A DNA stretch of 64,000 nt, taken from IMG/VR virus record IMGVR_UViG_3300028920_000022, positions 1 to 64,000 of that record; one strand, 5' to 3'. Under the pieces are notes generated by a model, which had not been told where the DNA came from, did not search any database, and worked only from the letters and a program-made list of their open reading frames with translations. Both the position numbers and the translations under genes were made by a program. Of this stretch, positions 1 through 64,000 are shown piece after piece (within the stretch, counting starts at the first letter, position 1; each line of letters opens with the position of its first letter).

Positions 1-1349
1 TCTTCTAATAGAGGAACGATATCACTGAACGCAGTATGATTTAATCTTTCAATATCATGTGTGGCATTCTGCAAATCCGACACCCAACTATTTAAATCAT
101 GTTTTCCCCACCAGACGGAATTTCCCCGCATGTGCTGGAAGATATTATAAAACGAATTTGCTCCACGGATTACACTATCGTTTTTTATCAAATAATTCAA
201 CTGCTCTTCAGTGGCATCACCATATTCCTCTTTTATTTTTTTCACTTGTTTTTCTGCAATATCCTTAACAATGGCACGTATTTTGTTTTCTACCGAAATA
301 ATGTTTTTATAAATGAAGCTTTTTAATTCTCCATACTTTACATCTTGGTGTTCCATTGTAGAAGAGCTGTGTTGAGAATAAGCCGGGAGATGTCTTACCT
401 CTGTTTTCACCGTATCAGGCGCAACACTATCCAGTTGGAGTGCTGTTTGTTTTGCTTCATCAACTCCACCTTTGTCCACGAAAACGATAATTTTATCCAA
501 ATCCGATTCGTCAAATTTAAATGGTAGTGGAAGAACCCATTCTTGTTCGTAACGATATATTTCTGAAATAAATGGGGATTTGTAATTTTCTGATTGTAGA
601 CCTTTTTCAAACATTTCCAGATATTCTTTTTCCGGAAGATAACGTTGTTTTTTAGCTTTACGTCGTTGTATTACTTTAGGATCAAAAGCAAAAATGACAT
701 TACCAAACTTGGCAGCTACAGTCAATTCAGAAGTCAACGACAACACATCAAACGCGCTAGATTTGAAAAATTCTCTATTCACTAACACCGAATAGGCATC
801 TGCTGGATTTGTACCATGATACAGGTGTGATTTTGGTTGAGCAAATTCCCGACGAGGCATATTTAGGAACTGTCGATAATATTCCCTACTGTTTTCTCCG
901 AACTGGTTTAATTTGTTGTATTCTCTTTGTAATATTCCCTCAGCCCATCTATTACCTTGGCGCATAAAATATTTACGCAAATTATACAGTTCCTGAAGAA
1001 TATCTTTAATATCTTCCTGTGCCGTTTGCCAATTAATTTGGCGTGGTTTTGCTAATAACTCTTCTATCTTTCCAAAGATTGGATCATTATCTGCTATAAA
1101 TTTTAAACCACTTATAGTTTGTCTAAGATAATCAAATCTATCTTTTAATTCTGCTGCAAAGGCAAATAATGTTGCTACCTTTACTAGCGGCGCAAAACAT
1201 GCCTTTTTCTTACGCTTGCGCTTTTTCTTATTTTTAGTGGCACGTTCTGGAAGGTTGGTACCTTTGGGGGTATGGGCTTCCCATTTCTCAGCCATTTCAG
1301 GCTTGTTAGCATACATCCATCGGCGCTGTTGTTTAGATTTGAACGGCAT
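1..1349 (-). CDS. ADP-ribosyltransferase-like protein, possibly virion-packaged (3' partial, runs off window)
   Basis: Translated by hand from ATG at 1349 and open to the window edge (not in ORF track). N-term MPFKSKQQRRWMYANKPEMAEKW; ART-like motifs LYHGT, LSLTSE, YRYEQEW. Confidence 0.65.
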   Translation of the reverse strand, partial: MPFKSKQQRRWMYANKPEMAEKWEAHTPKGTNLPERATKNKKKRKRKKKACFAPLVKVATLFAFAAELKDRFDYLRQTISGLKFIADNDPIFGKIEELLAKPRQINWQTAQEDIKDILQELYNLRKYFMRQGNRWAEGILQREYNKLNQFGENSREYYRQFLNMPRREFAQPKSHLYHGTNPADAYSVLVNREFFKSSAFDVLSLTSELTVAAKFGNVIFAFDPKVIQRRKAKKQRYLPEKEYLEMFEKGLQSENYKSPFISEIYRYEQEWVLPLPFKFDESDLDKIIVFVDKGGVDEAKQTALQLDSVAPDTVKTEVRHLPAYSQHSSSTMEHQDVKYGELKSFIYKNIISVENKIRAIVKDIAEKQVKKIKEEYGDATEEQLNYLIKNDSVIRGANSFYNIFQHMRGNSVWWGKHDLNSWVSDLQNATHDIERLNHTAFSDIVPLLE

Positions 1350-1364
1350 TACCGATATGCATAA

Positions 1365-1619
1365 TTATCGCCTGAGCATAATAAACCGGGTTAAATCAAC
1401 AAATAACAATCTGGCACAAACGGTTACGCCCAACCAGTATATTATGTTTTGGAAGGAAAAATCAGAACCTATTACGAAAAATACCCACACGAAAGCCGTC
1501 AATGATCCTGTCCATACAGCAGTGGCAACACTATTCATTTCTTTTTGAATAGCAATATTATAGCTGACCGGAAGATTAGAACTTACCGGCGTTCGTTTTT
1601 TGTTTCTAAAGCTGACCAT
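1365..1619 (-). CDS. small membrane protein
   Basis: two hydrophobic segments; start corrected to MVSFRN. Confidence 0.55.
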   Translation of the reverse strand: MVSFRNKKRTPVSSNLPVSYNIAIQKEMNSVATAVWTGSLTAFVWVFFVIGSDFSFQNIIYWLGVTVCARLLFVDLTRFIMLRR

Positions 1620-1831
1620 TATTCTATAATATCCTTGATTATCCACTCATCGTCTGTCATTTTGCAAGGAAAAGCTGAGCTTATCAACTCTTCCCTTTTC
1701 TCCGGATGTTCTTTTATCAACTGCCATATATGCGGATCTCGATGGTTTTTGACTATGAAATTAATAAACATTTCTCTAGTTCTACATTTGATGCAGACAC
1801 CGTTTTCGAATCTATGTATCTTTTTTTGCAC
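1619..1831 (-). CDS. ZnF-IIE family protein
   Basis: H..CIKC..C, ends EWIIKDIIE. Confidence 0.75.
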   Translation of the reverse strand: MQKKIHRFENGVCIKCRTREMFINFIVKNHRDPHIWQLIKEHPEKREELISSAFPCKMTDDEWIIKDIIE

Positions 1832-1835
1832 AGTA

Positions 1836-2120
1836 TTATTCGATAATATTCCAAATTATCATCTCGGCGCAAGTTTCCTCGCCGGTTAATTCTCTGTGAG
1901 GTAATGCTGGATTAGGATACACCACTACTAATTTGTTTTTTTCGTTTTTTCTAGCCATTAATCCACACTTGGAACACCGATACATTAGTTGTTCAACCCA
2001 GTTGCGCCCAACACATTCGAAGTCATGGTGTGCTTTGATTTCTGTTTCTTTGAGTATAACAGTGCCATACAAAACGCCTGGGATTGAGTATCCTCCGGGA
2101 AAATTTGGCATACATACCAC
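1836..2120 (-). CDS. ZnF-IIE family protein
   Basis: HHDF..CSKCG..TCAEMIIWNIIE. Confidence 0.75.
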   Translation of the reverse strand: MVCMPNFPGGYSIPGVLYGTVILKETEIKAHHDFECVGRNWVEQLMYRCSKCGLMARKNEKNKLVVVYPNPALPHRELTGEETCAEMIIWNIIE

Positions 2121-2125
2121 CTGTT

Positions 2126-2329
2126 TTACTCAATAATTTCGCGAATTATAATTTCTTCGCAAGTTTCTTTTCCGGTTATATTTTTTGGAGTAATTTCTAT
2201 CTCAATACCAACGAGGAGTGGCATTCGTTTTTGTCCTGGAGTCCACGTTCGTTTAAGATTTTTAATAATATCATCCGTCGGCATCAGTTCGCTACTGTAA
2301 CAACGTTTAAGATTTCTAAGTTTAGTCAT
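2126..2329 (-). CDS. IIE-tail protein
   Basis: ends TCEEIIIREIIE. Confidence 0.7.
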   Translation of the reverse strand: MTKLRNLKRCYSSELMPTDDIIKNLKRTWTPGQKRMPLLVGIEIEITPKNITGKETCEEIIIREIIE

Positions 2330-2573
2330 TCCACCTTTTTATCACCAGCTGATATTCGTCTAAACCCTCACAACATACTGCAATAAGTTTTCCTTCGTTT
2401 TTTTCGCAAATTATGTGTTTATGTCCTTTGCACATGTGTTCGCATTGATCTTGACGTATACGGTAATGTCTTTCTGACCTACCAATATCAGAACACGCAG
2501 CGAATAAAAGCAATATTACAACTGATATTGTAACAAATAATATCATCCATGTGCTAACATCTCCTTTTTCCAT
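2322..2573 (-). CDS. Cys-rich membrane-anchored/lipoprotein-like protein
   Basis: N-terminal hydrophobic helix, LFAAC, several Cys. Confidence 0.6.
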   Translation of the reverse strand: MEKGDVSTWMILFVTISVVILLLFAACSDIGRSERHYRIRQDQCEHMCKGHKHIICEKNEGKLIAVCCEGLDEYQLVIKRWND

Positions 2574-2580
2574 GACATCC

Positions 2581-3501
2581 TCACAGTGACAGCATAGCTG
2601 CGGCTTCTTCTACATTAATTCTGTTAGCAGCCAAATCTGACAATACATGTCTTAATGTACGAACTTGCCATCCGTCGTAAACAATCCCATCGTAATACAA
2701 AACCTGTTTCGAAAACTGAACCGGATTGATAGGCTGTTTTCTAAACGGGGTCTGTAACCCACACATTTGTCGGAAATTAACCGGCACGTCATCAATTACC
2801 GTGTCATGATTGCATCCGTCAATAAAAGGATCTTGCGTTAACCCATGTTTGTTTTCGTAAATGTCGCACAAATCTACAAATTTTTCCCCGTCAAATTTAA
2901 GTTCCGCAAACCTAACATTTGTGGCGCCCAAGTTTTTAGCAAAATTAATATATTTGGCTATTTCTTTTTCTGAGTCTATTGCGTTTTTGATTAGATTACA
3001 ATTCAACCTAATTCTTCCACCAATATTACGAATTTTCTGGATAGATTCTTTTAGTTCGATTTCTTTTAGATTAACCCCTACAATATTACGATTTTTATTC
3101 AAATCATAATGGTGGATAGATATATTTACACCAGCTATTTGATCAAGAAAATCAACCGTTCTTTTCAATAAAGATCCGTTAGTAGTAATCCAAACAGAGC
3201 GGTTTGCCTCATTTAACATTCGAATTAGGGGTTCTAAATCTTTATATAAGGTAGGTTCTCCGCCTAAAAGGATTATGTTTTGTTTTCCGGTATTAATTGC
3301 TGCTTGTCCAATTTCCCGCCAGGTAGCTTTATGATCTGGGTGCCATCCACGTTTTTCTACACACCAGCTACATTTACCATTGCATTCGGGTAATAGGTTA
3401 ACTTCCAACCAATCTTGGAAATTACCTCCGCAAAAATTGGATGGATGAGGATATGTTTTAGTAGACGCATCCACGTGGTTGTTCTTGCACATTGATGACA
3501 C
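2581..3501 (-). CDS. radical SAM protein
   Basis: CNGKCSWC (CxxxCxxC), GGEP, TTNG; start uncertain. Confidence 0.9.
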   Translation of the reverse strand: MSSMCKNNHVDASTKTYPHPSNFCGGNFQDWLEVNLLPECNGKCSWCVEKRGWHPDHKATWREIGQAAINTGKQNIILLGGEPTLYKDLEPLIRMLNEANRSVWITTNGSLLKRTVDFLDQIAGVNISIHHYDLNKNRNIVGVNLKEIELKESIQKIRNIGGRIRLNCNLIKNAIDSEKEIAKYINFAKNLGATNVRFAELKFDGEKFVDLCDIYENKHGLTQDPFIDGCNHDTVIDDVPVNFRQMCGLQTPFRKQPINPVQFSKQVLYYDGIVYDGWQVRTLRHVLSDLAANRINVEEAAAMLSL

Positions 3502-3607
3502 AATTAACTTCTGGAGTCGCTAGCTTTTTGATTAAAGCTTCTGCTTTTTCAACAGAAATTTTGCCAGACTGTACGTCCTTCAGTATGTCTTTGATTTGTT
3601 TTTCCAT
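3458..3607 (-). CDS. 49-aa peptide with SHOCT-like helix pair
   Basis: hand translation MEKQIKDILKDVQSGKISVEKAEALIKKLA...GCVY. Confidence 0.55.
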   Translation of the reverse strand: MEKQIKDILKDVQSGKISVEKAEALIKKLATPEVNCVINVQEQPRGCVY

Positions 3608-3609
3608 AG

Positions 3610-3683
3610 TGACTCCAGTGGGACTTGAACCCAACATTTCTAGAGTGAGAGTCTAGTTGCCTATCCTGTTAGCAGATGGAGCC
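3610..3683 (-). tRNA. tRNA-Glu(CTC)
   Basis: GGCTCCA/TGGAGTC acceptor, CTAGA-CTCTCAC-TCTAG anticodon arm, GGTTCAAGTCC T arm; no CCA. Confidence 0.9.
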
Positions 3684-4003
3684 TATTCTATTATCTCTTT
3701 AATATCCCAATCGTTATCTGTATATTGACAAGGTAGAATTCTTTTGATTACTTTTCCCCACTCACCAACTTTGTAAAACGAATATGAAACTCTAAATCTA
3801 TTCAAACCACATTTAATACAATTATTATCATCTCCCCATGTATGTTTGAATTTTTCTGCGTGGCTTCTAGATTCGAATTTACATTCTGGTTCTTCAATTT
3901 TTTCGCTAGACCATTTTGTACATTTTAAACAGATATATTTGCGTCCCGGAATTTGAGAAGTTGTTCTGCACCAATCATGAAAATACATACTACTATTATT
4001 CAA
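3683..4003 (-). CDS. ZnF-IIE family protein (two zinc knuckles)
   Basis: HDW..CLKC, HTW..CIKC, ends WDIKEIIE. Confidence 0.8.
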   Translation of the reverse strand: MNNSSMYFHDWCRTTSQIPGRKYICLKCTKWSSEKIEEPECKFESRSHAEKFKHTWGDDNNCIKCGLNRFRVSYSFYKVGEWGKVIKRILPCQYTDNDWDIKEIIE

Positions 4004-4259
4004 TAATATTCTTGATTATTACTTCTCGACAAGTATCTTCAGAATCATATGGCAAAATATCCTCGGTCCATTCTCCCATTTCGTCATTCCAGCGCTGGTA
4101 CCCAGATGTACCACATTCCGTGCAGTAATACCACCTAATTGTACCTTCCGCCGTATGGTTGTCCGAATCTTCCACAAAATGGTGTGTTTTTGATGCGGCT
4201 AATCTCTTTCGTATTGTTTCCACCAAAAAAATAAAGTCTTTGTTTTCCTTCAGTTTCAT
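3996..4259 (-). CDS. ZnF-IIE family protein
   Basis: HHF..CTECG..TCREVIIKNIIE. Confidence 0.8.
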   Translation of the reverse strand: MKLKENKDFIFLVETIRKRLAASKTHHFVEDSDNHTAEGTIRWYYCTECGTSGYQRWNDEMGEWTEDILPYDSEDTCREVIIKNIIE

Positions 4260-4615
4260 ATAATATCTCGAATGATTAATTCAGAACAAGTATATTTTTC
4301 AGCGAAACCATCTGCTGGCGAAAACTTCCCAGGTTTAGAAACCCTAAGTTTTTCATTATAATCTTTATAAAACATATTTTCGCACTCAGGACATATAATA
4401 ATTAAATCGCTTGATAATATTAAATATGAGAAGTAATCTCTTTTTATTTGGACACGATGCCCTAGCTTTTCTAGTAATTTAATCTCATCCCACAGTTTGT
4501 ATTTTCCATAACCAAATCTTATTATTCTGTATAACGTACAAGAGGAATGAAAGATTAGCTTCCATAAAGGCTTCAAACATAGGGAAAAAAACAATATGAT
4601 TAAAAGTTCAATCAT
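4256..4615 (-). CDS. ZnF-IIE family protein with N-terminal hydrophobic segment
   Basis: LGH..CPEC..TCSELIIRDII; ATGA-coupled start. Confidence 0.75.
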   Translation of the reverse strand: MIELLIILFFSLCLKPLWKLIFHSSCTLYRIIRFGYGKYKLWDEIKLLEKLGHRVQIKRDYFSYLILSSDLIIICPECENMFYKDYNEKLRVSKPGKFSPADGFAEKYTCSELIIRDII

Positions 4616-4878
4616 TCTATTATATCTTTCGTTGCAAACTCTCCACAAGTCATATCTGGATAATCAAACCACATATTGTTTTCCAAATAGTAAATGTTCA
4701 AATAAGTACGAAAATTATTGTACCAAGCAATATCTTTATCCCAGCCGCCGGTTACAGTAAAAATGGTACCACAGTTTTCGCATATCATATCATAATGGTT
4801 TGCCAGTATATGTCTTTTGACCAGTTTGTGTCCTAAATTCTCTAACTTTTCTATGGCGTGGTGAGGATATTTGATCAT
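4612..4878 (-). CDS. ZnF-IIE family protein (CGTIFTxxGGW subfamily)
   Basis: LGH..CENCGTIFTVTGGW..TCGEFATKDIIE. Confidence 0.8.
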   Translation of the reverse strand: MIKYPHHAIEKLENLGHKLVKRHILANHYDMICENCGTIFTVTGGWDKDIAWYNNFRTYLNIYYLENNMWFDYPDMTCGEFATKDIIE

Positions 4879-5171
4879 TTGATTACATCCATAATAATAC
4901 ATTCGTCACAAGTAATATCAGTGTAATATTCCCACATCAAATCACCACCAACCCAATAATGTAAACGTATGAGCAGATCAGATTTTGCGTACCACTCTTG
5001 ATCTCTATACCATCCGCCATTGATAGTAAAGATTGTACCACATTTAGAACAAGTGATTTCCAACACTTTATCTTCTGGTGGCATACAAGCCCTCCAAGGA
5101 AATTCTATTTCAGCCAAAGAATGCCCCAAACGTATTAATTGGTTTTTGAATTTGTTGCGACAATCTTTCAT
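4875..5171 (-). CDS. ZnF-IIE family protein (CGTIFTxxGGW subfamily)
   Basis: LGH..CSKCGTIFTINGGW..TCDECIIMDVIK. Confidence 0.8.
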   Translation of the reverse strand: MKDCRNKFKNQLIRLGHSLAEIEFPWRACMPPEDKVLEITCSKCGTIFTINGGWYRDQEWYAKSDLLIRLHYWVGGDLMWEYYTDITCDECIIMDVIK

Positions 5172-5479
5172 TCAATTATTTCCTTGATAATACATTCTTT
5201 ACAGGTCAAGTTAGGATACTTTCGCCAGTTGGTGAAGCGTCCTACCTTGTTGGTGCTCCAGTAGTATAAAAGCACAGGCTCTCCGATTTTGATATACCAC
5301 GAATTGTCTCTTTCCCATCCGCCAGTAATGGTGAAAATAGTTTTGCAATTATTACATACAAAAACAGCATGGTCTTTATAGATGTCAATACCAACATCCA
5401 TACGTGATTTTTTGATTAGATCGTGCCCCAGATTCTTTAGAATCATTTTGAAATCTTCTGGATATTTTGGCGTGGTCAT
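5168..5479 (-). CDS. ZnF-IIE family protein (CGTIFTxxGGW subfamily)
   Basis: LGH..CNNC..TCKECIIKEIIE. Confidence 0.8.
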   Translation of the reverse strand: MTTPKYPEDFKMILKNLGHDLIKKSRMDVGIDIYKDHAVFVCNNCKTIFTITGGWERDNSWYIKIGEPVLLYYWSTNKVGRFTNWRKYPNLTCKECIIKEIIE

Positions 5480-5499
5480 GTGATTATTTAGAAATTATT

Positions 5500-5772
5500 T
5501 CATTCAATTACGCCCTTAATTATACACTCATCACATGTTTCGTTTTCATAATGAAGCCAATCATCCTTTTTGATATTCCAATAATACATAAAATTACTTT
5601 CGTTGCTGTTGCTGTAAAATGCACCAGGAGTTACAAAAACAGTGGAACACTTTTCGCACACAAAAACAGTGTAATGTAAACCTTTTTTATTGCACAAAAC
5701 TTCGTCAACCAGTTTTTCAACTACTTTGTGTTCAAGGTTTTCTAATATTACTACGAGTTGTGCTTTAGTCAT
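5500..5772 (-). CDS. ZnF-IIE family protein
   Basis: LEH..CEKC..TCDECIIKGVIE. Confidence 0.8.
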   Translation of the reverse strand: MTKAQLVVILENLEHKVVEKLVDEVLCNKKGLHYTVFVCEKCSTVFVTPGAFYSNSNESNFMYYWNIKKDDWLHYENETCDECIIKGVIE

Positions 5773-6050
5773 TGTATAATGTTTCTGATTATAAAGTCTT
5801 TACATGTGTCTTTAGGATAATATTTCCAACCAACCATATTTCCTCCCCAATACAATATATCCTTTACGAACATGTTGTTACCACCCCACTGACCTCCGCT
5901 CGTAGTAAAAATCGTTCCACAATTATTACAAACGAAAAGCGAGTTATCAGGGAACACGTTATCTTTAAACACATCATCCCATGGTTTTTCAACCGGATGA
6001 TGACCAAGGCTTTGTAATGCCTTCACAAATTTTTGTTTTTTGGTGGTCAT
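5769..6050 (-). CDS. ZnF-IIE family protein
   Basis: LGH..CNNCG..TCKDFIIRNIIQ. Confidence 0.8.
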   Translation of the reverse strand: MTTKKQKFVKALQSLGHHPVEKPWDDVFKDNVFPDNSLFVCNNCGTIFTTSGGQWGGNNMFVKDILYWGGNMVGWKYYPKDTCKDFIIRNIIQ

Positions 6051-6319
6051 TTGATGATATTTCTAACAATCGTTTCGTTGCAAGTATATTCATTATCTTT
6101 TTGCCAACCGTTCCATTTTCCGCCCCAATATATAATAGTTATTTCAGATATATCACCTTCAAATGTACCACCCAATATAGTAAAAATTGTGCCGCAACTG
6201 CGGCAAACAAAAACATTAAATCTCATACCTTTAATATCAAGCGCTTTGCTCGCTGGTGTTTCAATAACCTGATGACCACGCAACTTTAATTTTTCTACAA
6301 ATTTTTGCTTTTTAGTCAT
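6047..6319 (-). CDS. ZnF-IIE family protein
   Basis: RGH..CRSCG..TCNETIVRNIIK. Confidence 0.8.
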   Translation of the reverse strand: MTKKQKFVEKLKLRGHQVIETPASKALDIKGMRFNVFVCRSCGTIFTILGGTFEGDISEITIIYWGGKWNGWQKDNEYTCNETIVRNIIK

Positions 6320-6600
6320 TGAATAATGCTTCTAATAATAGTTTCATCGCATGTTAAGTTATTATAATCCTCCCACTTATCTGTAACATAATTAAATATT
6401 TGCCATTCTGCTCTTGGAAGATTACAAAACCAACCACCGTTTACAGTAAAAATAGTTCCACACTTGGTACATATTTTTTCTTTAATTTTCCCTTTCTCAT
6501 CGTAAGATAGGGGTTGCCTCCATGGAAACACAATCCATTTTAGCGTGTGACCTTTGCCACATAAATATTCCAAACATTCGTTGGAGCTTGAGAAATTCAT
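6316..6600 (-). CDS. ZnF-IIE family protein
   Basis: KGH..CTKCG..TCDETIIRSIIQ. Confidence 0.8.
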   Translation of the reverse strand: MNFSSSNECLEYLCGKGHTLKWIVFPWRQPLSYDEKGKIKEKICTKCGTIFTVNGGWFCNLPRAEWQIFNYVTDKWEDYNNLTCDETIIRSIIQ

Positions 6601-6881
6601 TGGATTATATTTCGGATAATCATTTCTTTACAGGTTATCATGGGATATTCTTCCCAAAATCCGGTCCAATAATATATACAGTACGGATATAATCCATAAA
6701 ATTCATCATCTCTATCCCAGCCACCGTTGAGAGTAAAAACAGTGCCACAATTAATGCACTCAAAATTTCGATTGGGCGAATATAACAATGTAACGCTAGG
6801 AAATGACGTTGATGTTCTTACCAAATGATGACCAAGCTTACCCAACTTTTCTTTATATTTTTGTGGGACAGTTGCCAGCAT
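6597..6881 (-). CDS. ZnF-IIE family protein
   Basis: LGH..CINCG..TCKEMIIRNIIQ. Confidence 0.8.
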   Translation of the reverse strand: MLATVPQKYKEKLGKLGHHLVRTSTSFPSVTLLYSPNRNFECINCGTVFTLNGGWDRDDEFYGLYPYCIYYWTGFWEEYPMITCKEMIIRNIIQ

Positions 6882-7138
6882 TACTCTATTACTTCCCGAA
6901 TTATAAACTCATCACATGTTTCGTTTTTATATTCTAACCATTCTGTGTAACTGTGTCGATAATATATTTTGATACCAAAACCGATTGTAGAAAATGCTGC
7001 ACCACAACCATCACATATTGTTATTTTAGAACGCCTTGGGCTAGAATGCAATATTTCCTTCGCGGATTTTTCTATTAAACTATGACCACGTGTTTCTAAT
7101 TGTTTTCGGTATCTTTGAGGTAGTGGTCTTATATTCAT
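6881..7138 (-). CDS. ZnF-IIE family protein
   Basis: RGH..CDGCG..TCDEFIIREVIE. Confidence 0.8.
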   Translation of the reverse strand: MNIRPLPQRYRKQLETRGHSLIEKSAKEILHSSPRRSKITICDGCGAAFSTIGFGIKIYYRHSYTEWLEYKNETCDEFIIREVIE

Positions 7139-7177
7139 GCCGCATCCTACCGCACCAAGCGAAAAATGTCTAGAACA

Positions 7178-7615
7178 TTATTCTATAATATTTTGTATAA
7201 TTGCTTCTTTTTCAATTAGAAATATTTTTCTCAAATCTTCTACACTATCAGCAAATCTGGGCCACTCGTCAGTACCGCCTATCTCATATATATATTTTCT
7301 ATCGAAAATACTAATAATTGAAAACACATTAATTGACGTACCTTTGAACTTTTGTTCAGAATCGATAAGCCCAGTATCTGCGAAATATTGGTATTTCGAA
7401 CCAATATATTTCCATGTTTCTAACATTGCTTTGTTTTCCTCGCAATTAAATGTTTCGTATTTTCCACTCCTAAATACTGCTTTGTATATATTTGATACGT
7501 CAACCTCTGGCGAAAGCAACAAATTAACAACTTTAACCAATACACCCTGACAGTACATCCCATCAGTGTCTTCTGGGTCTTTCAAACTATTATGTACTAT
7601 GACGTAATACTTCAT
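7178..7615 (-). CDS. IIE-tail protein without zinc finger
   Basis: ends EAIIQNIIE. Confidence 0.7.
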   Translation of the reverse strand: MKYYVIVHNSLKDPEDTDGMYCQGVLVKVVNLLLSPEVDVSNIYKAVFRSGKYETFNCEENKAMLETWKYIGSKYQYFADTGLIDSEQKFKGTSINVFSIISIFDRKYIYEIGGTDEWPRFADSVEDLRKIFLIEKEAIIQNIIE

Positions 7616-7628
7616 AGTTTACCTTGAG

Positions 7629-7701
7629 CAGGGCAGTCCGGATTCGAACCGAAATCGGCGGAGTTGGAAACCACAATGCTTGCCATTTGCACCACTGCCC
7701 T
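7629..7701 (-). tRNA. tRNA-Trp(CCA)
   Basis: AGGGCAG/CTGCCCT acceptor, anticodon loop TTCCAAC, GGTTCGAATCC. Confidence 0.85.
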
Positions 7702-7753
7702 GGGTCGGTTATGCAACCTCAGTTATCAAATTAACCTTTCGGTCAAGCTTCAG

Positions 7754-7836
7754 TGCTTTGGGAGAGACTCGAACTCTCACGCCCGGAGGGCATCAAATTT
7801 TGAATTTGACATGTCTTCCTGTTCCATCACCAAAGC
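7754..7836 (-). tRNA. tRNA-Leu(CAA)
   Basis: GCTTTGG/CCAAAGC acceptor, TCAAA-TTCAAAA-TTTGA, long variable arm. Confidence 0.9.
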
Positions 7837-7841
7837 GGTTG

Positions 7842-7870
7842 TGAGTCAGGTCGGGATCGAACCCAACCGT
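7842..7870 (-). pseudogene. tRNA 3'-half remnant (T arm plus acceptor 3' strand)
   Basis: GGTTGGGTTCGATCCCGACCTGACTCA; no matching 5' strand found. Confidence 0.4.
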
Positions 7871-7934
7871 TTTACTTTGCCGCTAGCCTTAACAACGTTT
7901 AGAATTTGTTGTCTCAGTTTTTCCTCTTGTTCTG

Positions 7935-8165
7935 TCATTTCTTGTCCAAAATCTTTTCTAAGTCCTCTGCGACTTGTTCTATTCTTATTTCTCTATCAAG
8001 CTCTATTTTGATCGGATCGATAACCACCAGTTCACCCTCTATATTTTTCCTAACTTCTTCCTCTTTCTTTTTTAAAACTTTTCTTACGGATTCATCAAAA
8101 CCCCTAAGTTCGTACCTAGAAATTTCTTTAGCCCAAGTCAAACCCTCGTATTTTGCCTTTTCCAT
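7935..8165 (-). CDS. hypothetical coiled-coil protein
   Basis: start corrected to MEKAKY, just 3' of tRNA-Pro. Confidence 0.65.
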   Translation of the reverse strand: MEKAKYEGLTWAKEISRYELRGFDESVRKVLKKKEEEVRKNIEGELVVIDPIKIELDREIRIEQVAEDLEKILDKK

Positions 8166-8167
8166 AG

Positions 8168-8240
8168 TCCGGGATGCATGATTCGAACATGCGTCTCGTG
8201 GTCCCAAACCACGTGCTAAACCAAACTCAGCTAAACCCGG
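8168..8240 (-). tRNA. tRNA-Pro(TGG)
   Basis: CGTGG-TTTGGGA-CCACG anticodon arm, GTTCGAATC T loop. Confidence 0.9.
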
Positions 8241-8474
8241 TTATTCAATTATCTCTTTAATTAAGAAATCTTCGTCTGACATCTTACAGGGTAAAAACTC
8301 CTGGATCCTTTCTTTTGTTTCTTGAATTGAACAATGTACATCGTATTTCCCAGTTTTGACAAACAGTTGCAGATGTAAATGTTGTAATGGCTGCCTACAC
8401 TTTTTACAAATTATAGTCGGTGGCTCATCGTATGCCGGCGGTAACTCCTCCCAAATGTGTCTGTATCCGCTCAT
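8241..8474 (-). CDS. ZnF-IIE family protein
   Basis: HIW..CKKC..PCKMSDEDFLIKEIIE. Confidence 0.8.
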   Translation of the reverse strand: MSGYRHIWEELPPAYDEPPTIICKKCRQPLQHLHLQLFVKTGKYDVHCSIQETKERIQEFLPCKMSDEDFLIKEIIE

Positions 8475-8755
8475 TCATCCATCCATTGTTCAATATATAC
8501 AGGTCCCATTTCCCATATTTTCTTAAAACATTCGTTGAGCAAGTTCGCATCGTCTTCTTCGCAAAAATGATACATTAAAGTGTCGTTAGTGCTCCAATTC
8601 ATACACCCATCCCACTTTAAATGTCCTTTTACCCTGGTTATAGAAACGTCCTTACCATTTTCTCTCCTGTTTTCTTTTATGCTAAAATCCATACTATACT
8701 CTCCAGGAATGATTTCTAGAAAATGATATTTGCGTATGTTAACAACTTCACTCAT
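8471..8755 (-). CDS. hypothetical protein
   Basis: coupled ORF, KWDGC..HFC motif. Confidence 0.7.
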   Translation of the reverse strand: MSEVVNIRKYHFLEIIPGEYSMDFSIKENRRENGKDVSITRVKGHLKWDGCMNWSTNDTLMYHFCEEDDANLLNECFKKIWEMGPVYIEQWMDE

Positions 8756-8928
8756 TCTATTATGTCCTTGATTATCATTTCCCTCACTATTTTTTCAACA
8801 TCAACACCATTTTTGATAGCTTCTTCGCATATGAATTTAAACTCTTCTTCGTAAAATGAAGACGCTCCGTCCGGCGACAATGTTTTGGCTTTTGGTCTCT
8901 TTTTAATCCGCGAACATGGTTTATTCAT
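8752..8928 (-). CDS. 58-aa IIE-tail protein
   Basis: hand translation MNKPCSR...IVREMIIKDIIE; ATGA overlaps on both sides. Confidence 0.7.
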   Translation of the reverse strand: MNKPCSRIKKRPKAKTLSPDGASSFYEEEFKFICEEAIKNGVDVEKIVREMIIKDIIE

Positions 8929-9215
8929 CGAACCAACCCTCTTTCCCTCAAAGTTTGATAAGCAAATTCCATCGCCTCCCCCTCGGATCCTATAAAAATA
9001 TAGTTTAACTCATCATCGTCTGTTTCGTATACACCATACAAATCGTCTTCAATCATCCGGTAATCCACCCATCTACCATCTTCTCCAGAAACAATAGACT
9101 TTAGCATTGGCTTAATATAAGCAGGACGTACACTAAAAGTACCCTTAGTATATTGGGCTTGAATTCCGCTAAAATAGTTTAATTCATTTGCAATTTGTTC
9201 AAATGGGTGGGTCAT
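8925..9215 (-). CDS. hypothetical protein
   Basis: AAGGAGG SD upstream of ATG. Confidence 0.7.
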   Translation of the reverse strand: MTHPFEQIANELNYFSGIQAQYTKGTFSVRPAYIKPMLKSIVSGEDGRWVDYRMIEDDLYGVYETDDDELNYIFIGSEGEAMEFAYQTLRERGLVR

Positions 9216-9250
9216 GATTCCTCCTTATGTCATTTAATGGTTCCTTTCGT

Positions 9251-9324
9251 TGGGGTGATCGACGGGTAACGCTCCCGCTACAACAGTGCCACAAACTGTC
9301 CGCTCACTTTTTGCGTTCGATCAC
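9251..9324 (-). tRNA. tRNA-His(GTG), C73 plus encoded CCA, no encoded G-1
   Basis: GTGATCG/CGATCAC acceptor, ACAGT-TTGTGGC-ACTGT; atypical T loop AGCGTTA. Confidence 0.85.
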
Positions 9325-9326
9325 AG

Positions 9327-9399
9327 CTCCCCGAGTTGAGATTCGAACTCACGACCACGCGGTTAACAGCCGCGCGCTCTACCACTGAGCTATCGGGGA
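9327..9399 (-). tRNA. tRNA-Asn(GTT)
   Basis: TCCCCGA/TCGGGGA acceptor, loop CTGTTAA, canonical D and T arms. Confidence 0.95.
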
Positions 9400-9406
9400 A
9401 TATTCT

Positions 9407-9751
9407 TCATTCTATCACTTCTTTTATTATTACCTCCTTACAACTGCATTTTACTAGTGTATTTAAATTGTCAAAATCTTTTTTACTAAAATATCCATAC
9501 GCAGTGAAAACAGATTTCTTAAAACCAAATGTACTGTTTATGTAATCCCAAGTTGTTTCTATTTTTAGATTCAGATCATTGCTTTCCAAAACTTCTTCAA
9601 CAAAATTAATTTTTGATCTTAATCCGCGCATATCGTACAATTTAGCTAAATTCGTCAAATAAAACCCTACACCTCGGCAGCATAAACATCTGTAATATAC
9701 TGCAGGACCTGAAACGTGGTCTAAAATTAGTTTATGATTCTTATCTATCAT
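9407..9751 (-). CDS. ZnF-IIE family protein
   Basis: NHKL..CLCC..SCKEVIIKEVIE. Confidence 0.75.
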   Translation of the reverse strand: MIDKNHKLILDHVSGPAVYYRCLCCRGVGFYLTNLAKLYDMRGLRSKINFVEEVLESNDLNLKIETTWDYINSTFGFKKSVFTAYGYFSKKDFDNLNTLVKCSCKEVIIKEVIE

Positions 9752-9762
9752 AGTGTTTCCAG

Positions 9763-9835
9763 TGGTACGGGTCGGAGTCGAACCAACGACGCTCGCCTCT
9801 TCGGGGCGACGCTCTACCTGCTGAGCTACCGTACC
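9763..9835 (-). tRNA. tRNA-Phe(GAA)
   Basis: GGTACGG/CCGTACC acceptor, TCGCC-CCGAAGA-GGCGA (C33, G37). Confidence 0.85.
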
Positions 9836-9880
9836 ATGATTGTTTTATACGCATGTTTTTGTGTTATCTCCTAACTTTAG

Positions 9881-9955
9881 CGCCCATACCGAAATTCGAA
9901 TTCGGGATCTCTTGATTGACAATCAAGCGTCTTAACCTAGCTGGACCATATGGGC
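9881..9955 (-). tRNA. tRNA-Asp(GTC)
   Basis: GCCCATA/TATGGGC acceptor, CTTGA-TTGTCAA-TCAAG. Confidence 0.9.
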
Positions 9956-9956
9956 A

Positions 9957-10034
9957 TGGCTGGGATGGCAAGGATTGAACTTGCAACCTCCAAATTCAGA
10001 GTCTGGCGCTCTGTTCCAATTGAGCTACATCCCA
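9957..10034 (-). tRNA. tRNA-Gln(CTG), encoded CCA
   Basis: TGGGATG/CATCCCA acceptor, CCAGA-CTCTGAA-TTTGG. Confidence 0.9.
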
Positions 10035-10051
10035 TTATTAACCTACTTAAA

Positions 10052-10087
10052 ACCAAAAAACCCGGCTAGCCATTTTTGCTGCCGGGT
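10052..10087 (-). terminator. intrinsic terminator (candidate attenuator) upstream of tRNA cluster
   Basis: minus strand CCCGGCAGC-AAAAATG-GCTAGCCGGG followed by TTTTTT. Confidence 0.8.
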
Positions 10088-10114
10088 CGTGCCATCGAAT
10101 TAAATTAAAAGATC

Positions 10115-10246
10115 TTAGAACCACATATCTTTTGGCACGATCTGGCTGGGCTGATTATTAAATTGCCGTGGATCGCCAGGCGCATTACAATCCAACCACT
10201 TATCCAAATGATTAAAAGAATGTAATTTTTGTGCCAAAATACTCAT
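10115..10246 (-). CDS. 43-aa candidate leader peptide
   Basis: MSILAQKLHSFNHLDKWLDCNAPGDPRQFNNQPSQIVPKDMWF, ending just before the terminator. Confidence 0.6.
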   Translation of the reverse strand: MSILAQKLHSFNHLDKWLDCNAPGDPRQFNNQPSQIVPKDMWF

Positions 10247-10368
10247 GATTGTGTCTCTATATGTTTAAATGCCTATCTGTGCTCGACTTTTTTGAAACGT
10301 TATTTAAAAGCTCCCTGTGTCCAGTATGGAAGATCATGGACACGCTATTTGCGTATCCACTGAACACA

Positions 10369-10510
10369 GGGAAAATCTAAACGATCCCCCGGTATCCGGC
10401 TCATCTGGCGGAAAAATCAGATACCAGGGGGACCAAACTAGGAAAAATTTAAGCGATCCCCCGGTATCCAATCTTGGGGGGGAAAGAAGAATACCGGGGA
10501 ACCAAACCAA
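10369..10510. repeat. two ~70-bp tandem hairpin-forming units
   Basis: GGAAAA..CGATCCCCCGGTATCC...ATACC(A)GGGG..ACCAAAC occurs twice. Confidence 0.75.
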
Positions 10511-10712
10511 CGCCAACCAACTTGAGTAGCAACAAACACCCTACAACACCACTAAACGAAGGTCAAGAAGAATCGGGAGCCGCCCAAAAATGCGGGTCCC
10601 AGACCAGCTGGGACCCTACCCTCACCGCAATGTGCAGGATGCCTATATTTATAAAGGAGCAGGACGAATTTGTCAAGCCATTTTCTCCCAGGCAATATCT
10701 AAACATATTAAC

Positions 10713-11120
10713 ATGGATCCTAGAAATTTAAACAAAATCGTACGAATGGCAGAAGATTTCGAAAAAATGGCTCAGCTCAATTCCCAGAGCGGATTAGTTA
10801 TGGATGTGCTGAAAGCTGCGAAACTAGCGTACCAACAGGGAAGAGATGTTCTACCAAGTTGGCTGCGTCCAGATCTAGAAAAGGTAAGAAGTGCTGTTCG
10901 TGTGTTTTATGGCGCGGTTCATGCCGGCAATACCAAACCACAAGAGTTGTCTAAATTCCTGGGCAATGTTGCACAACAATCAAACGCTCTTGCTTCTCGA
11001 ATTCAACAAAACGAAGACAACCCATATGCAGATCAAACGGCAATGACGGCATCTCAGATTGTGGTTCCATACCTTAACGCACTTAGTCAGTTCGCCCACA
11101 CAATGCGCCGGATGATGTGA
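10713..11120 (+). CDS. hypothetical protein, possibly virion-associated
   Basis: start corrected to MDPRNLNKIVRMAEDFEKMAQ. Confidence 0.65.
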   Translation: MDPRNLNKIVRMAEDFEKMAQLNSQSGLVMDVLKAAKLAYQQGRDVLPSWLRPDLEKVRSAVRVFYGAVHAGNTKPQELSKFLGNVAQQSNALASRIQQNEDNPYADQTAMTASQIVVPYLNALSQFAHTMRRMM

Positions 11121-11183
11121 AGATTCCAACTGATACAATCACGCCTTCAAAACCACAGCCTCGCGATGTAGCCCGGGTTCTGC

Positions 11184-11531
11184 CTACAAAGTAACATTAT
11201 AGATACAGAGCTTGCCCCAGGTTAAACTGTCCACAGGATAGGTAATACCTGGCGGACCAAACTTGTTGGCTTCAATTGTAACCGTGGCATGGGCAACAAA
11301 TATCACCACATCTGCCAAGTCACGATTATCCTCTTCCTCAAAAGAACGAATAACCATAATGCGCTGGTTTAGCTGTTTCACCTTGTCTGGATAATCTGGA
11401 TCTGCAGCAATAATAGCGTCAAATTCGCTGCCTGACATATAATCATTGATATACAGCTGTTTAACCAATGCATTTCTTACACTGGCAGTAAGATCGTTAT
11501 TAACAAAGATTATAGCGGCGGGAAGACCCAT
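11184..11531 (-). CDS. hypothetical protein
   Basis: ORF with protein-like composition. Confidence 0.7.
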   Translation of the reverse strand: MGLPAAIIFVNNDLTASVRNALVKQLYINDYMSGSEFDAIIAADPDYPDKVKQLNQRIMVIRSFEEEDNRDLADVVIFVAHATVTIEANKFGPPGITYPVDSLTWGKLCIYNVTL

Positions 11532-11533
11532 TT

Positions 11534-11995
11534 TTAGAGCGTAACCTCGAAACCTTCGTTTAACTGATCGTCAGCGTCACTGACATCTTCGGGCTTTTCT
11601 TCCTCTTTTTGTTCTTTTTGCCACTTTGAGAAGGATTCGGTAGAACCGTCTTCATGGGCTTTCATCCATTTTCCATCACACGAATAAGCAATATCCTGGT
11701 TATCTTTTACCTTAACTTCGTTGGCTCCGACCATATCCATTTTCTTCATAATTTCGTAACAAGCCAAGATAGCTTCTCGTGAGGATTCTACACCTTCTCG
11801 GTATTCGTCTGCTAGCTGAGTAAGATTAGACAGGTTACTTTCGGCGTCCTGCAATTTTGCTTTAAGATCCGAATAGGTTTTTTTAATCTTTCCCAAGTGT
11901 TTTTCTACACTTTTACGGGAGTGTTTACCATTCAGTTTTTCTGGTCTTTTAGCCGCCAATGAGATAAGAATACGTTTTCTTTGGATAGATTTCAT
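11534..11995 (-). CDS. coiled-coil hypothetical protein
   Basis: heptad-rich centre, acidic C-terminus. Confidence 0.7.
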   Translation of the reverse strand: MKSIQRKRILISLAAKRPEKLNGKHSRKSVEKHLGKIKKTYSDLKAKLQDAESNLSNLTQLADEYREGVESSREAILACYEIMKKMDMVGANEVKVKDNQDIAYSCDGKWMKAHEDGSTESFSKWQKEQKEEEKPEDVSDADDQLNEGFEVTL

Positions 11996-12085
11996 AAAAA
12001 GCCTAAAAATAACAATCTTATCTGTATGCGGCGATATTACCCTGGAATTTTGTCGATGACAGCGCTGAGAATGACCGAGCTATAT

Positions 12086-12505
12086 ATGGCAAAAATAGAC
12101 CCAAAGAAAATGGAAGCCTTTATCAAAAAGAGTTTGAATCAAGTTTTGGCGCCATTTTGTGGAGAAAAACTAACAGAAACAACCGAAGATATTATTAGAC
12201 ACCAGCTGATAAACAAACTACAAACCCTAAAAACGGCTAGAACAATAGATGATTTTGATATTCGTGGAATTAGTTTTTCAGATGATGGGCGTGTAGATGT
12301 TTCTTGTGATATCCAACCCAGCATTCTTGGCTGCGAACTTCTATCCCCAGAAAATTATGTTACACATGACTGGGTGGATGATTGTGTTATCAAGCGATGT
12401 CATACCTGTGGTTTGGTTATTCAAATAAATGATGGAGAATATTTGGTATCTATTGGAGACAATTTGAGCTGCCAAGAATATGCTATCAGAGAAATAATCG
12501 AGTGA
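12086..12505 (+). CDS. ZnF-IIE module fused to a tail-sheath-C-like domain
   Basis: start MAKIDPKK; HDW..CHTCG..SCQEYAIREIIE; sheath resemblance judged by eye only. Confidence 0.65.
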   Translation: MAKIDPKKMEAFIKKSLNQVLAPFCGEKLTETTEDIIRHQLINKLQTLKTARTIDDFDIRGISFSDDGRVDVSCDIQPSILGCELLSPENYVTHDWVDDCVIKRCHTCGLVIQINDGEYLVSIGDNLSCQEYAIREIIE

Positions 12506-13086
12506 AAATATCATCCAGAAAAATTAGAAAAGTTCCTTACGAAGCACGCAAAGAATTAATTAAATGCATGGAAGGAAACGAGTTTGATGTAGAAGCCAGC
12601 GCTTTGCTTAATGATTTTCCGGATACCGATCATTCTGACTTAATATTGGTGGCGGCAGAAAAGAAAGAAAAGAATTTTCTATTGAGGCTTCTTGAAAACC
12701 CAAAAACCGATATAATAAGTGTGGTTACGGTACTTGTGGGATATCAGTTGGTGGGTAGAAGCAGTATTAGTATTTTATATGATTTGAAAAAGCATCATTT
12801 GCGCAATCCGGCTCTACCGGAAGCTTTTAGGATAATGGAAGATTATATAGTTGAGTGTTATGAGCGCGCGGCTCATCAACCATATCCTTCGCCATATAAC
12901 TACTACGCCCTGACCTTCTTTTTCGAACAAAATATTCCTCATCGAGATGAGAAAAAACTTATCCGAGCATTATTTTCAACTCCTGCTGGTGTAGAGTGGG
13001 TGCGCAGATTCGCGATAAAACTTCCCGTTCAGGATCCGCTGCGAAAATTTATAGATAATATGATGGCTATTTACGACATTATCTAG
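12502..13086 (+). CDS. helical hypothetical protein with IIE-like tail
   Basis: GTGA-coupled, ends MAIYDII. Confidence 0.65.
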   Translation: MKISSRKIRKVPYEARKELIKCMEGNEFDVEASALLNDFPDTDHSDLILVAAEKKEKNFLLRLLENPKTDIISVVTVLVGYQLVGRSSISILYDLKKHHLRNPALPEAFRIMEDYIVECYERAAHQPYPSPYNYYALTFFFEQNIPHRDEKKLIRALFSTPAGVEWVRRFAIKLPVQDPLRKFIDNMMAIYDII

Positions 13087-13107
13087 CGTTAACAAGACAT
13101 TAAAGTA

Positions 13108-14631
13108 ATGTCTTCTTTTGGTGGAATTAGTACAGTTTCAACTAATGAAGTTGAAGAGTTACAGGAATCTGTTGCGGAAATACAATCCGTGGTTACACCC
13201 ACAACGTTAGATTACAATTCTGTTATAACGTTATCCCAATCCGGAAGCATGATATATAATGGTGCAGATACTTCTGTAGAGCTTTCTGCCCTACCTCCTC
13301 ATGTACCGGGAGCAACTTTGGTAATTCTTTTTCCGTCGGGAACAATTACTGGAGATAACACTGTTACATTAGCTGATTCTCTAAATCCACCAGCTTCTGT
13401 CGCAAATGGAGAAATATTCGATTCTAGTTTGCATTATCGGGTTTGGGTTACTGCCGTATCCACTACTATGGTGGTATCTACAGTAACGGTATGTGTTGAT
13501 ACTGATTTTATAAATCCAACTATAACTGATGCCGCAATCGATGGTTATGTTGATATAATCGATGTCACTTTTTCAGAATCAGTTAATTGGTTAAATGCCT
13601 CGGGATTTAGTATTGCCAACCACACTATCGACAGTATTAGTGGATCTGGCACCGATTGGTCTATACAATTAGTAGACCCATTTTCGGTAGATGAAAGTCG
13701 TTCTTTAGTGTGGACTAGTGATAACACCGTATATGATTTAGCTTCCAATCAATTATTAGCGTCATCTATTGCGATAACGAATACACTAGGATACCCCACT
13801 ATAAGTTCCGCTGAAGTTACCGATGATGCACTGACCATTGTTTTTTCAGAAGCTGTTGATGTTACAGGTGTTACTGGATTAACTCTTGTTGGAACTTCGG
13901 CAGTTTTTGCCTCGGTTACTAGTGGAAGTGGAACAACTACGGTTATATTTGCTTTGGATACCCCTGTTGATGAAGCGGACACCATAACATTAACAATAAC
14001 AACCCCTAATGACATAGAGTCTTCTATTTCTGGGGTCTCACTTCAGGCGGCGTCCGGAATTAGCGTAATAAATAATACTACCAGTTATATTTGGCAAGAT
14101 ACTTTTGATGTTGATGATGGAAGTTGGCACGCGCTTAATTCTGCAGTATTTACTATAGCTGGTGGTGTATTAAATAGGTCTGATGTTGGTGGTTATAGAA
14201 TTGTGTACAACGATACTGATGTAACACTTCCAGCTGCGTATACTGTCACAGCTACAGTACCTCATAGCACATTAAGCACTAATTATTGGGGATTAGCGGC
14301 ATTGTTTGATTCCGGAGATAATAGCGGAATTCGTGTCATTGTAACAAATCCGTCAAATGTTATCACTGCCGGAAGCTCTACAGATTGGAATAATGGTGAT
14401 GTGGAGGTTACAGTAACCGGAGGTTTCCCGGCATCTTGGAGCACAGATCAGAATCATACTTTTGGGTTTACAGTGAATGCCGATGGAAGTTGCATTATAT
14501 TGCTGGATGGTTTTGAGTATGGTACTTTTACTTGTACTAATAACCAGGGGGAAACGGGGTTAGGTATAGCTATCGTGGGTGAAGGTAACGACCGTGATTG
14601 GCTTAGCATAGAAGTTACCTCAATAAGTTAA
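13108..14631 (+). CDS. virion surface/fibre protein with Ig-like repeats and lectin-like C-terminal domain
   Basis: S/T/V/D-rich beta composition, repeated PTI..A.....vtFSE.V; WQDTF..W start of beta-sandwich. Confidence 0.65.
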   Translation: MSSFGGISTVSTNEVEELQESVAEIQSVVTPTTLDYNSVITLSQSGSMIYNGADTSVELSALPPHVPGATLVILFPSGTITGDNTVTLADSLNPPASVANGEIFDSSLHYRVWVTAVSTTMVVSTVTVCVDTDFINPTITDAAIDGYVDIIDVTFSESVNWLNASGFSIANHTIDSISGSGTDWSIQLVDPFSVDESRSLVWTSDNTVYDLASNQLLASSIAITNTLGYPTISSAEVTDDALTIVFSEAVDVTGVTGLTLVGTSAVFASVTSGSGTTTVIFALDTPVDEADTITLTITTPNDIESSISGVSLQAASGISVINNTTSYIWQDTFDVDDGSWHALNSAVFTIAGGVLNRSDVGGYRIVYNDTDVTLPAAYTVTATVPHSTLSTNYWGLAALFDSGDNSGIRVIVTNPSNVITAGSSTDWNNGDVEVTVTGGFPASWSTDQNHTFGFTVNADGSCIILLDGFEYGTFTCTNNQGETGLGIAIVGEGNDRDWLSIEVTSIS

Positions 14632-14633
14632 TT

Positions 14634-15653
14634 ATGTCACTTTTGCCATTTATCTCTTCTATACAAATAGAAAATAATTCAATCGTGTTTATAACGGAGG
14701 GAAGTAGCTTTTCTCCTATAATCAATATAGAGGGCGGAGCGGATGTTCTTTGGAGGTTTCCCGGAAATATTACATCCAATAGCACAACTCCAACTGTTGA
14801 TTTCGGTTCATCAGCCACTAGACGCACAGAACTTGCTGTTAGCCCATTTTCCGCATTACAATCAATTAATGTTGGATATGATGGTGATGATGGCGGTAGT
14901 TCCTCAACTGTGCAACCTGATCTTATGGATTTACTTTCACAACAAAACGTTTCATCGATAACTGGTTTAGATAAAGCCACCAACTTACTAGCATTGATGT
15001 GTTCAAATAACCCTATAACGTCAATAGATTTAAGTAATTTATTGTTTCTGGAGCGGTTTGAGGCGTATAATGCCTCTTTAACTACGTTAACAACAGCATT
15101 GCCGTCATTAAAGCGTCTTTGTATTGAAAATAATTCTATTACTGGTACGCTAGACCTAGGCGCCATGACTGATATAGAAGATATTCGTGCAGCCTCAAAT
15201 TCTTTTGATTCTATTATCTGGCCAGAGGAAGAGTTATCATCTCTATGGCACATTTGTATTAGAGAAATGCCAAATTTAGATGAATCAGATTTCCCACCAA
15301 TGTCTCAAATTCCAGCAATTAGTCAATTGTGGATATCTGAAAATAATATTTCAGGCGCATACTCATTATCTGGGGCGTTTCCTGAAGGTCGTAACGGAAG
15401 TGTTTGGTTATATGGAAACCCCATAACAGAGGTAGATCTTACTGATTGTCCTGGTTTGATTCAAGCTAATTTACGTAACATGTCTTTAGATCAAGATGCC
15501 GTAGATTATGTATTAATAACTCTAGCTGGTTATGGTTACGACGGTGGCGGAAGCTATGTATACGTAAATGGTAACACCGCCCCATCGGCTGCAGGATTAG
15601 AAGCCGTAGATACTTTAGAAGGGCTAGGGTGGACTGTTTTAGTCAGTCCGTGA
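14634..15653 (+). CDS. leucine-rich repeat protein
   Basis: repeated LxxLxxxNNxI (LLALMCSNNPITSIDLS, LKRLCIENNSITGTLDL, ISQLWISENNIS). Confidence 0.8.
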   Translation: MSLLPFISSIQIENNSIVFITEGSSFSPIINIEGGADVLWRFPGNITSNSTTPTVDFGSSATRRTELAVSPFSALQSINVGYDGDDGGSSSTVQPDLMDLLSQQNVSSITGLDKATNLLALMCSNNPITSIDLSNLLFLERFEAYNASLTTLTTALPSLKRLCIENNSITGTLDLGAMTDIEDIRAASNSFDSIIWPEEELSSLWHICIREMPNLDESDFPPMSQIPAISQLWISENNISGAYSLSGAFPEGRNGSVWLYGNPITEVDLTDCPGLIQANLRNMSLDQDAVDYVLITLAGYGYDGGGSYVYVNGNTAPSAAGLEAVDTLEGLGWTVLVSP

Positions 15654-16422
15654 TGTCATCATCAGCGTCAACAATCCTATCCTCGCTACTGTATAGATTG
15701 GATTTTGTTACACCCCTGCGTCTGTTGTCAAAATAGCTACCGTAGGCATCGTTAGTCATAGCGGTGCCTCTGGTTACACTTTGGGCGTTTGCGGCAAACT
15801 TTAGCATGTTTCCTTTGGAAATTCCCGTGCTGTCAGACAGCGCCGCCAAATCAATGTTGGCGCCCATTACAGAAAATGTCCAACGGTCTGTTGCTTTCAG
15901 CCGAGAAATCATACCAGAAACATCTTCGTTGGTAAATGTCTTGGATGAATTCTCCTGCCCATCAGTAATGATTAACATTAGAACGGCAACCTGAGGTTCG
16001 TTGATATCTGGTAAATCCTCAAGTTTACGAATAGTAGAACAAACCGCATCATAGAATGCTGTCATTCCACTAGGCTCGTAATCCTTTTGCTCTAATGTTG
16101 GTAATTGGTCTACATCTTCATCAAACTTAACGAAATTCACATCATGGTTGAAGATGGTGAGACAAATTCTGGTTTCTAAGTCTTGGGATTCTTTCTGAAT
16201 TCTTTTTACCTGTTCGTTGAAGGATGTTCGAGCTTCTTCCTGAAGTGTGCCCATAGAACCGCTTTTATCCAGAACTATGGCAACGTATGTTTTTGTAGCT
16301 TTGAAGGTTTTTTCTGGATCCTTCTTGGGCTTATCTTTCTTTTTTGGCATTTTCTTTTTTCTCTTTTTGGTTGTCTTTTTTGTTGAACGATTTCTATGAT
16401 TAATTTTTAGAGGTGTTCTCAT
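15643..16422 (-). CDS. von Willebrand factor A domain protein
   Basis: MIDAS: VLDKSGSM, GMTAFYDAV, IITDGQENSS. Confidence 0.9.
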   Translation of the reverse strand: MRTPLKINHRNRSTKKTTKKRKKKMPKKKDKPKKDPEKTFKATKTYVAIVLDKSGSMGTLQEEARTSFNEQVKRIQKESQDLETRICLTIFNHDVNFVKFDEDVDQLPTLEQKDYEPSGMTAFYDAVCSTIRKLEDLPDINEPQVAVLMLIITDGQENSSKTFTNEDVSGMISRLKATDRWTFSVMGANIDLAALSDSTGISKGNMLKFAANAQSVTRGTAMTNDAYGSYFDNRRRGVTKSNLYSSEDRIVDADDDITD

Positions 16423-17000
16423 CTAAGTCCATGTGTTTTCATAAAGGTATGACACGTTTCATTATCAAATATTCCGCTATACTTTTTGAATATAAAATGT
16501 CCCAATTCATGTGCTAACGCAGTATCATCTAAATTATCTTTGTATCCCACAACTACCGCATCGCCCATCGCAAACCCTGCCAGTTTTCCCAGCCTGTCAT
16601 GTTTAATTGGGAACCTTTTGAACACAACAAATAAATCGTCAATTGCGTTTTCACACATTGTTTGGTATTTCTTAGGATAATTTATTTTAGAAAGTGCAAA
16701 GTTCCAAGAATTGATTGTACTCGTAGTGACGTTTTCTACATCATCCTTTAAGACTGGGAACCCGTTTGTTATTATATGCAAATTATGTTTTGTGGTATAG
16801 GTTATGGTGCTAACAAACTTCCATCTATATGCAACAAAAGCCAAAAATACACTAGCAAAGACAATCGACAATACTATTAATAATGCTAGTGGCTCCCCTC
16901 TGAGTCCATTAAAATAACCGTACATGGTTATTGCGGTTGAAATAATTGCTGGGACTAGAAATGTTAAATCCAGCGGTCTTACTACAGATAATTTATTCAT
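16419..17000 (-). CDS. membrane-anchored HExxH metallopeptidase-like protein
   Basis: two TM helices, ALAHELGH..H. Confidence 0.6.
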   Translation of the reverse strand: MNKLSVVRPLDLTFLVPAIISTAITMYGYFNGLRGEPLALLIVLSIVFASVFLAFVAYRWKFVSTITYTTKHNLHIITNGFPVLKDDVENVTTSTINSWNFALSKINYPKKYQTMCENAIDDLFVVFKRFPIKHDRLGKLAGFAMGDAVVVGYKDNLDDTALAHELGHFIFKKYSGIFDNETCHTFMKTHGLR

Positions 17001-17404
17001 TCTATTATTTCCTTAATATTAAGCTCTGTATATTCTTTCTCTAAAAGTTTATACAAATCGTGGTCAACTATAATTTTATGTTTTTCTTTGAATTCGAATG
17101 GAATATCTGCGTTAGGAAATTTTGGATTATTTTCAAAAGAATGAAATAATTGACAAGCGGTTCCTTGACCAACCAATACTCTCCATATATAATATTCGTT
17201 TTTGTATTCTAAATATAATCTGGCGTCATAAAACATATCCGAACAATCGTCTAATTGGTTTTGATATGTTTTGTGAAAATATTCCCATAGTACTAAAAAC
17301 TCACTTTGGGAAAATGGATAATCATTCGGGTAGTATGCCATAGATTCATCATCTATCACGCCATACTTTTTAGCATATTCGAAAATCTGATCTACAATAT
17401 TCAC
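16997..17404 (-). CDS. IIE-tail protein without zinc finger
   Basis: ends ELNIKEIIE. Confidence 0.7.
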   Translation of the reverse strand: MNIVDQIFEYAKKYGVIDDESMAYYPNDYPFSQSEFLVLWEYFHKTYQNQLDDCSDMFYDARLYLEYKNEYYIWRVLVGQGTACQLFHSFENNPKFPNADIPFEFKEKHKIIVDHDLYKLLEKEYTELNIKEIIE

Positions 17405-17901
17405 TCGATTATTTCCTTAATTATATTTTCTTTTTTGGCAATTTTGATTGATTTAGGAAGGTCAAATAGTCGACATTTAGTTAACATCAAAAAGAATTTT
17501 ACAGAGTTGGTGAAAATGGCACGATCTATTTCTTTTAAACCATGGTCCTGGATGTCTGGATATAAATCATCAGGATCAGCATCAGTATATACCACAAAAC
17601 CCCGATCTGTATTTTTTATTATTGCGCACCGCGATGAGTTAACTAACCGCACACCCTCTGCCATATATTCTCCGTTTAACCATATTTCTGAGTTCACTAT
17701 CTTAAACGGAGAAAAATACGAGTTATAACGACAAATGCCAGCACCACCTACTGGTATTTTATCCACAGTATAGATAAATTTTTCTATTTTACAACTGTTT
17801 TTCTGCCTACAATAAACATCTGGCGTTTCAAACAGCTTTCCTATTATAACAAAAATAGCAAAAACAACAGGAATGCCCAAACAGACCCAAACGTATATCA
17901 T
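17401..17901 (-). CDS. IIE-tail protein with N-terminal TM helix
   Basis: ends ENIIKEIIE. Confidence 0.7.
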   Translation of the reverse strand: MIYVWVCLGIPVVFAIFVIIGKLFETPDVYCRQKNSCKIEKFIYTVDKIPVGGAGICRYNSYFSPFKIVNSEIWLNGEYMAEGVRLVNSSRCAIIKNTDRGFVVYTDADPDDLYPDIQDHGLKEIDRAIFTNSVKFFLMLTKCRLFDLPKSIKIAKKENIIKEIIE

Positions 17902-18086
17902 TTGCTGCTGTATCCCTCTTTAGACCAACCACCACCTGAGAGAATAAAGCCTGTGCCACCAGAAATTAAGCGTTTTGCTGTTTCTTTTCCACACTTAGGA
18001 CACTTATCTAAAGGCTGATCTTTAATGCTTTGATCTGCCTCCCACTCGTGTTTGCAATTGGTACATAAATATTCATAGGTGGGCAT
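17898..18086 (-). CDS. FmdB-family zinc ribbon protein
   Basis: MPTYEYLCTNC..CPKCG..RLISGG.GF.L.G.GW. Confidence 0.9.
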   Translation of the reverse strand: MPTYEYLCTNCKHEWEADQSIKDQPLDKCPKCGKETAKRLISGGTGFILSGGGWSKEGYSSK

Positions 18087-18262
18087 GATTCAGATTCCCC
18101 TAATTGTTTCCTTTATAGCTTTATTTTGTTCTTCTGCAGATGTGTTTGTTTCTAATATTTCTTTAATTTCGTCAACCACAAATTTGAGTTGAAAATTGTT
18201 TTGTTCTGCAGCTTCTAGTTTTGCCAACAAACTAGCGTATTCTTCGTAATACATTGTGTGCC

Positions 18263-18502
18263 TCAGTCATTCCATAATTCTGGGATAGAATTAGACCAAC
18301 AGTCGTGTCCTGAAGCTTTCATCGCTTTACAAATTTCTTCTTGAACATTTTCGAATTCACGGAATACTTTTTTCCAGCGTTTATAGGTTTTATGATCGAT
18401 TTCTAATTGTCCATGCCAATCGTATTCCGCATCATAAACGAAATATATCGGAAAAGCTTCGGTGCCATGTATACTAATTTTGAGTTTCATTTTTCGCCTC
18501 AA
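18263..18502 (-). CDS. hypothetical protein
   Basis: coupled ORF. Confidence 0.6.
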   Translation of the reverse strand: MRRKMKLKISIHGTEAFPIYFVYDAEYDWHGQLEIDHKTYKRWKKVFREFENVQEEICKAMKASGHDCWSNSIPELWND

Positions 18503-19110
18503 ACAACTATATCCTCTATTATTTTTTCTTCACAAGTAAGCAGTTTATCTGGGCAAATTGCGGATTTAACCCGCATGTGATTTGCGGTGTAGAATTTACC
18601 TCTACCAATCATTCCACAATTTGAACATTTAAACATATTTGCGTCTCTATTGTTCTTCACTTTTTCCCAAATATGACCAAATATTTTCATTGGTTTTATT
18701 ATATTTGAAGAAGTAACCCATGTTATGGCACTAATCGACAGATCACTGGCAGAATCATAAATAACCATATCCAACATTTCTAAATTTTCAGGCTTTCTAA
18801 TTTCTGTATATGTTTTTGCTTTTTTAGCTTCTGGCTTTAATAACCTCACCCTGGTGTTTAAATTAAAATTAATATGTTGTGTTGATGGTCTTCTAAACCA
18901 GCGATGATATTCTTGATTTATTAATAATTCTTCGTGTTTATATTTTGAAAAATTTTCTTGTACTCGGTCATACAGCCCGCCTGCAACGTAAGGCACAATC
19001 ATCCAGCTGGGAACGCAAGAAAGATTATATACTAAATCTTCACTGGCGTTTTGGTTTATTTCTGTTGCGGTACCATGCGCTTGCACCGTACCAAACGATT
19101 GCATCGTCAT
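18499..19110 (-). CDS. ZnF-IIE module fused to a ~140-aa N-terminal domain
   Basis: FGH..CSNCG..TCEEKIIEDIVV. Confidence 0.75.
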   Translation of the reverse strand: MTMQSFGTVQAHGTATEINQNASEDLVYNLSCVPSWMIVPYVAGGLYDRVQENFSKYKHEELLINQEYHRWFRRPSTQHINFNLNTRVRLLKPEAKKAKTYTEIRKPENLEMLDMVIYDSASDLSISAITWVTSSNIIKPMKIFGHIWEKVKNNRDANMFKCSNCGMIGRGKFYTANHMRVKSAICPDKLLTCEEKIIEDIVV

Positions 19111-19379
19111 ACTATTACGTCCTGAATATAGAACTCATCTATAGTTAACATTAAAATGTTTTGGTTTTTATCATCCCATACGAATTTATCATCGGGAGAT
19201 CTGCGAATGGCTTTTTGTCCGCTTTTTTGGCAACGTATTAATTGTGGATATTCGGCATCTTTGTTTTCTATCCAACTATAGCTCTCTGCAGCTTTTATAG
19301 CGCGTTGAAGCTGCGATTCGGATAGGGCAACACCAGAACCATAGCTTTTTGCTTCCCCCAACCAAACCTGATAAGCCAC
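19107..19379 (-). CDS. degenerate ZnF-IIE protein
   Basis: CQKSG, ends DEFYIQDVIV. Confidence 0.65.
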   Translation of the reverse strand: MAYQVWLGEAKSYGSGVALSESQLQRAIKAAESYSWIENKDAEYPQLIRCQKSGQKAIRRSPDDKFVWDDKNQNILMLTIDEFYIQDVIV

Positions 19380-19600
19380 TACTTTTTGACCTCGAAAGAT
19401 TCTTGAAGTTTTTGTTGGGCGTAATTTAATTCGTTTTTGTCTAGTTGATAATCTTTTGTAATGTTAGTTTTTAATATATCGCTTATTAGCCGCTCTATTT
19501 CACACGCCCATCTGTGGTCTCTAGAGCCCGGAAAATATCCTTGACGCAAATTTCTTGCAATTTCTAACGCTTCTAAAAGATATGTTCGTCCACTGTCCAC
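19379..19600 (-). CDS. hypothetical protein
   Basis: ORF in operon. Confidence 0.55.
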   Translation of the reverse strand: MDSGRTYLLEALEIARNLRQGYFPGSRDHRWACEIERLISDILKTNITKDYQLDKNELNYAQQKLQESFEVKK

Positions 19601-19636
19601 GAATTACTACTAAAAATACAGCTAGCGCCTCGACGA

Positions 19637-19891
19637 TTATACGATAATATTTCTTATTACGATCTCTTTGCAAGTTAAACCCTCGTTATCTATAAGTTCG
19701 TAATATAAAGGGATAATGTGGGTTTTTCCCATATTAGCGTTTCCCAAGCAGTCTTTTGTTACCGGCATGCCTGTAGGAATATTACTTATTCCTATTGCTT
19801 GGCAATTTTTACATTTGAAATAGGTGGCAGACATAGTTTCCCACCGATAAACCCAATCATGAGTTTCCATAATTTCCATAGGCTGAATCAT
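19637..19891 (-). CDS. ZnF-IIE family protein
   Basis: THDW..CKNC..TCKEIVIRNIIV. Confidence 0.8.
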   Translation of the reverse strand: MIQPMEIMETHDWVYRWETMSATYFKCKNCQAIGISNIPTGMPVTKDCLGNANMGKTHIIPLYYELIDNEGLTCKEIVIRNIIV

Positions 19892-20328
19892 AACAGTCTC
19901 TGTTTCTTTAGTAACGGATCTCTTTCATCCCTAAACATAGGAGGAAGAATCATCACAGTTGTGGTTTTGGGCGCAACTTCAGTTTTTCCCGCATCGATAA
20001 CTACGATAGGATTATATATTTCCTTTAGCTTAAACCAATCTTTGTCGTGAGCCCCAAGAACCAGTTTGGTGAACCCTCCATTTTCCTCCATGTTTTCCCA
20101 AAGAGTAATTCGTTGAACCAAATTTGGTAAACCAGAACCACAAACAAGAGGATCCCAAAAAGCACCATTTTCGCAAAACTTCCTATATTCCAAATCTAGC
20201 AAATGTACAGCATGACCACATTGGGCTCCAACTTTCCCGATACCCATATTAAGATCTTTTCTGACAACCAGATATACTACCAAAGAATCTTCTGGGGTAG
20301 GATTGCGAGGTAAAGGTTGAGCGTCCAT
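19888..20328 (-). CDS. pth2: peptidyl-tRNA hydrolase, PTH2 type
   Basis: VVRKDLNMGIGKVGAQCGHA and VIDAGKTEV..T motifs. Confidence 0.9.
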   Translation of the reverse strand: MDAQPLPRNPTPEDSLVVYLVVRKDLNMGIGKVGAQCGHAVHLLDLEYRKFCENGAFWDPLVCGSGLPNLVQRITLWENMEENGGFTKLVLGAHDKDWFKLKEIYNPIVVIDAGKTEVAPKTTTVMILPPMFRDERDPLLKKQRLL

Positions 20329-21360
20329 CTAATATCTCGTCAGCGTATATTCACATTCAGGTTTGCTTCCTGCAAGAATAGCGTTTCCGCAGGTAATTCT
20401 TCCCAGGTCTTCCTCCAGAGAAGGAACAAATACCAACACATCAAAACCAGCTTTTTTCAAAGAATCTTCTGCTTGCTGGTAAGGATAAAATTGCTGATAA
20501 GCGTTTTCATCCCAGAATTTGTTCTGTACGCATGCATCGGTTTTGTGCATTGGAGTAATTTTACACATAAATTTATCCGGATCAAACAGTTTTGCCAGTT
20601 TAGTCCCACTAATTGCCGCATCAGTGAGAGCAAAGTTTAGAGCAATTTTACGTCCAACAACATCGGTAATGTTAGACATAATTTTGGAAATATCTTCCAA
20701 ACCCAAAGCAGACCCACCAAAATCTTCGAATCTTCTCTGCTCATCAGTAGTATTGATGGACAACTGTAGCCCAGCATTTCCTTCCATTAAATGGTTTTTA
20801 ATATCCATCCACTGGCAAATAAAAGCTTCGAGTCTTCTATTGTTTCGGGGCATCATGGTGGAAACAACGGGATGAAAACCCCAACCTCGTTTTTCTCTAA
20901 TTTCGTGTACCATATGTGGTGTAACTGATAATACATCATTATTGAAGGTGGGCTCACCCATTCTCGCAAAATGCAGGTTTAAACGATCTGTATGTTTTAC
21001 CTCGGGATGAATGGAAATAGCCGCGCGCATTTGGTTTAATAGATCGCCGTAGGTTGCATTATATCCTGGACCTACTTTGGGAACGTCGCAGAATTTACAT
21101 TTCATAGAGCACCCATATTGAGAAGAAATAGTAATCACCCATTTCTTTTCTAGTGGCATTAGCTTGCCATGAGGCACTCCGTTTATTTGATCTTTTAACC
21201 CCATAAAATCGGCTTTGACATTCTTTTCTTTACCATAATCGCCAAGAGAAAGACACTCCAGTTTTCTACCAGGATCAAAAAGAGATCTTTCGCCTTCAAC
21301 GATCAAGATGGTGCCGGTTGGAACAGCGATTTTTTCTTTGATTATAGAAAACATATTCAA
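20329..21360 (-). CDS. RlmN/Cfr-like radical SAM enzyme (putative RNA methyltransferase)
   Basis: ISSQYGCSMKCKFC, RMGEP, LQLSIN, C-terminal ITCG. Confidence 0.8.
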   Translation of the reverse strand: MNMFSIIKEKIAVPTGTILIVEGERSLFDPGRKLECLSLGDYGKEKNVKADFMGLKDQINGVPHGKLMPLEKKWVITISSQYGCSMKCKFCDVPKVGPGYNATYGDLLNQMRAAISIHPEVKHTDRLNLHFARMGEPTFNNDVLSVTPHMVHEIREKRGWGFHPVVSTMMPRNNRRLEAFICQWMDIKNHLMEGNAGLQLSINTTDEQRRFEDFGGSALGLEDISKIMSNITDVVGRKIALNFALTDAAISGTKLAKLFDPDKFMCKITPMHKTDACVQNKFWDENAYQQFYPYQQAEDSLKKAGFDVLVFVPSLEEDLGRITCGNAILAGSKPECEYTLTRY

Positions 21361-21476
21361 CCCTTATGTAGAGTGGGTAGGGTGTTCTCACAGCCCTCGC
21401 GATTGCCACCCCTCCGTGAAGGTTCCCGAGCGGCGAGGATTACTACACGAATACGAAGGTTTCCCACAGTGAGTCT

Positions 21477-22004
21477 TCAGTTAGGATCGTCCTCAATGAA
21501 AACGATTTTGGCGGCAACAATGTCTTTTCTAAGCTGGTCTCTCACAAACAGACAAATATAACTTCCATCGCCGTAGCCTGATGAACTAACCACACCACCA
21601 TCCATAATGCCGGCTCTACCACTATTTAGCGTTTTGTCGCACGCTTTTCCGTAGAACGTATTAAGATCCCCATATTCACCCTCGCCATTACCATACTTTG
21701 GATCGTCCCAAAACCCAGCTTGTCCCGAATCTACACCAACATCTATTCCTGAGTTTTCCCAACATTCGTTCAAAGCGTTAGGTAAACCATCTATGTCGGC
21801 ATGACGTATCTCAAGTTCAACAACTCTCTCATCATTAACGCGAATATAAGCTGTCCACTTGCCATTACGAACATCTTTCAAAGAACCAGCACACCAAGTA
21901 CCTCGGCTGTAACAAGGATCTGAAACAATAAGCGTTCCCGAAGTAATCTCGAACGTTCCTAGTTTATTGTCTACCATATCTTTCAAATGGGCTGTGTATA
22001 CCAT
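21477..22004 (-). CDS. DUF4241-like protein
   Basis: VSDPCY, GVDSGQAG, SGYGDGSY motifs. Confidence 0.75.
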   Translation of the reverse strand: MVYTAHLKDMVDNKLGTFEITSGTLIVSDPCYSRGTWCAGSLKDVRNGKWTAYIRVNDERVVELEIRHADIDGLPNALNECWENSGIDVGVDSGQAGFWDDPKYGNGEGEYGDLNTFYGKACDKTLNSGRAGIMDGGVVSSSGYGDGSYICLFVRDQLRKDIVAAKIVFIEDDPN

Positions 22005-22017
22005 ATGTTTTGTCTTT

Positions 22018-22239
22018 CTAGTTTATATCGTAAACACAAGGTTCCGGAATTTTAACTGGCTCTTTCTTTTCGTTTACACACTTTGCGTTACATGCTTGGC
22101 AAGTATACGTATGCATCAAGCCTTCATGCAACAATGTGCCCTGAAGTTTTACTAGGGGGTCTTTATCTATTACAGGACCGTTTGGTGTTTCAACCGTGTA
22201 AAGATACTCGGATCCAGTATATTTCCAAACGTGTGTCAT
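22018..22239 (-). CDS. small zinc-binding protein
   Basis: THVW..CQAC..PC. Confidence 0.6.
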   Translation of the reverse strand: MTHVWKYTGSEYLYTVETPNGPVIDKDPLVKLQGTLLHEGLMHTYTCQACNAKCVNEKKEPVKIPEPCVYDIN

Positions 22240-22673
22240 GATGGTACTATTTTCCAGCCCAAATATTCTAGGTGAGCATTCGTCAGAACTATATTTGCAT
22301 CGCTGGCTTCGAGTTCAGGAACCAACGTGTCAGAATATGTGGGCGTTTTCCAAGTCAAAATTTCCTCAGCTCTTCCCAAACGTAGCTTCATTCCATTATC
22401 TCTTAGGAGCCTCCCAACCTTTCTTAGAATGGCTCTCTTGGCACGATGACCTATATCTGGGTTTGATACAGAAACGCCGTCAGGTAAAATCCTAATATTA
22501 ATAACACCGGCTTCTGGACGGAATCCAAAAACCAGCCTAGCAGTGTTCTTAGTATAATTACAGGTTTCAGAAAATGCCAAATCTGCAGCTTCCCAAAAAT
22601 GACGGTTGAAAACTGCCTTGTTTAAACCATTTCTAATTCTTCGCCAACTGATTTTTTTCATGCCGAACCTCAT
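22236..22673 (-). CDS. hypothetical protein
   Basis: start corrected to MRFG, downstream of promoter. Confidence 0.6.
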   Translation of the reverse strand: MRFGMKKISWRRIRNGLNKAVFNRHFWEAADLAFSETCNYTKNTARLVFGFRPEAGVINIRILPDGVSVSNPDIGHRAKRAILRKVGRLLRDNGMKLRLGRAEEILTWKTPTYSDTLVPELEASDANIVLTNAHLEYLGWKIVPS

Positions 22674-22683
22674 TTTCAACAGT

Positions 22684-22712
22684 ATTTTATATGACACGCT
22701 GCGTCATGTCAA
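22684..22712 (-). promoter_or_regulatory. sigma70-like promoter
   Basis: TTGACA-17 nt-TAAAAT. Confidence 0.65.
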
Positions 22713-22720
22713 GAAAAAGC

Positions 22721-23464
22721 TCACTCTTCTTTTTGAATTAAGAATTTCCCAATATATTCGCGATCTTGGGAGAAGATAGGTATATCCCAATCTTGATCAA
22801 GTTCGGTTCTAAACGTATCATCAGAAAATTTAATTGTTTTTCTAACTACACACCAGCCTCGCTTTTGAAAGGTAGCGCATTGATTCCAATCAATATTCTT
22901 ATGGCGAAGAAGCATTTCTTTCATACGTTTTGTATTCTTTTTGTGAAGCTCTTTGTGGGAGAAGTGTTTTTGGGCAAGCCCAGATATAGAATTTCTGATG
23001 GCATCAATCTGTCTCCAGTAAAAATAATTAACCACATCTTCTCTAGGAATAGTGAAACTACGGGCATCAAATATTGCTTTTTTATTAGGACGTTCTCCTT
23101 GTGCTAGCATAGCATAATTGAAAGCAACCGTAGCAGTACTAGCACTTACGCTGCTCATTTTTTGAACATTTTTATCAAACCACGGAGAAGTATCAAACTT
23201 TTCATAATCGTTGATTAACACCGAAATTTCGTCAGATTGGCAGTAGGCAATTTTGCTACCTTGTATACTATCTAGCAAATCTCTTGCAGCAGAAGACATT
23301 GCTTCTATTATTCTTAGATCCCAGGGTTTATCACATCCGCGAGTATAGGAGTGGAAGCTCTTACCATCTACTCTAACTATAGTTGGCATTCTTGGGGTAA
23401 TATAGATACGAGAAACATTCTCGTATCGTTTCATACGGTTGCCTAAGTCGGAATGATCAGTCAT
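22721..23464 (-). CDS. thg1: tRNA(His) guanylyltransferase (Thg1-like)
   Basis: RMKRYE, RVDGKSFH, YCQSDEIS, FDAR, YFYWRQ.DA.RNS. Confidence 0.95.
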   Translation of the reverse strand: MTDHSDLGNRMKRYENVSRIYITPRMPTIVRVDGKSFHSYTRGCDKPWDLRIIEAMSSAARDLLDSIQGSKIAYCQSDEISVLINDYEKFDTSPWFDKNVQKMSSVSASTATVAFNYAMLAQGERPNKKAIFDARSFTIPREDVVNYFYWRQIDAIRNSISGLAQKHFSHKELHKKNTKRMKEMLLRHKNIDWNQCATFQKRGWCVVRKTIKFSDDTFRTELDQDWDIPIFSQDREYIGKFLIQKEE

Positions 23465-23946
23465 GCTGTTAGTAATTCTTTGGGTATATTTTTAGTTACT
23501 ATTTTTCGTATATATTGTCTATGTTTGTAATATTCCTCATTAGTTTGTTGACCATCTACTAATTCTCTCGTCCACTTTTCTCTAAGATCTAGCCACTCTA
23601 TATAATTATTAGCCTCTAATTTTGGTTCCCATTTATCGTCCACACCTTCGTCGCTACGAATTCCTTTCAAGGATATTCCAAGAGTGTTGGCTAACCAATA
23701 TTGCAAATAAGAAGAAAACTCGGAATGTCCTTGCAGAAAAGCAAGTTTTCTTTTGCTAAGAATAGAGATGTATAAACTGCCTATATGTTGTTTTGCTTCC
23801 AAACTAATTTCTATATATTTAGAATCATCACTAATATCTATACGACCATGTTTTCCGAATTTGTTCCTAACCAAATCGCTAATATAATTAGCAACAGTTT
23901 CTGGTTCTATATTACGCTTAAAAGTAATAAATGAGTGATTAGTCAT
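23461..23946 (-). CDS. hypothetical protein
   Basis: coupled ORF. Confidence 0.65.
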   Translation of the reverse strand: MTNHSFITFKRNIEPETVANYISDLVRNKFGKHGRIDISDDSKYIEISLEAKQHIGSLYISILSKRKLAFLQGHSEFSSYLQYWLANTLGISLKGIRSDEGVDDKWEPKLEANNYIEWLDLREKWTRELVDGQQTNEEYYKHRQYIRKIVTKNIPKELLTA

Positions 23947-24128
23947 CTTTGCTGTGACTCACTATTGCTGTTGTTATATTAGCACACCCTAGTAAAATTG
24001 ACAAGCATATCATAGCCCCAATAGCTCGAAATAAAAATTCGTCAGGAGATAAGTATATTGCTAAAGTCTCCGTTGGTACAACGAAAAGTAAAGTAATACC
24101 ATTGATGTGTATAATTTTTAGTTTGTGA

Positions 24129-24326
24129 TCAGTGTTTTTTGACACGTTTATACTCCGTAAGATAGTACGACAATGGACCAGCAACCAACATTCCAACGCA
24201 CATTCCTGCAAAGATTTTGCAGTAACCTACTGCGGTAGGCTCAACCCACGACAAAAACAAAATAAAAAGCAACATCAACCCTAATGCCACAAAAATAAAA
24301 TATAGGTTCATTTTGATATCTTTCAT
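24129..24326 (-). CDS. small two-TM membrane protein
   Basis: hydrophobic helices. Confidence 0.6.
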   Translation of the reverse strand: MKDIKMNLYFIFVALGLMLLFILFLSWVEPTAVGYCKIFAGMCVGMLVAGPLSYYLTEYKRVKKH

Positions 24327-24544
24327 TTTAGCCCCCTTAACATTCCAAGAACACGTTGCCTAGCCGCCAACTCATTTTCCCATCGCCTAACAATAGCCGT
24401 TTCTTTCTGTCTAAAATGAGGGTATAACTCTACCCGCTCGTTAGCAGCTTCTAACATGTTTTGGGCATGTTGAACCTGTTGCTCTAAACGTGTCTGTAGC
24501 TCTTTGACAATAAGAGTTACTTTGTTGTTGATCTTGTCAGTCAT
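24323..24544 (-). CDS. coiled-coil hypothetical protein
   Basis: start corrected to MTDK. Confidence 0.55.
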   Translation of the reverse strand: MTDKINNKVTLIVKELQTRLEQQVQHAQNMLEAANERVELYPHFRQKETAIVRRWENELAARQRVLGMLRGLK

Positions 24545-25460
24545 TGAAAAACCTATCCGCATAACAAAACTGAAAACCACACCTGGAAGCAAACGTTTCG
24601 TCCGCCTTCAGATCTCCCACCATTAAACATAACGCTGGGTTTAATTTATATTTGACGATAAAATATACTCCGATACCAGGCATCGGCTTTCTACTCCACG
24701 TTCTAATCGGTGGTACTCCAGAAGGATCGAATTTGTAATCAATATCATGACCCAGTAGTTTATTGGTATATTCAAACAACTCAGTAGCTTTTTCCAACGT
24801 CAGGTCTTTTTTAGCAACTCCGGATTGATTTGATGCCCCACACAAAATGAACCCATTATTTTTGAATTCGGTTAACTTTTCTGCGCGCTCCGGGAGTATT
24901 TTTATTTGACTTTTTTCGGTTGGAAACTTACCATTTCCCCCAACACAATCTCTCAATGTTCCATCGTAATCCAAGATTAGTGCTTTGTTTTTGAATGATG
25001 AATTCCAATTCCTTTTGAATGGCACCTTAACTATTGAATCAAAACCTTCTTCCGTAGTGGGTTTTTGAAATTCCTTACGATATTTGAAAATAACAGCAGG
25101 CGGAAAAATGCCCGGGTCATTAGATTGAGATTCTAATATTTGATTATATTTATTCATGGATCGCAAACAATAATTAACCTGAGAGTCTTCAATTGAGGTT
25201 TGCATCCAATGGCATTCTACATTAGCTTTGTATTTCTTGGCTAGGTCAATAAATGGTTTTCTAGACGTTTGAGTAGCAAATAGGTTGTCCAACACTATAT
25301 TTGAACCGTTTTTGAGTTGCCGTTCCATTTCTGGCAACAGGGAGTTTAATTTGCCGCCGACTGTATCTCTGTTCAAACGAAAATATCCCTCATTCAGAAA
25401 CTGTTCTGTGACGGTAGTTTTTCCTGAGGCGGGAAAACCCAAAACTAATATTACGTTCAC
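24537..25460 (-). CDS. polynucleotide 5'-kinase/3'-phosphatase (PNKP-like; P-loop plus HAD-IIIA)
   Basis: GFPASGKTT, LDYDGTLR, SNQSG, RKPMPG, MVGD..D. Confidence 0.9.
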   Translation of the reverse strand: MNVILVLGFPASGKTTVTEQFLNEGYFRLNRDTVGGKLNSLLPEMERQLKNGSNIVLDNLFATQTSRKPFIDLAKKYKANVECHWMQTSIEDSQVNYCLRSMNKYNQILESQSNDPGIFPPAVIFKYRKEFQKPTTEEGFDSIVKVPFKRNWNSSFKNKALILDYDGTLRDCVGGNGKFPTEKSQIKILPERAEKLTEFKNNGFILCGASNQSGVAKKDLTLEKATELFEYTNKLLGHDIDYKFDPSGVPPIRTWSRKPMPGIGVYFIVKYKLNPALCLMVGDLKADETFASRCGFQFCYADRFFND

Positions 25461-25729
25461 TTTTCTCTACACCTTAGCAACTGTCGTTCGTAACCTTCGA
25501 CCCACACCCAACCGTGCGGACATACAGATTGTATATAGTCTGTACAATTCACACCAACACCATAACACTCAAAAACCATAGCTGGTTGCCCATCTGCAGC
25601 CATGGTTTCCTCAACACTATGATGTGGATAACTTGCCCAAACACCAAAGCATATGATGCCTATAAGCGTTATACTGAAAAATGAAAAACACAGTAGTTCC
25701 TGGTAGTCCCTCATACATCCAATCTCCAA
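25457..25729 (-). CDS. small membrane-anchored Cys-containing protein
   Basis: TM helix plus C..C..CPHG. Confidence 0.55.
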   Translation of the reverse strand: MEIGCMRDYQELLCFSFFSITLIGIICFGVWASYPHHSVEETMAADGQPAMVFECYGVGVNCTDYIQSVCPHGWVWVEGYERQLLRCREK

Positions 25730-25776
25730 TCACCTTCCAGTAACGTTTTCCTTACCCAAATAGTGAGTGCGAATAA

Positions 25777-26442
25777 TTACTCTTGCACCCATGGGGACTG
25801 GTTTGTGTAGGGTTGGTTGCATTGTATACTCCTCTTGAATTGTTCCAACCTATCATAAAACCGCGGCTCCCACAAGTTCAAATAATCTTTTCCTTTTTGA
25901 GATGGATTATTGATTAATTCAAAATATATTTCGCCGCATTTTTGATAATCTAATATTTTTCCGTGCTTTGTAATTTGTGTGCCAAAATCTAAAACCCTCA
26001 TGGCATGAAATAATGATTTCTTTGCCTTCTCCAGACTGCCGGCAGTAAAACGCACCTCAGCTTTTTCAAAGTCTAATCTGGATTTTCTACATATGTTGTT
26101 CGCAAGTACGGTTTTGTTTGGAGTAAAACTAAAAACAGCCGTATTCAGTAGCAACAACTCTTCTGGTAAGAAAATACATTCCATTGCGGAGATAGAATGT
26201 TCCTTTAGTTTTTGAGAAAAAGATTGGGTATCGTACACTATGGCACTGAATTGCCTACCTAAGTATTCTCCCTTCAAATTTAGGCAATCTATTTCTATTG
26301 GTTTAATATATGTATTACCCACAACAATATAATCGTAGTCTGATTTGTGGGAGTTTGTACCATATACACGTGACCCAAACGGATATACATTGAGCACATC
26401 CGCATTATTGAGGTTCAGGGCTTTAATCAAATGACCATACAT
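25777..26442 (-). CDS. Pol-beta superfamily nucleotidyltransferase
   Basis: YPFGSRVYGT..SDYDYIVV; KKSLFHAMRVL. Confidence 0.85.
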   Translation of the reverse strand: MYGHLIKALNLNNADVLNVYPFGSRVYGTNSHKSDYDYIVVGNTYIKPIEIDCLNLKGEYLGRQFSAIVYDTQSFSQKLKEHSISAMECIFLPEELLLLNTAVFSFTPNKTVLANNICRKSRLDFEKAEVRFTAGSLEKAKKSLFHAMRVLDFGTQITKHGKILDYQKCGEIYFELINNPSQKGKDYLNLWEPRFYDRLEQFKRSIQCNQPYTNQSPWVQE

Positions 26443-26720
26443 TAATTTGTTTTTTGTCTTTGTCTAAGAGCGGAACGAAAAACGAAATCGTATACATCCA
26501 TATACTCTCGTGTTCCGCCGGAAACTACTCCTTCTATTTCAAAATCTCCCTCACCACTCTGCGCCCCAACTGTCACTGCGCATATCGCCAAACATTTCAT
26601 CATTTTTAAGGCGTCCTCTTCCTTTTCTAGATCTATAGAGAGTTTTTTCGCCGTACGTTTCAAACTTTTTAGCATTTCGTTTACGAGGTTTTCTTCCCAA
26701 ATCTGTTCTTGTTCTTTCAC
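26442..26720 (-). CDS. hypothetical protein
   Basis: coupled to nucleotidyltransferase gene. Confidence 0.55.
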   Translation of the reverse strand: MKEQEQIWEENLVNEMLKSLKRTAKKLSIDLEKEEDALKMMKCLAICAVTVGAQSGEGDFEIEGVVSGGTREYMDVYDFVFRSALRQRQKTN

Positions 26721-26916
26721 TAATAGAAACCTTTCTTTTTCTAATTTCCTTTTTAGCCATTTGCTCGCATATTAAACAAGCACGACATTCGTACTGTATT
26801 TCTTGTTTGTTTTTGTAAATCGTATGTTTGAATCGTATTACTGGGTGCCCGGCATGATCCGTGTCCCATTCTTCCGTTAAATTGTGTTCTTTGCAATCTG
26901 TTCCGGATATTTTCAT
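26551..26916 (-). CDS. hypothetical protein
   Basis: ATGA-coupled start; 3' part overlaps next ORF. Confidence 0.4.
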   Translation of the reverse strand: MKISGTDCKEHNLTEEWDTDHAGHPVIRFKHTIYKNKQEIQYECRACLICEQMAKKEIRKRKVSISERTRTDLGRKPRKRNAKKFETYGEKTLYRSRKGRGRLKNDEMFGDMRSDSWGAEW

Positions 26917-27500
26917 TTGGAAAGCACCACCACCATGTGACCATTAACCCAATCAAACGAAAATTTTCTTGCCCCGCATTCTTTACACATATCAATCATA
27001 TTTTGTTTACTAAAATAATGTAAATGATGGGGATTATTATCTGGTTTGGATGGTACCGAAATTATTGAATATTTTGTGGAAACCCTAACAATTTCTTGCA
27101 AAGCCTTTGTGGGGTTTTCTAGGTGCTCTATGACTTCCAGAGCAGTAACGACATCAAAAGAATCGTTGTGAAAAGGTATTGCGGAAATACTACCAAGAAC
27201 GAGAGAAATGTTAACCCCTCCGTTTTGTAGCTTGGATAAGATTTCAATTTTGCTAGGGTCGTTGTCCAAAACAGTGACTGATGTTTCTGGAAATTCCTCT
27301 AACAAAGGGTACAGGAAGCCACCGCGACCATAACCTATATCTAAGATAGAAGCCGGACACAAGCCTTTAATGATGCCGAGGCACTTTTTTACCCTGGGAA
27401 GTATATTTTTCCTTTTGAAGTCTAATAATATTTCTTTTCCGCCACCTTGTATAAAACAATTGGCAAAGCGCATATAATGTGTTTTGTCATTCAATGACAT
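26913..27500 (-). CDS. class I SAM-dependent methyltransferase
   Basis: ILDIGYGRG, SFDVVTALEVIEHL; start uncertain. Confidence 0.9.
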   Translation of the reverse strand: MSLNDKTHYMRFANCFIQGGGKEILLDFKRKNILPRVKKCLGIIKGLCPASILDIGYGRGGFLYPLLEEFPETSVTVLDNDPSKIEILSKLQNGGVNISLVLGSISAIPFHNDSFDVVTALEVIEHLENPTKALQEIVRVSTKYSIISVPSKPDNNPHHLHYFSKQNMIDMCKECGARKFSFDWVNGHMVVVLSK

Positions 27501-27840
27501 CACGAATGATACAATTTCTACAGGAATACTCTTCAATATTGTCGCTGGCTTTTCCAAGCCAGCGAAATGGAGAGCCCTGATACCAGTGCCAAATATTTCC
27601 GGTACATGTTACAGAGAATTTATTTTTACAGTTTGGACAAACAAAAACAATATCAGTAAAACCAAATTTAATTCTTTTCCAGAAAGGGATTTTGTGACCA
27701 ACACGAAGTATTTCTTTTATGGCAAAATCTTTATTCTTAAAAATTTCTTTGTAGTGTAGAGCGTTCAAATCTCCTATGTCGTATGCCCAGCACAACATCT
27801 GTGCCGTTTGTTTTTTAGTTTTTATTTCTTGTGGGGTCAT
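27487..27840 (-). CDS. ZnF-IIE family protein
   Basis: VGH..CPNC..SCRNCIIRDVIE. Confidence 0.8.
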   Translation of the reverse strand: MTPQEIKTKKQTAQMLCWAYDIGDLNALHYKEIFKNKDFAIKEILRVGHKIPFWKRIKFGFTDIVFVCPNCKNKFSVTCTGNIWHWYQGSPFRWLGKASDNIEEYSCRNCIIRDVIE

Positions 27841-28145
27841 TTGATAATATCCTTAATAATCAAATCATCACAACGAGCAGGTTCTGGTGTTTTATGTTCC
27901 ATTGGTCCGCGAACTGGTTTGCATATATAGTCTTGGAAAAATGCGCCAACTCCGTCTAAATATTCGCTAAACAAATATATGTCATTACTATTGTCAACGG
28001 CAAATATATTTTCACACCTTTTGCATTTATAGAAAACATATTCGATGCAACAATCTTTTACATCCGAAGACATTTCAGTACGTACCACATTATGTCCGAG
28101 ATCTTCCATTTCACGGGCAACAAACATGTCCATAAAGGAATTCAT
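27837..28145 (-). CDS. ZnF-IIE family protein
   Basis: LGH..CKRC..RCDDLIIKDIIK. Confidence 0.8.
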   Translation of the reverse strand: MNSFMDMFVAREMEDLGHNVVRTEMSSDVKDCCIEYVFYKCKRCENIFAVDNSNDIYLFSEYLDGVGAFFQDYICKPVRGPMEHKTPEPARCDDLIIKDIIK

Positions 28146-28618
28146 GTGATTATTTCCGCGATATCGTTCATTTTTTCAAGATCGCTGTACTTCATTATCG
28201 AATTAGCGAATTCATTCAACAAATTAAGATCAGCTTGTTGTTCTTCCTGATTACTTTCAAAAATTGGCATAAACAACATTTCATTTTTGTGTGGAAATAA
28301 ACGAACTGTAAAATCTAAATTCAAAGATTTATATTTTTTGTAATTATCAGAAAAGTAATAATAATCTCTTCCGCACAACTCAAAATACTTTTGTTGATTG
28401 TCAACTCGATCTTTGATTATGATCACGTATCGTTTATAAGGTTGCTGTTTGTTACAATAACCACATTTTCTATCGCAACCTATCACGACGGTATGATTCC
28501 AGTTAAGTTCGTGCACATAATATCTATATGGGGTAGAAATTATTCTAAATGTTGATCCATATACTGGCACAAATATAGGCAACGGTGGTTTTGTTTTCAA
28601 CGTAGTGGGGACAATCAT
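28142..28618 (-). CDS. gp32/SSB-core-like domain with IIE tail
   Basis: FRII..YYVH..C...CGYC..RYVIIIKDR; ends DIAEIIT; SSB resemblance by eye. Confidence 0.55.
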   Translation of the reverse strand: MIVPTTLKTKPPLPIFVPVYGSTFRIISTPYRYYVHELNWNHTVVIGCDRKCGYCNKQQPYKRYVIIIKDRVDNQQKYFELCGRDYYYFSDNYKKYKSLNLDFTVRLFPHKNEMLFMPIFESNQEEQQADLNLLNEFANSIMKYSDLEKMNDIAEIIT

Positions 28619-28875
28619 TCGATTATTTCCCGAATAGTTTCTTCGTTTTGGGTAGAAACAATTATTTTAGCATTACGTATGCCCAACTGCCAATCTCTGC
28701 GTACTACAGTTCCGCATCGTATACAAACAAACTTGTCAATAGTATCACCTTCGTTGCATTCAAATTGCCCGTAATATTCCCACACATGACTGCAACCGTT
28801 GTTTAGTTTTTGTTTATCAATATCTGAAAGAGAATTAATACTGTATTGTAGAATGTTCTCGAAAACCAATTTCAT
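28615..28875 (-). CDS. ZnF-IIE family protein
   Basis: CSHVW..CIRCG, ends TIREIIE. Confidence 0.75.
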   Translation of the reverse strand: MKLVFENILQYSINSLSDIDKQKLNNGCSHVWEYYGQFECNEGDTIDKFVCIRCGTVVRRDWQLGIRNAKIIVSTQNEETIREIIE

Positions 28876-29339
28876 TCAATTATGTCCTTGATATCAAGCT
28901 CTTCTTTGGTTAGATAGGTGTGTTGTTGCCAATAATGAACAAATCTGACGGCATCCATTATATTAACAACATTATCGAGTACATTATCAAATGTTTGAAT
29001 AAGAGGAGCTTTGTCACCGAGATTAATCCATTCGTTCCACTGGTCTAGTACCCAAAAACTGGCTTTAGCCAACTTAATTCTTTTTCGGTCACGGGCACGA
29101 TACCAATCTTTTGATAATATTTCCTCTAAACACATGTCAATTTTTTCGCACGACATTTTGTTCCTATCAGTAGTAATAGGACTACGCCCATATCCTACGA
29201 TAATTGTCTGGCTTTGGTTATTATCGCCTATTATTTCTTTACTTTTCCACACACCACACTTATTACATCGAAACAGAATCTGTGTCACATTAGGTGCAAT
29301 GTCGTGCACAACAATTTGTCGAAATGCGTGTTTAGACAT
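28872..29339 (-). CDS. ZnF-IIE family protein with extra domain
   Basis: KHAF..CNKCG..SC, ends LDIKDIIE. Confidence 0.75.
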   Translation of the reverse strand: MSKHAFRQIVVHDIAPNVTQILFRCNKCGVWKSKEIIGDNNQSQTIIVGYGRSPITTDRNKMSCEKIDMCLEEILSKDWYRARDRKRIKLAKASFWVLDQWNEWINLGDKAPLIQTFDNVLDNVVNIMDAVRFVHYWQQHTYLTKEELDIKDIIE

Positions 29340-29826
29340 ACAAATTATTTTCCTTAATATATTTTAGAACAGCTGGAAGCAGGTAGTGTTTGTGATTTTC
29401 AAAATCTTTTCTAATCCGGGTTGATGATATGGAGCTACGTTTTACAGGAAAAAGAGTTACCTCTTTTATAAGATCGGGGTATTTGTGCCAATTAGGAAGA
29501 TCGTGTACTACATCTTCCCCAACCAGTAGATGAATATCATCCATGATGCCCTGTTGACGCAGATACATTACCACATCATAGGAATACACTTTTTGTTTTG
29601 TTTTCTCCGTTAATATTTTCTCTATATCAGAAACCTCTATATTATCGAACGCCAATTTACACATTGCCATTCGGTGTTCAAAAGAAACTAGGCTTTTGCC
29701 ATACGGGTGTTGGTATACAGGGAACACTATAGCACGAGAGAACCCTCTTGCCGCTTGAAAAAGAGCTTCCGTATGTCCTACATGAGGAGGGTTGAAACTA
29801 CCACCAAATATCAATAACTTATTCAC
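29332..29826 (-). CDS. nadD: nicotinate/nicotinamide mononucleotide adenylyltransferase
   Basis: FGGSFNPPHVGH, HRMAM, LVGED..L.NW, ISSTRIR. Confidence 0.92.
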   Translation of the reverse strand: MNKLLIFGGSFNPPHVGHTEALFQAARGFSRAIVFPVYQHPYGKSLVSFEHRMAMCKLAFDNIEVSDIEKILTEKTKQKVYSYDVVMYLRQQGIMDDIHLLVGEDVVHDLPNWHKYPDLIKEVTLFPVKRSSISSTRIRKDFENHKHYLLPAVLKYIKENNLYV

Positions 29827-30203
29827 TCTATTATCGACTTGATGTAGCCTTCTTTATGGCTCATGGTACACGGAAACTTAATTGATGGGTTGTACATTCT
29901 TGTTTCGTAATTTTTTATACTGCCAGCAGAACATGCCCAATCTATCAACTCTTTTTTGTTCCAAGAATGTCTCCCACTTTTAGTTAATTTGGTTATACGA
30001 TAGCGTCTAACAACGTCACCATATCTAATGCCACATTTAACGCAGCAATAGCCAACTTTCGTGTGTTCAAACATATGTGAGTAGTTTTGTTTCCATGTTT
30101 TATCTGTCATGATACAGGGTTTGGTTTTTGCGTACCACCGCGCCATACCACATTTTACACAAAAAGTCCATTGTTTTCCGTAGTGTTTCCATTTATGTTT
30201 CAT
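29823..30203 (-). CDS. ZnF-IIE protein, two zinc knuckles
   Basis: HKW..CVKCG..HMF..CVKCG..PCTMSHKEGYIKSIIE. Confidence 0.8.
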   Translation of the reverse strand: MKHKWKHYGKQWTFCVKCGMARWYAKTKPCIMTDKTWKQNYSHMFEHTKVGYCCVKCGIRYGDVVRRYRITKLTKSGRHSWNKKELIDWACSAGSIKNYETRMYNPSIKFPCTMSHKEGYIKSIIE

Positions 30204-30577
30204 TCGATCACCGATTTGATGTAGCCCTCTTTATGGCTCATGGTACAAGGAATTTTGATTGACGGGGTATGTCTTTTTGGGTACGCACAGCAAGCGATCC
30301 AAGGTGAGCAAGGTTCGTGTTCTCTTTTAATATTATTGAATTTGTAATGCAATACTATATAATGTTTTATTATTTCTGATCGAAGCAGTCCACATTTTAC
30401 ACACCGATGTTTTCCGTTTTGTTTTTCGAACATATGCGGAAAGTTTTGTTTCCATACTGCATCACTCATCGTACAGGGGCGTTTGTTGAATCGATCTTGC
30501 ATTAGACATTTGTAGAAGCCACATTTGACACAAAAAGATGAATCCTTTCCGTACCATTTCCATTTGTGTCGATTCAT
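30200..30577 (-). CDS. ZnF-IIE protein, two zinc knuckles (paralog of 29823)
   Basis: same architecture, PCTMSHKEGYIKSVIE. Confidence 0.8.
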   Translation of the reverse strand: MNRHKWKWYGKDSSFCVKCGFYKCLMQDRFNKRPCTMSDAVWKQNFPHMFEKQNGKHRCVKCGLLRSEIIKHYIVLHYKFNNIKREHEPCSPWIACCAYPKRHTPSIKIPCTMSHKEGYIKSVIE

Positions 30578-30798
30578 TTAATTACCTCAGCAATGCATAT
30601 TTCTCTGCATGGCATTTGACTGGTGTAAAAAGCTTTTTTAGTATTATCCCAATATCTAACCGCGGTTCCCACACCATACATCAATGTGCCACAACTTTTG
30701 CACAAATATGCCTGGTGTTCTTCGTTATATACCAAACGATAATGACCCAACTTTCTAAACAAATGTTTTTGCTGTCTCTGTGGTGGAACAGTTTTCAT
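30574..30798 (-). CDS. ZnF-IIE family protein
   Basis: LGH..CKSCG..PCREICIAEVIK. Confidence 0.8.
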   Translation of the reverse strand: MKTVPPQRQQKHLFRKLGHYRLVYNEEHQAYLCKSCGTLMYGVGTAVRYWDNTKKAFYTSQMPCREICIAEVIK

Positions 30799-31115
30799 TC
30801 TATTATATCTTTTACTAAATAATCGCGACAAGATATTTCGTTTCCTATCCAACGTATGTATCTATGTTTAGAAGTGGACCATACATACAGATCACTATCT
30901 TTTACAAACACTCCGTTTTTTCGATATTCTGTTATTTTGAATAACGCATAACACTTTATACATTTCCAGCATGTTGAAATCTCTGTATACGCATTACCAC
31001 ATACAAAGGCAGTGTCCATAAGCTGGTATGTATATTCGTATTCTACTTCGTGCCCCTCGCACCGAAATAGTGTTGTAAGAGCCTCTACGCTCGGAACCAC
31101 CAAATCGTTGCTCAT
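30795..31115 (-). CDS. ZnF-IIE family protein
   Basis: EGH..CIKC..SCRDYLVKDIIE. Confidence 0.8.
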   Translation of the reverse strand: MSNDLVVPSVEALTTLFRCEGHEVEYEYTYQLMDTAFVCGNAYTEISTCWKCIKCYALFKITEYRKNGVFVKDSDLYVWSTSKHRYIRWIGNEISCRDYLVKDIIE

Positions 31116-31324
31116 GTAATTATTTCTAAACCAGCCAAAGCGCTACATGAAATATAAGATATACGTGCAGCAATTCCTACATTGTCGATATGAGCGGCAC
31201 ATAATTCCCCAGAAGAATTGTTCCAGAAAATAAATCCACAATCGTAGCAATGGTATACATTGTCTACTACTTTGACAAAATCTTTGTGATGATTAACACA
31301 TAGATATTTGGGCAAGTCTGTCAT
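31112..31324 (-). CDS. ZnF-IIE family protein
   Basis: CYDCG..SC..LEIIT. Confidence 0.75.
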   Translation of the reverse strand: MTDLPKYLCVNHHKDFVKVVDNVYHCYDCGFIFWNNSSGELCAAHIDNVGIAARISYISCSALAGLEIIT

Positions 31325-31584
31325 TTTATTATATCCATAATAATCTGGTTCTTACATGTGGTGACGCTAAAATTCCAACTATCTAGATCAAAATTTTTGT
31401 TTGAAGTCACCCATACGCACCCATGGTGTCCAACTGCAAAATACGACAAACACCCCGGACACCAGTATGTGCTGTATGCAAAACTACATTTCTTCACAGA
31501 CGGCTGTATGGCGTGTCCAAGAGATTTGAGATATCGTATCCCTTGTTTTCTGATCGCATAACGTCTGTCTTTAAAGGAAACCAT
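31321..31584 (-). CDS. ZnF-IIE family protein
   Basis: LGH..CPGC..TCKNQIIMDIIK. Confidence 0.8.
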   Translation of the reverse strand: MVSFKDRRYAIRKQGIRYLKSLGHAIQPSVKKCSFAYSTYWCPGCLSYFAVGHHGCVWVTSNKNFDLDSWNFSVTTCKNQIIMDIIK

Positions 31585-31842
31585 TTATTCGATAATATTT
31601 TTGATTATCAACTCTTTGCAAGGAATTTTGGCATTTTCTGTTTGCACATTTCTCCTATGCGAAGGACTATAATATGATCTGGAATAATTTTCTAATTCAA
31701 TTTCGTTGTTCCAATTAATCGTGAAAAAATAATCGCATTTTACACAATGGAATTGTCTTTCGGCAACATATTCTACATCATGTCCCAACTTTTTAAGTTG
31801 GCGCAAAGGTGCGTCTCTGCCGGTAGAAAAGAAGCTTGTCAT
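31585..31842 (-). CDS. ZnF-IIE family protein
   Basis: LGH..CVKC..PCKELIIKNIIE. Confidence 0.8.
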   Translation of the reverse strand: MTSFFSTGRDAPLRQLKKLGHDVEYVAERQFHCVKCDYFFTINWNNEIELENYSRSYYSPSHRRNVQTENAKIPCKELIIKNIIE

Positions 31843-32078
31843 TCGATAATGTCCATTACAATCATTTCGCTACATTTCATTCCGGCAAACTTGCTAGTTG
31901 CTACACTAGATTGCCCGTCCGATATAGTAAAATATACATCGTTGTTTGGTACAATTACAGCCTGAAAACGATTTACCACAAACTGAAATCCACAGTTACG
32001 ACATCGCATGGTAGGGTCAATGTCGTGTCCTAGGTTTTTTAATTGACGTAGCACTAGGTTTTCAAAATATTTTTGCAT
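31839..32078 (-). CDS. ZnF-IIE family protein
   Basis: LGH..CRNCG..KCSEMIVMDIIE; start uncertain. Confidence 0.75.
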   Translation of the reverse strand: MQKYFENLVLRQLKNLGHDIDPTMRCRNCGFQFVVNRFQAVIVPNNDVYFTISDGQSSVATSKFAGMKCSEMIVMDIIE

Positions 32079-32116
32079 AACGTAGCTTATAACACAGTTG
32101 CGCAATAATTGCAACA

Positions 32117-32350
32117 CTATTCGATAATATTTTTGATCACCAGCTCGTCGCATGTTTCTCCGTTGTAATCAGCGAATTTATAAAAATAATCTGGGAAAAC
32201 ACCAAAAGCTCGTGAGCTTACACCAATAGAATTGAAACGAATTGAAAAATAATATCCACATTTGTTACAAAAATATAAATCACACTTTATGTGTGGTGTT
32301 AAATGGTGTCCTCTCATGCGTAGGAAATCTATGTTCTGATCAATCTTCAC
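32117..32350 (-). CDS. ZnF-IIE family protein
   Basis: RGH..CNKCG..TCDELVIKNIIE. Confidence 0.8.
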   Translation of the reverse strand: MKIDQNIDFLRMRGHHLTPHIKCDLYFCNKCGYYFSIRFNSIGVSSRAFGVFPDYFYKFADYNGETCDELVIKNIIE

Positions 32351-32805
32351 TCGATTATGTCCTGTATTTCCGATAGATGATTAAGGTGTTCTAGTCGAAG
32401 ATTAAGATTTTCCGTATAATGACGAAATCTATCGACTTCAGATTGCATCTCGTTGATGGCGTTTTCTATGTATATTTTTTGTTCTATTGGATTCCAATAT
32501 ACACTATCATCCTTGACAGGTAATAATATACGACTACCATCAAATCCTCTACCGGATGCGGTTGTTGACCACCGATCGTGCCAGGGTCGGTTGTCTACCC
32601 TGATATCAATTGTACCAATTGATGCGTTTCTCTCCTCAAAATATGGCACTATAACATAGGCGTATATTTTCTCTTTTGGTAGCCACAACCTGCTTACCAT
32701 AGGATTCTCCAGCCAACGTGCGCCAGGCAGCGGCTCTACGTCTTCCGGCACAGAAATGATGTCAAAGTCGTCACCAAAAAGAGTAACACAATCATAAACT
32801 CTCAT
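32347..32805 (-). CDS. IIE-tail protein without zinc finger
   Basis: ends EIQDIIE after a coiled coil. Confidence 0.7.
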   Translation of the reverse strand: MRVYDCVTLFGDDFDIISVPEDVEPLPGARWLENPMVSRLWLPKEKIYAYVIVPYFEERNASIGTIDIRVDNRPWHDRWSTTASGRGFDGSRILLPVKDDSVYWNPIEQKIYIENAINEMQSEVDRFRHYTENLNLRLEHLNHLSEIQDIIE

Positions 32806-33035
32806 GTAATTATCTCCCAAATATAAGTATCCTTACAAGGAATATCGGTACAATTGGGGTCTCCATATCTAAACCTTCCTTTTGAATCTAAAATCCTTGC
32901 ATACAGTATACCTTCTCCGTCTGTATCGAATTCACGCTTGCATTCCGTACATTTGTATACTATTCGTCCGGAAGTGGAATCTACAGTAATGGTATGTCCC
33001 TTGTTTTTCAAGTATGTAACCCATGGGCTATTCAT
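32802..33035 (-). CDS. ZnF-IIE family protein
   Basis: KGH..CTEC..PCKDTYIWEIIT. Confidence 0.8.
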   Translation of the reverse strand: MNSPWVTYLKNKGHTITVDSTSGRIVYKCTECKREFDTDGEGILYARILDSKGRFRYGDPNCTDIPCKDTYIWEIIT

Positions 33036-33280
33036 TTGATAATATCCCTTACTATAAAGTCATCACAGGTTTTTAAATTAGGACCACTTAATATTGTCCC
33101 ACCCGCCGGGCTGTAACAAATGTATGCCATATTTGTTTCTCCGATAGCAAGTATATAAATGCGCCTGTTTAATTTTTGTATTCTAAATTTATGATTGCAA
33201 TTAGAGCAAACCAAATGTTGTGGTGTTCCACTAATATTGTGACCACGGTCTTCTAAAAATATTTGCCAGAGTTTTTTCAT
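33032..33280 (-). CDS. ZnF-IIE family protein
   Basis: RGH..CSNC..TCDDFIVRDIIK. Confidence 0.8.
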   Translation of the reverse strand: MKKLWQIFLEDRGHNISGTPQHLVCSNCNHKFRIQKLNRRIYILAIGETNMAYICYSPAGGTILSGPNLKTCDDFIVRDIIK

Positions 33281-33314
33281 TCGAGTCTTTTTGTTTTTAT
33301 TTTGTAATTTACTT

Positions 33315-33725
33315 ATGACTCATAACATTTATTCGGGAACTGCTACTCAGCCAATAGCAGCTTATCCTACAGTAAACGGCGGAAACGTTACTATAACGGC
33401 TGGAACCACAACCAGTTGGAATTCTGGTAATACAATCGTTGTGGGTGGAATGACTACTGATGGGTACATGAATTTTGCCGCGCAAGAAACAAAAACAATC
33501 ACCGAGGAAATTAAGCCGTGGAAAAGATTATGGTGTTCTATTTTCGGACACAAAGAGGTAAAACCACAAAATTCAGTTTCCATATATGTAATGGATAACG
33601 ATGGAAATAGATATCAAAAAGATTTCAAGTGTTGTTCTAGGTGCGGATTGTACGAAAAGTATTCTATTGAAAGGGCTGTTCCCTTGACCGAAAACGAACA
33701 AATTATCAAAGATATTATAACTTGA
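33315..33725 (+). CDS. inverted ZnF-IIE protein (C-x3-GH..CSRC type)
   Basis: start MTHNIY; WCSIFGH..CSRCG; ends QIIKDIIT. Confidence 0.7.
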   Translation: MTHNIYSGTATQPIAAYPTVNGGNVTITAGTTTSWNSGNTIVVGGMTTDGYMNFAAQETKTITEEIKPWKRLWCSIFGHKEVKPQNSVSIYVMDNDGNRYQKDFKCCSRCGLYEKYSIERAVPLTENEQIIKDIIT

Positions 33726-34020
33726 GGTTTTTGTTTTCCTTTTGTAAGAAGTCTTCTACTTCTTCCATATCTTCGTTAGTATAATTGGTGTCTATTCTAG
33801 TTTTCGGTTGAACAATTTTTTGTGCGATAACACTAGTAAGTTTGGAAAGACCCGTTGGTATTACGGCGATAATTAAGAAAAACAATGCAAGTGGCCAAAG
33901 TATCATAGTCATAGCCAACTCTTCGTCATCATCTGTTGGACGTTCGTGTCGCAAATCGTACCAACGCATTATAACACCTACAGGAATTATACCAGCCAAC
34001 CAAATTATCAAGAAAATCAT
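33715..34020 (-). CDS. two-TM membrane protein
   Basis: TM helices, ILWPL motif. Confidence 0.7.
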   Translation of the reverse strand: MIFLIIWLAGIIPVGVIMRWYDLRHERPTDDDEELAMTMILWPLALFFLIIAVIPTGLSKLTSVIAQKIVQPKTRIDTNYTNEDMEEVEDFLQKENKNLKL

Positions 34021-34286
34021 TTTATTACCTCGCGGATAATGAAATCTTTGCAGCTAATCATACGTCTTGCGAAAATTCCCTTATGTTCGTAGCCGGGGTT
34101 CACCTTTGATATCACAAATTCATCAGGATATTTTATTTTTCTTTTGTTTGTCTTAAGAGCGATCATGCTACATTTTCTACAATGATAATATTGTGCTTGG
34201 TAGGCAATATATGCAAGCCTATCTCCGGCAAGCTTTTCTAATTCTTTATAAGAAATCTTTCTAAAACGATGACCAAGAAGATTCAT
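34017..34286 (-). CDS. ZnF-IIE family protein
   Basis: LGH..CRKC..SCKDFIIREVIK. Confidence 0.8.
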   Translation of the reverse strand: MNLLGHRFRKISYKELEKLAGDRLAYIAYQAQYYHCRKCSMIALKTNKRKIKYPDEFVISKVNPGYEHKGIFARRMISCKDFIIREVIK

Positions 34287-34528
34287 TCTATTATCCCGCG
34301 AATAATACAATTGTTACAATTCATAGTGTCGTCTAATGGTTTTAGTTCGTAAAATCCGTTGCACCTTGACGCCTTCAACTGTGACTCTTTGTCGTATACA
34401 ATCAAGCCACACGTTTCACACCTGTAATAATCGCAACAAGATGGTATGGTTCCCGACCCTTGTTTATGAAAAATTTTTAGCACCACACCCCTTTCTATCG
34501 GAGAAAAGTTGTGCCCAAACATTTTCAT
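34283..34528 (-). CDS. ZnF-IIE family protein
   Basis: FGH..CETCG..CNNCIIRGIIE. Confidence 0.8.
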   Translation of the reverse strand: MKMFGHNFSPIERGVVLKIFHKQGSGTIPSCCDYYRCETCGLIVYDKESQLKASRCNGFYELKPLDDTMNCNNCIIRGIIE

Positions 34529-34764
34529 ACGATTATATCTTCCACGATGTAATCAGCACAGGTTAATGTTCCATCATAATCGTTCCAAAAACTAATAGTT
34601 GGATAGGTTAATATTTGTACTTTTCCGTTGTAAATTCTAAAACATCGTCCACAATTTCCGCAAGTTATTCCTAAACCAAACACCATATGATTAATAGAAA
34701 ATTTTCCATGACCATATTCTTGTAACCACATGATCCATAGATTGTCTATAATTTGGTCTGTCAC
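34525..34764 (-). CDS. ZnF-IIE family protein
   Basis: YGH..CGNCG..TCADYIVEDIIV. Confidence 0.8.
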   Translation of the reverse strand: MTDQIIDNLWIMWLQEYGHGKFSINHMVFGLGITCGNCGRCFRIYNGKVQILTYPTISFWNDYDGTLTCADYIVEDIIV

Positions 34765-35024
34765 GTCAAAACTTCTTTTATAACTATTTCAGCGCAAGGT
34801 GTGTTTGGTTTGATGTCGTATCTGGTTTTGTAACTGTTTTGATATAAGTTTATCACATAGGTTCCATCATAATCAGTGGTGCCTACGCAAAAATGATAGC
34901 CACATGTTTCGCATTTGTACACTATTCTGTCGTCATAATCGTCTTCAGCATGCCAAAATCTACGTTTCCCAATTTTGGTCAAGACATGACCTAAAGACTC
35001 TAATTTTTCTTTTTCTATTCTCAT
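34761..35024 (-). CDS. ZnF-IIE family protein
   Basis: LGH..CETCG..PCAEIVIKEVLT; alternative start 35057. Confidence 0.75.
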   Translation of the reverse strand: MRIEKEKLESLGHVLTKIGKRRFWHAEDDYDDRIVYKCETCGYHFCVGTTDYDGTYVINLYQNSYKTRYDIKPNTPCAEIVIKEVLT

Positions 35025-35053
35025 GTTATTACCGCTGTGACTATCCCAAGCAC

Positions 35054-35311
35054 TCATTTGATTACGTCTTCCACACAAACATCGTTGCAAAGTGGTAGAA
35101 ACCCACCATCTATTTCAGATCCTTTTATGTACAAACAATCCAAGCGCTTGAAACGATGGGTTTCTATTCTTACATAAAATGTTTCAAATGGGCTGTATAT
35201 GCCGAATACACATCCACAAATAACACATTCCCAGTACGTTTTGTTGTATTGCAAATCATGACCGTGCAGTTCAATAACACTTATTGCGTGTTTTAGTTGT
35301 ATGTCGTTCAT
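35054..35311 (-). CDS. ZnF-IIE family protein
   Basis: HGH..CVICG..LCNDVCVEDVIK. Confidence 0.8.
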   Translation of the reverse strand: MNDIQLKHAISVIELHGHDLQYNKTYWECVICGCVFGIYSPFETFYVRIETHRFKRLDCLYIKGSEIDGGFLPLCNDVCVEDVIK

Positions 35312-35520
35312 TCTATTACGTCTTTGATACAAAGCAAATTGCACTCAAGTAGTTTCTTGGTTTTTACAATTCTGCCTTGGTATATAGCGTTGAATGATTT
35401 TGTTGGAGCACCGCGTCCTTTGAACATTTCTGTTCCACAATTCTCGCAGGTATACCATTCAAATTTGCTGTTTGTTCTTGTGTGGCGCAACAAGTGCCCT
35501 TTGTATTTGATAACTATCAA
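35308..35520 (-). CDS. ZnF-IIE family protein
   Basis: KGH..CENCG..ECNLLCIKDVIE. Confidence 0.8.
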   Translation of the reverse strand: MIVIKYKGHLLRHTRTNSKFEWYTCENCGTEMFKGRGAPTKSFNAIYQGRIVKTKKLLECNLLCIKDVIE

Positions 35521-35720
35521 TGTTCGATTATGTGTTTGATTATGTATTCATTGCAATTGATTTTTTCAATAAGTGTACCCAACAGCGGGTGCACTTTTTT
35601 ATCCTCGGTGAAAATTGATAATTTGAATGTGCCATCGATAGTTTTGTAGAATACTAAGCCACAATTTTCGCACTTAAACAGATCGTGGCCTCTGTATAAC
35701 TTTAGATCATGCCCGTTCAT
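35517..35720 (-). CDS. ZnF-IIE family protein
   Basis: NGH..CENCG..NCNEYIIKHIIEH. Confidence 0.8.
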   Translation of the reverse strand: MNGHDLKLYRGHDLFKCENCGLVFYKTIDGTFKLSIFTEDKKVHPLLGTLIEKINCNEYIIKHIIEH

Positions 35721-35929
35721 TTGATTATGCTCTGAATGAGAAATTCGTTACAGGTTATAAGTCCAAAATGACACTCTTCACACATATCTTCCGTATAAAC
35801 AATAACCTTATTTCCAAACGTATAAAACATATTATTAAACCGGAAGTCTGCGCAAATACCACAGGTTTTGCATTTATAACACCAGTCTTCGTCCGTTGCC
35901 TCCCAACTATGAGTGTCCCAAGCGTTCAT
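35717..35929 (-). CDS. ZnF-IIE family protein
   Basis: DTH..CKTCG..TCNEFLIQSIIK. Confidence 0.8.
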   Translation of the reverse strand: MNAWDTHSWEATDEDWCYKCKTCGICADFRFNNMFYTFGNKVIVYTEDMCEECHFGLITCNEFLIQSIIK

Positions 35930-36285
35930 TCTAAATTCCTTAACAAATCTTCCACTTCTTGTGGAGATCTGGTTTCTGACGCTTTGGTTCGGCATTTTTG
36001 AAACAATTCTTTTCTGTTTTTGTATTCTTTCCTACACAACTTTGGCATTTGTCCAGACGCTATTCCTCCCAGCACATTAGATACTACCGACTTATCCCAT
36101 AAGGTGAAAGACAGAACCCACACCATATCGCTAACTTCTAATCTAGAATCTTCGTTGGCAGTTTTGATTAGTTCTTCAATTTCTACAAAATTTTGTGCTT
36201 CCGTTAAATCGTCTATGGTTTCAAGCAGAAAATCAATTTTTTCTGTACTGGTTTCTAACGCAAAATATTTGTCCCAAAAATTCAT
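35926..36285 (-). CDS. non-family helical protein inserted in the array
   Basis: ATGA-coupled on both sides, no motif. Confidence 0.7.
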   Translation of the reverse strand: MNFWDKYFALETSTEKIDFLLETIDDLTEAQNFVEIEELIKTANEDSRLEVSDMVWVLSFTLWDKSVVSNVLGGIASGQMPKLCRKEYKNRKELFQKCRTKASETRSPQEVEDLLRNLE

Positions 36286-36497
36286 TCGATTATTTCCCTG
36301 ATCAGAAAATCGTTGCAACTCACTTCAGATAATAGTTTTCCACCAAATGGTTGATTCAAATATATATTCCTAGAAACGAAATATGCACCGTTTTTATAAA
36401 TTTTATCATGCCAAACTACAATACCACACACATCACATTTGTAATATTCTAAATCTCCCAAGTACTCCGCATCAAAACGTCTAAGTTTGTGAGTCAT
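36282..36497 (-). CDS. ZnF-IIE family protein
   Basis: THKL..CDVCG..SCNDFLIREIIE. Confidence 0.8.
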   Translation of the reverse strand: MTHKLRRFDAEYLGDLEYYKCDVCGIVVWHDKIYKNGAYFVSRNIYLNQPFGGKLLSEVSCNDFLIREIIE

Positions 36498-36751
36498 TCT
36501 ATTATATCACGAATCGTCAAATCGTTATTAGAAATACAGGGCTGTACTTTGGAAATATAATCAACGTATATTTGATACTTTTTCCATGGAGTTTTCCGTT
36601 GCTCTTCTCGCATTTTCCCGAAACCCTCTGGGTCTTTTTCTAACGCAAGTTTGTTTAGTTCCTGAGTTGTGCATCGACATCTCAAACAAGCATAATTATG
36701 CTCGTCATAAAACTGTGCTTTCGGAACCCAAAATGCGTGGAAAATTGTCAT
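36494..36751 (-). CDS. ZnF-IIE family protein
   Basis: FHAF..CLRC..PC..LTIRDIIE. Confidence 0.8.
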   Translation of the reverse strand: MTIFHAFWVPKAQFYDEHNYACLRCRCTTQELNKLALEKDPEGFGKMREEQRKTPWKKYQIYVDYISKVQPCISNNDLTIRDIIE

Positions 36752-36969
36752 TCTATAACGTTTTTGATGATAAACTCGTCACAGCTAATGCTTTCCAGTG
36801 GTGTTACGTGCGGTTGATGTCCATTCAAAGTAGAAACGAAGTTGTTTCCCCCAGATTGGTACACTATAATACCACAATTTTCGCAAATTCTGTAAGCACC
36901 CCCGGCGCCCATATGTCCTTTGAATTTATCCATTTCTTGGATAGTAACATGTCTAAGTTTGTGACTCAT
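36748..36969 (-). CDS. ZnF-IIE family protein
   Basis: SHKL..CENCG..SCDEFIIKNVIE. Confidence 0.8.
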   Translation of the reverse strand: MSHKLRHVTIQEMDKFKGHMGAGGAYRICENCGIIVYQSGGNNFVSTLNGHQPHVTPLESISCDEFIIKNVIE

Positions 36970-37108
36970 TCTATGATATCCTTAATGATTTGCTCAGCAC
37001 AATTAATTGAATCGACAGATGTCACAGAAAACCAATTGTTGCGATCATGAACCTCTGTTGGTCTCATGCCCATTTTGTACCACACTTTTTGAAAAATGTC
37101 AACATCTG
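36966..37108 (-). pseudogene. 5'-truncated ZnF-IIE remnant
   Basis: frame ends INCAEQIIKDIIE but lacks the H/CxxC half. Confidence 0.55.
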
Positions 37109-37363
37109 TTATTCAATAATATATTTGATAATTTCTTCGTCTTGAATTGTTTGGCACGGTCTTAAATCATCTTTCCCACCAGTGCCAGGAAAACCATATA
37201 GGTGTATTTCCGAAAACACTTTTCCATCGTAAATTGAAGATAATATGTGCATATGAATACCACAGTTGCGACACGTGTAATATCTTTTGAAATTTGTTTC
37301 GATAAATTGGTGCCCCAGCTCATGCAAAAACTTTTCTGTGTATATTTCGCGAATCTTTTTCAT
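37109..37363 (-). CDS. ZnF-IIE family protein
   Basis: LGH..CRNCG..PC..IIKYIIE. Confidence 0.8.
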   Translation of the reverse strand: MKKIREIYTEKFLHELGHQFIETNFKRYYTCRNCGIHMHILSSIYDGKVFSEIHLYGFPGTGGKDDLRPCQTIQDEEIIKYIIE

Positions 37364-37578
37364 TCTATGATGTCCTTAATCATCACCTCTGTACAAGTCA
37401 TAAACCCATCAAATATATCGTTTCCTACTGTTGTTACATTATAATAGCTTTTCCAAGGTGTAAGCAATTCTTTCCATAAACGTGCTCCGCAATTGCGACA
37501 TAAATAGTTGGTGCCGTTTGGATAAACTATTATGGGAGTAAGATTATGTCCCAAATTTTCAAATTCCTTCAAGGTCAT
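37360..37578 (-). CDS. ZnF-IIE family protein
   Basis: LGH..CRNCG..TCTEVMIKDIIE. Confidence 0.8.
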   Translation of the reverse strand: MTLKEFENLGHNLTPIIVYPNGTNYLCRNCGARLWKELLTPWKSYYNVTTVGNDIFDGFMTCTEVMIKDIIE

Positions 37579-37820
37579 TCTATTATTTCTCTAATTATAT
37601 CTTCTGCCATAATCTTTTTGAATGTGGCGCAATCTACCTCTTCTGCATAATCGCAATCTATTTTTTTCCTGTGAATACCTGAGATTACGTTGTTGCTACA
37701 AACTAATAACATACATTTTTTGCATATTCTATACTGCAAATCGGGACCAATAATACCTTTGTTGTGTTTGTGTAAATAATTCAATTCTTTTTTAGTAATA
37801 TCTCTAAATTTGTGGCTCAT
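37575..37820 (-). CDS. ZnF-IIE family protein
   Basis: MSHKFRDITK..CKKC..IIREIIE. Confidence 0.8.
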   Translation of the reverse strand: MSHKFRDITKKELNYLHKHNKGIIGPDLQYRICKKCMLLVCSNNVISGIHRKKIDCDYAEEVDCATFKKIMAEDIIREIIE

Positions 37821-38044
37821 GTGATTATGTCCTTAATTATTACTTCGTTACATTTGATAGAAGATAAAAAGACCCGGTTGCCTTTGCTGTTTAGATTACT
37901 ACGCGACCATCGCATAGATATAAGCCATGTTTTGTGGCTTGTTCCCCAAAACACCTCTACACCACAATGTTGGCATCTATAATATTGCACAGACGTACCA
38001 GGATCATAATATGTGGCAAGCACATGATTTTCAACCTTAATCAT
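37817..38044 (-). CDS. ZnF-IIE family protein
   Basis: NH..CQHCG..KCNEVIIKDIIT. Confidence 0.8.
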   Translation of the reverse strand: MIKVENHVLATYYDPGTSVQYYRCQHCGVEVFWGTSHKTWLISMRWSRSNLNSKGNRVFLSSIKCNEVIIKDIIT

Positions 38045-38289
38045 TCTATTATTTCCCTGATTATATCATTTAACATGGTGCGTTTAAATGTGTCGCAATT
38101 TACCTCATCTATTCTTCTGTGCAAACCCAGCTTATCCGCATGAATATTTGAAACCCAATTTGTCCCATGGACTAACAGCAAACACTTATCACATATTTGG
38201 TATTGCAAACGACAACCAATTATTTTAGGGTAGTGCCTGGAAAAATAGTTCAATTCTTCTTTGGTAATATCTCTAAACTTGTGACTCAT
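38041..38289 (-). CDS. ZnF-IIE family protein (close paralog of 37575)
   Basis: MSHKFRDITK..CDKC..IIREIIE. Confidence 0.8.
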   Translation of the reverse strand: MSHKFRDITKEELNYFSRHYPKIIGCRLQYQICDKCLLLVHGTNWVSNIHADKLGLHRRIDEVNCDTFKRTMLNDIIREIIE

Positions 38290-38495
38290 TCTATTATTTC
38301 CTTGATGATCACATCATCACACCGCAGATCCTTTAGATATACTTGGAAAACCTTATGCGATCCCCGCCACCACTCACCAATAACCCAAGTATTTTTGCTG
38401 TTCTTAAACACCTCAATCCCACAATTAACACAGTAATAATATGTCTCAAATGGATGTGACATTTTCACCAAATTATGATTTTTAAACCTAATCAT
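38286..38495 (-). CDS. ZnF-IIE family protein
   Basis: NH..CVNCG..RCDDVIIKEIIE. Confidence 0.8.
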   Translation of the reverse strand: MIRFKNHNLVKMSHPFETYYYCVNCGIEVFKNSKNTWVIGEWWRGSHKVFQVYLKDLRCDDVIIKEIIE

Positions 38496-38705
38496 TTGAT
38501 TATTCCCAAAACAATAATATCGTTACAGTTGAGTTGTTCCAAACTGCTAGAATAGGTTTTGTTTGCGACACACCAATGCGTTGATATACGCCACCTTTTC
38601 GAGCCTTTATATACCTCTACGCCACAATTGCGACAGACAAAATATTGGATACCTAGCGCCTCCGCGCAGCGTGATTTGATCAAATCATGCCCAAAATATC
38701 TTCAT
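38492..38705 (-). pseudogene. frameshifted ZnF-IIE gene
   Basis: ATG AAG ATA TTT TGG GCA TGA; removing one T restores MKIFGHDLIKSRC.. Confidence 0.7.
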
Positions 38706-38929
38706 TTAATTATCCCCATGATAATGTAATCGTTGCATGTTATAGTTTCTGCAAAATCGTTTTGATATTTATATGCAATCGGATCGTCCATAGAAACATA
38801 TATTTTGTTCCTAACACAACCAGCTATGAGTCCTTTGTTGTGCCAACACATCATGCCGCATATAGAACAAATTAATTTATCCTCTTGCGTAAATAGTTTG
38901 TGTGTACCACACTGGATTGTTTTTGTCAT
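38702..38929 (-). CDS. ZnF-IIE family protein
   Basis: GTH..CSICG..TCNDYIIMGIIK. Confidence 0.8.
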   Translation of the reverse strand: MTKTIQCGTHKLFTQEDKLICSICGMMCWHNKGLIAGCVRNKIYVSMDDPIAYKYQNDFAETITCNDYIIMGIIK

Positions 38930-39177
38930 TTGATTATGTCAGCTATGATAACATCATCACAGGTTATACACTCTGGGCTTTCAAATTTGCTGCTTTTTAT
39001 TTGATTCACTCCGGATATTGAAAGTGTTTCTGCAAAAGAATAGGCGATTAAACCACATGTATCACAAATAAAATACATAGCAGTGTGGCTTCCGGCGCAC
39101 CAGTTGTATGTTGGATGTTTCACCTTTGCCTGTTTAAGGCACCCTATTTCGTGAAAATTATGTGTACCTATTTTCAC
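38926..39177 (-). CDS. ZnF-IIE family protein (MKIGTH subfamily)
   Basis: CDTCG..TCDDVIIADIIK. Confidence 0.82.
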   Translation of the reverse strand: MKIGTHNFHEIGCLKQAKVKHPTYNWCAGSHTAMYFICDTCGLIAYSFAETLSISGVNQIKSSKFESPECITCDDVIIADIIK

Positions 39178-39428
39178 CTGATTATGCTCTCCACAATAAT
39201 ATCATTACAAGTAACATTTTCTAGTTTTGTGGTTCTTCCTATGCCGTTCCTGTTTATACCGGACCAAACGAACGTATCCTCTTTTAAACGAAAACACGCC
39301 ACCCCACACGTTTCGCAAATAAAATATTCAGATCCGCCAGACGCCTCGTTCCAATTGTATTCTGGATATTTGGTTTCAGCTATCTCGGCTTTACCAACTG
39401 AGTAGAATATGTGTGTGCCTATCTTCAT
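39174..39428 (-). CDS. ZnF-IIE family protein (MKIGTH subfamily)
   Basis: CETCG..TCNDIIVESIIR. Confidence 0.82.
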   Translation of the reverse strand: MKIGTHIFYSVGKAEIAETKYPEYNWNEASGGSEYFICETCGVACFRLKEDTFVWSGINRNGIGRTTKLENVTCNDIIVESIIR

Positions 39429-39650
39429 ACGATTATTTCCCGGATTATTACATCAGTACAGGTCGTATCTTCAATGGAAGAAAATGTTTTTTTGGAATCC
39501 GTTGCTATAAGAAATTAACTCTGGAGAATTATACCCATATACAACCAAACCACAGTTAGCACATTTGTAATATTTGTCATGCTTCGATATAAAATAATTG
39601 GGTAGAGATTTTGGATCTATTTCCACAAAATTATGTGTGCCAATTTTCAT
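39425..39650 (-). pseudogene. frameshifted ZnF-IIE gene (A7 tract)
   Basis: A7 at 39487-39493; A6 restores ..QKTFSSIEDTTCTDVIIREIIV. Confidence 0.75.
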
Positions 39651-39886
39651 TCGATTATTCCCATTATAATAACTTCGTTGCATGTAACATCTGACGGTCG
39701 CATTTCTTTTTTAAATTTGTTCGCGGCGGAAATAAATATTGTTCCCTCCAATAGTGTTCCCTTGCGGGCTCTATGTATGATTAATCCACAGTTTTCACAC
39801 TTGTAATATGTGTCTAAAGGAGATACAATTTCTACTGGTAATAGTTTTTTGTCTATTTCCACAAAATTATGCGTTCCCACCTTCAT
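39647..39886 (-). CDS. ZnF-IIE family protein
   Basis: MKVGTH..CENCG..TCNEVIIMGIIE. Confidence 0.82.
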   Translation of the reverse strand: MKVGTHNFVEIDKKLLPVEIVSPLDTYYKCENCGLIIHRARKGTLLEGTIFISAANKFKKEMRPSDVTCNEVIIMGIIE

Positions 39887-40116
39887 TCAATTATTTCCTT
39901 GATTAGAAAATCATTACAGTCTATAGACGCCGGATCGTAATAGCTAGTACCCTTTATCGAAATCCTGGAAACATAATATTTATTATCGATCGAGCCTCTG
40001 AAAATAACAAGGTCACAGTTTTGGCACCGAAAATAATCGAAGTGATGGTTAACTCGTGATGGGTCCATAAGAGTGTTTTTGTCTACTTCTTGAAAAATGT
40101 GGTTGCCTATTTTCAC
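39883..40116 (-). CDS. ZnF-IIE family protein
   Basis: MKIGNH..CQNC..DCNDFLIKEIIE. Confidence 0.82.
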   Translation of the reverse strand: MKIGNHIFQEVDKNTLMDPSRVNHHFDYFRCQNCDLVIFRGSIDNKYYVSRISIKGTSYYDPASIDCNDFLIKEIIE

Positions 40117-40358
40117 GTGATTATATCCTCTATTATTTCGTTCCTGACCTTTATTTCTTCCTCAGTACAGTCTATGGATTCTGGAGAACCATCTGGCGCC
40201 TTAAACTCTCTCCAAATAGAAGAAATAACCAACGATTTATTTTCGTTTTTGTATACCAACAAATTACAACGTTCGCATCGATAATATTTACAACGACGAT
40301 TGAAAGCACGATGAAATGACATGTTCTCATGTGTTGGTATAAATTTGTGCGCTCTCAT
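40113..40358 (-). CDS. ZnF-IIE family protein
   Basis: AHKF..CERC..DC..IIEDIIT. Confidence 0.82.
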   Translation of the reverse strand: MRAHKFIPTHENMSFHRAFNRRCKYYRCERCNLLVYKNENKSLVISSIWREFKAPDGSPESIDCTEEEIKVRNEIIEDIIT

Positions 40359-40621
40359 TCGATGATTTCCTTGATTATACAGTCGTTACAATCCAAATCT
40401 TCGGGTCGCCTTCTTTGGTACGAATTTTCCATCCAAAAATCCGATACCCAATAGATGTCTTGGCATCTAACAATAATCATGCTACATTGTTTGCAAATTA
40501 GATACCGTTTTCGATATCGTTTGTTTGGTTCGGAACCTATTTTTATATTGCCGTCGGAACCTATTTTGCACCTATACTCTTCGGCGCTAATTTTTTTAAA
40601 AATATGATTGCCAATTCTCAT
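40355..40621 (-). CDS. ZnF-IIE family protein
   Basis: MRIGNH..CKQC..DCNDCIIKEIIE. Confidence 0.82.
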   Translation of the reverse strand: MRIGNHIFKKISAEEYRCKIGSDGNIKIGSEPNKRYRKRYLICKQCSMIIVRCQDIYWVSDFWMENSYQRRRPEDLDCNDCIIKEIIE

Positions 40622-40839
40622 TCAATTACCTCTTTGATAATTAGTTCTCGATATTCTTTGCAGCTTACGTTTTCCAAAGTTTCGCCAGGCACACAAAAAT
40701 TGCATTGCGAAATGTAGATTATTCCACTTCTATACCGCAGGACAATCAAACCACATGTAACACATTCAAAATAGTCAGCAGTAACTGCCCCTTTTGATGG
40801 ATTTTTTATTGGATAAAACGTATGGGTACCAAGTTTCAT
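40618..40839 (-). CDS. ZnF-IIE family protein
   Basis: MKLGTH..CVTCG..SC..LIIKEVIE; alternative start 40890. Confidence 0.8.
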   Translation of the reverse strand: MKLGTHTFYPIKNPSKGAVTADYFECVTCGLIVLRYRSGIIYISQCNFCVPGETLENVSCKEYRELIIKEVIE

Positions 40840-40886
40840 TCGATTATGTCCCTTGGCAGAATCAATTTTGAAGAATTTATCTCCAG

Positions 40887-41087
40887 TCATTTGATTATTT
40901 CTCGAATTATCCACTCATCACAACTTATTTGGTCTGGACAGATTCCCACTCCGAAATAACCCGGATCCCCATTATTAACAACCCAGTAGCCTAAATACCC
41001 ACTCCAAACATACATTCCACATTTTGTACATATATAGATCCGCTCTTTCTCCGTTCGTTCCAATATGTGTGTTCCGAGCTGTTTCAC
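40887..41087 (-). CDS. ZnF-IIE family protein
   Basis: LGTH..CTKCG..SCDEWIIREIIK. Confidence 0.82.
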   Translation of the reverse strand: MKQLGTHILERTEKERIYICTKCGMYVWSGYLGYWVVNNGDPGYFGVGICPDQISCDEWIIREIIK

Positions 41088-41302
41088 GTTATCACCGATT
41101 TGATAACATATTCGTCACAATCTATACCATCTACTTCAGTAAAACCAACAGCTAACCCACGCTCGCAACGATTGGCAATATAATAATTTAAACCAACACT
41201 TTTCCAAACCATTATACCACATACCTTGCAACGCCAAAGTTTTCCTTTAGGAAAATTAAACTCTCCGCTGTACGGCTCTAAATCGTGCGTTCCTATTTTC
41301 AT
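41084..41302 (-). CDS. ZnF-IIE family protein
   Basis: MKIGTH..CKVCG..DCDEYVIKSVIT. Confidence 0.82.
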   Translation of the reverse strand: MKIGTHDLEPYSGEFNFPKGKLWRCKVCGIMVWKSVGLNYYIANRCERGLAVGFTEVDGIDCDEYVIKSVIT

Positions 41303-41550
41303 ATTATTTCTTTAATTATCCATTCGTTGCAAGTTATGTCCTGAGGGTGTCCAAAGCTATAAGGCGAATCATTGATTTCAGAAATACATGGAAGCAGATC
41401 ATTGTGAAATACTATTATACCACAGTCTGTGCAACAAAAATAATGCCCAACAGCACGTTTCAACCATTCAGGGCTGTATCTTTTAGTTTGTGCAATATTT
41501 TCAAGCTCCATGCGCGTTATGCCCCTAAATGTATGTGTGCCATATTTCAT
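41299..41550 (-). CDS. ZnF-IIE family protein
   Basis: MKYGTH..CTDCG..TCNEWIIKEII. Confidence 0.82.
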   Translation of the reverse strand: MKYGTHTFRGITRMELENIAQTKRYSPEWLKRAVGHYFCCTDCGIIVFHNDLLPCISEINDSPYSFGHPQDITCNEWIIKEII

Positions 41551-41768
41551 TTGATTATTTCTCGAATTATCCACTCATTACATGTTATATCTTTCGCTAA
41601 AATTAATCTATTATGTTTATGCACCAATATCATGTTGAAATCGCAAACGAAATATTCCCCAGTTACATGCGATCTCCACATTACTATACCACACATCTTA
41701 CATTCCCATGACTGATTGGAAAGAACATTTGTAAGCTTGGTTATAGAATGAGTTCCAACTGTTCTCAT
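41547..41768 (-). CDS. ZnF-IIE family protein
   Basis: VGTH..CKMCG..TCNEWIIREIIK. Confidence 0.82.
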   Translation of the reverse strand: MRTVGTHSITKLTNVLSNQSWECKMCGIVMWRSHVTGEYFVCDFNMILVHKHNRLILAKDITCNEWIIREIIK

Positions 41769-41980
41769 TGGATTATACTTCGAATGATGTGGTCATTACA
41801 TTTTATTTCTTCAGCAAAATAGTTTCTTGAATTGCCCGAAATTATGTATTCTCCGTGTTTTCTAAAAACAACTAATTCACAATTTTGACATTTGTAATAT
41901 GGATACATTAAAGGACACATCCACTCTTTTGCCTCATCAGTAGGTAATGGCTCTAGTATGTGCGTTCCTGCAGTGATCAT
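41765..41980 (-). CDS. ZnF-IIE family protein
   Basis: AGTH..CQNC..KCNDHIIRSIIQ. Confidence 0.82.
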   Translation of the reverse strand: MITAGTHILEPLPTDEAKEWMCPLMYPYYKCQNCELVVFRKHGEYIISGNSRNYFAEEIKCNDHIIRSIIQ

Positions 41981-42201
41981 TCAATAATGTCCCGGATTAT
42001 TATGTTTTTATACTCTTGACAGGAAATGCGCTTTGGGTCTTCTCGCCAGGGTTCTGTGGAATATGCTGATACAATATATTGTTTATATGAGTAAAACACT
42101 ATCAAACCACAAACATTGCATTCGTAATATTTTCTGCCTTCCGGAGTTTTAGGATCCAAGTCTTCCCGTGGTATTAATTGATGAGTACCCACATTTTTCA
42201 T
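41977..42201 (-). CDS. ZnF-IIE family protein
   Basis: VGTH..CNVCG..SC..IIIRDIIE. Confidence 0.82.
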   Translation of the reverse strand: MKNVGTHQLIPREDLDPKTPEGRKYYECNVCGLIVFYSYKQYIVSAYSTEPWREDPKRISCQEYKNIIIRDIIE

Positions 42202-42434
42202 TTGATTATGCTCTCAATAATGAAATCACGGCAAGAAATGCTTTCAGGTTCAAATACGCTTTTTTTGTGAAGATCAGAAATTTTGTATTCCCCACCAATA
42301 TTGTGATAAACAATTAAATCACACTTACTGCACTTAAAATATGTAGTTTTCAGGTTTGGTCCAAAACCATCCCTTTTCAAAGCGCGTACTTCTTTGTGAG
42401 ATAACTTCAGGAAATTATGTGTTCCTATCTTCAT
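42198..42434 (-). CDS. ZnF-IIE family protein
   Basis: MKIGTH..CSKC..SCRDFIIESIIK. Confidence 0.82.
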   Translation of the reverse strand: MKIGTHNFLKLSHKEVRALKRDGFGPNLKTTYFKCSKCDLIVYHNIGGEYKISDLHKKSVFEPESISCRDFIIESIIK

Positions 42435-42649
42435 TCTATTATCTCCCGTATCACCCTCTCTAAACAATTAACTTCGTCTGGGTTCCAGGCTGTTTCGTAT
42501 GGTTCGTTTGCTCCAGAAATAATCAAAATCTTTTCGTCACCAATACATTCTAAACATAATAAACCACAAACTTCGCACCTGTAATATTCCCCTCTAGGAT
42601 CAACAATGTGACCACCCGGAGTTGGGATTTTTACGAATTTGTGGCTCAT
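42431..42649 (-). CDS. ZnF-IIE family protein
   Basis: MSHKF..CEVCG..NCLERVIREIIE. Confidence 0.82.
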   Translation of the reverse strand: MSHKFVKIPTPGGHIVDPRGEYYRCEVCGLLCLECIGDEKILIISGANEPYETAWNPDEVNCLERVIREIIE

Positions 42650-42891
42650 TCTATTATTTCACGAATGATAAAATCATCACAGCTAATTTCCTTAGCCAAT
42701 CTTCTTTTTTCTCCCCTTTCTGTTATCTTAAACGCTGTCTTGTAACCACAAATAACAGAAATGTATTTTGTATCACCAAAGGCTATTAACCCGCATTCAC
42801 AACACCTATAATATGTAAGACCAGGAGAAAACTCCTCCCGATCTTTTTCTCCGTCTTCTATTTTTCGAAATTTGTGTTCCCGTGTTGTCAT
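42646..42891 (-). CDS. ZnF-IIE family protein
   Basis: EHKF..CCECG..SCDDFIIREIIE. Confidence 0.82.
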   Translation of the reverse strand: MTTREHKFRKIEDGEKDREEFSPGLTYYRCCECGLIAFGDTKYISVICGYKTAFKITERGEKRRLAKEISCDDFIIREIIE

Positions 42892-43100
42892 TCGATTATT
42901 TCCCGTATTATCCAATCATTACAACTGATTTCTGCAGGATATACCAAAGATGAGTCGGAACTGTAGGAAATTAGATAACGATTTTTGTACTGCCATGATT
43001 CGAATACTATTATTCCACAATTGATACACCGAAAATATCTATCGTTATTACGTTTATACGGATCCAATGCCGGTTCAAACTCGTGGGTTCCTATTTTCAT
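42888..43100 (-). CDS. ZnF-IIE family protein
   Basis: MKIGTH..CINCG..SCNDWIIREIIE. Confidence 0.82.
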   Translation of the reverse strand: MKIGTHEFEPALDPYKRNNDRYFRCINCGIIVFESWQYKNRYLISYSSDSSLVYPAEISCNDWIIREIIE

Positions 43101-43318
43101 TCTATTATTTCCCGTATTATCCATTCCTTACAATCAATATCTTCTGGCTTAACATAAGGATGAAATCTCCAATCTATGTGTCCGTCAAATTTGGTTATCC
43201 AAAAATTCTCGTTACGCTCATCAAACCACAAAAACATCCCGCAAATGTCGCACCGGTAGAAGTTTTTTGACAATCCAAAACTTTTTCGCATTGTTATTTC
43301 GTGACTGCCAAGCTTCAT
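43097..43318 (-). CDS. ZnF-IIE family protein
   Basis: MKLGSH..CDICG..DCKEWIIREIIE. Confidence 0.82.
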   Translation of the reverse strand: MKLGSHEITMRKSFGLSKNFYRCDICGMFLWFDERNENFWITKFDGHIDWRFHPYVKPEDIDCKEWIIREIIE

Positions 43319-43530
43319 ACCAAAATCTCATGAATAATGAATTCTTCGCACGTCATGTCTTCAGCAAATTTGCGAGTTCCCGAATTCGTTTTGTAAACGT
43401 TCCCATTCATTAAAGATATCCAATATTCTCCCCGCGAATTACGAAATATTATCATACCACACTTTGTACAACTAAACCTCATACCAATTTCAAATTTGCG
43501 TATTCCAACTATGTGCGTCCCGATTTTCAT
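43315..43530 (-). CDS. ZnF-IIE family protein
   Basis: MKIGTH..CTKCG..TCEEFIIHEILV. Confidence 0.82.
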   Translation of the reverse strand: MKIGTHIVGIRKFEIGMRFSCTKCGMIIFRNSRGEYWISLMNGNVYKTNSGTRKFAEDMTCEEFIIHEILV

Positions 43531-43745
43531 TCGATTATACACCTTATTACGTATTCGTCACATGTTATTTCGGTCCCCAACATCCGCGTGCCATCATCTT
43601 TTATAATATTTTTCATGTCCGAATGCGCCGAAACTGCTAAGTTACCTCTAGTGTACGAATATAAAATTATACCGCACTCTGTACACTGATAATAAACATC
43701 ATCATCCTTCCATGGAATTAACTTGTGCGTCCCTACTCTCTTCAT
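43527..43745 (-). CDS. ZnF-IIE family protein
   Basis: VGTH..CTECG..TCDEYVIRCIIE. Confidence 0.82.
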   Translation of the reverse strand: MKRVGTHKLIPWKDDDVYYQCTECGIILYSYTRGNLAVSAHSDMKNIIKDDGTRMLGTEITCDEYVIRCIIE

Positions 43746-43966
43746 TTGATTATGCTCGCGATTATATACTCTTTACAGGTAATTTCGTGAGCTTCTTTCT
43801 TTATTGGTACACCGTTACAGATTTTAGAATCCAACCCAAAACCACAAAATGCTGAAATATGTAGTGTTTCGGTTGTTCCCGCGTTATACGTTATTAACCC
43901 ACACTCTTCACAAATATAATACCTTTCCATATCCCATTTCCTAAACCTGTGCGTACCGTATTTCAT
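43742..43966 (-). CDS. ZnF-IIE family protein
   Basis: MKYGTH..CEECG..TCKEYIIASIIK. Confidence 0.82.
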   Translation of the reverse strand: MKYGTHRFRKWDMERYYICEECGLITYNAGTTETLHISAFCGFGLDSKICNGVPIKKEAHEITCKEYIIASIIK

Positions 43967-44172
43967 TTAATTATCTCTCGTATTATCCATTCATTACAAC
44001 TGATTTTCTCAACTGGTATCTGCCCTATCCCATTCCCATTTCCTAAAGACGTTACAAAACCATTGCTAGTTGTGTATACAAGTAATCCACAGTTTTCACA
44101 TACAAAATAATCGTCCGGATAGCCAATCTCAAACTTGTCTTCTTTAGTTATTGGTCTGAATTCGTGAGCCAT
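43963..44172 (-). CDS. ZnF-IIE family protein
   Basis: AHEF..CENCG..SCNEWIIREIIK. Confidence 0.82.
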   Translation of the reverse strand: MAHEFRPITKEDKFEIGYPDDYFVCENCGLLVYTTSNGFVTSLGNGNGIGQIPVEKISCNEWIIREIIK

Positions 44173-44385
44173 CTATTCTATTATCTCCCGGATTATCCAT
44201 TCCTCACAATTTATGCTATCTGCACGCATATAATGATGCAGCTTATTCGTTGCACAAATGTAATACTCCCTCATTCTCGTTGACCAACAAACCATGCCAC
44301 AATGTATGCATCTGTAATATTTGACGTATATTTCATCACTGGGTTTTTCAAAAATGCGCTCCAAATTATGCGTGCCACAAATCAC
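44173..44385 (-). CDS. ZnF-IIE family protein
   Basis: CGTH..CIHCG..NCEEWIIREIIE. Confidence 0.82.
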   Translation of the reverse strand: MICGTHNLERIFEKPSDEIYVKYYRCIHCGMVCWSTRMREYYICATNKLHHYMRADSINCEEWIIREIIE

Positions 44386-44627
44386 TCAATTATCCCCCTT
44401 ATTATTACTTCTCTGCAGTTTAGATCAGCCGCCTTCCTCCTTAAACCCCCATTATGTGTGAAACTCTCTCCACCGTTTATGTTGGATATCCAAAACTCTC
44501 CGTCCTTCGAATAAACCACTAAATCGCAATCCTCACATACCCAGTAGTCTAACAATTGTGGAGCTTGTGTTCGTATATTCATCGCTTCGTTGTCAGATTC
44601 GCTTAGCTTTATTAACCTGTGACTCAT
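44382..44627 (-). CDS. ZnF-IIE family protein
   Basis: SHRL..CEDC..NCREVIIRGIIE. Confidence 0.82.
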   Translation of the reverse strand: MSHRLIKLSESDNEAMNIRTQAPQLLDYWVCEDCDLVVYSKDGEFWISNINGGESFTHNGGLRRKAADLNCREVIIRGIIE

Positions 44628-44842
44628 TTGATTACTTCCCTAATTATCCAGTCACTGCATGTCGTTTCTTCAGGAGACCACATAAATTTGTCAGAAATGT
44701 TAGATATTATATATTTACCAGTGTGTATTCCCTTGAATATAACTAAACCACACTCTTTGCATTTATAATATTCCTCCTGGTGCGGCTCTCCGGCACATAA
44801 TGGCTTGCCGGTTGACTCAAATTCATGCGTCCCGATTTTCAT
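44624..44842 (-). CDS. ZnF-IIE family protein
   Basis: MKIGTH..CKECG..TCSDWIIREVIK. Confidence 0.82.
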   Translation of the reverse strand: MKIGTHEFESTGKPLCAGEPHQEEYYKCKECGLVIFKGIHTGKYIISNISDKFMWSPEETTCSDWIIREVIK

Positions 44843-45081
44843 TCGATTATTTCTCGTATTATCCACTCATCACAACTGATTTCTTCCGCTTTTCTCCTAC
44901 GAAAATTATCCTCCATAGCTACCGCCCCACACCGACTCGAAATGTACTTCGTAGAAGACCTGCCTCTGAAGCGAAATGCTAACATTCCACACGCTTTACA
45001 CTCATAATATTCGTTTTCCTCAGGAAAATTGGCTCTAGCGAACTTTCCTTCGTGTCTTATTTTTTCGAATTTGTGTGACAC
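44839..45081 (-). CDS. ZnF-IIE family protein
   Basis: SHKF..CKACG..SCDEWIIREIIE. Confidence 0.82.
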   Translation of the reverse strand: MSHKFEKIRHEGKFARANFPEENEYYECKACGMLAFRFRGRSSTKYISSRCGAVAMEDNFRRRKAEEISCDEWIIREIIE

Positions 45082-45084
45082 TGT

Positions 45085-45282
45085 CTACTTGATTATCTCC
45101 CTCACTACCCATTCGTTACAACTTATCTCTCCAGGATCAAGTAACGCAGGATCAGACATCGTGGATATTATATGTTTTCCATCACTAGCTTCAAATATTA
45201 CAATTCCACACTCTTTGCATTTATAATATCGATATCGATATCTCCCGTTCATCTTTTCAAACTTGTGCGTTCCAATTTTCAT
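45085..45282 (-). CDS. ZnF-IIE family protein
   Basis: MKIGTH..CKECG..SCNEWVVREIIK. Confidence 0.82.
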   Translation of the reverse strand: MKIGTHKFEKMNGRYRYRYYKCKECGIVIFEASDGKHIISTMSDPALLDPGEISCNEWVVREIIK

Positions 45283-45500
45283 TCGATTATTTCCCTGATT
45301 ATCCGTTCCCGACACCCTATACTCCCTATTAATTCCTGCCTCTCCGAACAGGCTAGCGATGTCCAAAACTCTCCGTCATCATTTTCGAATATTATTATCT
45401 CACATTCCTGGCATATCCAGTACAAAGAAGAAGGTCCAATATTAAACTTTGAACGCTCTTCCTCAGATGTCTTACGAAATGTGTGATCCCCTATCTTCAT
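45279..45500 (-). CDS. ZnF-IIE family protein
   Basis: MKIGDH..CQEC..GCRERIIREIIE. Confidence 0.82.
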   Translation of the reverse strand: MKIGDHTFRKTSEEERSKFNIGPSSLYWICQECEIIIFENDDGEFWTSLACSERQELIGSIGCRERIIREIIE

Positions 45501-45736
45501 TCGATTATCTCCCGGATTATAAACTCATCGCAACTTATTATTTCAGGACTTTTACCCACAAATCTAAGCTCTAATCCGCTCAATAATGATATCCCTACTC
45601 GGTCTCTTTCCCTGTATGCTACTATCCCACATTCTGAACATTGATAATATGTTTTAAATAAATTGTGGATTTTCGGATGCTTTCGGCTTATCTTTTCTAC
45701 CTCTTCTTGGGTTAATTCTTTGAATTTATGCGTCAT
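45497..45736 (-). CDS. ZnF-IIE family protein
   Basis: THKF..CSECG..SCDEFIIREIIE. Confidence 0.82.
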   Translation of the reverse strand: MTHKFKELTQEEVEKISRKHPKIHNLFKTYYQCSECGIVAYRERDRVGISLLSGLELRFVGKSPEIISCDEFIIREIIE

Positions 45737-45966
45737 TTGATTATTTCCTGAATTATAAAATCTCGGCAGCTTATATATTCAGGGTTGTAAATGTTTTGAC
45801 GATGAAATTCTGATATACTACATTTGCCATTGAAATCATAAATTATAATACCACATTCTTCGCATTTGTAGTATTTGGCATCGTGGTTCGGTATGAATCC
45901 ATAATTACGTAACTTTTGTACCTCTCCTTTCCTCATTTCTTTGAATTTGTGCGTCCCTATCTTCAT
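45733..45966 (-). CDS. ZnF-IIE family protein
   Basis: MKIGTH..CEECG..SCRDFIIQEIIK. Confidence 0.82.
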   Translation of the reverse strand: MKIGTHKFKEMRKGEVQKLRNYGFIPNHDAKYYKCEECGIIIYDFNGKCSISEFHRQNIYNPEYISCRDFIIQEIIK

Positions 45967-46205
45967 TCGATTATCTCCCGGATTATTAATTCATTGCAGT
46001 TAATGTCCTCCGCTTTGTACCTGCCACCATCGTGAAAAGCAAATTCGTGATACCCAGATACAACTAATCTCCCAGTATCTGGTTTCTCAAATGCCACCAA
46101 TCCACATTCCTCACATTTGTAATAATCCATTTTCTCCGGTGTAAACCTGTAAGACTGTAAACCATCCCTCTCCTCAATACTTAATTTCCGAAACCTGTGA
46201 TTCAC
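45963..46205 (-). CDS. ZnF-IIE family protein
   Basis: NHRF..CEECG..NCNELIIREIIE. Confidence 0.82.
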   Translation of the reverse strand: MNHRFRKLSIEERDGLQSYRFTPEKMDYYKCEECGLVAFEKPDTGRLVVSGYHEFAFHDGGRYKAEDINCNELIIREIIE

Positions 46206-46405
46206 TTGATTATCCCCATTATTATCACATCCTCACAGCTTATCTCCTCAGGATATGTCGGTAATTCCTGATAATTGTAATTCCTTATCGATATCAACCT
46301 ACTCTTGTTCCAAAATACCCACAATCCACATTCGCTACATTGATAATACCTGTCCTCTTTCGGAAATAATCTGTGAGTCCCAGCTTTCTTCAAAATTGTG
46401 CCCAC
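46202..46405 (-). CDS. ZnF-IIE family protein
   Basis: AGTH..CSECG..SCEDVIIMGIIK. Confidence 0.8.
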   Translation of the reverse strand: MGTILKKAGTHRLFPKEDRYYQCSECGLWVFWNKSRLISIRNYNYQELPTYPEEISCEDVIIMGIIK

Positions 46406-46478
46406 ACCCTTTCTAATCCTTTTCCTAACAGCTTTTCTTTTCTTAACCCGCCCCTTGCCCTAAATATATAAAACGCCT

Positions 46479-46718
46479 TTAAATTAAAATTTCCCTTATT
46501 ATAAAATCGTCGCAACTTATGTCAGACGCTAGGATGGGAAGTGTGTCGCAAACATAGTTCGCCGCTGAAATGTGGTATTCCCCCTCATACAATACTTCGT
46601 ATATTATGAGTCCACAATTCTTACATTGATGATAATTGTTTCCCTTTAAATGTCTGTACCTTTCTCCTAATTCTTCTAAATCCATTCTCCTACATTCATG
46701 CGTTCCAATCTTCTTCAC
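46479..46718 (-). CDS. ZnF-IIE family protein
   Basis: GTG start; IGTH..CKNCG..SCDDFIIREILI. Confidence 0.8.
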   Translation of the reverse strand: MKKIGTHECRRMDLEELGERYRHLKGNNYHQCKNCGLIIYEVLYEGEYHISAANYVCDTLPILASDISCDDFIIREILI

Positions 46719-46918
46719 TTGATTATTTCCCGTATTATCCATTCATTACAACTGATTTGCTCTATCGGTATCTGCCCTATTCCTTTTTGGTTCTCAAGTG
46801 AGGTAAGATATTCTTTCCCGTATTTGAAAAGTATTAATCCGCATTCTTTGCACCTGTAATATTTGTAACAATCATCCCCCGTTGTTATTTCGGTCAAATT
46901 GTGCCCGTTTATCTTCAT
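46715..46918 (-). CDS. ZnF-IIE family protein
   Basis: NGH..CKECG..SCNEWIIREIIK. Confidence 0.82.
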   Translation of the reverse strand: MKINGHNLTEITTGDDCYKYYRCKECGLILFKYGKEYLTSLENQKGIGQIPIEQISCNEWIIREIIK

Positions 46919-47163
46919 TTAATTATCTCCCTTATAATTATCTCCTCACAACTCATATCCTTAACCTCGTACCATCTGATTTCGTTTAATTCGGAAATTC
47001 CCCAATTTTTGCTTTTCTTGCTTTTGTATATTATTATCCCACATTCCTTACACCTGTAATAATACTTGGTTAAATCATGTACACCAAATCCATGCGCTTT
47101 ACATATCTCCACTAACTCTTTGTTCCTTATTAATTTGCACTTTTCGTGTGTCCCTATCCTCAT
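46915..47163 (-). CDS. ZnF-IIE family protein
   Basis: MRIGTH..CKECG..SCEEIIIREIIK. Confidence 0.82.
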   Translation of the reverse strand: MRIGTHEKCKLIRNKELVEICKAHGFGVHDLTKYYYRCKECGIIIYKSKKSKNWGISELNEIRWYEVKDMSCEEIIIREIIK

Positions 47164-47405
47164 TTTATTATTCCCATCACTATCCAATCGTTACATGTTA
47201 TCCCCTCAGGTCTTCTATAAGTAAATTCGTGATTGCCATTTAAATCTGAAATGTAATATTGTAGCACTCCCTCTAATAAAATAATTCCACAAATAGTACA
47301 TTTATAATAACGCTCGCCTTCTGGTACTCCGCTAAATCCTAAACTTTTTGCCAATGCATCTACATCTTGTACTGGCTTTAATTCGTGCGTACCAAGTTTC
47401 TTCAT
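47160..47405 (-). CDS. ZnF-IIE family protein
   Basis: LGTH..CTICG..TCNDWIVMGIIK. Confidence 0.82.
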   Translation of the reverse strand: MKKLGTHELKPVQDVDALAKSLGFSGVPEGERYYKCTICGIILLEGVLQYYISDLNGNHEFTYRRPEGITCNDWIVMGIIK

Positions 47406-47638
47406 TTAATAATCTCCAGGATTATAAACTCATTGCAGCTTATATTCTTCGCAAAATTATACTTTGTTACCCCAGATATCATGAACTCGCCTTCCTTAGT
47501 CTCAAATGCTATCATCCCACATTCTGCGCATCGGTAATATTTGAATGTTCTGTCCATCCATATGTATCCGTTATCCTTTAAATAATCGAACTCTGCCCCG
47601 CTTATCCCCTCCAAATTGTGCGTTCCCACCGCTTTCAC
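47402..47638 (-). CDS. ZnF-IIE family protein
   Basis: VGTH..CAECG..SCNEFIILEIIK. Confidence 0.82.
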   Translation of the reverse strand: MKAVGTHNLEGISGAEFDYLKDNGYIWMDRTFKYYRCAECGMIAFETKEGEFMISGVTKYNFAKNISCNEFIILEIIK

Positions 47639-47859
47639 TCTATTATCTCCCGTATGATTATCTCTTCACAACTTATCTCTTCAGGTCTTTTAGGTAAATC
47701 TCTCCCGTTTAATTCGGAAATAACCATCCTCCCTAATCCGTCACTCTCGTCATATACCAATAATCCGCATTCGCTACACCTGTAATAATAATCCTCAAAT
47801 ACTACTCCGTTATAAAACTCCCTGTCCTCGTCAGTTAATTCCTTGAATCTGTGATTCAT
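47635..47859 (-). CDS. ZnF-IIE family protein
   Basis: NHRF..CSECG..SCEEIIIREIIE. Confidence 0.82.
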   Translation of the reverse strand: MNHRFKELTDEDREFYNGVVFEDYYYRCSECGLLVYDESDGLGRMVISELNGRDLPKRPEEISCEEIIIREIIE

Positions 47860-48122
47860 TCGATTATCTCTCTTATTACTAATTCGTTGTATTTTATTGC
47901 GTATTCATCACAAGTTATTACTTCAGAACTCTTGCCAATAAATACCACACTTAATCCGCTCATCCATGATATTAGAAATTCACCGTATTCTTCGTATACT
48001 ACTAATCCACATTCCTTACATTTATAATAATTTTCCAATATCTCCGGATTACAGAAACCTAAAGCTTGTGTTTGTAATTCCTTTACCTCATCCTCCTCCA
48101 TCTTTTCGAAATTGTGCCTCAT
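47856..48122 (-). CDS. ZnF-IIE family protein
   Basis: RHNF..CKECG..TC..LVIREIIE. Confidence 0.82.
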   Translation of the reverse strand: MRHNFEKMEEDEVKELQTQALGFCNPEILENYYKCKECGLVVYEEYGEFLISWMSGLSVVFIGKSSEVITCDEYAIKYNELVIREIIE

Positions 48123-48319
48123 TCGATTATTCCCCGTATTATCCATTCGTTACAACTTATTAAAGATGGATCTTTTCCAAGATATTCAAGGCTGTTATTA
48201 AAATGGGACATTAACATTTTATCGTCCTCTAAATATAATACCATCCCACATTCTTCGCATTTGTAATGGTATTGTGATAATTCAGCGATTTTCTTCATCC
48301 TGTGCGTCCCTATCTTCAT
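48119..48319 (-). CDS. ZnF-IIE family protein
   Basis: MKIGTH..CEECG..SCNEWIIRGIIE. Confidence 0.82.
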   Translation of the reverse strand: MKIGTHRMKKIAELSQYHYKCEECGMVLYLEDDKMLMSHFNNSLEYLGKDPSLISCNEWIIRGIIE

Positions 48320-48348
48320 CGGAAAAACCTACATCCCGTTTTATATAT

Positions 48349-48573
48349 TTACACTATTATCTCACCTATGATAAAATCATCGCAACTTATCTTCAAAGGA
48401 TTTTGTGGGTATGAACCGTTGATACGCGAAACTACAAACTCTTCGCTAAGATAGTATAAAATTATCCCACATGTGCTGCATTTGTAATATGTCCAATTTG
48501 TTTTGGGACATTGTGGGTGGTATGGATCTTTTATTTCTATTAATTCGTGCGTCCCTACCTCGATTACTTGCAT
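48349..48573 (-). CDS. ZnF-IIE family protein (first gene of array)
   Basis: VGTH..CSTCG..SCDDFIIGEIIV. Confidence 0.8.
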   Translation of the reverse strand: MQVIEVGTHELIEIKDPYHPQCPKTNWTYYKCSTCGIILYYLSEEFVVSRINGSYPQNPLKISCDDFIIGEIIV

Positions 48574-48889
48574 ATTCAACCCCGTTCTCGAATTTTAAAA
48601 GCTTGAAACGTAGTTTCTTTTTTATTTTTTCTTATCGTAATCCAATATTTTAAAACATTTTTGGGCATCTAAGTGCTCGAAATTAAAGGACTTTTTCACT
48701 TGGCTATGAGAGCTTATCACAGTTTGTAGGAAAAAACAAGGGGTTTTGTGAAGGGGGATTATTATAAGTTTGTAGAGAGATTGGTTTTAAATAATTGTAC
48801 AGGGTTTTTGCTTCGGTTATTCCCCAAGGTTTCAGGTTTCCCCAGTTTCTACGGCTTCTTCAGCTCTGGTTTCTACGGTTTACTCCAGT

Positions 48890-49046
48890 TTCTTTTTCGG
48901 TTGCCGCCGTTTCGGTTGCCATATTTCGATTGCCCCCGTTTCGGTTTCTTATTCGTTTTCGGTTTCTTATTCGGTTTCGGTTGCCATATTTCGGTTTTCT
49001 TATTCGGTTTCGGTTGCTTATTCGGTTGCTACATATTCGTTTGCCA
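48890..49046. repeat. iteron-like short tandem repeats (TTCGGTT core)
   Basis: about 10 exact TTCGGTT copies plus 3 variants, as TTTCGGTTGCC / TTCGGTTTCTTA units. Confidence 0.8.
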
Positions 49047-49511
49047 TAACACAGGTGGAGGGGGCGCCCGCCAGGGCGCGGCTGTCAACCCTTTATTGCG
49101 ATTCCAATATCCCCACAAACTATCCCACTTTCCACCCAAACTCTATTACCTTTCCATTCACTCTTTAATTCTTTTCCCCACTTTCTATTCTTACTGTTTT
49201 CTTTTTCTTCTCTCATCGAATATTCTTAAACCTTCGTTATTATTAGTTAAAACAAAACACTTTCAAAACTTAAATGTTTTCCAATACTTATAACTTGTTA
49301 CAGAAAAAAACGAATGATTCTCGACAATTATCTGGCAACACCAAACAACTATTGACAACCTTAAACCCCTCATGCTTTATTATCCGCTTTCTTATTCCTG
49401 CCATAGCTAACCCCGTGGAATCATTGAGGAATGTAAAAGAAGGAATAAGGAAGTTGACATAGTAGGAGGGATTGGGGTAAGGTTTGAGTCAATCGAACGG
49501 AGGCAAAGACA

Positions 49512-49829
49512 ATGGTTGTCAGTTTTGCAACGAAGGGTGGAGGCTCACAGCGAGCGCGGCGCCGGAGGCGAGCGGAGCGGAAAACCAGGCGGTATCCTCA
49601 GATTGAGGCACGAATGGCGCGGAACAATCGTCCGAGCCGGAAGCCAGAGAAGCAGCGGGAAAAGCCGGTCAATCTGACAGGACCGTGGACGATTCGGGAG
49701 GCGCGGGTGGCATTGCGTCGGCATGCAGAGTCGGGGCTGAGTCAACGTGCGTTTGCGGAAGCGGAAGGGTTCCCGGTGGGAAGGTTGTCAACGTGGCGGA
49801 AGCGATTGGAGGTTGACAGAGCCAGCTAA
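49512..49829 (+). CDS. HTH protein, IS66 TnpA-like, basic N-terminus
   Basis: WT..EAR..L....SGLSQRAFA...G....RLSTWRKRL; GGAGG SD. Confidence 0.65.
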   Translation: MVVSFATKGGGSQRARRRRRAERKTRRYPQIEARMARNNRPSRKPEKQREKPVNLTGPWTIREARVALRRHAESGLSQRAFAEAEGFPVGRLSTWRKRLEVDRAS

Positions 49830-50306
49830 TTGTGCGAATATAGGCTTAGTCAGTCAGCGAGAAAAGAGTTACGACCATGTGGGATCTTTGGGTAGAATAT
49901 GGCGGGCTGGTATCATTCTTAGTCCTTGTCAACGGTTGGATTCTTTTCATTGCGCGGATGATTAGGCGCCTTGAAAAGGCAGACATTCAAGAGGGTAATT
50001 CCTCCACTTGTTACTGTCATAGTTTGCCTTTTTATGTTTTCTTCCGTTGACAGAGCCGGTTAATTCTGGCATAAAGGGAACATCCTTAAAACATAACTTT
50101 TCCGGGTTCAATCCCTGAACGCCCCAAACAGTTCGGCTGCTGGGGCTTTTGGGGTAGGAATAGTTTCTCTCTCTTGAAAGGATCATCAGGAGTCCACGGA
50201 AAGACAATCGGAATTGGACTTTCGATTGAGAGGTTCCCGCAGGCGCAACGCGGGGATTGATTAATTCCGCCTGATGGTTCTTTCAAGGCAGAGGAAGGCA
50301 ATTCCA

Positions 50307-50735
50307 ATGTATAGAATTCCGATCTATGAATGCCAGTTGGTTCAATGTGGTGAGCAAGTTCACAGCGTGGATCGGGTGGATTGTTTCGAGCAAGCGACCC
50401 GAATCATTCACGGGATGACCAAACATTCCCCTTGTGAACGGATCATTGTGGTCTATCTGAACGGTGCCAACGGGCTCATGGGAGCGGAGCAGGTTTCTCA
50501 GGGTGGGCTGCATGGGTGTGCCATTATGCCGCGGGATGTAGTCCGTGGCGCCCTGGTGGCAAACGCTAGTGCGATCGTTATCGGACACAATCATCCTTCT
50601 GGTGATCCGACTCCCAGCGTGGAGGATATTCGGATGACCGAAGAGTTGGCGAAAGTCTGCGATATGATTGGGGTTCCGCTGCTGGACCATGTGATTGTCA
50701 CCCGGGACGGCAAGTCGCGGTCAATATTGTCTTGA
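50307..50735 (+). CDS. RadC-like JAB-domain protein
   Basis: E..., PRDV, HNHPSGDPTPSVED, LLDHVIV. Confidence 0.9.
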   Translation: MYRIPIYECQLVQCGEQVHSVDRVDCFEQATRIIHGMTKHSPCERIIVVYLNGANGLMGAEQVSQGGLHGCAIMPRDVVRGALVANASAIVIGHNHPSGDPTPSVEDIRMTEELAKVCDMIGVPLLDHVIVTRDGKSRSILS

Positions 50736-50814
50736 CATAACTTTTTGGCTGTGGTATTCTCGCGTTGCTTTCGACGCATACAGCGGCGAAGCAACGCGAG
50801 AAAGGTTGATTAGA

Positions 50815-51060
50815 ATGTTTGCAATTCACCTATGCGCGTCCAACGATCTGAACGGCAATGCTCGGCGATGTTTCCTGGTTTTCGATCGGGAGGTTCCGGT
50901 TGCCTGCGTTGACGAGGGTTGTGCTGGCAGAGGCGCCCTGAAACGAGCGGGATTCGAGGATTGTCCGGTCCAAGCCAGTTTCCAGGTTCCGCCGGCAGAA
51001 TATCGCAGCTGTCTCAAGTTTTACCCCAACCGGAAGGTTGACATTCGTTCGATAGTGTGA
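50815..51060 (+). CDS. hypothetical protein
   Basis: start MFAIHL; NDLNGNARR..VDEG motif. Confidence 0.7.
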   Translation: MFAIHLCASNDLNGNARRCFLVFDREVPVACVDEGCAGRGALKRAGFEDCPVQASFQVPPAEYRSCLKFYPNRKVDIRSIV

Positions 51061-51078
51061 GAGAATCTGGAACATATC

Positions 51079-51363
51079 ATGCCACGCGAATATTACTTTG
51101 AGGGGTTGGAACCTAGCGGCACCCTTGCAGATCACTGTTATGGCAGGCGTATCTACATACACCGAAACGGGCTGATTCCAGAGACAGTGAAAAAGGTGCT
51201 AGACTTCGTCTCAGTGTGGGGAGGGTGGGACAAGAATATTGACGGTTGGTTGGGGTGGGAATTACCCATTAACCGGGCGGAAGCAGAAAACGCTTTCTTT
51301 CTGGCACGGAAAGTATTAGAACACGAAAGGTTCCGCCGGCTATCGAATCGACCTTGGAAGTAA
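51079..51363 (+). CDS. hypothetical protein
   Basis: follows a promoter. Confidence 0.65.
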   Translation: MPREYYFEGLEPSGTLADHCYGRRIYIHRNGLIPETVKKVLDFVSVWGGWDKNIDGWLGWELPINRAEAENAFFLARKVLEHERFRRLSNRPWK

Positions 51364-51400
51364 CATTGACATTCGCCTTTTGGTGTGAGATAATCTGACC

Positions 51401-51574
51401 ATGAAGCACTATCAATCTGGTATCGAGTGGAGAACCGGTGCAGTCAACCAATTACAGCACCGCGGTAACAAGTGGTTTCTGATCACTTGTCAAAACGGGA
51501 ACACGAACGAAACTCCCGTGTCCAAGAAGATAGCGAAGTCTCTCCTGGCGGGAGGCATGAGCTACGGGTCATGA
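51401..51574 (+). CDS. 57-aa hypothetical protein (leaderless)
   Basis: ATG 6 nt after GATAAT; MKHYQSGIEW..GMSYGS. Confidence 0.6.
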   Translation: MKHYQSGIEWRTGAVNQLQHRGNKWFLITCQNGNTNETPVSKKIAKSLLAGGMSYGS

Positions 51575-51638
51575 CAGACTTTCGGCACGGGTTTTTGGTG
51601 GGGGCAACGTTAGCATTCCTACTGATGGGGATCATGTT

Positions 51639-51824
51639 GTGAAAGACTTCGGGTTAGTGGAGCTGGAGGAGAGGTTTCCGGCGGCATATGGGGCGTTGTC
51701 GGAACCGTACCGAAACGATTCCTGTTTGGTGTTTTTCGTTGACATAAACGGGAATCTATGTGCGGAGCTGGACATAGGGGGAGAATATCTCTGGACGGGG
51801 GAAAAGTGGGTTACAATCGGGTAA
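51639..51824 (+). CDS. hypothetical protein
   Basis: ORF. Confidence 0.55.
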   Translation: MKDFGLVELEERFPAAYGALSEPYRNDSCLVFFVDINGNLCAELDIGGEYLWTGEKWVTIG

Positions 51825-51844
51825 AAGCCTGATAGGGTAAAGCT

Positions 51845-52240
51845 ATGAAAAAGATTATTGACGGAATGGCTCGCGCCATGTACGTATGCTGGTGGGCGGA
51901 CCGGGAGGAAGAGAGGGGACGCAGCCACGGAGGGGAGGAGTTAACCGAGGTTGCTCCTGCAACGAACCGGCACGCCAAGGATCGAGCGTGGCTATTGTGC
52001 GGGATGTTCGAGCAACTGAACGGATTGAGCATCATGTCCCTTTTCGTGCGAGCCATGATTGCTGATGGCATCCTGCCGAGTTGGGAGTATACGGACGACC
52101 AGTTTCGGGAGGCATACGAGCGATATTCGGGGGAATTCGGGCATTACTTGGCAATGAGGGCAACCGGCACGGGGTGTGCGTGGGAGGACGATCACGCCAA
52201 GTTTGAGATTGAGTACCCGAATTACGAATATTACGCTTGA
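51845..52240 (+). CDS. hypothetical protein
   Basis: FGHYLAM...G.G..W.D motif; stop lies in TTGACA. Confidence 0.7.
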   Translation: MKKIIDGMARAMYVCWWADREEERGRSHGGEELTEVAPATNRHAKDRAWLLCGMFEQLNGLSIMSLFVRAMIADGILPSWEYTDDQFREAYERYSGEFGHYLAMRATGTGCAWEDDHAKFEIEYPNYEYYA

Positions 52241-52524
52241 CACGTGTTTCTAAACGTGCGAACATGGGTTTCATCAAAAGGAGAGAATAAGACTTATCAA
52301 GAAAAACCGCCAGGGTAGCTCCTCCGACGTTCAAGGTTTAGCTAACTTTTGGGCGACTTAAACTGGCAATCTCAGGAAAGCACCTGGGGAGCCTAGATAA
52401 AAGGACCAGAGAATAATGGTTTAGGGTTTTCTGGTGGCGGTTTTACTTGGTTAAAAAAGGGTTTTACAATGTCAGACTGGGAAAAAGGTTGACAGTCCCT
52501 CTTAATTGAGGTAAAAAGGGAACA

Positions 52525-52782
52525 ATGAACAAGCGGCAGTGGACACACTACTTCAAGGTACAGGGGCACGGACGTTTTCCCTACGATATGCTTCGGTATG
52601 ATCGGTGTTATCCGGCATACGAAGATGAATCATACAAGCTGGACACCACGGATATGCCCATAGCCAAGTATCTGGAGGATCGGGTGGTAGAATTGGTGCA
52701 TGTGGGCTCGCCGGACTGGCGCCCCATGAAAGCCCGTTGGACTTCGTTCGGCTGGCATGTGGTAGAAACCAGAAAAGCTTGA
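52525..52782 (+). CDS. conserved phage hypothetical protein
   Basis: F.V.G.G.FP.DMLRYD.C.P..RW.SFGW. Confidence 0.75.
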   Translation: MNKRQWTHYFKVQGHGRFPYDMLRYDRCYPAYEDESYKLDTTDMPIAKYLEDRVVELVHVGSPDWRPMKARWTSFGWHVVETRKA

Positions 52783-52813
52783 CAATCGGTTCTAAAAGAG
52801 GTAAAAGGGAACA

Positions 52814-53002
52814 ATGAAGCACACGGACAGAAAGAGTCGAGCGGACACAATCCCGGTTATCTGTGACAAGTGCGGAGCGGAAGCCAGAGGATTCCCGGGG
52901 ATGAGTCACCGAAGGTGTTCCGGGCAGGGAGACCAGGGACCGCGGGAAAAGCGAGCTGAGCGGCTGGCGCCCAAGAATCGAGGAGTCTGGCGAGCCGGCT
53001 GA
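52814..53002 (+). CDS. small zinc-binding protein
   Basis: CDKCG..H..C; own promoter. Confidence 0.65.
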   Translation: MKHTDRKSRADTIPVICDKCGAEARGFPGMSHRRCSGQGDQGPREKRAERLAPKNRGVWRAG

Positions 53003-53268
53003 GAGGACTAATCAACCAAAAACCGCCAAAGAGCAGAAAGAGGTTGTTTATAGGATAGAATAAGAGTAAACTCGGGGCGTGAGGGATCAAACGGGATCAA
53101 ACGGGTCTCTCACGCCTCGAATAGGGCACAGCAGAATAGTTTAGGCAGCGCGGCAACATAACCCTCACCGCCCCTGATTCCTTCTGTGCCGTATTCGGGG
53201 AGCCGCCCGAGCCCTATCGCGCCAGGGGTAATACTGGCGCTTAGATTAAACCCAGAGTAATTCTGAGG

Positions 53269-53538
53269 ATGACTACCGACAAGCAAAACGTTCTTTTTCG
53301 GAATATTCAGAAAAGACTGAATACGCTCGATGAAGCAAAACAGGATGATGACACAATCATTGTCTCGTTTTATTCGGATCAAAACCATCAAAAACTGGTT
53401 CTGACCCTATGGATTCGCAACCATACCGCCACGGTAGCCACTTCGGTTGCGGCGCCGGTTCACGGCTGGAAACAGCATGCAGCGGCTTGGCAACGGGCGG
53501 AAGAATTGGTATACTACCACAACCTAACGGATGGTTGA
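53269..53538 (+). CDS. hypothetical protein
   Basis: ORF. Confidence 0.55.
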   Translation: MTTDKQNVLFRNIQKRLNTLDEAKQDDDTIIVSFYSDQNHQKLVLTLWIRNHTATVATSVAAPVHGWKQHAAAWQRAEELVYYHNLTDG

Positions 53539-53588
53539 TTCCGGTAAAAAAGGCTTGACAATTTTTTCAATTGATGTAGGATACTGTC

Positions 53589-53813
53589 ATGAAACTTCAA
53601 GAAGTCGTGGACGCATTCACTCGCGGGGAAGTTGGTTCTGGAAACAACGTAATGTCGACTGGGGATAGGGTATATTCCTATCAGATGTTGATTGCGCAGC
53701 GGATTGATGGGAAGGTTCGCGTGGTGAATCCGAAGTGCAGTCCAAGCCGGACGACCAGCAAACACATCAATGCGGTTCTGCGGGCGTGTCCGGGTGCAGG
53801 GGTGGGCATCTGA
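53589..53813 (+). CDS. conserved phage hypothetical protein
   Basis: VYSY..LIA..S.TTSKH; own promoter. Confidence 0.7.
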   Translation: MKLQEVVDAFTRGEVGSGNNVMSTGDRVYSYQMLIAQRIDGKVRVVNPKCSPSRTTSKHINAVLRACPGAGVGI

Positions 53814-53883
53814 AGGTAAACAATGGCAATCAAGTACACAACCACAGTTGACGTTCAGTCAGCATCGATGAAAGGGTAGCAAC

Positions 53884-54120
53884 ATGGCAAAAACGAGAAA
53901 GAAGATGCCGCAAGATGCGGTCTTGTTCAAGTCTGAGAGCGTGTGCGCCGGCGGGACGATCATTGGCCCAGTATGGGTTCGGCGGAAAGGCAAGATTAGC
54001 AACTACAAGGACAGCGACCTACTGATCAGCGGGACCAAGAAGTTCTACCCGGAGTGGTTCACGCTGGGTGAGGCTCGTCGCCTCGCCAAGGTTTTGGATC
54101 TTGAATTCGAGGATGCCTGA
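53884..54120 (+). CDS. hypothetical protein
   Basis: ORF with SD. Confidence 0.6.
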   Translation: MAKTRKKMPQDAVLFKSESVCAGGTIIGPVWVRRKGKISNYKDSDLLISGTKKFYPEWFTLGEARRLAKVLDLEFEDA

Positions 54121-54184
54121 CTGGCAAGGACCGGCGAAAACGGATAATAAAGAGGTCGCTTTTACTTCGGTAGAAAAGAAGACA

Positions 54185-54367
54185 ATGAATAACACCCTAG
54201 CCCACTGTCCTACGGTTGCCCTTATCAACCGAATAAGGAACGCACCTATGGGTATGACCATGCGTGAGGTTGCGGATCAGTTGGTTGACGCTGGCGAGGA
54301 TCCTGGTACGGTTTTTCTGGCATATACTGCCGCAAAGATACTTGACAAGGACCAGGCTAAAAGGTAG
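54185..54367 (+). CDS. hypothetical protein
   Basis: start MNNTL. Confidence 0.55.
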   Translation: MNNTLAHCPTVALINRIRNAPMGMTMREVADQLVDAGEDPGTVFLAYTAAKILDKDQAKR

Positions 54368-54377
54368 AATAACACTC

Positions 54378-54584
54378 ATGAATGACGCAGAACGCGAAAA
54401 CTGGATTCTTAACGATGAAGGTCTCTATCACTGGTGGAAGTCCTCACGTCTGAGCATGCGCAGGTTTATCCGCGAAAACAGGGAAACCCTCACTTCCGCT
54501 ATCGAGGCTGCCGGTTCCGGCGGTGCTCCCGACCCACACCTGACCGAAGCTCAACGCGCTTCTGTTTGGTGTATGTCCATGTAG
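54378..54584 (+). CDS. hypothetical protein (leaderless)
   Basis: MNDAERENWILNDEGLY; TTGACA-17-TAGAAT. Confidence 0.7.
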   Translation: MNDAERENWILNDEGLYHWWKSSRLSMRRFIRENRETLTSAIEAAGSGGAPDPHLTEAQRASVWCMSM

Positions 54585-54591
54585 GTGTATA

Positions 54592-54960
54592 ATGTCTGAA
54601 TATAAAGCAACCTGTATTATTACGGGAAAAACGTTCACGGATCAAGAAGCCGAGGAACACATTGCGGAAACTTCTTTGGGTCCTGTGTGGGCGGCTCTTT
54701 GGGATTCGGATATTCAGTTCGATGAATATGGTATGGCTCTTATTCCTCGAAAGTGGAAGGAACGGTTTCGAATTCTTGAGAATGCTTCGGAAGATGCTTT
54801 TGAGAAGGAATGTCCACACGACCAGTTGATTGAATGTTATTCTCAAGAGTGGGTGTCTGGGGACTGTCTTCGATTGGATCTTCAGTGTAGCCAATGTGGG
54901 AAAAAGGGAACAATGTCAGTTCTATTGGACCCTAAAAACATTCTTTGGGAAAAAGATTGA
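54592..54960 (+). CDS. zinc-binding hypothetical protein
   Basis: CPH..CSQCG. Confidence 0.65.
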   Translation: MSEYKATCIITGKTFTDQEAEEHIAETSLGPVWAALWDSDIQFDEYGMALIPRKWKERFRILENASEDAFEKECPHDQLIECYSQEWVSGDCLRLDLQCSQCGKKGTMSVLLDPKNILWEKD

Positions 54961-54991
54961 CATTACCTAAAACCTGGAGTATAATCTTTTC

Positions 54992-55300
54992 ATGAATCTT
55001 TTCGTAGAAGAGTCGCACGTCGATGCCACCCGAGGGGTCAATTACGGCTCATCCGGCGTTCAGGAAAGTTTTACCAATAATGTTGGGCGTCTTTTCCGCT
55101 CCTGTCAGAGTCACTTCGGGCGCTGCACTTCCAGCGTCTATATCGACACCCCACAAGGGTCCAAAAAGATCGGTTGGGTTTTCGAGAAACAGGAAAAGTA
55201 CACTGACACTGGAGAGCCCTACCTGAGCGAAACGTGGGTAACAGTACACAAGTGCGCACCTGAACGTATGGTCAGATACGATTATCAGTTTTTGGATTGA
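54992..55300 (+). CDS. hypothetical protein (leaderless)
   Basis: GRCTSSVYID..IGWVFEK..ETWV. Confidence 0.75.
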   Translation: MNLFVEESHVDATRGVNYGSSGVQESFTNNVGRLFRSCQSHFGRCTSSVYIDTPQGSKKIGWVFEKQEKYTDTGEPYLSETWVTVHKCAPERMVRYDYQFLD

Positions 55301-55348
55301 CACATGGGGATCTGATAAGATATAAGGGAGCTACAAGGAAACGAAAAC

Positions 55349-55684
55349 ATGAACGAACCAGAAACCATTAGTGTAAATAATGTGGAATATGTGCGCAAAG
55401 ATGCTCAGCCGCCTCCGAACGGCAAGCGTGCTGTGGTCGTGGTTGACCGGGGTTGGATTTTTGCCGGCGATGTAGCTGAAGAAAACGGCAGAATTCGGCT
55501 CAGTCGTGCAGTGTTGGTGTTCAATTGGAGTCAGATTGGGTTTGATGGCGTGCTGAGGAATCCTAGAAGTGAGAAGGTGAACATCCGGAAGTTGTCACAC
55601 GACGTGGACTTGCCGTGTGATGCTGAGGTTTTTCGTATTCCAGTAGCTGATAACTGGGGACTGTTTTCGTATTCCAGTAGCTGA
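55349..55684 (+). CDS. Sm-like (DUF6948-like) protein
   Basis: VVVVDRGWIFAG..L..A....W; typically linked to GYG repeats. Confidence 0.6.
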   Translation: MNEPETISVNNVEYVRKDAQPPPNGKRAVVVVDRGWIFAGDVAEENGRIRLSRAVLVFNWSQIGFDGVLRNPRSEKVNIRKLSHDVDLPCDAEVFRIPVADNWGLFSYSSS

Positions 55685-55697
55685 TAACTGGGGACTG
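55630..55697. repeat. perfect 34-bp tandem duplication
   Basis: TTTTCGTATTCCAGTAGCTGATAACTGGGGACTG x2. Confidence 0.9.
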
Positions 55698-55699
55698 TG

Positions 55700-55933
55700 A
55701 TGGATGTTAATCCGATAGGTGACGGCTACGGCAGCGGCTACGGCGACGGCTACGGCAGCGGCTACGGCGACGGCTACGGCGACGGCTACGGCGACGGCTA
55801 CGGCGACGGCAGCGGCTACGGCTACGGCAACGGCAACGGCGACGGCAGCGGCTACGGCAACGGCTACGGCGACGGCGACGGCAGCGGCTACGGCTACGGT
55901 ACAATTAGACGCCGCATTAGAAGAAAACCTTGA
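55700..55933 (+). CDS. glycine-rich (GYGDG/GSG) repeat protein
   Basis: GGC-NAC tandem repeats; stop lies in TTGACA. Confidence 0.75.
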   Translation: MDVNPIGDGYGSGYGDGYGSGYGDGYGDGYGDGYGDGSGYGYGNGNGDGSGYGNGYGDGDGSGYGYGTIRRRIRRKP

Positions 55934-55964
55934 CAGCCATCTATCCTTTCTGATACACTGTATT

Positions 55965-56135
55965 CATCAAGCGGTCAGGAACCGAGGAGAATACTCTGGA
56001 ATACTGGACGAAGCAGGGACGCTTCGGGGGGATCCGTTTTATCTAGGCAACCCCAAACGGATCCCTCCGCACTCATGGTCCAACAGAGCCTCACGTTGAT
56101 CCTTCAGCCTTGGGCTTTCTCCGGCTGAACTCCCG
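55965..56135 (+). ncRNA. candidate structured non-coding RNA
   Basis: own promoter; nested stems GAGG/CCTC, CTCTG/CAGAG, TGGAC/GTCCA, CGAAGC/GCTTCG, GGATCCGTTT/AAACGGATCC. Confidence 0.55.
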
Positions 56136-56279
56136 ATTTCGTAAACGGTATCTGTTTCGTGGCTTTCCTTTCCTTGATTATGTTAAGGGTTATATCATGG
56201 GTCGGGATGGTTGTCAACCGGTTTTTTGATGGCAAGAAACTATTGACATTATCAAAAAAGTAAGATATAACCCTAGACC

Positions 56280-56531
56280 ATGAAAACAGCGATTATTGAG
56301 GTTGCTTACCTGTATGAGGACGGCACGTTTCTTACCCAGGTAATTGAGGTAAAAGCGGACCCGAAGGACAACGAAGCGGTCGAGCGAGCAAAGGACGAGT
56401 ATGCCCGTAAAAACCGAAATAAGGAGTGTGTCTGGTGTGTCACGCTTACCAACCACTTTGCGCTAGCAGAGATTCTGGAGGGGTTGAACCCTCGGGATCT
56501 GGTTGGACATAGCCGTCACGGAAACTATTGA
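56280..56531 (+). CDS. hypothetical protein
   Basis: own promoter. Confidence 0.65.
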   Translation: MKTAIIEVAYLYEDGTFLTQVIEVKADPKDNEAVERAKDEYARKNRNKECVWCVTLTNHFALAEILEGLNPRDLVGHSRHGNY

Positions 56532-56801
56532 CTTTGCCTGAAAACTAAGATATAACTCTGACTGCAAAAGCGGAGATAACATCACATGCAGATTTCGTTT
56601 GCTACTCTACACGTTTTGGCGTCGTTTTCGGTAGATGCAAAACGAACGCGGACTCGGTGGTTGGATCTAGTGGATTTGTATCCTGGGCAAGAAGTATCTT
56701 GTTTCTTTACCAATCACGAATTCAATCTTTTGGTATTCCCGGTTTTCGCGGATAAAAGGAAATAGTTGACATTATCCTAAAAACCCAATATAATCCTTCT
56801 C

Positions 56802-57950
56802 ATGTCTCAATACACAATCATGGCACACCGGCTCGACGAGCTGGAGAAACGAATCCGGCGCCTCAATAAAAAAGGTGGGAATATCGTCCTAGATGCCGGC
56901 TGTGAACGGGTCGAAGAATGGACCGACCCGGAAACCAATACCAAACATTCCCGCGTCGTGGTTGATATTGAGCTGGACGGGCTTGCCCCTGTCATTGATG
57001 GCTGGACCTTCATTGCCGCCCTGGAATGGCTGGAAACCGCCAATGTGGTCACTTCTGCCCCGGATACCCAGGTGCCCGAAAAGTACCGCCTGGCTGAGCC
57101 TATCTGCGAACATTGCGGCTGGGACCGTAAACGAATCTATACCTTCGTGCTTCGCTCGGAAACCGGGGAATATAAGCAGGTTGGCAAAACCTGCCTCCAA
57201 GACTTCCTCCGCTCCTCTGATCCCGGCTGGGCGGTCAACGTATTCAACCTCATGGGCGATCTGTCCCGGTGGGCTGAGTTGGACCGAGAAGAGTGTCTTG
57301 GGGGCGGTGGACCCCGGGGCTACAGTGCTCTGCGATTGCTGGCGGTTACTAGCAAGGTAATTCGGGAATATGGGTGGAAGGCGCGCAGCAAGGTTGTAGG
57401 CAACGAAGCAGCTACCGCTGACATTGCCTTGGCTTTTTTGGAAGATAACCCCTTTTCCGAGCTGGACCCTAAAGATCTCGAAAAGGCTACTGCGGTCCTC
57501 GATTGGGCGCCCACTATTGAACCCAAGTCGGATTATGAGCATAATCTCAAAACGGTATTAGGTGACGGACCTGACGGGCTAGTGAGGTACAAGCATGCTG
57601 GAATTGCGTGCAGCGGGATTATTGCGTACAATCGGGTACACGAGCAACCGAAGAGCAAGATTGAGTCAACCTATTTTGGTGAGATTGGAAAGCGATATCG
57701 TGGGGTTGCGGCTACGGTAAGCCGGGTGAGGTACACAGAGGGGATGTACGGGACCACGACTGTGGTATCGATGGTAACGCCGGAGGGGCAGGAATTGGTG
57801 TGGTTTGCTTCTGGAGGGGTCAAGGGGGTAGATGAGGATGAGCTGGTGGGAAAGGCGATCAAGCTGGACGGAACGGTAAAGAAGCATGATGAATTTCGGG
57901 GAGTAAAGCAAACGAAGCTGAACCGGTGTAAGATAGTGGTTGACGGGTGA
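56802..57950 (+). CDS. conserved phage protein with zinc finger and C-terminal OB-fold-like domain
   Basis: CEHCG..R..QVGKTC; G.IGKR..LVWFAS..GTVKKH.EF.G.KQT.L.R. Confidence 0.75.
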   Translation: MSQYTIMAHRLDELEKRIRRLNKKGGNIVLDAGCERVEEWTDPETNTKHSRVVVDIELDGLAPVIDGWTFIAALEWLETANVVTSAPDTQVPEKYRLAEPICEHCGWDRKRIYTFVLRSETGEYKQVGKTCLQDFLRSSDPGWAVNVFNLMGDLSRWAELDREECLGGGGPRGYSALRLLAVTSKVIREYGWKARSKVVGNEAATADIALAFLEDNPFSELDPKDLEKATAVLDWAPTIEPKSDYEHNLKTVLGDGPDGLVRYKHAGIACSGIIAYNRVHEQPKSKIESTYFGEIGKRYRGVAATVSRVRYTEGMYGTTTVVSMVTPEGQELVWFASGGVKGVDEDELVGKAIKLDGTVKKHDEFRGVKQTKLNRCKIVVDG

Positions 57951-58362
57951 GGTAAAGGTTGATATAAAGGATCTGTATCGCACGGGAGTAAAACATGGCA
58001 AAGCTAGTTGTATATTGCGGTAATGACGAAATTATTGTCACCACCAAGAAAAACGAAGCCCGAATGTTGGCGGAATATTTCCATGCCAAAACCGGTCGAA
58101 AGGTGGAGGACTACGATCGGAATGTCAAAATGACAATCCGTATTGCTAGTGAGGTAGTCGTCTCTGGTGATTAGAGGTGAGACGCTACTCCAAAGATCCT
58201 CATTGGTGGGTTGAGGTAAAGTTTAGTATAGGACGTTAGTGGGATGTGTATATTCAGTAAATGTAATTGGCAAGAGATTGCGCGCACATACGCGCCGCCG
58301 CTTAAAGTTGCGTTTGAGATTAAGGGTCCTTCTTACGCGGATGCGGCTGATAAGGTAATAGC

Positions 58363-58578
58363 ATGAATTGGGAATGCAGACTTTACGGAAAGATCAACAT
58401 TCAATCCGGAGCAATCCGCCGAGTAGACCGCAAGTTTGACGGGTCAGGGGACGTATATGCTGCTGCGTTGAGAGAGCTGAGCAAGCGGAAGGACCAAGGG
58501 GAACCGTGGTATGGGGATGCTGTCACGGTGATCACGCCACTAGGGCAGAAGCTCATTGTGGAAGTACCTTACCCTTGA
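58363..58578 (+). CDS. hypothetical protein
   Basis: SD; stop lies in TTGACA. Confidence 0.6.
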   Translation: MNWECRLYGKINIQSGAIRRVDRKFDGSGDVYAAALRELSKRKDQGEPWYGDAVTVITPLGQKLIVEVPYP

Positions 58579-58869
58579 CAGGTAGAATCAAGGGAAAAGA
58601 AACATATTGACATTGTTCCCTAAATACTGTAAGATCTTATCTTCAAATCGAAAACCAAGTTAAGTACCCGCTCGGAATGGTTCCGGGGCGGAACGAAGGT
58701 TAACACATATGAATCTAAAGCGATCGAGGTATCCTCCGCTTTCTTAACTTTTCGCTTGATAAAACTGTTGAATTTAATATGTTGATTGACTAAGTCCCCG
58801 TCCTGTTTGATAGAAGATTTCGCCGTCCTCTTGAAACACAGGGCGGGGCAACTTTTAGCGAAGGAAACC

Positions 58870-59121
58870 ATGACAGACAAGAAAAAGGGAATTTGGATTA
58901 TTGAGCGCCGGGATGGGGTTGAATATCTGGCGTGCGAGGTAGAATTCGCGCAAGGAATTGTTTATGTTCGCAAGCCGGTAAGAGCGAACGGCACTCACTG
59001 GGAAAAACTTTGTACTTCGGCGCTATACTTTCCCATTGACATGCTTGCGTCGTGGGGATGGACCGACGACAAAAATTATATTAAACAATATAATATTGCC
59101 GGCGCTTTTGCAGAAGAATAG
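58870..59121 (+). CDS. hypothetical protein
   Basis: AAGGA SD, MTDKKK. Confidence 0.6.
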   Translation: MTDKKKGIWIIERRDGVEYLACEVEFAQGIVYVRKPVRANGTHWEKLCTSALYFPIDMLASWGWTDDKNYIKQYNIAGAFAEE

Positions 59122-59176
59122 GGCAATCTGAGGCGCAATCATTCGCAGCTGCCGTCTGGGATGAGGAAAACAACCG

Positions 59177-59362
59177 ATGTCTCTAAAAACCGTCATAAAA
59201 GAAGAAAAGGATCTAATAAGCCTCACTATTGAAGGGATGAGCAAGGATCAGTTTCTGACGTTGTTTTATGCTCTTGAGAACCACGAAACTATGGATGGTC
59301 AAGACTTGTACGCCCGTATACGTTCAGCCATGCCGCAGGAATTGAGGGTTAAAATCTGGTAA
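59177..59362 (+). CDS. hypothetical protein
   Basis: GAGGA SD. Confidence 0.6.
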   Translation: MSLKTVIKEEKDLISLTIEGMSKDQFLTLFYALENHETMDGQDLYARIRSAMPQELRVKIW

Positions 59363-59403
59363 AAGAGATTGACAACCTGTTTTAAGTTTGGTATAAGGGT
59401 GAC

Positions 59404-59679
59404 ATGACAAAGCAAGAAATTATCACGGAGTTGGCGGGTGGACGTTGGAGTCACGAAGACATTCAGGATTTTGCCAGTGCTCTGAAGGGTTGTCGAGCAG
59501 CGGCTGATGCTGTTGCTAAGTGGCAATTTAATGTCGGGGATAAGGTCAAGTTTACGGGACGTCGGGGCAACGTAGTGGTTGGCACGGTAGTCAAGCGAAT
59601 GACCAAGAACCTGCAAGTTCGGGAGGATGAAAAGTTTCGTACCTGGACCGTTCCGCCGAGCATGTTGGAAAAGGTTTGA
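59404..59679 (+). CDS. KOW/SH3-like barrel protein
   Basis: FNVGDKVKF..G.V.K..K..WTVPPSML. Confidence 0.7.
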   Translation: MTKQEIITELAGGRWSHEDIQDFASALKGCRAAADAVAKWQFNVGDKVKFTGRRGNVVVGTVVKRMTKNLQVREDEKFRTWTVPPSMLEKV

Positions 59680-59710
59680 CAATTTGGGTAAAGTCTAGTA
59701 TAAAGATTTT

Positions 59711-60001
59711 ATGATTCACTTTAACGAACCTGGCGATCTCACGGAGTGGGCATTAGGGATATACCAGCAATTACGCTGGCAGCCCTGGGAGCCATTCGAT
59801 TCCGGCTCTAGGTTTCGTTGTATTGAGATTCCGATGCCCGCGACACAGAAAGCGTGGGAGGATCTGGAAACTAAGGTATTGACAGAATTACACTCTGACT
59901 GTTTTCTTGCACCTTCGGGGGAAAGCAGAGAAAAGGCGTTAATTGTCGAGATGGAGAATATTGTGGGATTTAGGACAATTCCATATCCGGGGCAACCTTG
60001 A
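59711..60001 (+). CDS. hypothetical protein (leaderless)
   Basis: own promoter. Confidence 0.65.
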   Translation: MIHFNEPGDLTEWALGIYQQLRWQPWEPFDSGSRFRCIEIPMPATQKAWEDLETKVLTELHSDCFLAPSGESREKALIVEMENIVGFRTIPYPGQP

Positions 60002-60032
60002 CAAGCGGATTTAATTAGAAAAAGGTTGACAA

Positions 60033-60383
60033 ATGCGAGTTTTAGGGCTAGACTTCACGGAACTTAAAACACATATTAACCAATCGGTTACGTCCGATCT
60101 AGCAAAAGGGGACCAAGTTTTCGAATATAAGGTTGGAGGGGCATCTTTGCTACTATTCCACCGGGCTGAAGATTGTCCTGAATATTCGGGGATGTGGTAC
60201 GTTTTATGGACTTTAGACTCCTGCGTGACGCAACTTCGAGGTTTTCCGGTGCCATTCGCTACACCGGAGGAGGCTCTTAATTTTCAAAAAGACTTAATTT
60301 TCGGGGAGCTTAAAACCAAGAAAAAGCAGATTATTGCTATTGAAAAACTATTAGCTCCTTTTGAGGATAAAGTTTTTAATTGA
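60033..60383 (+). CDS. hypothetical protein
   Basis: stop lies in TTGACA. Confidence 0.6.
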   Translation: MRVLGLDFTELKTHINQSVTSDLAKGDQVFEYKVGGASLLLFHRAEDCPEYSGMWYVLWTLDSCVTQLRGFPVPFATPEEALNFQKDLIFGELKTKKKQIIAIEKLLAPFEDKVFN

Positions 60384-60414
60384 CAGATTTTTTTAGTTAA
60401 GGTATAAGGGGACC

Positions 60415-60846
60415 ATGAATTACCGAGACGAAGCCGTTTACGACGCAAAGACGCTGGTCAAAGAGCAGCTAGCTGAACCCATTTTGGAACAGCTCGGACC
60501 GAATGGAAACCTAATGCGGGTTTTTGATCACGATTCGGTGTATACCTGGGTTCACGAATATTGTATTGATAAGTCGTACACGCTATTGGAAGCGGCAACG
60601 TTGCTTGACCAATTGCGAGATTATACCGAAACTGACTATGGACTTTGGCATTGTCTTGAGCCTAAAGATGCCATCGCCGTCCAGGCGGCATATACTTACG
60701 GGAATGCGGTGCAAAGTCTTGCCAGGAGTTTGGTGGAGAATATTGGGGAAGAATACGACACGCTAGAGCAGGGGGACGACGAGGCTGACGAAGCGTGGGA
60801 TGAGCGGGCACGAAAGCATATTGTCGAGTATATTGAGAACTTGTAG
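60415..60846 (+). CDS. acidic helical protein (possible Ocr-like DNA mimic)
   Basis: D/E-rich; leaderless early gene. Confidence 0.5.
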   Translation: MNYRDEAVYDAKTLVKEQLAEPILEQLGPNGNLMRVFDHDSVYTWVHEYCIDKSYTLLEAATLLDQLRDYTETDYGLWHCLEPKDAIAVQAAYTYGNAVQSLARSLVENIGEEYDTLEQGDDEADEAWDERARKHIVEYIENL

Positions 60847-60850
60847 GATC

Positions 60851-61219
60851 ATGACAGTAATTGATTTCAAAAAGGCACGAACCAGACAGCTAAAAGGCAA
60901 GAGTGTGGATGCCAATGGTATGTTCGTACCAGTACGAAAGGCTAAGGAAACCACAGAAGCAGATTGTTTCGTTTATCTAAACGGTGGCGACGGGGTGGTG
61001 CTATTACCGATAAGTGAAAGTTTGGATAATCTAAAACGATGTCTTGCAAAGTTTGATTTTAGCGACGACATGGAGATTGTGGAAATCGATGATATGCAAG
61101 GGTTTATGGAGATGGTACCTAAAGAGCTGGACGGAAAGCCAGTAAAGATAATTCTCAATCCTTTTCCAGTAGTGGGGGCAGAGAAGGTTGTATGTGGGAT
61201 GTTGTTAGATAAGGTTTGA
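60851..61219 (+). CDS. hypothetical protein
   Basis: start MTVIDF. Confidence 0.65.
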   Translation: MTVIDFKKARTRQLKGKSVDANGMFVPVRKAKETTEADCFVYLNGGDGVVLLPISESLDNLKRCLAKFDFSDDMEIVEIDDMQGFMEMVPKELDGKPVKIILNPFPVVGAEKVVCGMLLDKV

Positions 61220-61250
61220 CAACGGCTTATAATTGGGGTATAAAGAGACC

Positions 61251-61556
61251 ATGAATGACAAGGAATTTGAGGTTGGGTATGACGACTCCAATTGTTGGGG
61301 AGTTTTCGGTGTAGACTCAGGGCACTGTTATTCGCTTTATTCGGACAAGGGAGAAGCTGAGCTGGACGCGGTAAAGCGAGAGATTAACCGACTGGAGACT
61401 ATTGACAGCGGCTCGGATGAAATTCTCCGAACCATTCACAACGAATGGGTGGACACCTTGAGGGCTACGGAGGGGGACGCGGATGTTTCAGTATTGAAAC
61501 GACATATTCGGTTCGTTAAGAAGCTTTCGGAGGCAATTGAGATTCTCAAAGGATAG
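61251..61556 (+). CDS. hypothetical protein (leaderless)
   Basis: start MNDKEF 6 nt after TATAAA. Confidence 0.65.
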   Translation: MNDKEFEVGYDDSNCWGVFGVDSGHCYSLYSDKGEAELDAVKREINRLETIDSGSDEILRTIHNEWVDTLRATEGDADVSVLKRHIRFVKKLSEAIEILKG

Positions 61557-61558
61557 CT

Positions 61559-61888
61559 ATGCTTAAGTACATCAATGGACGTTGGCAGAGATTGCCTGAC
61601 AAAATGCCTGAGCCGAATATCGATTACATGAGTTTCGATCTTGACGAACTAATTGGGGCGGTTTATAATTGGTGTCATAATAGTGCCGAGGGGCTACGTT
61701 TTGACGCTGGGAATCTGATCCATCGCGTAGATCCTGGTGAAAAAGATTATTTACTTTCGGCAGCGAAAGATTGTGACACTGTAAAGGCAAAGATGGCAGA
61801 GGCTCTTGAAGTGATGTTTCCGGGGCTTCTACAGGAATTCTGGGAAGCACAAGAGGAAATCAAAATCAACCGATGCATGGCATTGTAA
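61559..61888 (+). CDS. hypothetical protein
   Basis: ORF in operon. Confidence 0.6.
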   Translation: MLKYINGRWQRLPDKMPEPNIDYMSFDLDELIGAVYNWCHNSAEGLRFDAGNLIHRVDPGEKDYLLSAAKDCDTVKAKMAEALEVMFPGLLQEFWEAQEEIKINRCMAL

Positions 61889-61902
61889 AGAGGAGAATAA
61901 AA

Positions 61903-62070
61903 ATGGACCTTGAGGAAGACACGAAGAATGAATGTTTGCGCCGATTGAGAGCATTATTGTCAGAATATAGGCATCAATCAAGGGAAAACGAACTCAACGG
62001 ATTGCAACATACTGCGGCGGTAAAAGCGGGCAGGCTGGAATCTATTATTGTTGCATTAGAGCAGCTTTAA
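61903..62070 (+). CDS. hypothetical protein
   Basis: GAGGAG SD, MDLEED. Confidence 0.6.
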   Translation: MDLEEDTKNECLRRLRALLSEYRHQSRENELNGLQHTAAVKAGRLESIIVALEQL

Positions 62071-62287
62071 GGCGATAACATAGAGAGACGCCTGGGAGAG
62101 ATTCCGTCGGGGAGATCATGTCTTCTCATTGAGGACACAAAAAGTGCGGCAGATTGCTTGACTTACCGTGGAGAGTTTGGTATTGCTAAGTTCAAGTTGT
62201 ATCAGGATCTAGCGATGCTGGAGGGTTTCCAGCACGCCAGGCGAACACCGGGGCTTAAAAACCTCCCCTTTCTTCATAAGTTAGTTG

Positions 62288-62572
62288 ATGAATGATCTAA
62301 AGCAGAAATTATGGTTACGGCGCCAAGCCATTCTTGCCGAATGTCCCAGGGAGGTTGCTCGGGAACAGAATACGGAGGAAATGGTTGCGTTGGACCGTGA
62401 AGCAATTTCACACTGCGTGGATGATCGTATTGCTCGCGGGTGGGCGCCGGAGGATGTTTTGGCTTATGCTATCAATCTGGAGCATGTAAACCCTGTACTT
62501 GAGGAAGACGTGGCACTCAAGAGAATGGCAGAAGTTTCTAAAAAGTATCCTCCGATTAAGAAGAGGGGTTGA
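62288..62572 (+). CDS. hypothetical protein
   Basis: stop lies in TTGACT. Confidence 0.6.
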   Translation: MNDLKQKLWLRRQAILAECPREVAREQNTEEMVALDREAISHCVDDRIARGWAPEDVLAYAINLEHVNPVLEEDVALKRMAEVSKKYPPIKKRG

Positions 62573-62607
62573 CTTTCATATTAAGGCTTGATATAAGGAA
62601 ATTAGAT

Positions 62608-63075
62608 ATGTACTACAAACCAATCAACCGTAAATCTAGCGCCATTAGTGCATTGCTGGACGAATCCCCGGTATATCAAAAGCAAGGGGAGGTCAATGCT
62701 CGTCCTGCGAATACTGGAGAGGCAATCACTACTGAACTAAAGAGTGGTACTACGGAAACTACCAATACTGCAAAGCCCGGAGATTGGATCGTCACTAATC
62801 CGAGTGGAGAGCAGTACATTATTTCCGGGGAAAAGTTTTTCAATCGTTACCAACCGACCAGTAAAACTGGAGTTTACGCTGCCAAGGGGTTCTGCCGAGC
62901 AGTTCAGAATCCTTTTGGGGAACCGATTCAGATCATGGCATCTTGGGGTGAGGTGCAGGTAGGTGACGAACACTGTTTTATTGCGGACGTTTGCAACGCA
63001 GCCGGGGTAAGAGACGGAGAGCCGTACCTTATTGATGCTGATGCTTTTAGAGATACGTATCAAAAAGCGCATTGA
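62608..63075 (+). CDS. PGDYG-domain-like protein
   Basis: AKPGDWIV.NP.GEQY.I..EKF...Y; duplicated half domain. Confidence 0.7.
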   Translation: MYYKPINRKSSAISALLDESPVYQKQGEVNARPANTGEAITTELKSGTTETTNTAKPGDWIVTNPSGEQYIISGEKFFNRYQPTSKTGVYAAKGFCRAVQNPFGEPIQIMASWGEVQVGDEHCFIADVCNAAGVRDGEPYLIDADAFRDTYQKAH

Positions 63076-63106
63076 CAATTAGACTTTAATCGGCTATAAT
63101 TGCTTT

Positions 63107-63541
63107 ATGGAAATCGCAGAAAGTGATAAACCGCTATTCGATGCTTTACCTAAGCTAGTACAGCGAACACAGGAGCTATTGAAGGCAGCCGGGCTTACCT
63201 GTAAGATTAGTGTCAATGATGATGCCTGGTCGGATCCTTCGATTGAACTGGATACTACTGGTATTGGTGTTTGTATTTCGTGGGATTCCGATAAGGTTAC
63301 ATATGGCGCTTTTACTACGGTTTACAATCCGGGAGTGATGTACTACCCAGATGGTAGTGGGGAACCGCCGAGCGAGGATTACAGCGAACTGGGGAAAGCC
63401 AGCACGAATCCTAACGGTCCTCTCACTGAGGCAATCAAGGCATTGATTGAGTTTCGGCTTAATGATCTGTTTGAGCACGAAGCGGACGAAGAGGAAGCCA
63501 AGTATTGGGCGGAAATGGAAAGAGTGGATTTTAATCCTTGA
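63107..63541 (+). CDS. acidic hypothetical protein (leaderless)
   Basis: consensus promoter; YYPDGSGEPP motif. Confidence 0.7.
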   Translation: MEIAESDKPLFDALPKLVQRTQELLKAAGLTCKISVNDDAWSDPSIELDTTGIGVCISWDSDKVTYGAFTTVYNPGVMYYPDGSGEPPSEDYSELGKASTNPNGPLTEAIKALIEFRLNDLFEHEADEEEAKYWAEMERVDFNP

Positions 63542-63574
63542 CAATAGTCCTTATTCCGATCTATAAGGTTGGTC

Positions 63575-63814
63575 ATGACAATTATTCTAGCAAATGGTCC
63601 CAAGGTTCCGGCACACGGCACAACGGCAGCGTGGCGGAGTGTATTGGTTCAAGAGCCTACTGAGCTGGTGGTTTATGCCGAGTATTTCAATGATACTGGA
63701 TCATACTACAGTCACGGGGTGTACTTCGACAGTGCACAATGGAAGGAAGCAAAGCGGCACTTTACGCAAGCGGTATGTCGGGACCTGAGACGAATTGATG
63801 AGATTAGGGGTTGA
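63575..63814 (+). CDS. hypothetical protein
   Basis: Y.HG.YF motif; own promoter. Confidence 0.6.
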   Translation: MTIILANGPKVPAHGTTAAWRSVLVQEPTELVVYAEYFNDTGSYYSHGVYFDSAQWKEAKRHFTQAVCRDLRRIDEIRG

Positions 63815-63898
63815 CAAAAGGTTTAGATAGGGGTAGTATTCTCAACATCAAGTGACGGAAGTCACAGAAAGACACAACAAACAGGAGATTATCGAATT

Positions 63899-64000
63899 AT
63901 GGCACAGGTGAAGATTTTCAATCAGAGTTTCGTGAAGTTGGCTCGTTCGCGAGCTGAGCAGCTGATCGACGGTGGTGAGCGTGGCAGTGTGACTCGTCCG
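63899..64000 (+). CDS. hypothetical protein (partial)
   Basis: AGGAG SD, MAQVKIFNQSF, open to window edge. Confidence 0.55.
   Translation, partial: MAQVKIFNQSFVKLARSRAEQLIDGGERGSVTRP

What the first reader, a model, noticed from the sequence alone, without database searches (positions are those of the whole stretch)
10052..10246. Leader-peptide attenuator that may switch on the phage tRNA cluster when tRNAs are depleted
Seen: a 43-codon ORF (10246-10115) is followed by an intrinsic terminator (10087-10052) just upstream of the first tRNA. The leader segment GCCAGATCGTGCCA can pair with TGGCACGACCCGGC (8 perfect bp plus extension), which includes the terminator's 5' arm, so the two structures are mutually exclusive. 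About 22 of 43 codons (TTG x3, CAT x2, TTT/TTC x3, AAT x4, GAT x4, TGG x2, CAG x2, CCA x2) are read by tRNAs encoded downstream. Established: this is the layout of his/trp/pheST-type ribosome attenuation. Inference: stalling caused by host tRNA cleavage (anticodon-nuclease defence) or starvation would allow read-through into replacement tRNAs, making a multi-tRNA sensor.
Basis: partly seen in the sequence, partly recalled or inferred. Interest (0 to 1): 0.85.

Follow-up and report, generated by a model that had tools for sequence, protein, structure and literature searches.

The report
Possible tRNA-sensing leader before phage tRNAs
Just ahead of a giant phage's tRNA genes lie a short reading frame, three competing RNA helices and a strong stop signal for transcription, arranged like a classical bacterial attenuator; the frame is unusually rich in the codons read by those same tRNAs, but only this one sequence supports the idea.

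Summary
A 43-codon ORF (10246-10115, minus strand) is followed by the strongest minus-strand intrinsic terminator in the 64-kb window (stem 10086-10061 plus U6). The terminator ends about 20 nt before tRNA-Gln, the first gene of a tRNA and small-gene operon.

Two details are wrong or overstated:
- No tRNA-His is detectable, so the cognate count is 20 of 43, not 22.
- The 8 perfect base pairs of the "antiterminator" lie 5' of the terminator stem. Only a 4-bp interrupted extension competes with it.

New support:
- The enrichment in cognate codons is specific to this frame and to this tRNA set (p about 0.001 by five null models).
- A third helix (codons 3-6 with the antiterminator arm) completes a 1:2 / 2:3 / 3:4 layout with near-equal energies of about -20 kcal/mol (joint p about 0.01 or less).
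- There is no room for a sigma70 promoter between the terminator and the tRNA.

Against:
- No homologue or diverged relative covers the region.
- Codon usage is atypical for this phage and the ribosome-binding signal is weak.
- The CAG codons sit where a stall would favour termination.
- Four more hairpin-plus-U elements lie upstream, which suggests factor-dependent antitermination instead.

Verdict: a plausible, untested ribosome-mediated attenuator of a phage tRNA operon (about 0.42). The anticodon-nuclease trigger is speculation.

The parts
10115..10246 (-). Candidate leader ORF, 43 codons plus TAA. 20 codons are cognate to the tRNAs encoded downstream (TTG x3, TTT/TTC x3, AAT x4, GAT x4, TGG x2, CCA x2, CAG x2).
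   Evidence: Enrichment tests. No homologue. Codon-usage score 0.03 per codon.
10231..10259 (-). Region 1 (anti-antiterminator arm). UUUUGGCAC (10239-10231, codons 3-6), CACAAUC (10253-10247) and UAGA (10259-10256) flank the AUG, which sits in a 7-nt internal loop.
   Evidence: Minimum-energy folds. Duplex 1:2 = -19.8 kcal/mol.
10116..10146 (-). Region 2 (shared arm, codons 34-44). It pairs either with region 1 (GUGCCAAAA 10138-10130, GAU-A-UGUG, UCUA) or with region 3 (GCCAGAUCGUGCCA 10146-10133).
   Evidence: (repeat I4).
10081..10094 (-). Region 3. UGGCACGA (10094-10087) lies 5' of the terminator stem. Of the stem's own 5' arm CCCGGC (10086-10081), four nucleotides also pair in the antiterminator extension.
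10049..10086 (-). Intrinsic terminator T: stem 10086-10078 / 10070-10061 with bulged A10067, 7-nt loop, then U6 GG U4.
   Evidence: Strongest minus-strand terminator in the window.
9957..10034 (-). tRNA-Gln (CUG), the first gene after the terminator.
9880..9955 (-). tRNA-Asp (GUC).
9762..9835 (-). tRNA-Phe (GAA).
9326..9399 (-). tRNA-Asn (GUU).
8167..8240 (-). tRNA-Pro (UGG).
7753..7836 (-). tRNA-Leu (CAA).
7628..7701 (-). tRNA-Trp (CCA).
10538..10566 (-). Promoter-like P2: TTGACC, 17-nt spacer, TAGGGT. Both hexamers are conserved in relative L001 while the spacer has diverged. It is the likely source of the leader transcript.
10303..10504 (-). Three long hairpins A (10504-10454), B (10434-10383) and C (10381-10303), each followed by a U-containing tract. 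A and B are a 72-nt tandem repeat. A is kept in L001 with a compensatory change. G.U pairs favour the minus-strand RNA.
   Evidence: Fold z = -8.07.
10586..10676 (-). Promoter-like P1 (TTGACA 10676-10671, 17-nt spacer, TATAAA 10653-10648), then a 22-nt stretch identical in L001, then hairpin T1 (10616-10594) and U5. Together these make a unit of about 55 nt that looks like a small RNA or a first terminator.
   Evidence: A strain variant at 10609 gives G.U on the minus strand.

Best explanation
The segment 10259-10049 (minus strand) is a translation-sensitive transcription attenuator at the head of the phage's tRNA and small-gene operon.

Proposed mechanism:
1. Transcripts come from sigma70-type promoters upstream (P2, perhaps also P1).
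2. On RNA without a ribosome, region 1 (around the AUG, codons 3-6) pairs with region 2 (codons 34-44). Region 3 is then free to form the terminator with region 4, and transcription stops about 20 nt before tRNA-Gln.
3. A ribosome held anywhere in roughly codons 1-29 covers region 1, either itself or through a ribosome queued behind it. Region 2 then pairs with region 3, taking part of the terminator's 5' arm, and RNA polymerase reads on into the tRNAs.
4. A ribosome that has reached codons 30-44 covers region 2, so the terminator forms.

About half the codons are read by seven of the tRNAs encoded downstream. The speed of leader translation would therefore report the supply of those tRNAs and feed back on their synthesis.

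Shown: the ORF, the terminator, the three helices with their energies, and the statistics.
Inferred: that the ORF is translated, that stalling occurs, that the weakly overlapping antiterminator really blocks termination, and what causes any tRNA shortage.
For: - T is the strongest minus-strand intrinsic terminator in 64 kb, and it sits in a 5' leader rather than at an operon end.
- No sigma70-like promoter fits between T and the tRNA. The one -10-like hexamer there is destroyed in a strain variant at 10045.
- The three alternative helices have energies of -19.8, -20.6 and -20.4 kcal/mol.
- Each of 1:2 and 2:3 is at about the 2% tail of shuffles. Both together are reached in 0 of 2000 shuffles, and in 0.85% of natural windows.
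- The nascent ribosome-free RNA folds 1:2 and leaves region 3 free.
- With a ribosome mask, the full antiterminator forms for A-site codons 1-12. With a queued second ribosome it forms for codons 1-29, apart from one codon where only the 8-bp core forms. It does not form for codons 30-42.
- Cognate codons number 20/43 against 24.6% in phage genes: binomial p = 0.0014.
- Only 1 of 1109 windows of 43 codons in real genes reaches 20. Monte Carlo gives p = 0.001. All seven proximal tRNAs are represented at least twice, p = 5e-5, though that last test was chosen after seeing the counts.
- In-frame count against dinucleotide shuffles of the leader itself: p = 0.00025-0.001. The other two frames score 7 and 10.
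- The actual tRNA set matches the leader better than 99.8-99.95% of random anticodon sets.
- In a strain about 3-6% diverged nearby, the 96 nt covering T and the ORF's 3' part show no change.
- The phage also carries polynucleotide kinase/phosphatase and Thg1-like genes, plus nearby nucleotidyltransferase and methyltransferase genes. This is indirect context for the importance of tRNA supply.
Against: - The antiterminator overlaps the terminator stem by only 4 interrupted pairs worth -6.4 kcal/mol. Its 8 perfect pairs can coexist with the terminator, and that combined state is 9.6 kcal/mol more stable. The top 3 bp of the terminator are free to start strand displacement.
- Cognate codons are dispersed rather than in tandem runs. 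Nine of the 20 lie in codons 29-43, where a stall at or near region 2 would favour termination.
- Both CAG codons (32 and 35) are there, so a shortage of the first tRNA of the operon would not induce it.
- With a single ribosome at most codons from 13 to 26, the thermodynamic model lets 1:2 re-form.
- The codon-usage score is at the 2.8th percentile of real genes and the 82nd percentile of spurious ORFs.
- The ribosome-binding signal is weak at -2.9 kcal/mol, although that is typical of this phage.
- There is no homologue and no gene call for the ORF.
- No relative covers the region, so there is no covariation test.
- No RNA run was listed, so there is no transcript evidence.
- Four further hairpin-plus-U elements upstream (T1, A, B, C) are not explained by this model.
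- The finding was picked by eye, so p values near 0.001 need some discount.
Confidence: 0.42

Rival explanations
1. T is one of a series of five terminator-like hairpins (T1, A, B, C, T) between the sigma70-type promoters P1/P2 and the operon. Expression of the tRNAs would depend on factor-dependent, processive antitermination (as with lambda N or Q, or HK022 put), or on a phage RNA polymerase that ignores these signals. That would give timed, delayed-early expression. On this reading the 43-codon ORF and its codon content are fortuitous.
For: - All five hairpins are oriented for the minus strand and each is followed by U-containing tracts.
- T1 and hairpin A are conserved in relative L001 with compensatory changes, and A has a better U tract there.
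- The region 10535-10290 folds with z = -8.07.
- P1 and P2 belong to the same promoter class as the array of early-looking leaderless genes at 49-64 kb.
- The ORF has poor coding statistics and no homologue.
Against: - It gives no explanation for the frame-specific and tRNA-set-specific codon enrichment at p about 0.001.
- It gives no explanation for the 1:2 / 2:3 / 3:4 layout.
- No nut-, put- or qut-like element or antiterminator protein was identified, and Rfam finds nothing.
- The U tracts of A, B and C are displaced from the stems or short.
Confidence: 0.28
2. The ORF domain plus T is a small free-standing gene, either a 43-residue peptide or a structured RNA of about 200 nt, with its own terminator. 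The tRNAs are made by constitutive leakage through T.
For: - The domain 10260-10112 closes on itself with a 20-bp long-range helix and folds better than shuffles, z = -2.36.
- T is a canonical end-of-gene signal.
- Phage T4's tRNA cluster also encodes small stable RNAs of unknown function (my own knowledge, not checked here).
Against: - A strong terminator about 20 nt before the first gene of a 10-kb operon with no promoter of its own would starve that operon.
- The peptide has no relatives and gets a low recognition score from the protein language model.
- No Rfam family matches.
- The codon and tRNA match is again left unexplained.
Confidence: 0.15
3. The leader senses uncharged tRNA directly, like a T-box. 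The UGGC motifs in regions 1 and 3 would pair with the GCCA 3' ends of tRNAs.
For: UGGCAC occurs in both region 1 and region 3, and tRNA-Gln ends in GCCA.
Against: - There is no match to the T-box or any other Rfam family, even at E = 1.
- No Stem I or specifier loop was identified.
- The resemblance of 10153-10143 to the 3' end of tRNA-Gln is at chance level, P = 0.21.
Confidence: 0.03

Closest known systems
Multivalent leader-peptide attenuators of enteric bacteria (ilvGMEDA, thr), and the trp, his, leu and pheA leaders
   Same: A short ORF in the 5' leader and an intrinsic terminator before the first gene. Three overlapping helices are present: 1:2 as anti-antiterminator, 2:3 as antiterminator and 3:4 as terminator. 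The leader is enriched in codons tied to the operon's product, and as in ilv and thr several codon kinds are sensed at once.
   Different: - The regulated genes are tRNAs, together with small protein genes, not amino-acid biosynthesis genes.
- The ORF is longer: 43 codons against 14-32.
- The regulatory codons are dispersed, with no tandem run.
- The stop codon lies after region 2 rather than before it.
- The overlap between antiterminator and terminator is only 4 interrupted pairs.
- The element is in a phage.
pheST attenuator of E. coli (leader pheM)
   Same: A leader-peptide attenuator that controls part of the translation apparatus in response to the supply of charged tRNA.
   Different: pheST encodes the synthetase and senses a single amino acid through a run of Phe codons. 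Here the tRNA genes themselves would be controlled, and seven species would be sensed.
T-box riboswitches
   Same: tRNA-responsive control of a terminator/antiterminator pair in a 5' leader.
   Different: A T-box binds uncharged tRNA directly and needs no translation. No T-box match was found here.
Processive antitermination in phages (lambda N/nut and Q, HK022 put)
   Same: Several terminators in series between early promoters and a delayed operon in a phage.
   Different: No nut or put element and no antiterminator protein was recognised, and those systems do not involve a leader ORF with matching codons.
Phage tRNA clusters as counter-defence (T5-like phages against tRNA-cleaving systems: PMC10264068, PMC11555353, PMC11464382)
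   Same: A phage-encoded tRNA set, alongside RNA-repair-type genes, that could replace depleted host tRNAs.
   Different: The titles and abstracts retrieved for those papers concern the tRNAs themselves. A full-text search found no leader-peptide sensor described for phage tRNA genes.

Membership tests
Ribosome-mediated (leader-peptide) transcription attenuator | Short ORF in the 5' leader, on the same strand and upstream of the regulated genes | tested here: met
   ATG ORF of 43 codons at 10246-10115. An ORF this long arises by chance in 7.5% of shuffles.
Ribosome-mediated (leader-peptide) transcription attenuator | Intrinsic terminator between the leader ORF and the first regulated gene, with no promoter in between | tested here: met
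   Stem of -14.9 to -16 kcal/mol plus U6 at 10086-10055, with the tRNA starting at 10034. No sigma70-like site lies in between.
Ribosome-mediated (leader-peptide) transcription attenuator | Antiterminator helix that excludes the terminator by using its 5' arm | tested here: inconclusive
   The 2:3 duplex is -20.6 kcal/mol, but only 4 interrupted pairs (-6.4 kcal/mol) use stem nucleotides. The 8 perfect pairs coexist with the terminator.
Ribosome-mediated (leader-peptide) transcription attenuator | Anti-antiterminator (1:2) formed by the coding region, so that untranslated RNA terminates | tested here: met
   9 + 7 + 4 bp at -19.8 kcal/mol. This is the minimum-energy state of the nascent RNA. 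It lies at the 2% tail of shuffles.
Ribosome-mediated (leader-peptide) transcription attenuator | Regulatory codons enriched, matched to the operon's product, and placed where a stall frees region 2 | tested here: inconclusive
   The enrichment and its specificity are real at p about 0.001. Eleven cognate codons lie in codons 4-26, the sensing zone. Nine lie in codons 29-43, and both CAG codons are among them. There is no tandem run.
Ribosome-mediated (leader-peptide) transcription attenuator | The leader is translated | not testable with these tools
   The ribosome-binding signal is weak (-2.9 kcal/mol), as for many genes of this phage. No RNA run was listed. Codon usage is atypical.
Ribosome-mediated (leader-peptide) transcription attenuator | ORF and alternative helices conserved, with covariation, in relatives | not testable with these tools
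   The only diverged relative (L001) ends before the ORF. The other strains show no differences over the covered part, 10065-10246. No other relatives were found.
T-box riboswitch | Match to the T-box covariance model (Stem I, specifier, T-box bulge) | tested here: not met
   The Rfam scan of 3000-13000 at E <= 1 returned only tRNAs. The whole window at gathering score gave the same result.
Processive antitermination system (N/nut, Q/qut, put) | Several terminators in series downstream of early promoters | tested here: met
   T1, A, B, C and T all lie downstream of P1 and P2 and all are oriented for the minus strand.
Processive antitermination system (N/nut, Q/qut, put) | A recognisable antiterminator protein or RNA element | not tested
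   No Rfam hit. The proteins of the 458-kb contig outside the window could not be examined.

The most novel reading that the evidence does not exclude
The leader is a homeostatic multi-tRNA sensor. The rate at which a ribosome crosses 43 codons, about half of them read by tRNAs the operon encodes, sets read-through into those same tRNA genes. The phage would then make replacement tRNAs only when the cell's supply is short, whether from a codon-usage mismatch with the host or from tRNA cleavage by a defence nuclease. As far as the literature searches show, no leader-peptide attenuator controlling tRNA genes has been described, in phages or in cells.
Probability: 0.3. Interest if true: 0.85.

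Novelty: new variant of a known kind. Interest (0 to 1): 0.62.

Why it matters
Phage tRNA genes are now seen as both codon-supply aids and counter-measures against tRNA-cleaving defences, but how their expression is controlled is largely unknown. A leader whose translation reads out the supply of the same tRNAs the operon encodes would be a new use of classical attenuation. It would give direct feedback control of tRNA supply, and it could be tested in simple reporter constructs. It would also provide a sequence signature (leader ORF, terminator, and a codon-to-tRNA match) to search for ahead of tRNA clusters in other large phages. If it is false, the region is still worth mapping: it is an unusually terminator-laden, highly structured leader in front of a 10-kb operon of a 459-kb phage.

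Tried and rejected
Searches for relatives that cover the leader all failed:
- The neighbouring protein has only two relatives. Contig L001 stops about where the ORF would begin, and L002 does not reach it.
- IMG/VR, JGI metagenome and GTDB scans with proteins or DNA motifs returned only the source contig.
- The 43-residue peptide and the first protein of the operon have no homologues.
- The peptide is not on record as a called gene.
- Marsh and sediment runs hold strains with no differences over the covered part of the leader (10065-10246), which is uninformative.
- No RNA run was listed.

The small-protein family profile did find 361 representatives, and long arrays of these genes in other phages. 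Those loci have no tRNAs and a different upstream region.

Ideas rejected:
- A sigma70 promoter between T and the tRNA.
- A leaderless promoter directly in front of the ORF. The -35 position matches 1 of 6, read.
- The leader as a decayed tRNA copy.
- A T-box or any other Rfam family.
- Recurrence of the hairpin A/B motif elsewhere in the contig.
- A convincing target for the conserved 22-nt P1 RNA.
- Stop-codon reassignment as the reason for sparse long ORFs.

Full report
**Source and setting.** The window is the first 64 kb of a 458,729-bp viral contig from a marine-sediment metagenome (IMGVR_UViG_3300028920_000022 = Ga0272441_10000008). It has no close relative among GenBank phages. Eight tRNA genes lie on the minus strand: Gln-CUG 10034-9957, Asp 9955-9880, Phe 9835-9762, Asn 9399-9326, Pro-UGG 8240-8167, Leu-CAA 7836-7753, Trp 7701-7628 and Glu-CUC 3683-3609. 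They are interleaved with tightly packed small protein genes. The plus-strand gene listed as 10590-11120 really starts near 10713, as shown by alignment with two relatives. So 10712-10035 is a divergent intergenic region at the head of the tRNA operon.

**The observation.**
- The 43-codon ORF (10246-10115), the terminator, and the 14-nt inverted repeat 10146-10133 / 10094-10081 are all present.
- The terminator has stem 10086-10078 / 10070-10061 with one bulged A and a 7-nt loop, followed by U6-GG-U4.
- A scan I wrote for hairpin-plus-U sites finds this to be the strongest minus-strand intrinsic terminator in the whole window, at -14.9 kcal/mol.
- First correction: no tRNA-His is detected by ARAGORN or Rfam, so the cognate count is 20 of 43.
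- Second correction: the 8 perfect pairs of the proposed antiterminator use 10094-10087, just outside the terminator stem. Only a 4-pair extension interrupted by two A.C mismatches uses stem nucleotides. The 8-bp helix plus the terminator (-26.35 kcal/mol) is more stable than the extended antiterminator alone (-16.75). In equilibrium folds the terminator forms whatever is masked.

**New anatomy.**
- The minimum-energy fold pairs the start of the ORF with its end. UUUUGGCAC (10239-10231, codons 3-6) pairs with GUGCCAAAA (10138-10130). CACAAUC pairs with GAU-A-UGUG, and UAGA pairs with UCUA. The AUG sits in a 7-nt internal loop.
- This is a classical region 1:2. Duplex energies are 1:2 = -19.8, 2:3 = -20.6 and 3:4 = -20.4 kcal/mol.
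- A nascent transcript that ends before the terminator's 3' arm folds 1:2 and leaves region 3 free.
- With a 30-nt ribosome mask, the full antiterminator forms for A-site codons 1-12. With a second, queued ribosome it forms for codons 1-29, except one codon where only the 8-bp core forms. It does not form for codons 30-42.
- At the stop codon the model allows the antiterminator, but a ribosome would have to sit inside the 38-nt loop. I judge that sterically impossible; this is inference.
- The logic is therefore classical. No translation or fast translation gives termination. A stall in the first two-thirds of the ORF gives read-through.

**Statistics.**
- An ATG ORF of 43 codons or more within the 213 nt before the terminator arises in 7.5% of dinucleotide shuffles.
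- With the terminator held fixed, the 2:3 and 1:2 energies are each reached by about 2% of shuffled upstream sequences, and both together by 0 of 2000. With natural 163-nt windows of this genome as the upstream sequence, the joint frequency is 0.85%.
- Cognate codons make up 24.6% of this phage's long ORFs and 46.5% of the leader, binomial p = 0.0014.
- The leader ranks first among 216 ORFs of 35-60 codons.
- Only 1 of 1109 windows of 43 codons inside 61 genes reaches 20, and Monte Carlo gives p = 0.001.
- Dinucleotide shuffles of the leader itself give p = 0.00025, or 0.001 for stop-free shuffles. The other two frames hold 7 and 10 cognate codons.
- Random sets of 8 or 7 anticodons match the leader as well as the real set in 0.16% or 0.05% of draws.
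- The match between this frame and this tRNA set is therefore real at about 1 in 1000. It still deserves some discount, because the finding was chosen by eye.

**Points against.**
- The ORF's codon-usage score (0.03 per codon) lies at the 2.8th percentile of real-gene windows and the 82nd percentile of spurious ORFs.
- It has no homologue, no gene call and a low recognition score.
- Its ribosome-binding signal is weak, though so are those of many genes here.
- Nine of the 20 cognate codons, including both CAG codons, lie in codons 29-43. A stall in codons 30-42 masks region 2 and should favour termination.
- The overlap between antiterminator and terminator is small, and the free top of the terminator stem offers a place for strand invasion to begin (inference).
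- No relative covers the region, so nothing could be tested by covariation. The one mild sign of constraint is a strain about 3-6% diverged in flanking segments. It shows no change in the 96 nt covering the terminator and the ORF's 3' part, while the spacer between terminator and tRNA varies at 10045 and 10048.

**Upstream context.** Relative L001 has a neighbouring protein with 80% amino-acid identity. On the minus strand it conserves the following:
- TTGACA-17-TATAAA (P1).
- A 22-nt stretch identical in both sequences.
- A hairpin plus U run whose stem sequence is entirely different yet still paired (T1, 10616-10594).
- TTGACC-17-TAGGGT (P2), with a diverged spacer.
- A GC-rich hairpin (A) carrying a compensatory change.

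In the window, hairpin A is duplicated as B, 72 nt further on, and followed by a third long hairpin, C. The segment 10535-10290 folds with z = -8.07, and its G.U pairs favour the minus-strand RNA. All five hairpins (T1, A, B, C and T) are followed by U-containing tracts in the direction of the operon. This series is not explained by a leader-peptide attenuator. It is the main argument for the rival explanation, factor-dependent processive antitermination or timed expression. The two mechanisms could also coexist.

**Trigger.** Nothing in the sequence says what would cause a tRNA shortage. The phage carries a polynucleotide kinase/phosphatase (24537-25460) and a Thg1-like enzyme (22721-23464). 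A nucleotidyltransferase (25777-26442) and a methyltransferase (26913-27557) of unassigned function lie nearby. The first two suggest that damage to tRNA matters to this phage. Published work shows phage tRNAs countering tRNA-cleaving defences (PMC10264068, PMC11555353, PMC11464382). A simple codon-supply mismatch with the host explains a feedback sensor equally well.

**Comparison and novelty.** In working principle the nearest systems are the multivalent leader-peptide attenuators (ilvGMEDA, thr) and pheST. Membership in that class is met for the ORF, the terminator and the 1:2 helix. It is inconclusive for exclusion of the terminator by the antiterminator and for codon placement. It is untestable for translation, conservation and response. 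Full-text searches found no leader-peptide attenuator described for tRNA genes or for phage tRNA clusters. If real, this is a new variant of a known kind.

**Verdict.**
- Ribosome-mediated attenuator of the tRNA operon: 0.42.
- A series of terminators overcome by a factor or by a phage polymerase, with a fortuitous ORF: 0.28.
- A free-standing small gene with a leaky terminator: 0.15.
- A direct tRNA sensor of the T-box type: 0.03.
- The remainder is chance or something not considered.

Noticed in passing
window 2126-9751 and 19637-47859, minus strand; also L008-L011: A very large paralogous family of small proteins of about 65-115 residues. Members share an N-terminal 'H.L', a 'YY.C..CG' CxxC motif and a highly conserved C-terminal tail '[ST]C.[ED].II[KR].IIE'. 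The stop codon TGA overlaps the next ATG (GAATGA). There is no Pfam match. A profile finds 361 cluster representatives in 1.84 billion proteins. Another phage contig (L008) carries more than 50 such genes head to tail, with no tRNAs. Function unknown.
   Followed up: partly
window 49454-63839, plus strand: At least 15 near-consensus sigma70 promoters (TTGACA-17-TAnnnT), many followed 6-7 nt later by an ATG. These look like leaderless genes, one of which is the 382-residue ORF at 56802. The region also jumps from about 36% to about 50% G+C.
   Followed up: partly
window 10586-10676, minus strand: P1 followed by a 22-nt stretch identical in relative L001, then a terminator hairpin whose stem has been completely replaced yet still pairs. 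This is a conserved unit of about 55 nt that looks like a small RNA. No convincing target was found.
   Followed up: partly
window 10303-10504, minus strand: Three long hairpins A, B and C; A and B form a 72-nt tandem repeat. The fold has z = -8, and G.U pairs favour the minus-strand RNA. The A/B motif occurs nowhere else in the 459-kb contig.
   Followed up: partly
window 10713-11194, plus strand: The gene is 80-87% identical to two metagenomic relatives but loses frame near its 3' end. The relatives' C-terminus is encoded by the separate ORF 11117-11194. This could be a frameshift, a sequencing error or a decaying gene. The annotated start at 10590 is too far upstream.
   Followed up: partly
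window 20329-27557, minus strand (also 2581-3501): A cluster of genes of RNA-repair or RNA-modification type: Thg1-like 3'-5' nucleotidyltransferase (22721-23464), polynucleotide kinase/phosphatase (24537-25460), Pol-beta-type nucleotidyltransferase (25777-26442), SAM methyltransferase (26913-27557), and two radical-SAM proteins. No RNA ligase was looked for.
   Followed up: partly
window 9836-9956, as seen in run X4 (record 23): A 313-nt contig from a marine-sediment run (2015) matches 9956-10147 almost perfectly, but its other 120 nt do not align below 9956. That strain may carry something other than tRNA-Asp after tRNA-Gln.
   Followed up: no

What the first reader, a model, noticed from the sequence alone, without database searches (positions are those of the whole stretch)
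34017..48579. Dual-coding junction: the tail codons are also the SD plus ATGA coupling signal, and a possible recombination site
Seen: junctions read about GGATAATACGGGAAATAATCGAATGA on the minus strand. The R-E/K-E/M-G codons supply GGGA/AAGGA/GGAG about 8-10 nt before the next ATG, and the stop overlaps that start (ATGA/GTGA) at almost every junction. Orphan junction scraps fused to gene starts occur at 35021-35057 (MSAWDSH + GCGGTAATAACATGA) and 40836-40890 (AGGGACATAATCGAATGA), and a truncated cassette lies at 36966-37108. Inference: each ~230-bp unit is a self-coupling cassette that can be added, deleted or shuffled via the shared ~25-nt junction (gene accordion; integron-like but with no integrase in the window).
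Basis: partly seen in the sequence, partly recalled or inferred. Interest (0 to 1): 0.75.

Follow-up and report, generated by a model that had tools for sequence, protein, structure and literature searches.

The report
Coupled array of tiny zinc-protein genes
A 459-kb phage from marine sediment carries 62 head-to-tail copies of a tiny zinc-binding protein gene, and the last codons of each copy also act as the ribosome landing pad and start signal for the next; this is textbook translational coupling in an unusually regular form, not an integron-like cassette system.

Summary
On the minus strand of 34017-48579 lie 63 back-to-back small genes. Sixty-two belong to one family or carry its tail; one is unrelated. 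The median unit is 230 bp. Of 63 junctions, 56 are 4-nt stop/start overlaps (47 ATGA, 8 GTGA, 1 TTGA).

The proteins (about 75 aa) have an invariant His + Cys-x-x-Cys + Cys set and end in a conserved C-terminal helix (C-x-[DE]-x-I-I-[RK]-[ED]-I-I-[EK]).

The tail is first of all a protein feature:
- Its upstream codons vary freely at synonymous sites.
- It persists on 32 uncoupled genes and on proteins with no detectable family relationship.
- It is conserved in distant relatives.

The last ~13 nt also carry synonymous bias that strengthens pairing with the anti-Shine-Dalgarno sequence and favours ATG. This bias appears in coupled tails and is weak or absent in uncoupled ones. It recurs in two related phages.

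So "dual coding" is supported, but it is ordinary translational coupling. Non-family overlapping genes in this phage do the same.

"Integron-like" is not supported: the genome has no tyrosine recombinase and the junctions form no hairpins. "Accordion" holds only over long times:
- About 62 versus about 13 copies between shared anchors in a relative.
- All paralogs are at most 58% identical.
- Near-identical strains are collinear.

Exchange at junctions is plausible but circumstantial.

The parts
34017..48579 (-). Tandem array of 63 small genes. Sixty-two are family or tail-bearing units of about 65-98 aa: His near the N-terminus, YYxCxxCG in the middle, Cys plus an I-I-[RK]-[ED]-I-I-[EK] tail at the end. 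It is probably one long polycistronic unit.
   Evidence: ORF lists and curated gene calls. Alignment A1: three invariant Cys and one nearly invariant His. Only two weak terminator-like sites on the coding strand.
42888..42914 (-). Example of a canonical junction. Codons W-I-I-R-E-I-I-E plus TGA contain GGGA at -13 to -10 and the next gene's ATG overlapping the stop (ATGA).
   Evidence: Junction listing, pattern search, information profile.
48580..49330 (-). Upstream intergenic region from which the array is probably transcribed. It holds sigma-70-like sites at 48790-48761 and 49266-49239, a field of short tandem repeats at 48895-49039, and a block (49199-49325) that is 84% identical to the relative L010.
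   Evidence: The promoter function is inferred, not shown.
40836..40890 (-). Orphan tail remnant. A 16-codon mini-ORF (...ILPRDIIE*) sits in the frame of the preceding gene and is followed by a second ATGA. Read in the other frame it forms an N-terminal extension of gene 40618-40890.
   Evidence: Three-frame translation.
35021..35057 (-). Orphan remnant. Seven N-terminal codons (MSAWDSH) resemble the start of gene 35717-35929. They are fused out of frame to a tail end (...AVIT*) plus ATGA. This looks like an internal deletion of a cassette.
   Evidence: Three-frame translation; paralog N-terminus MNAWDTH.
36966..37108 (-). Truncated cassette. Only the C-terminal half is kept (...SINCAEQIIKDIIE*), with no His or CxxC part. 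The upstream gene ends in TAA, so the usual overlapping ATG is missing.
39429..39650 (-). Frameshifted cassette. The body stops at 39471 and the tail (...TCTDVIIREIIV*) continues in the +1 frame. The shift lies at an A7 run.
   Evidence: The sequence is identical in the independent Logan contig L018.
35926..36285 (-). Unrelated 119-aa gene sitting inside the array. It has no tail, yet it ends ...AGG AAT TTA GAA TGA, which gives its own internal SD plus an ATGA overlap.
   Evidence: The same gene order is kept in the 99.3%-identical strain contig L009.
37575..38495 (-). Old two-unit tandem duplication (A-B-A'-B'). 38286-38495 resembles 37817-38044 (41% aa), and 38041-38289 resembles 37575-37820 (59% aa).
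   Evidence: Best-paralog table.
33715..34020 (-). Gene for a 101-aa predicted membrane protein without the tail. It is coupled by ATGA to the last cassette and marks the low-coordinate end of the array.
   Evidence: Pfam: no hit.
3683..7138 (-). Second cluster of the same superfamily (subfamily with an LGH...CxxC...C plus tail layout). Several junctions are again 4-nt overlaps. More members and unrelated tail-bearing genes are scattered over 1-33 kb.
   Evidence: Genome-wide HMM and tail census: 117 family ORFs and 111 tail-bearing ORFs.

Best explanation
The region is a long operon made of one expanded gene family, and its genes are translationally coupled.

The protein (fold and metal binding are predicted only). 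Each gene encodes a protein of about 75 aa with a His/Cys3 zinc site. The protein ends in a short amphipathic helix that starts at the last Cys.

The tail. Selection on the protein keeps this tail. The tail ends in ...[RK]-[ED]-I-I-[EK] followed by TGA. Its codons can therefore also spell a Shine-Dalgarno-like GGA/GGAG at -12 to -9, an A/T-rich unstructured spacer, and an ATG or GTG that shares three bases with the stop. Synonymous sites in the last ~13 nt are biased in that direction.

Inferred mechanism. A ribosome that terminates on one cistron, or a new 30S subunit, starts the next cistron 1 nt upstream of the stop. All units of the array are then made from one transcript.

How the array evolved (shown by paralog comparison and remnants). 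It grew by tandem duplications of one, two and about ten units. It decays by internal deletions and frameshifts. This is birth-and-death evolution.

Exchange at junctions (inferred, not shown). The junction is the only DNA that stays alike between diverged units. This makes it the likely substrate for unequal crossing-over or short gene-conversion tracts. The phage's RecA/UvsX-like recombinase could catalyse these.

Function of the proteins. It is unknown. The strongly lineage-specific expansion, variable loops on a fixed scaffold, and the position at the head of a transcription block next to the divergent control region suggest a diversified set of host-interaction or takeover proteins.
For: Anatomy: 56/63 4-nt overlaps; unit median 230 bp.

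The phage uses SD sequences:
- AGGA/GGAG peak at -13 to -8 upstream of 637 non-family genes.
- Mean anti-SD duplex energy is -3.52 kcal/mol upstream of 316 long genes against -2.09 at internal control sites.

Synonymous tuning of the tail:
- Observed -4.24 against -3.08 +/- 0.30, 0/2000 resamplings.
- Arg at -5 is CGG or AGG in 19/30 against 33% in gene bodies.
- The last codon ends in A in 44/49 E/K cases.
- Third-position information rises only in the last 13 nt.

Natural control: the biases are present in 78 coupled tails and weak or absent in 32 uncoupled ones. The SD excess recurs in L010 (-5.40 against -3.35 +/- 0.53) and L013 (-4.86 against -3.92 +/- 0.49).

The junction is the least folded part of the mRNA. 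The 50-nt MFE is -3.4 against about -6 kcal/mol. The unpaired probability is 0.54 against 0.45, p = 1e-5.

Protein-level tail:
- Invariant C, C, C and nearly invariant H.
- AF2 pLDDT 91 with helix 67-76.
- Tail present on 18 ORFs without a family HMM hit, about 12 of them without CxxC.
- Tail conserved in metagenomic relatives.

Birth-and-death evolution:
- Nearest paralog lies within 2 units in 23% of genes (null 6%), and there is a period-10 block.
- 55/62 genes have their best hit inside their own array.
- Genome labels change 27 times on the tree against 45.1 +/- 2.4 in shuffles; a 21-member clade is found only in this phage.
- Four degenerate units.
- About 62 against about 13 copies between shared anchors.

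The junction as the shared homology:
- 93 exact repeat pairs of 14 nt or more against 1.2 in shuffles, about 72% centred on junctions, up to 32 nt.
- Linked synonymous tracts exceed the null: 17 nt or more in 12 pairs against 3.3 +/- 1.8; 20 nt or more in 6 against 0.8. They occur between cassettes whose bodies are not close.
Against: - No expression or ribosome data exist. Coupling is inferred from sequence only. The host and its anti-SD sequence are unknown; the canonical one was assumed.
- Paralogs are not independent samples, so the resampling P values are optimistic.
- One strong bias (Ile at -2 is ATC in 51% against 11% in bodies) is not seen in L010 or L013. It may reflect descent or homogenisation rather than function.
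- Weak sigma-70-like -35/-10 matches fall on many junctions, so internal transcription starts cannot be excluded.
- For recombination: the scars that can be seen have breakpoints mostly inside cassettes. Three close strain pairs show no cassette indel. The read/contig overlay gave only repeat cross-matches.
- The zinc site and the fold are predictions. No structural or family match gives a function.
Confidence: 0.72

Rival explanations
1. The junction is mainly a DNA-level recombination module. Units are added, removed or shuffled by exchange between the ~25-nt junctions, and the conserved peptide tail is largely a by-product of keeping that DNA alike.
For: - Exact repeats concentrate at junctions.
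- Long identical tail tracts exceed a null that keeps amino acids and position-specific codon use. They join cassettes with unrelated bodies, for example 41547 and 40887: a 29-nt run with body similarity at the median.
- The ATC bias at -2 is specific to this genome, as homogenisation would predict.
- Copy number differs four-fold from a relative.
- The tail sits on proteins with no detectable family relationship, as if spread by junction exchange.
- A RecA/UvsX-like gene is present.
Against: - Tail codons -7 and -6 vary freely at synonymous sites while the amino acids stay the same.
- The tail persists on 32 uncoupled, often solitary genes on both strands.
- It is conserved in relatives that share no other DNA similarity.
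- The helix begins at a putative zinc ligand.
- No paralog pair is recent (at most 58% aa).
- Close strains are collinear.
- Shared tracts are short (at most 32 nt).
Confidence: 0.2
2. The array is an integron-like system of promoterless cassettes captured by site-specific recombination at a conserved site.
For: The only support is a superficial likeness: many short same-strand units separated by a conserved ~25-nt element behind one upstream control region.
Against: - No tyrosine recombinase anywhere in the 458,729-bp record, while the same search finds one in all 14 control genomes.
- Junctions are the least structured part of the strand, so there is no imperfect inverted repeat of the attC kind.
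- All units are paralogs of one family rather than unrelated captured genes.
- The conserved element is coding sequence.
Confidence: 0.02
3. The tail is a shared protein tag: a docking, sorting or turnover signal read by one phage or host factor. That is why more than 100 proteins carry it. Its use as a ribosome-binding site is secondary. This complements the main explanation rather than excluding it.
For: - 111 ORFs end in the motif, including 18 without family HMM similarity. Among them are predicted membrane proteins (G000 155811-156146, 422998-423480) and repeat proteins in relatives (L014 1078-1785).
- The motif is kept where no gene is coupled.
- It is a predicted two-turn amphipathic helix.
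Against: - No partner is known.
- The complex prediction between neighbouring units gave no answer.
- In the family itself the helix may simply be part of the fold.
- The net charge is negative, unlike known membrane-targeting C-terminal helices (own knowledge).
Confidence: 0.3
4. The array is an assembly artefact, that is, collapsed or mis-joined repeats.
For: Unitigs of the Logan assembly break at the two 32-nt junction repeats. Depth differs between pieces: 22-27 against 53.7.
Against: - Units are strongly diverged (21-58% aa identity), so they cannot be mis-assembled copies.
- Two independent assemblies agree at 100% over 15 kb.
- A 99.3%-identical strain contig from another data set keeps the local order.
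Confidence: 0.02

Closest known systems
Translationally coupled overlapping cistrons (ATGA / TGATG overlaps with the Shine-Dalgarno sequence inside the upstream gene, as in the E. coli trp operon and many phage operons; own knowledge)
   Same: It shares the 4-nt stop/start overlap, the SD at the usual distance inside the upstream coding sequence, skewed codon choice at the 3' end of the upstream gene, and low mRNA structure at the junction. Non-family genes of this phage show the same design.
   Different: Here the upstream sequence is the same conserved peptide tail at about 55 successive junctions. The signal is therefore stereotyped and repeated every ~230 bp. Coupling itself was not measured.
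Integron gene cassettes (IntI integrase, attI, attC hairpin sites; own knowledge)
   Same: It has many short promoterless same-strand units behind one upstream control region.
   Different: There is no integrase and no hairpin-forming site. The units are paralogs rather than unrelated captured genes, and the shared element is coding sequence.
Gene accordions and multigene families of large DNA viruses (poxvirus K3L amplification, ASFV multigene families, giant-virus paralog arrays; own knowledge)
   Same: It shows tandem paralogs, lineage-specific expansion, large copy-number differences between relatives, and decayed copies.
   Different: No near-identical recent copies and no copy-number differences among close strains were seen. 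This is long-term birth-and-death evolution in a bacteriophage, not a rapid accordion.
Small zinc-ribbon / treble-clef-like domains (weak Pfam similarities: DUF7128, RYYR-CCHC, GRF-like zinc ribbon) and the repeated H...CxxCG modules of SLH/LRR cell-surface proteins
   Same: It shares a CxxCG knuckle preceded by aromatic residues and a His about 30 residues upstream. The family profile hits up to 30 repeats in such surface proteins.
   Different: All Pfam hits lie below the curated cut-offs. In the surface-protein module the third Cys lies upstream of CxxC, whereas in this family it lies at the start of the C-terminal helix. There is no fold match in PDB or AFDB.

Membership tests
Translationally coupled overlapping cistrons | Stop of the upstream gene overlaps or abuts the start of the downstream gene on the same strand | tested here: met
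   56 of 63 junctions are ATGA/GTGA/TTGA overlaps.
Translationally coupled overlapping cistrons | Ribosome-binding sequence for the downstream gene lies inside the upstream coding sequence at functional spacing | tested here: met
   GGA/GGAG lies at -12 to -9. Mean anti-SD energy is -4.24 kcal/mol, stronger than the phage's average gene (-3.52) and than synonymous resamplings (-3.08 +/- 0.30).
Translationally coupled overlapping cistrons | Downstream translation depends on translation or termination of the upstream cistron | not testable with these tools
   This needs reporters or ribosome profiling. No RNA run holding the sequence was found.
Integron cassette array | Tyrosine recombinase (IntI) next to the array | tested here: not met
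   PF00589 has no match in the whole 458,729-bp record, while the control genomes are all positive.
Integron cassette array | attC sites: imperfect inverted repeats that fold as hairpins between cassettes | tested here: not met
   The junction has the weakest folding of the unit (50-nt MFE -3.4 against about -6 kcal/mol).
Integron cassette array | Cassettes carry unrelated genes | tested here: not met
   62 of 63 units are one family or carry its tail.
Rapid gene accordion (recent adaptive amplification) | Near-identical tandem copies and copy-number variation within a population or among close strains | tested here: not met
   Best paralog identity is 21-58% aa. Three strain pairs at 99.3-99.8% identity are collinear over about 8 kb. 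The contig overlay was uninformative.
Birth-and-death multigene family | Tandem paralogs with local duplications, lineage-specific clades, and decayed copies | tested here: met
   Nearest paralog lies within 2 units in 23% of genes against a 6% null. There is a 21-member clade found only in this phage. Four degenerate units were found. About 62 against about 13 copies lie between shared anchors.
Zinc-ribbon-type metal-binding domain | Four conserved metal ligands, including a CxxC knuckle | tested here: met
   C35, C38 and C67 are invariant and H6 is at least 90% conserved in 59 paralogs. Metal binding itself was not testable.
Pfam DUF7128 / RYYR-CCHC (PF23447 / PF23674) | Score at or above the family's gathering threshold | tested here: not met
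   Best E-values are 0.0074 and 0.014, and bit scores are far below the cut-offs of 25.7 and 27.

The most novel reading that the evidence does not exclude
The C-terminal motif ...[DE]-x-I-I-[RK]-[ED]-I-I-[EK] is a phage-wide protein tag. More than 100 proteins of several folds with no detectable relationship carry it, and one dedicated phage or host machine reads it for sorting, assembly, packaging or timed turnover. The 62-gene array is then a diversified library of small zinc-scaffold effectors that all enter that pathway. The tag's codons have been co-opted as a built-in ribosome-binding site and as the homology that lets the library expand and exchange units.
Probability: 0.15. Interest if true: 0.8.

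Novelty: new member of a known kind. Interest (0 to 1): 0.45.

Why it matters
The mechanism is ordinary, but it shows clearly how one short sequence can serve both protein and translation. A conserved peptide tail fixes the amino acids, and the remaining synonymous freedom is spent on the next gene's ribosome-binding site and start codon. Coupled and uncoupled copies within the same genome provide a built-in control.

The array also documents a large, unannotated gene family with no Pfam or PHROG assignment: 117 copies in one 459-kb phage and hundreds more in metagenomes. It expands independently in related huge phages. Families of this kind are candidates for host takeover or counter-defence functions.

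The shared tail on proteins with no detectable family relationship is the one feature that could lead to something new.

Tried and rejected
- IMG/VR scans with the junction DNA pattern and with a family alignment found no relatives other than the record itself. The first alignment was too diverse to search with.
- The PDB and AFDB-cluster fold searches, the ESM Atlas look-up, PHROGs and Pfam gave no significant match.
- The complex prediction for two neighbouring units returned "no answer" and is not evidence either way.
- Only one run holds the sequence: the probable source, kept as contigs. Overlaying it on 42600-48600 gave "joints" with sides of 22-34 nt that all sit on junction repeats. 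I read these as repeat cross-matches, not variants. One low-depth 314-nt contig (depth 4) joins 47425 to 47635 with unknown letters between. It probably comes from a related strain and was not counted.
- Three literature searches found nothing on this family or on comparable phage arrays.
- An extended -10 reading of TGGATAAT was considered and dropped, because TG is one base out of register and Trp occurs in only 12 tails.
- I looked for an out-of-frame stop or start explanation for the ATC bias at -2 and found none.

Full report
**Source and setting**

The window is the first 64 kb of a 458,729-bp IMG/VR virus record (linear, CheckV completeness 100%) from a marine-sediment metagenome. It is therefore a huge phage.

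Bases 1-48,600 are transcribed leftwards, and so are about 410-459 kb at the other end of the record. GC skew and gene direction switch at about 48.6-50 kb.

The finding's interval starts immediately downstream of that divergent intergenic region.

**What is there**

On the minus strand of 34017-48579 lie 63 consecutive small ORFs. Sixty-two of them belong to one paralog family or carry its tail. One (35926-36285, 119 aa) is unrelated. Successive stops are a median of 230 bp apart.

In an alignment of 59 intact members, three Cys are invariant: the CxxC pair and one Cys 11 residues from the end. A His near the N-terminus is conserved in at least 90%. Mean pairwise identity to the reference member is only about 33%.

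AlphaFold2 with this alignment gives a confident small fold (pLDDT 91). It has an N-terminal hairpin, one helix, a three-stranded part around the CxxC knuckle, and a C-terminal helix at residues 67-76 that begins at the last Cys. That helix is the "tail".

No function can be assigned from known families:
- No Pfam family reaches its cut-off; the best weak hits are DUF7128 and RYYR-CCHC.
- There is no PHROG match.
- There is no significant fold match in PDB or the AFDB clusters, and no lead from the ESM Atlas.

**The junction observation holds**

Of 63 junctions, 47 are ATGA, 8 GTGA and 1 TTGA. Among non-family gene ends in the genome at most 39% have [A/G/T]TGA (p about 2e-16).

The seven exceptions include all five family genes in the array that end in TAA or TAG. 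Two further exceptions follow a frameshifted or truncated unit.

The "MDNTGNNRM"-type N-terminal extensions in raw ORF lists are simply the junction read in the next gene's frame. They start at the ATG inside GAA-TGG.

A fourth degenerate unit (39429-39650) is frameshifted at an A7 run.

Independent Logan contigs of the source run match 29647-40916 and 41549-45518 at 100%.

**Is the tail protein or DNA?**

It is mainly protein. Five observations support this:

1. Codons -7 and -6 (Ile-Ile) use ATA, ATT and ATC roughly as gene bodies do, and their third positions carry little information.
2. Genome-wide, 111 ORFs end in the motif. Thirty-two of them are not followed by an overlapping start, and many of these are solitary genes on either strand.
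3. Eighteen tail-bearing ORFs have no family HMM hit and about twelve lack CxxC. They include predicted membrane proteins. In relatives the tail also ends a repeat protein and a small unrelated protein.
4. A profile search of 1.84 billion cluster representatives finds 661 hits at E <= 0.001. Of the 150 best, 101 are small proteins, and the 54 of those not encoded by this genome end in the same tail.
5. Relatives share no DNA similarity with this array except 40-66-nt patches at the tails.

**Is it also a translation signal?**

Yes, as far as sequence can show.

The phage uses Shine-Dalgarno sequences. Its 637 non-family genes show an AGGA/GGAG peak at -13 to -8. Mean duplex energy with the canonical anti-SD is -3.52 kcal/mol upstream of 316 long genes, against -2.09 at internal control sites.

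At the 55 coupled family junctions the mean is -4.24. I resampled synonymous codons from the family's own body usage, keeping the amino acids and the last codon. This gives -3.08 +/- 0.30, and none of 2000 resamplings reaches the observed value.

The bias is visible in single codons:

| Position | Observed in tails | In gene bodies |
|---|---|---|
| Arg at -5 | CGG or AGG in 19/30 | 33% |
| Last codon, Glu | GAA 28, GAG 2 | GAA 65% |
| Last codon, Lys | AAA 16, AAG 3 | AAA 71% |
| Ile at -3 | ATA 83% | ATA 53% |

Third-position information rises only within the last 13 nt.

Tail-bearing genes that are not coupled provide a natural control:

| Measure | 78 coupled tails | 32 uncoupled tails |
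|---|---|---|
| Mean anti-SD energy (null) | -3.81 (-2.62 +/- 0.23) | -2.56 (-1.96 +/- 0.33) |
| ATA at -3 | 80% | 48% |
| ATC at -2 | 53% | 18% |

The SD excess recurs in two related phage contigs: L010 at -5.40 against -3.35 +/- 0.53, and L013 at -4.86 against -3.92 +/- 0.49.

The junction is also the least structured stretch of the transcript.

None of this is peculiar to the tail:
- The 146 non-tail junctions with 4-nt overlaps in the genome have a mean of -3.92.
- The unrelated gene inside the array ends ...AGG AAT TTA GAA TGA.

This is therefore the usual architecture of coupled genes. It looks striking here because the same peptide precedes every junction.

**Cassettes, integrons, accordions**

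The integron analogy fails on the features that could be tested:
- There is no tyrosine recombinase in the record.
- There are no hairpin sites at the junctions.
- The units are paralogs, not unrelated captured genes.

Expansion and contraction are real on long time scales. The contig L010 comes from a distant relative. It shares an 84%-identical upstream non-coding block (window 49199-49325), and its downstream genes are collinear with window 32832-27314. Between these anchors it has 4.2 kb with about 13 family genes. This phage has 16.4 kb with 62, and there is no one-to-one orthology.

Further evidence for lineage-specific growth:
- 55 of 62 genes have their best hit within their own array.
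- On a FastTree of 114 members from three phages the genome label changes 27 times, against 45.1 +/- 2.4 in shuffles. One clade of 21 members is found only in this phage. This is a short alignment and a quick method, so it is only indicative.
- Nearest paralogs lie within two units in 23% of genes (null 6%). A two-unit duplication (37575-38495) and a block of period ten units are visible.

There is no sign of recent amplification:
- The best paralog identity is 58%.
- Three pairs of near-identical strains are collinear: L009/window, L011/L013 and L014/L010, about 8 kb in all. Their only indels lie inside genes or in an upstream repeat protein.

**Recombination at the junction**

This part is plausible but not shown.

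In favour:
- There are 93 exact repeat pairs of 14 nt or more, against 1.2 expected. About 72% of their ends are centred within -30 to +15 of a stop, and the longest are 32 nt.
- I built a null that shuffles codons among cassettes with the same amino acid at the same tail position. It yields 3.3 +/- 1.8 pairs with an identical run of 17 nt or more and 0.8 +/- 0.9 with 20 nt or more. The observed counts are 12 and 6 (P = 0.002 and 0.004).
- Most of these pairs are not close in their bodies.
- The ATC bias at -2 is specific to this genome, which fits some homogenisation.
- A RecA/UvsX-like gene exists at 213968-214654.

Against, or neutral:
- The visible scars have at least one breakpoint inside a unit.
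- Clean junction-to-junction events would leave no scar, so they cannot be counted here.
- The contig overlay showed only repeat cross-matches.

**Function**

The function of the proteins is unknown. My best guess rests on four points:
- the position at the head of a transcription block;
- the lineage-specific expansion;
- a fixed metal scaffold with variable loops;
- decayed copies.

Together these suggest a diversified set of small host-interaction proteins. This is inference only.

The family profile also hits large SLH/LRR surface proteins that carry up to 30 H...CxxCG modules. In those modules the third Cys is placed differently, so I treat this as a lead, not as homology.

**Verdict**

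The "dual coding" idea is supported, but the mechanism is ordinary. The "integron-like" idea is rejected. The "accordion" idea is replaced by long-term birth-and-death evolution. Exchange at junctions remains open.

The less ordinary aspects are the size of the family (117 ORFs in one phage) and the shared tail on proteins with no detectable family relationship.

Noticed in passing
window 48895-49039 (and 49199-49325): The divergent intergenic region upstream of the array holds a field of short tandem repeats (periods 15-18, 33 and 51; units like AACCGAAAC/CGAATAAG). It also holds a block that is 84% identical to the relative L010. This could be an origin or a regulator-binding region.
   Followed up: partly
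window ~47635-55700 and 50000-64000: GC content jumps from about 37% to about 50% at about 50 kb, where gene direction switches. The Logan contig covering 47635 to about 55.7 kb has word depth 53.7, against 22-27 for the array contigs. Possible causes are a terminal repeat, a second strain, or a shared module.
   Followed up: no
G000 451588-451662 (-), 108016-108087 (+); window 3609-10034 (-): The phage has 16 tRNA genes, 8 of them in the window. They include tRNA-Ile(tat), which reads the ATA codon heavily used in the family. One is a predicted suppressor tRNA with anticodon tta, which would read the TAA stop.
   Followed up: partly
many junctions, e.g. window 44875-44846, 43133-43104, 42924-42895, 46751-46722 (-): The Ser-Cys-Asn/Asp codons and the Glu-Ile-Ile codons of the tail spell a weak sigma-70-like TTGTAA/TTGTGA - 18 nt - AATAAT/GATAAT (9 of 12 matches). 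The -10 element ends only 3 nt before the next ATG, so it could not serve that gene. Overall there are 89 sites against 67 +/- 8 in shuffles.
   Followed up: partly
window 7178-7615, 16997-17404, 17401-17901, 28615-28875, 32347-32820 (-); G000 155811-156146 (+), 422998-423480 (-); L014 1078-1785: The same C-terminal motif (...I-I-[KRQ]-[DE]-I-I-[EKT]) ends proteins that show no family similarity and no CxxC. Among them are predicted membrane proteins and, in a relative, a repeat protein.
   Followed up: partly
tail codon -2 at coupled junctions, whole genome: Ile at -2 is ATC in about half of coupled tails, against 11-14% elsewhere. This bias is absent in the relatives L010 and L013, and no reading-frame or start-context reason was found for it.
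   Followed up: partly
G000 385.8-388.6 kb (+): A second array of about a dozen family genes lies on the opposite strand. It has the same tail, and 9 of 11 junctions are ATGA/GTGA.
   Followed up: partly
proteins P0001, P0003, P0007, P0008 (metagenomic): Large SLH-, LRR- and Listeria-Bacteroides-repeat-bearing surface proteins contain up to about 30 tandem ~51-aa modules (H...ATC...YWxCxxCG). These modules match the N-terminal two thirds of the family profile.
   Followed up: partly
window 2581-3501, 20329-21360, 22721-23464, 24537-25460, 25777-26442, 29332-29826 (-): The same leftward block encodes two radical-SAM proteins, a Thg1-like tRNA-His guanylyltransferase, a polynucleotide kinase/phosphatase-like protein, a Pol-beta-type nucleotidyltransferase and a cytidylyltransferase-like (NMNAT-type) protein. 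Tail-bearing small genes are interleaved among them.
   Followed up: partly
window 55719-56099 (+): This ORF is made almost entirely of Thr-Ala repeats (low-complexity sequence) and lies in the GC-rich rightward block.
   Followed up: no
L010 1584-1892; protein P0035: Some relatives have lost the stop at a junction. In one case the tail is followed by 7 extra codons (...IIKGIIEIFTGDKL*). In another, a 135-aa protein consists of two fused units.
   Followed up: no
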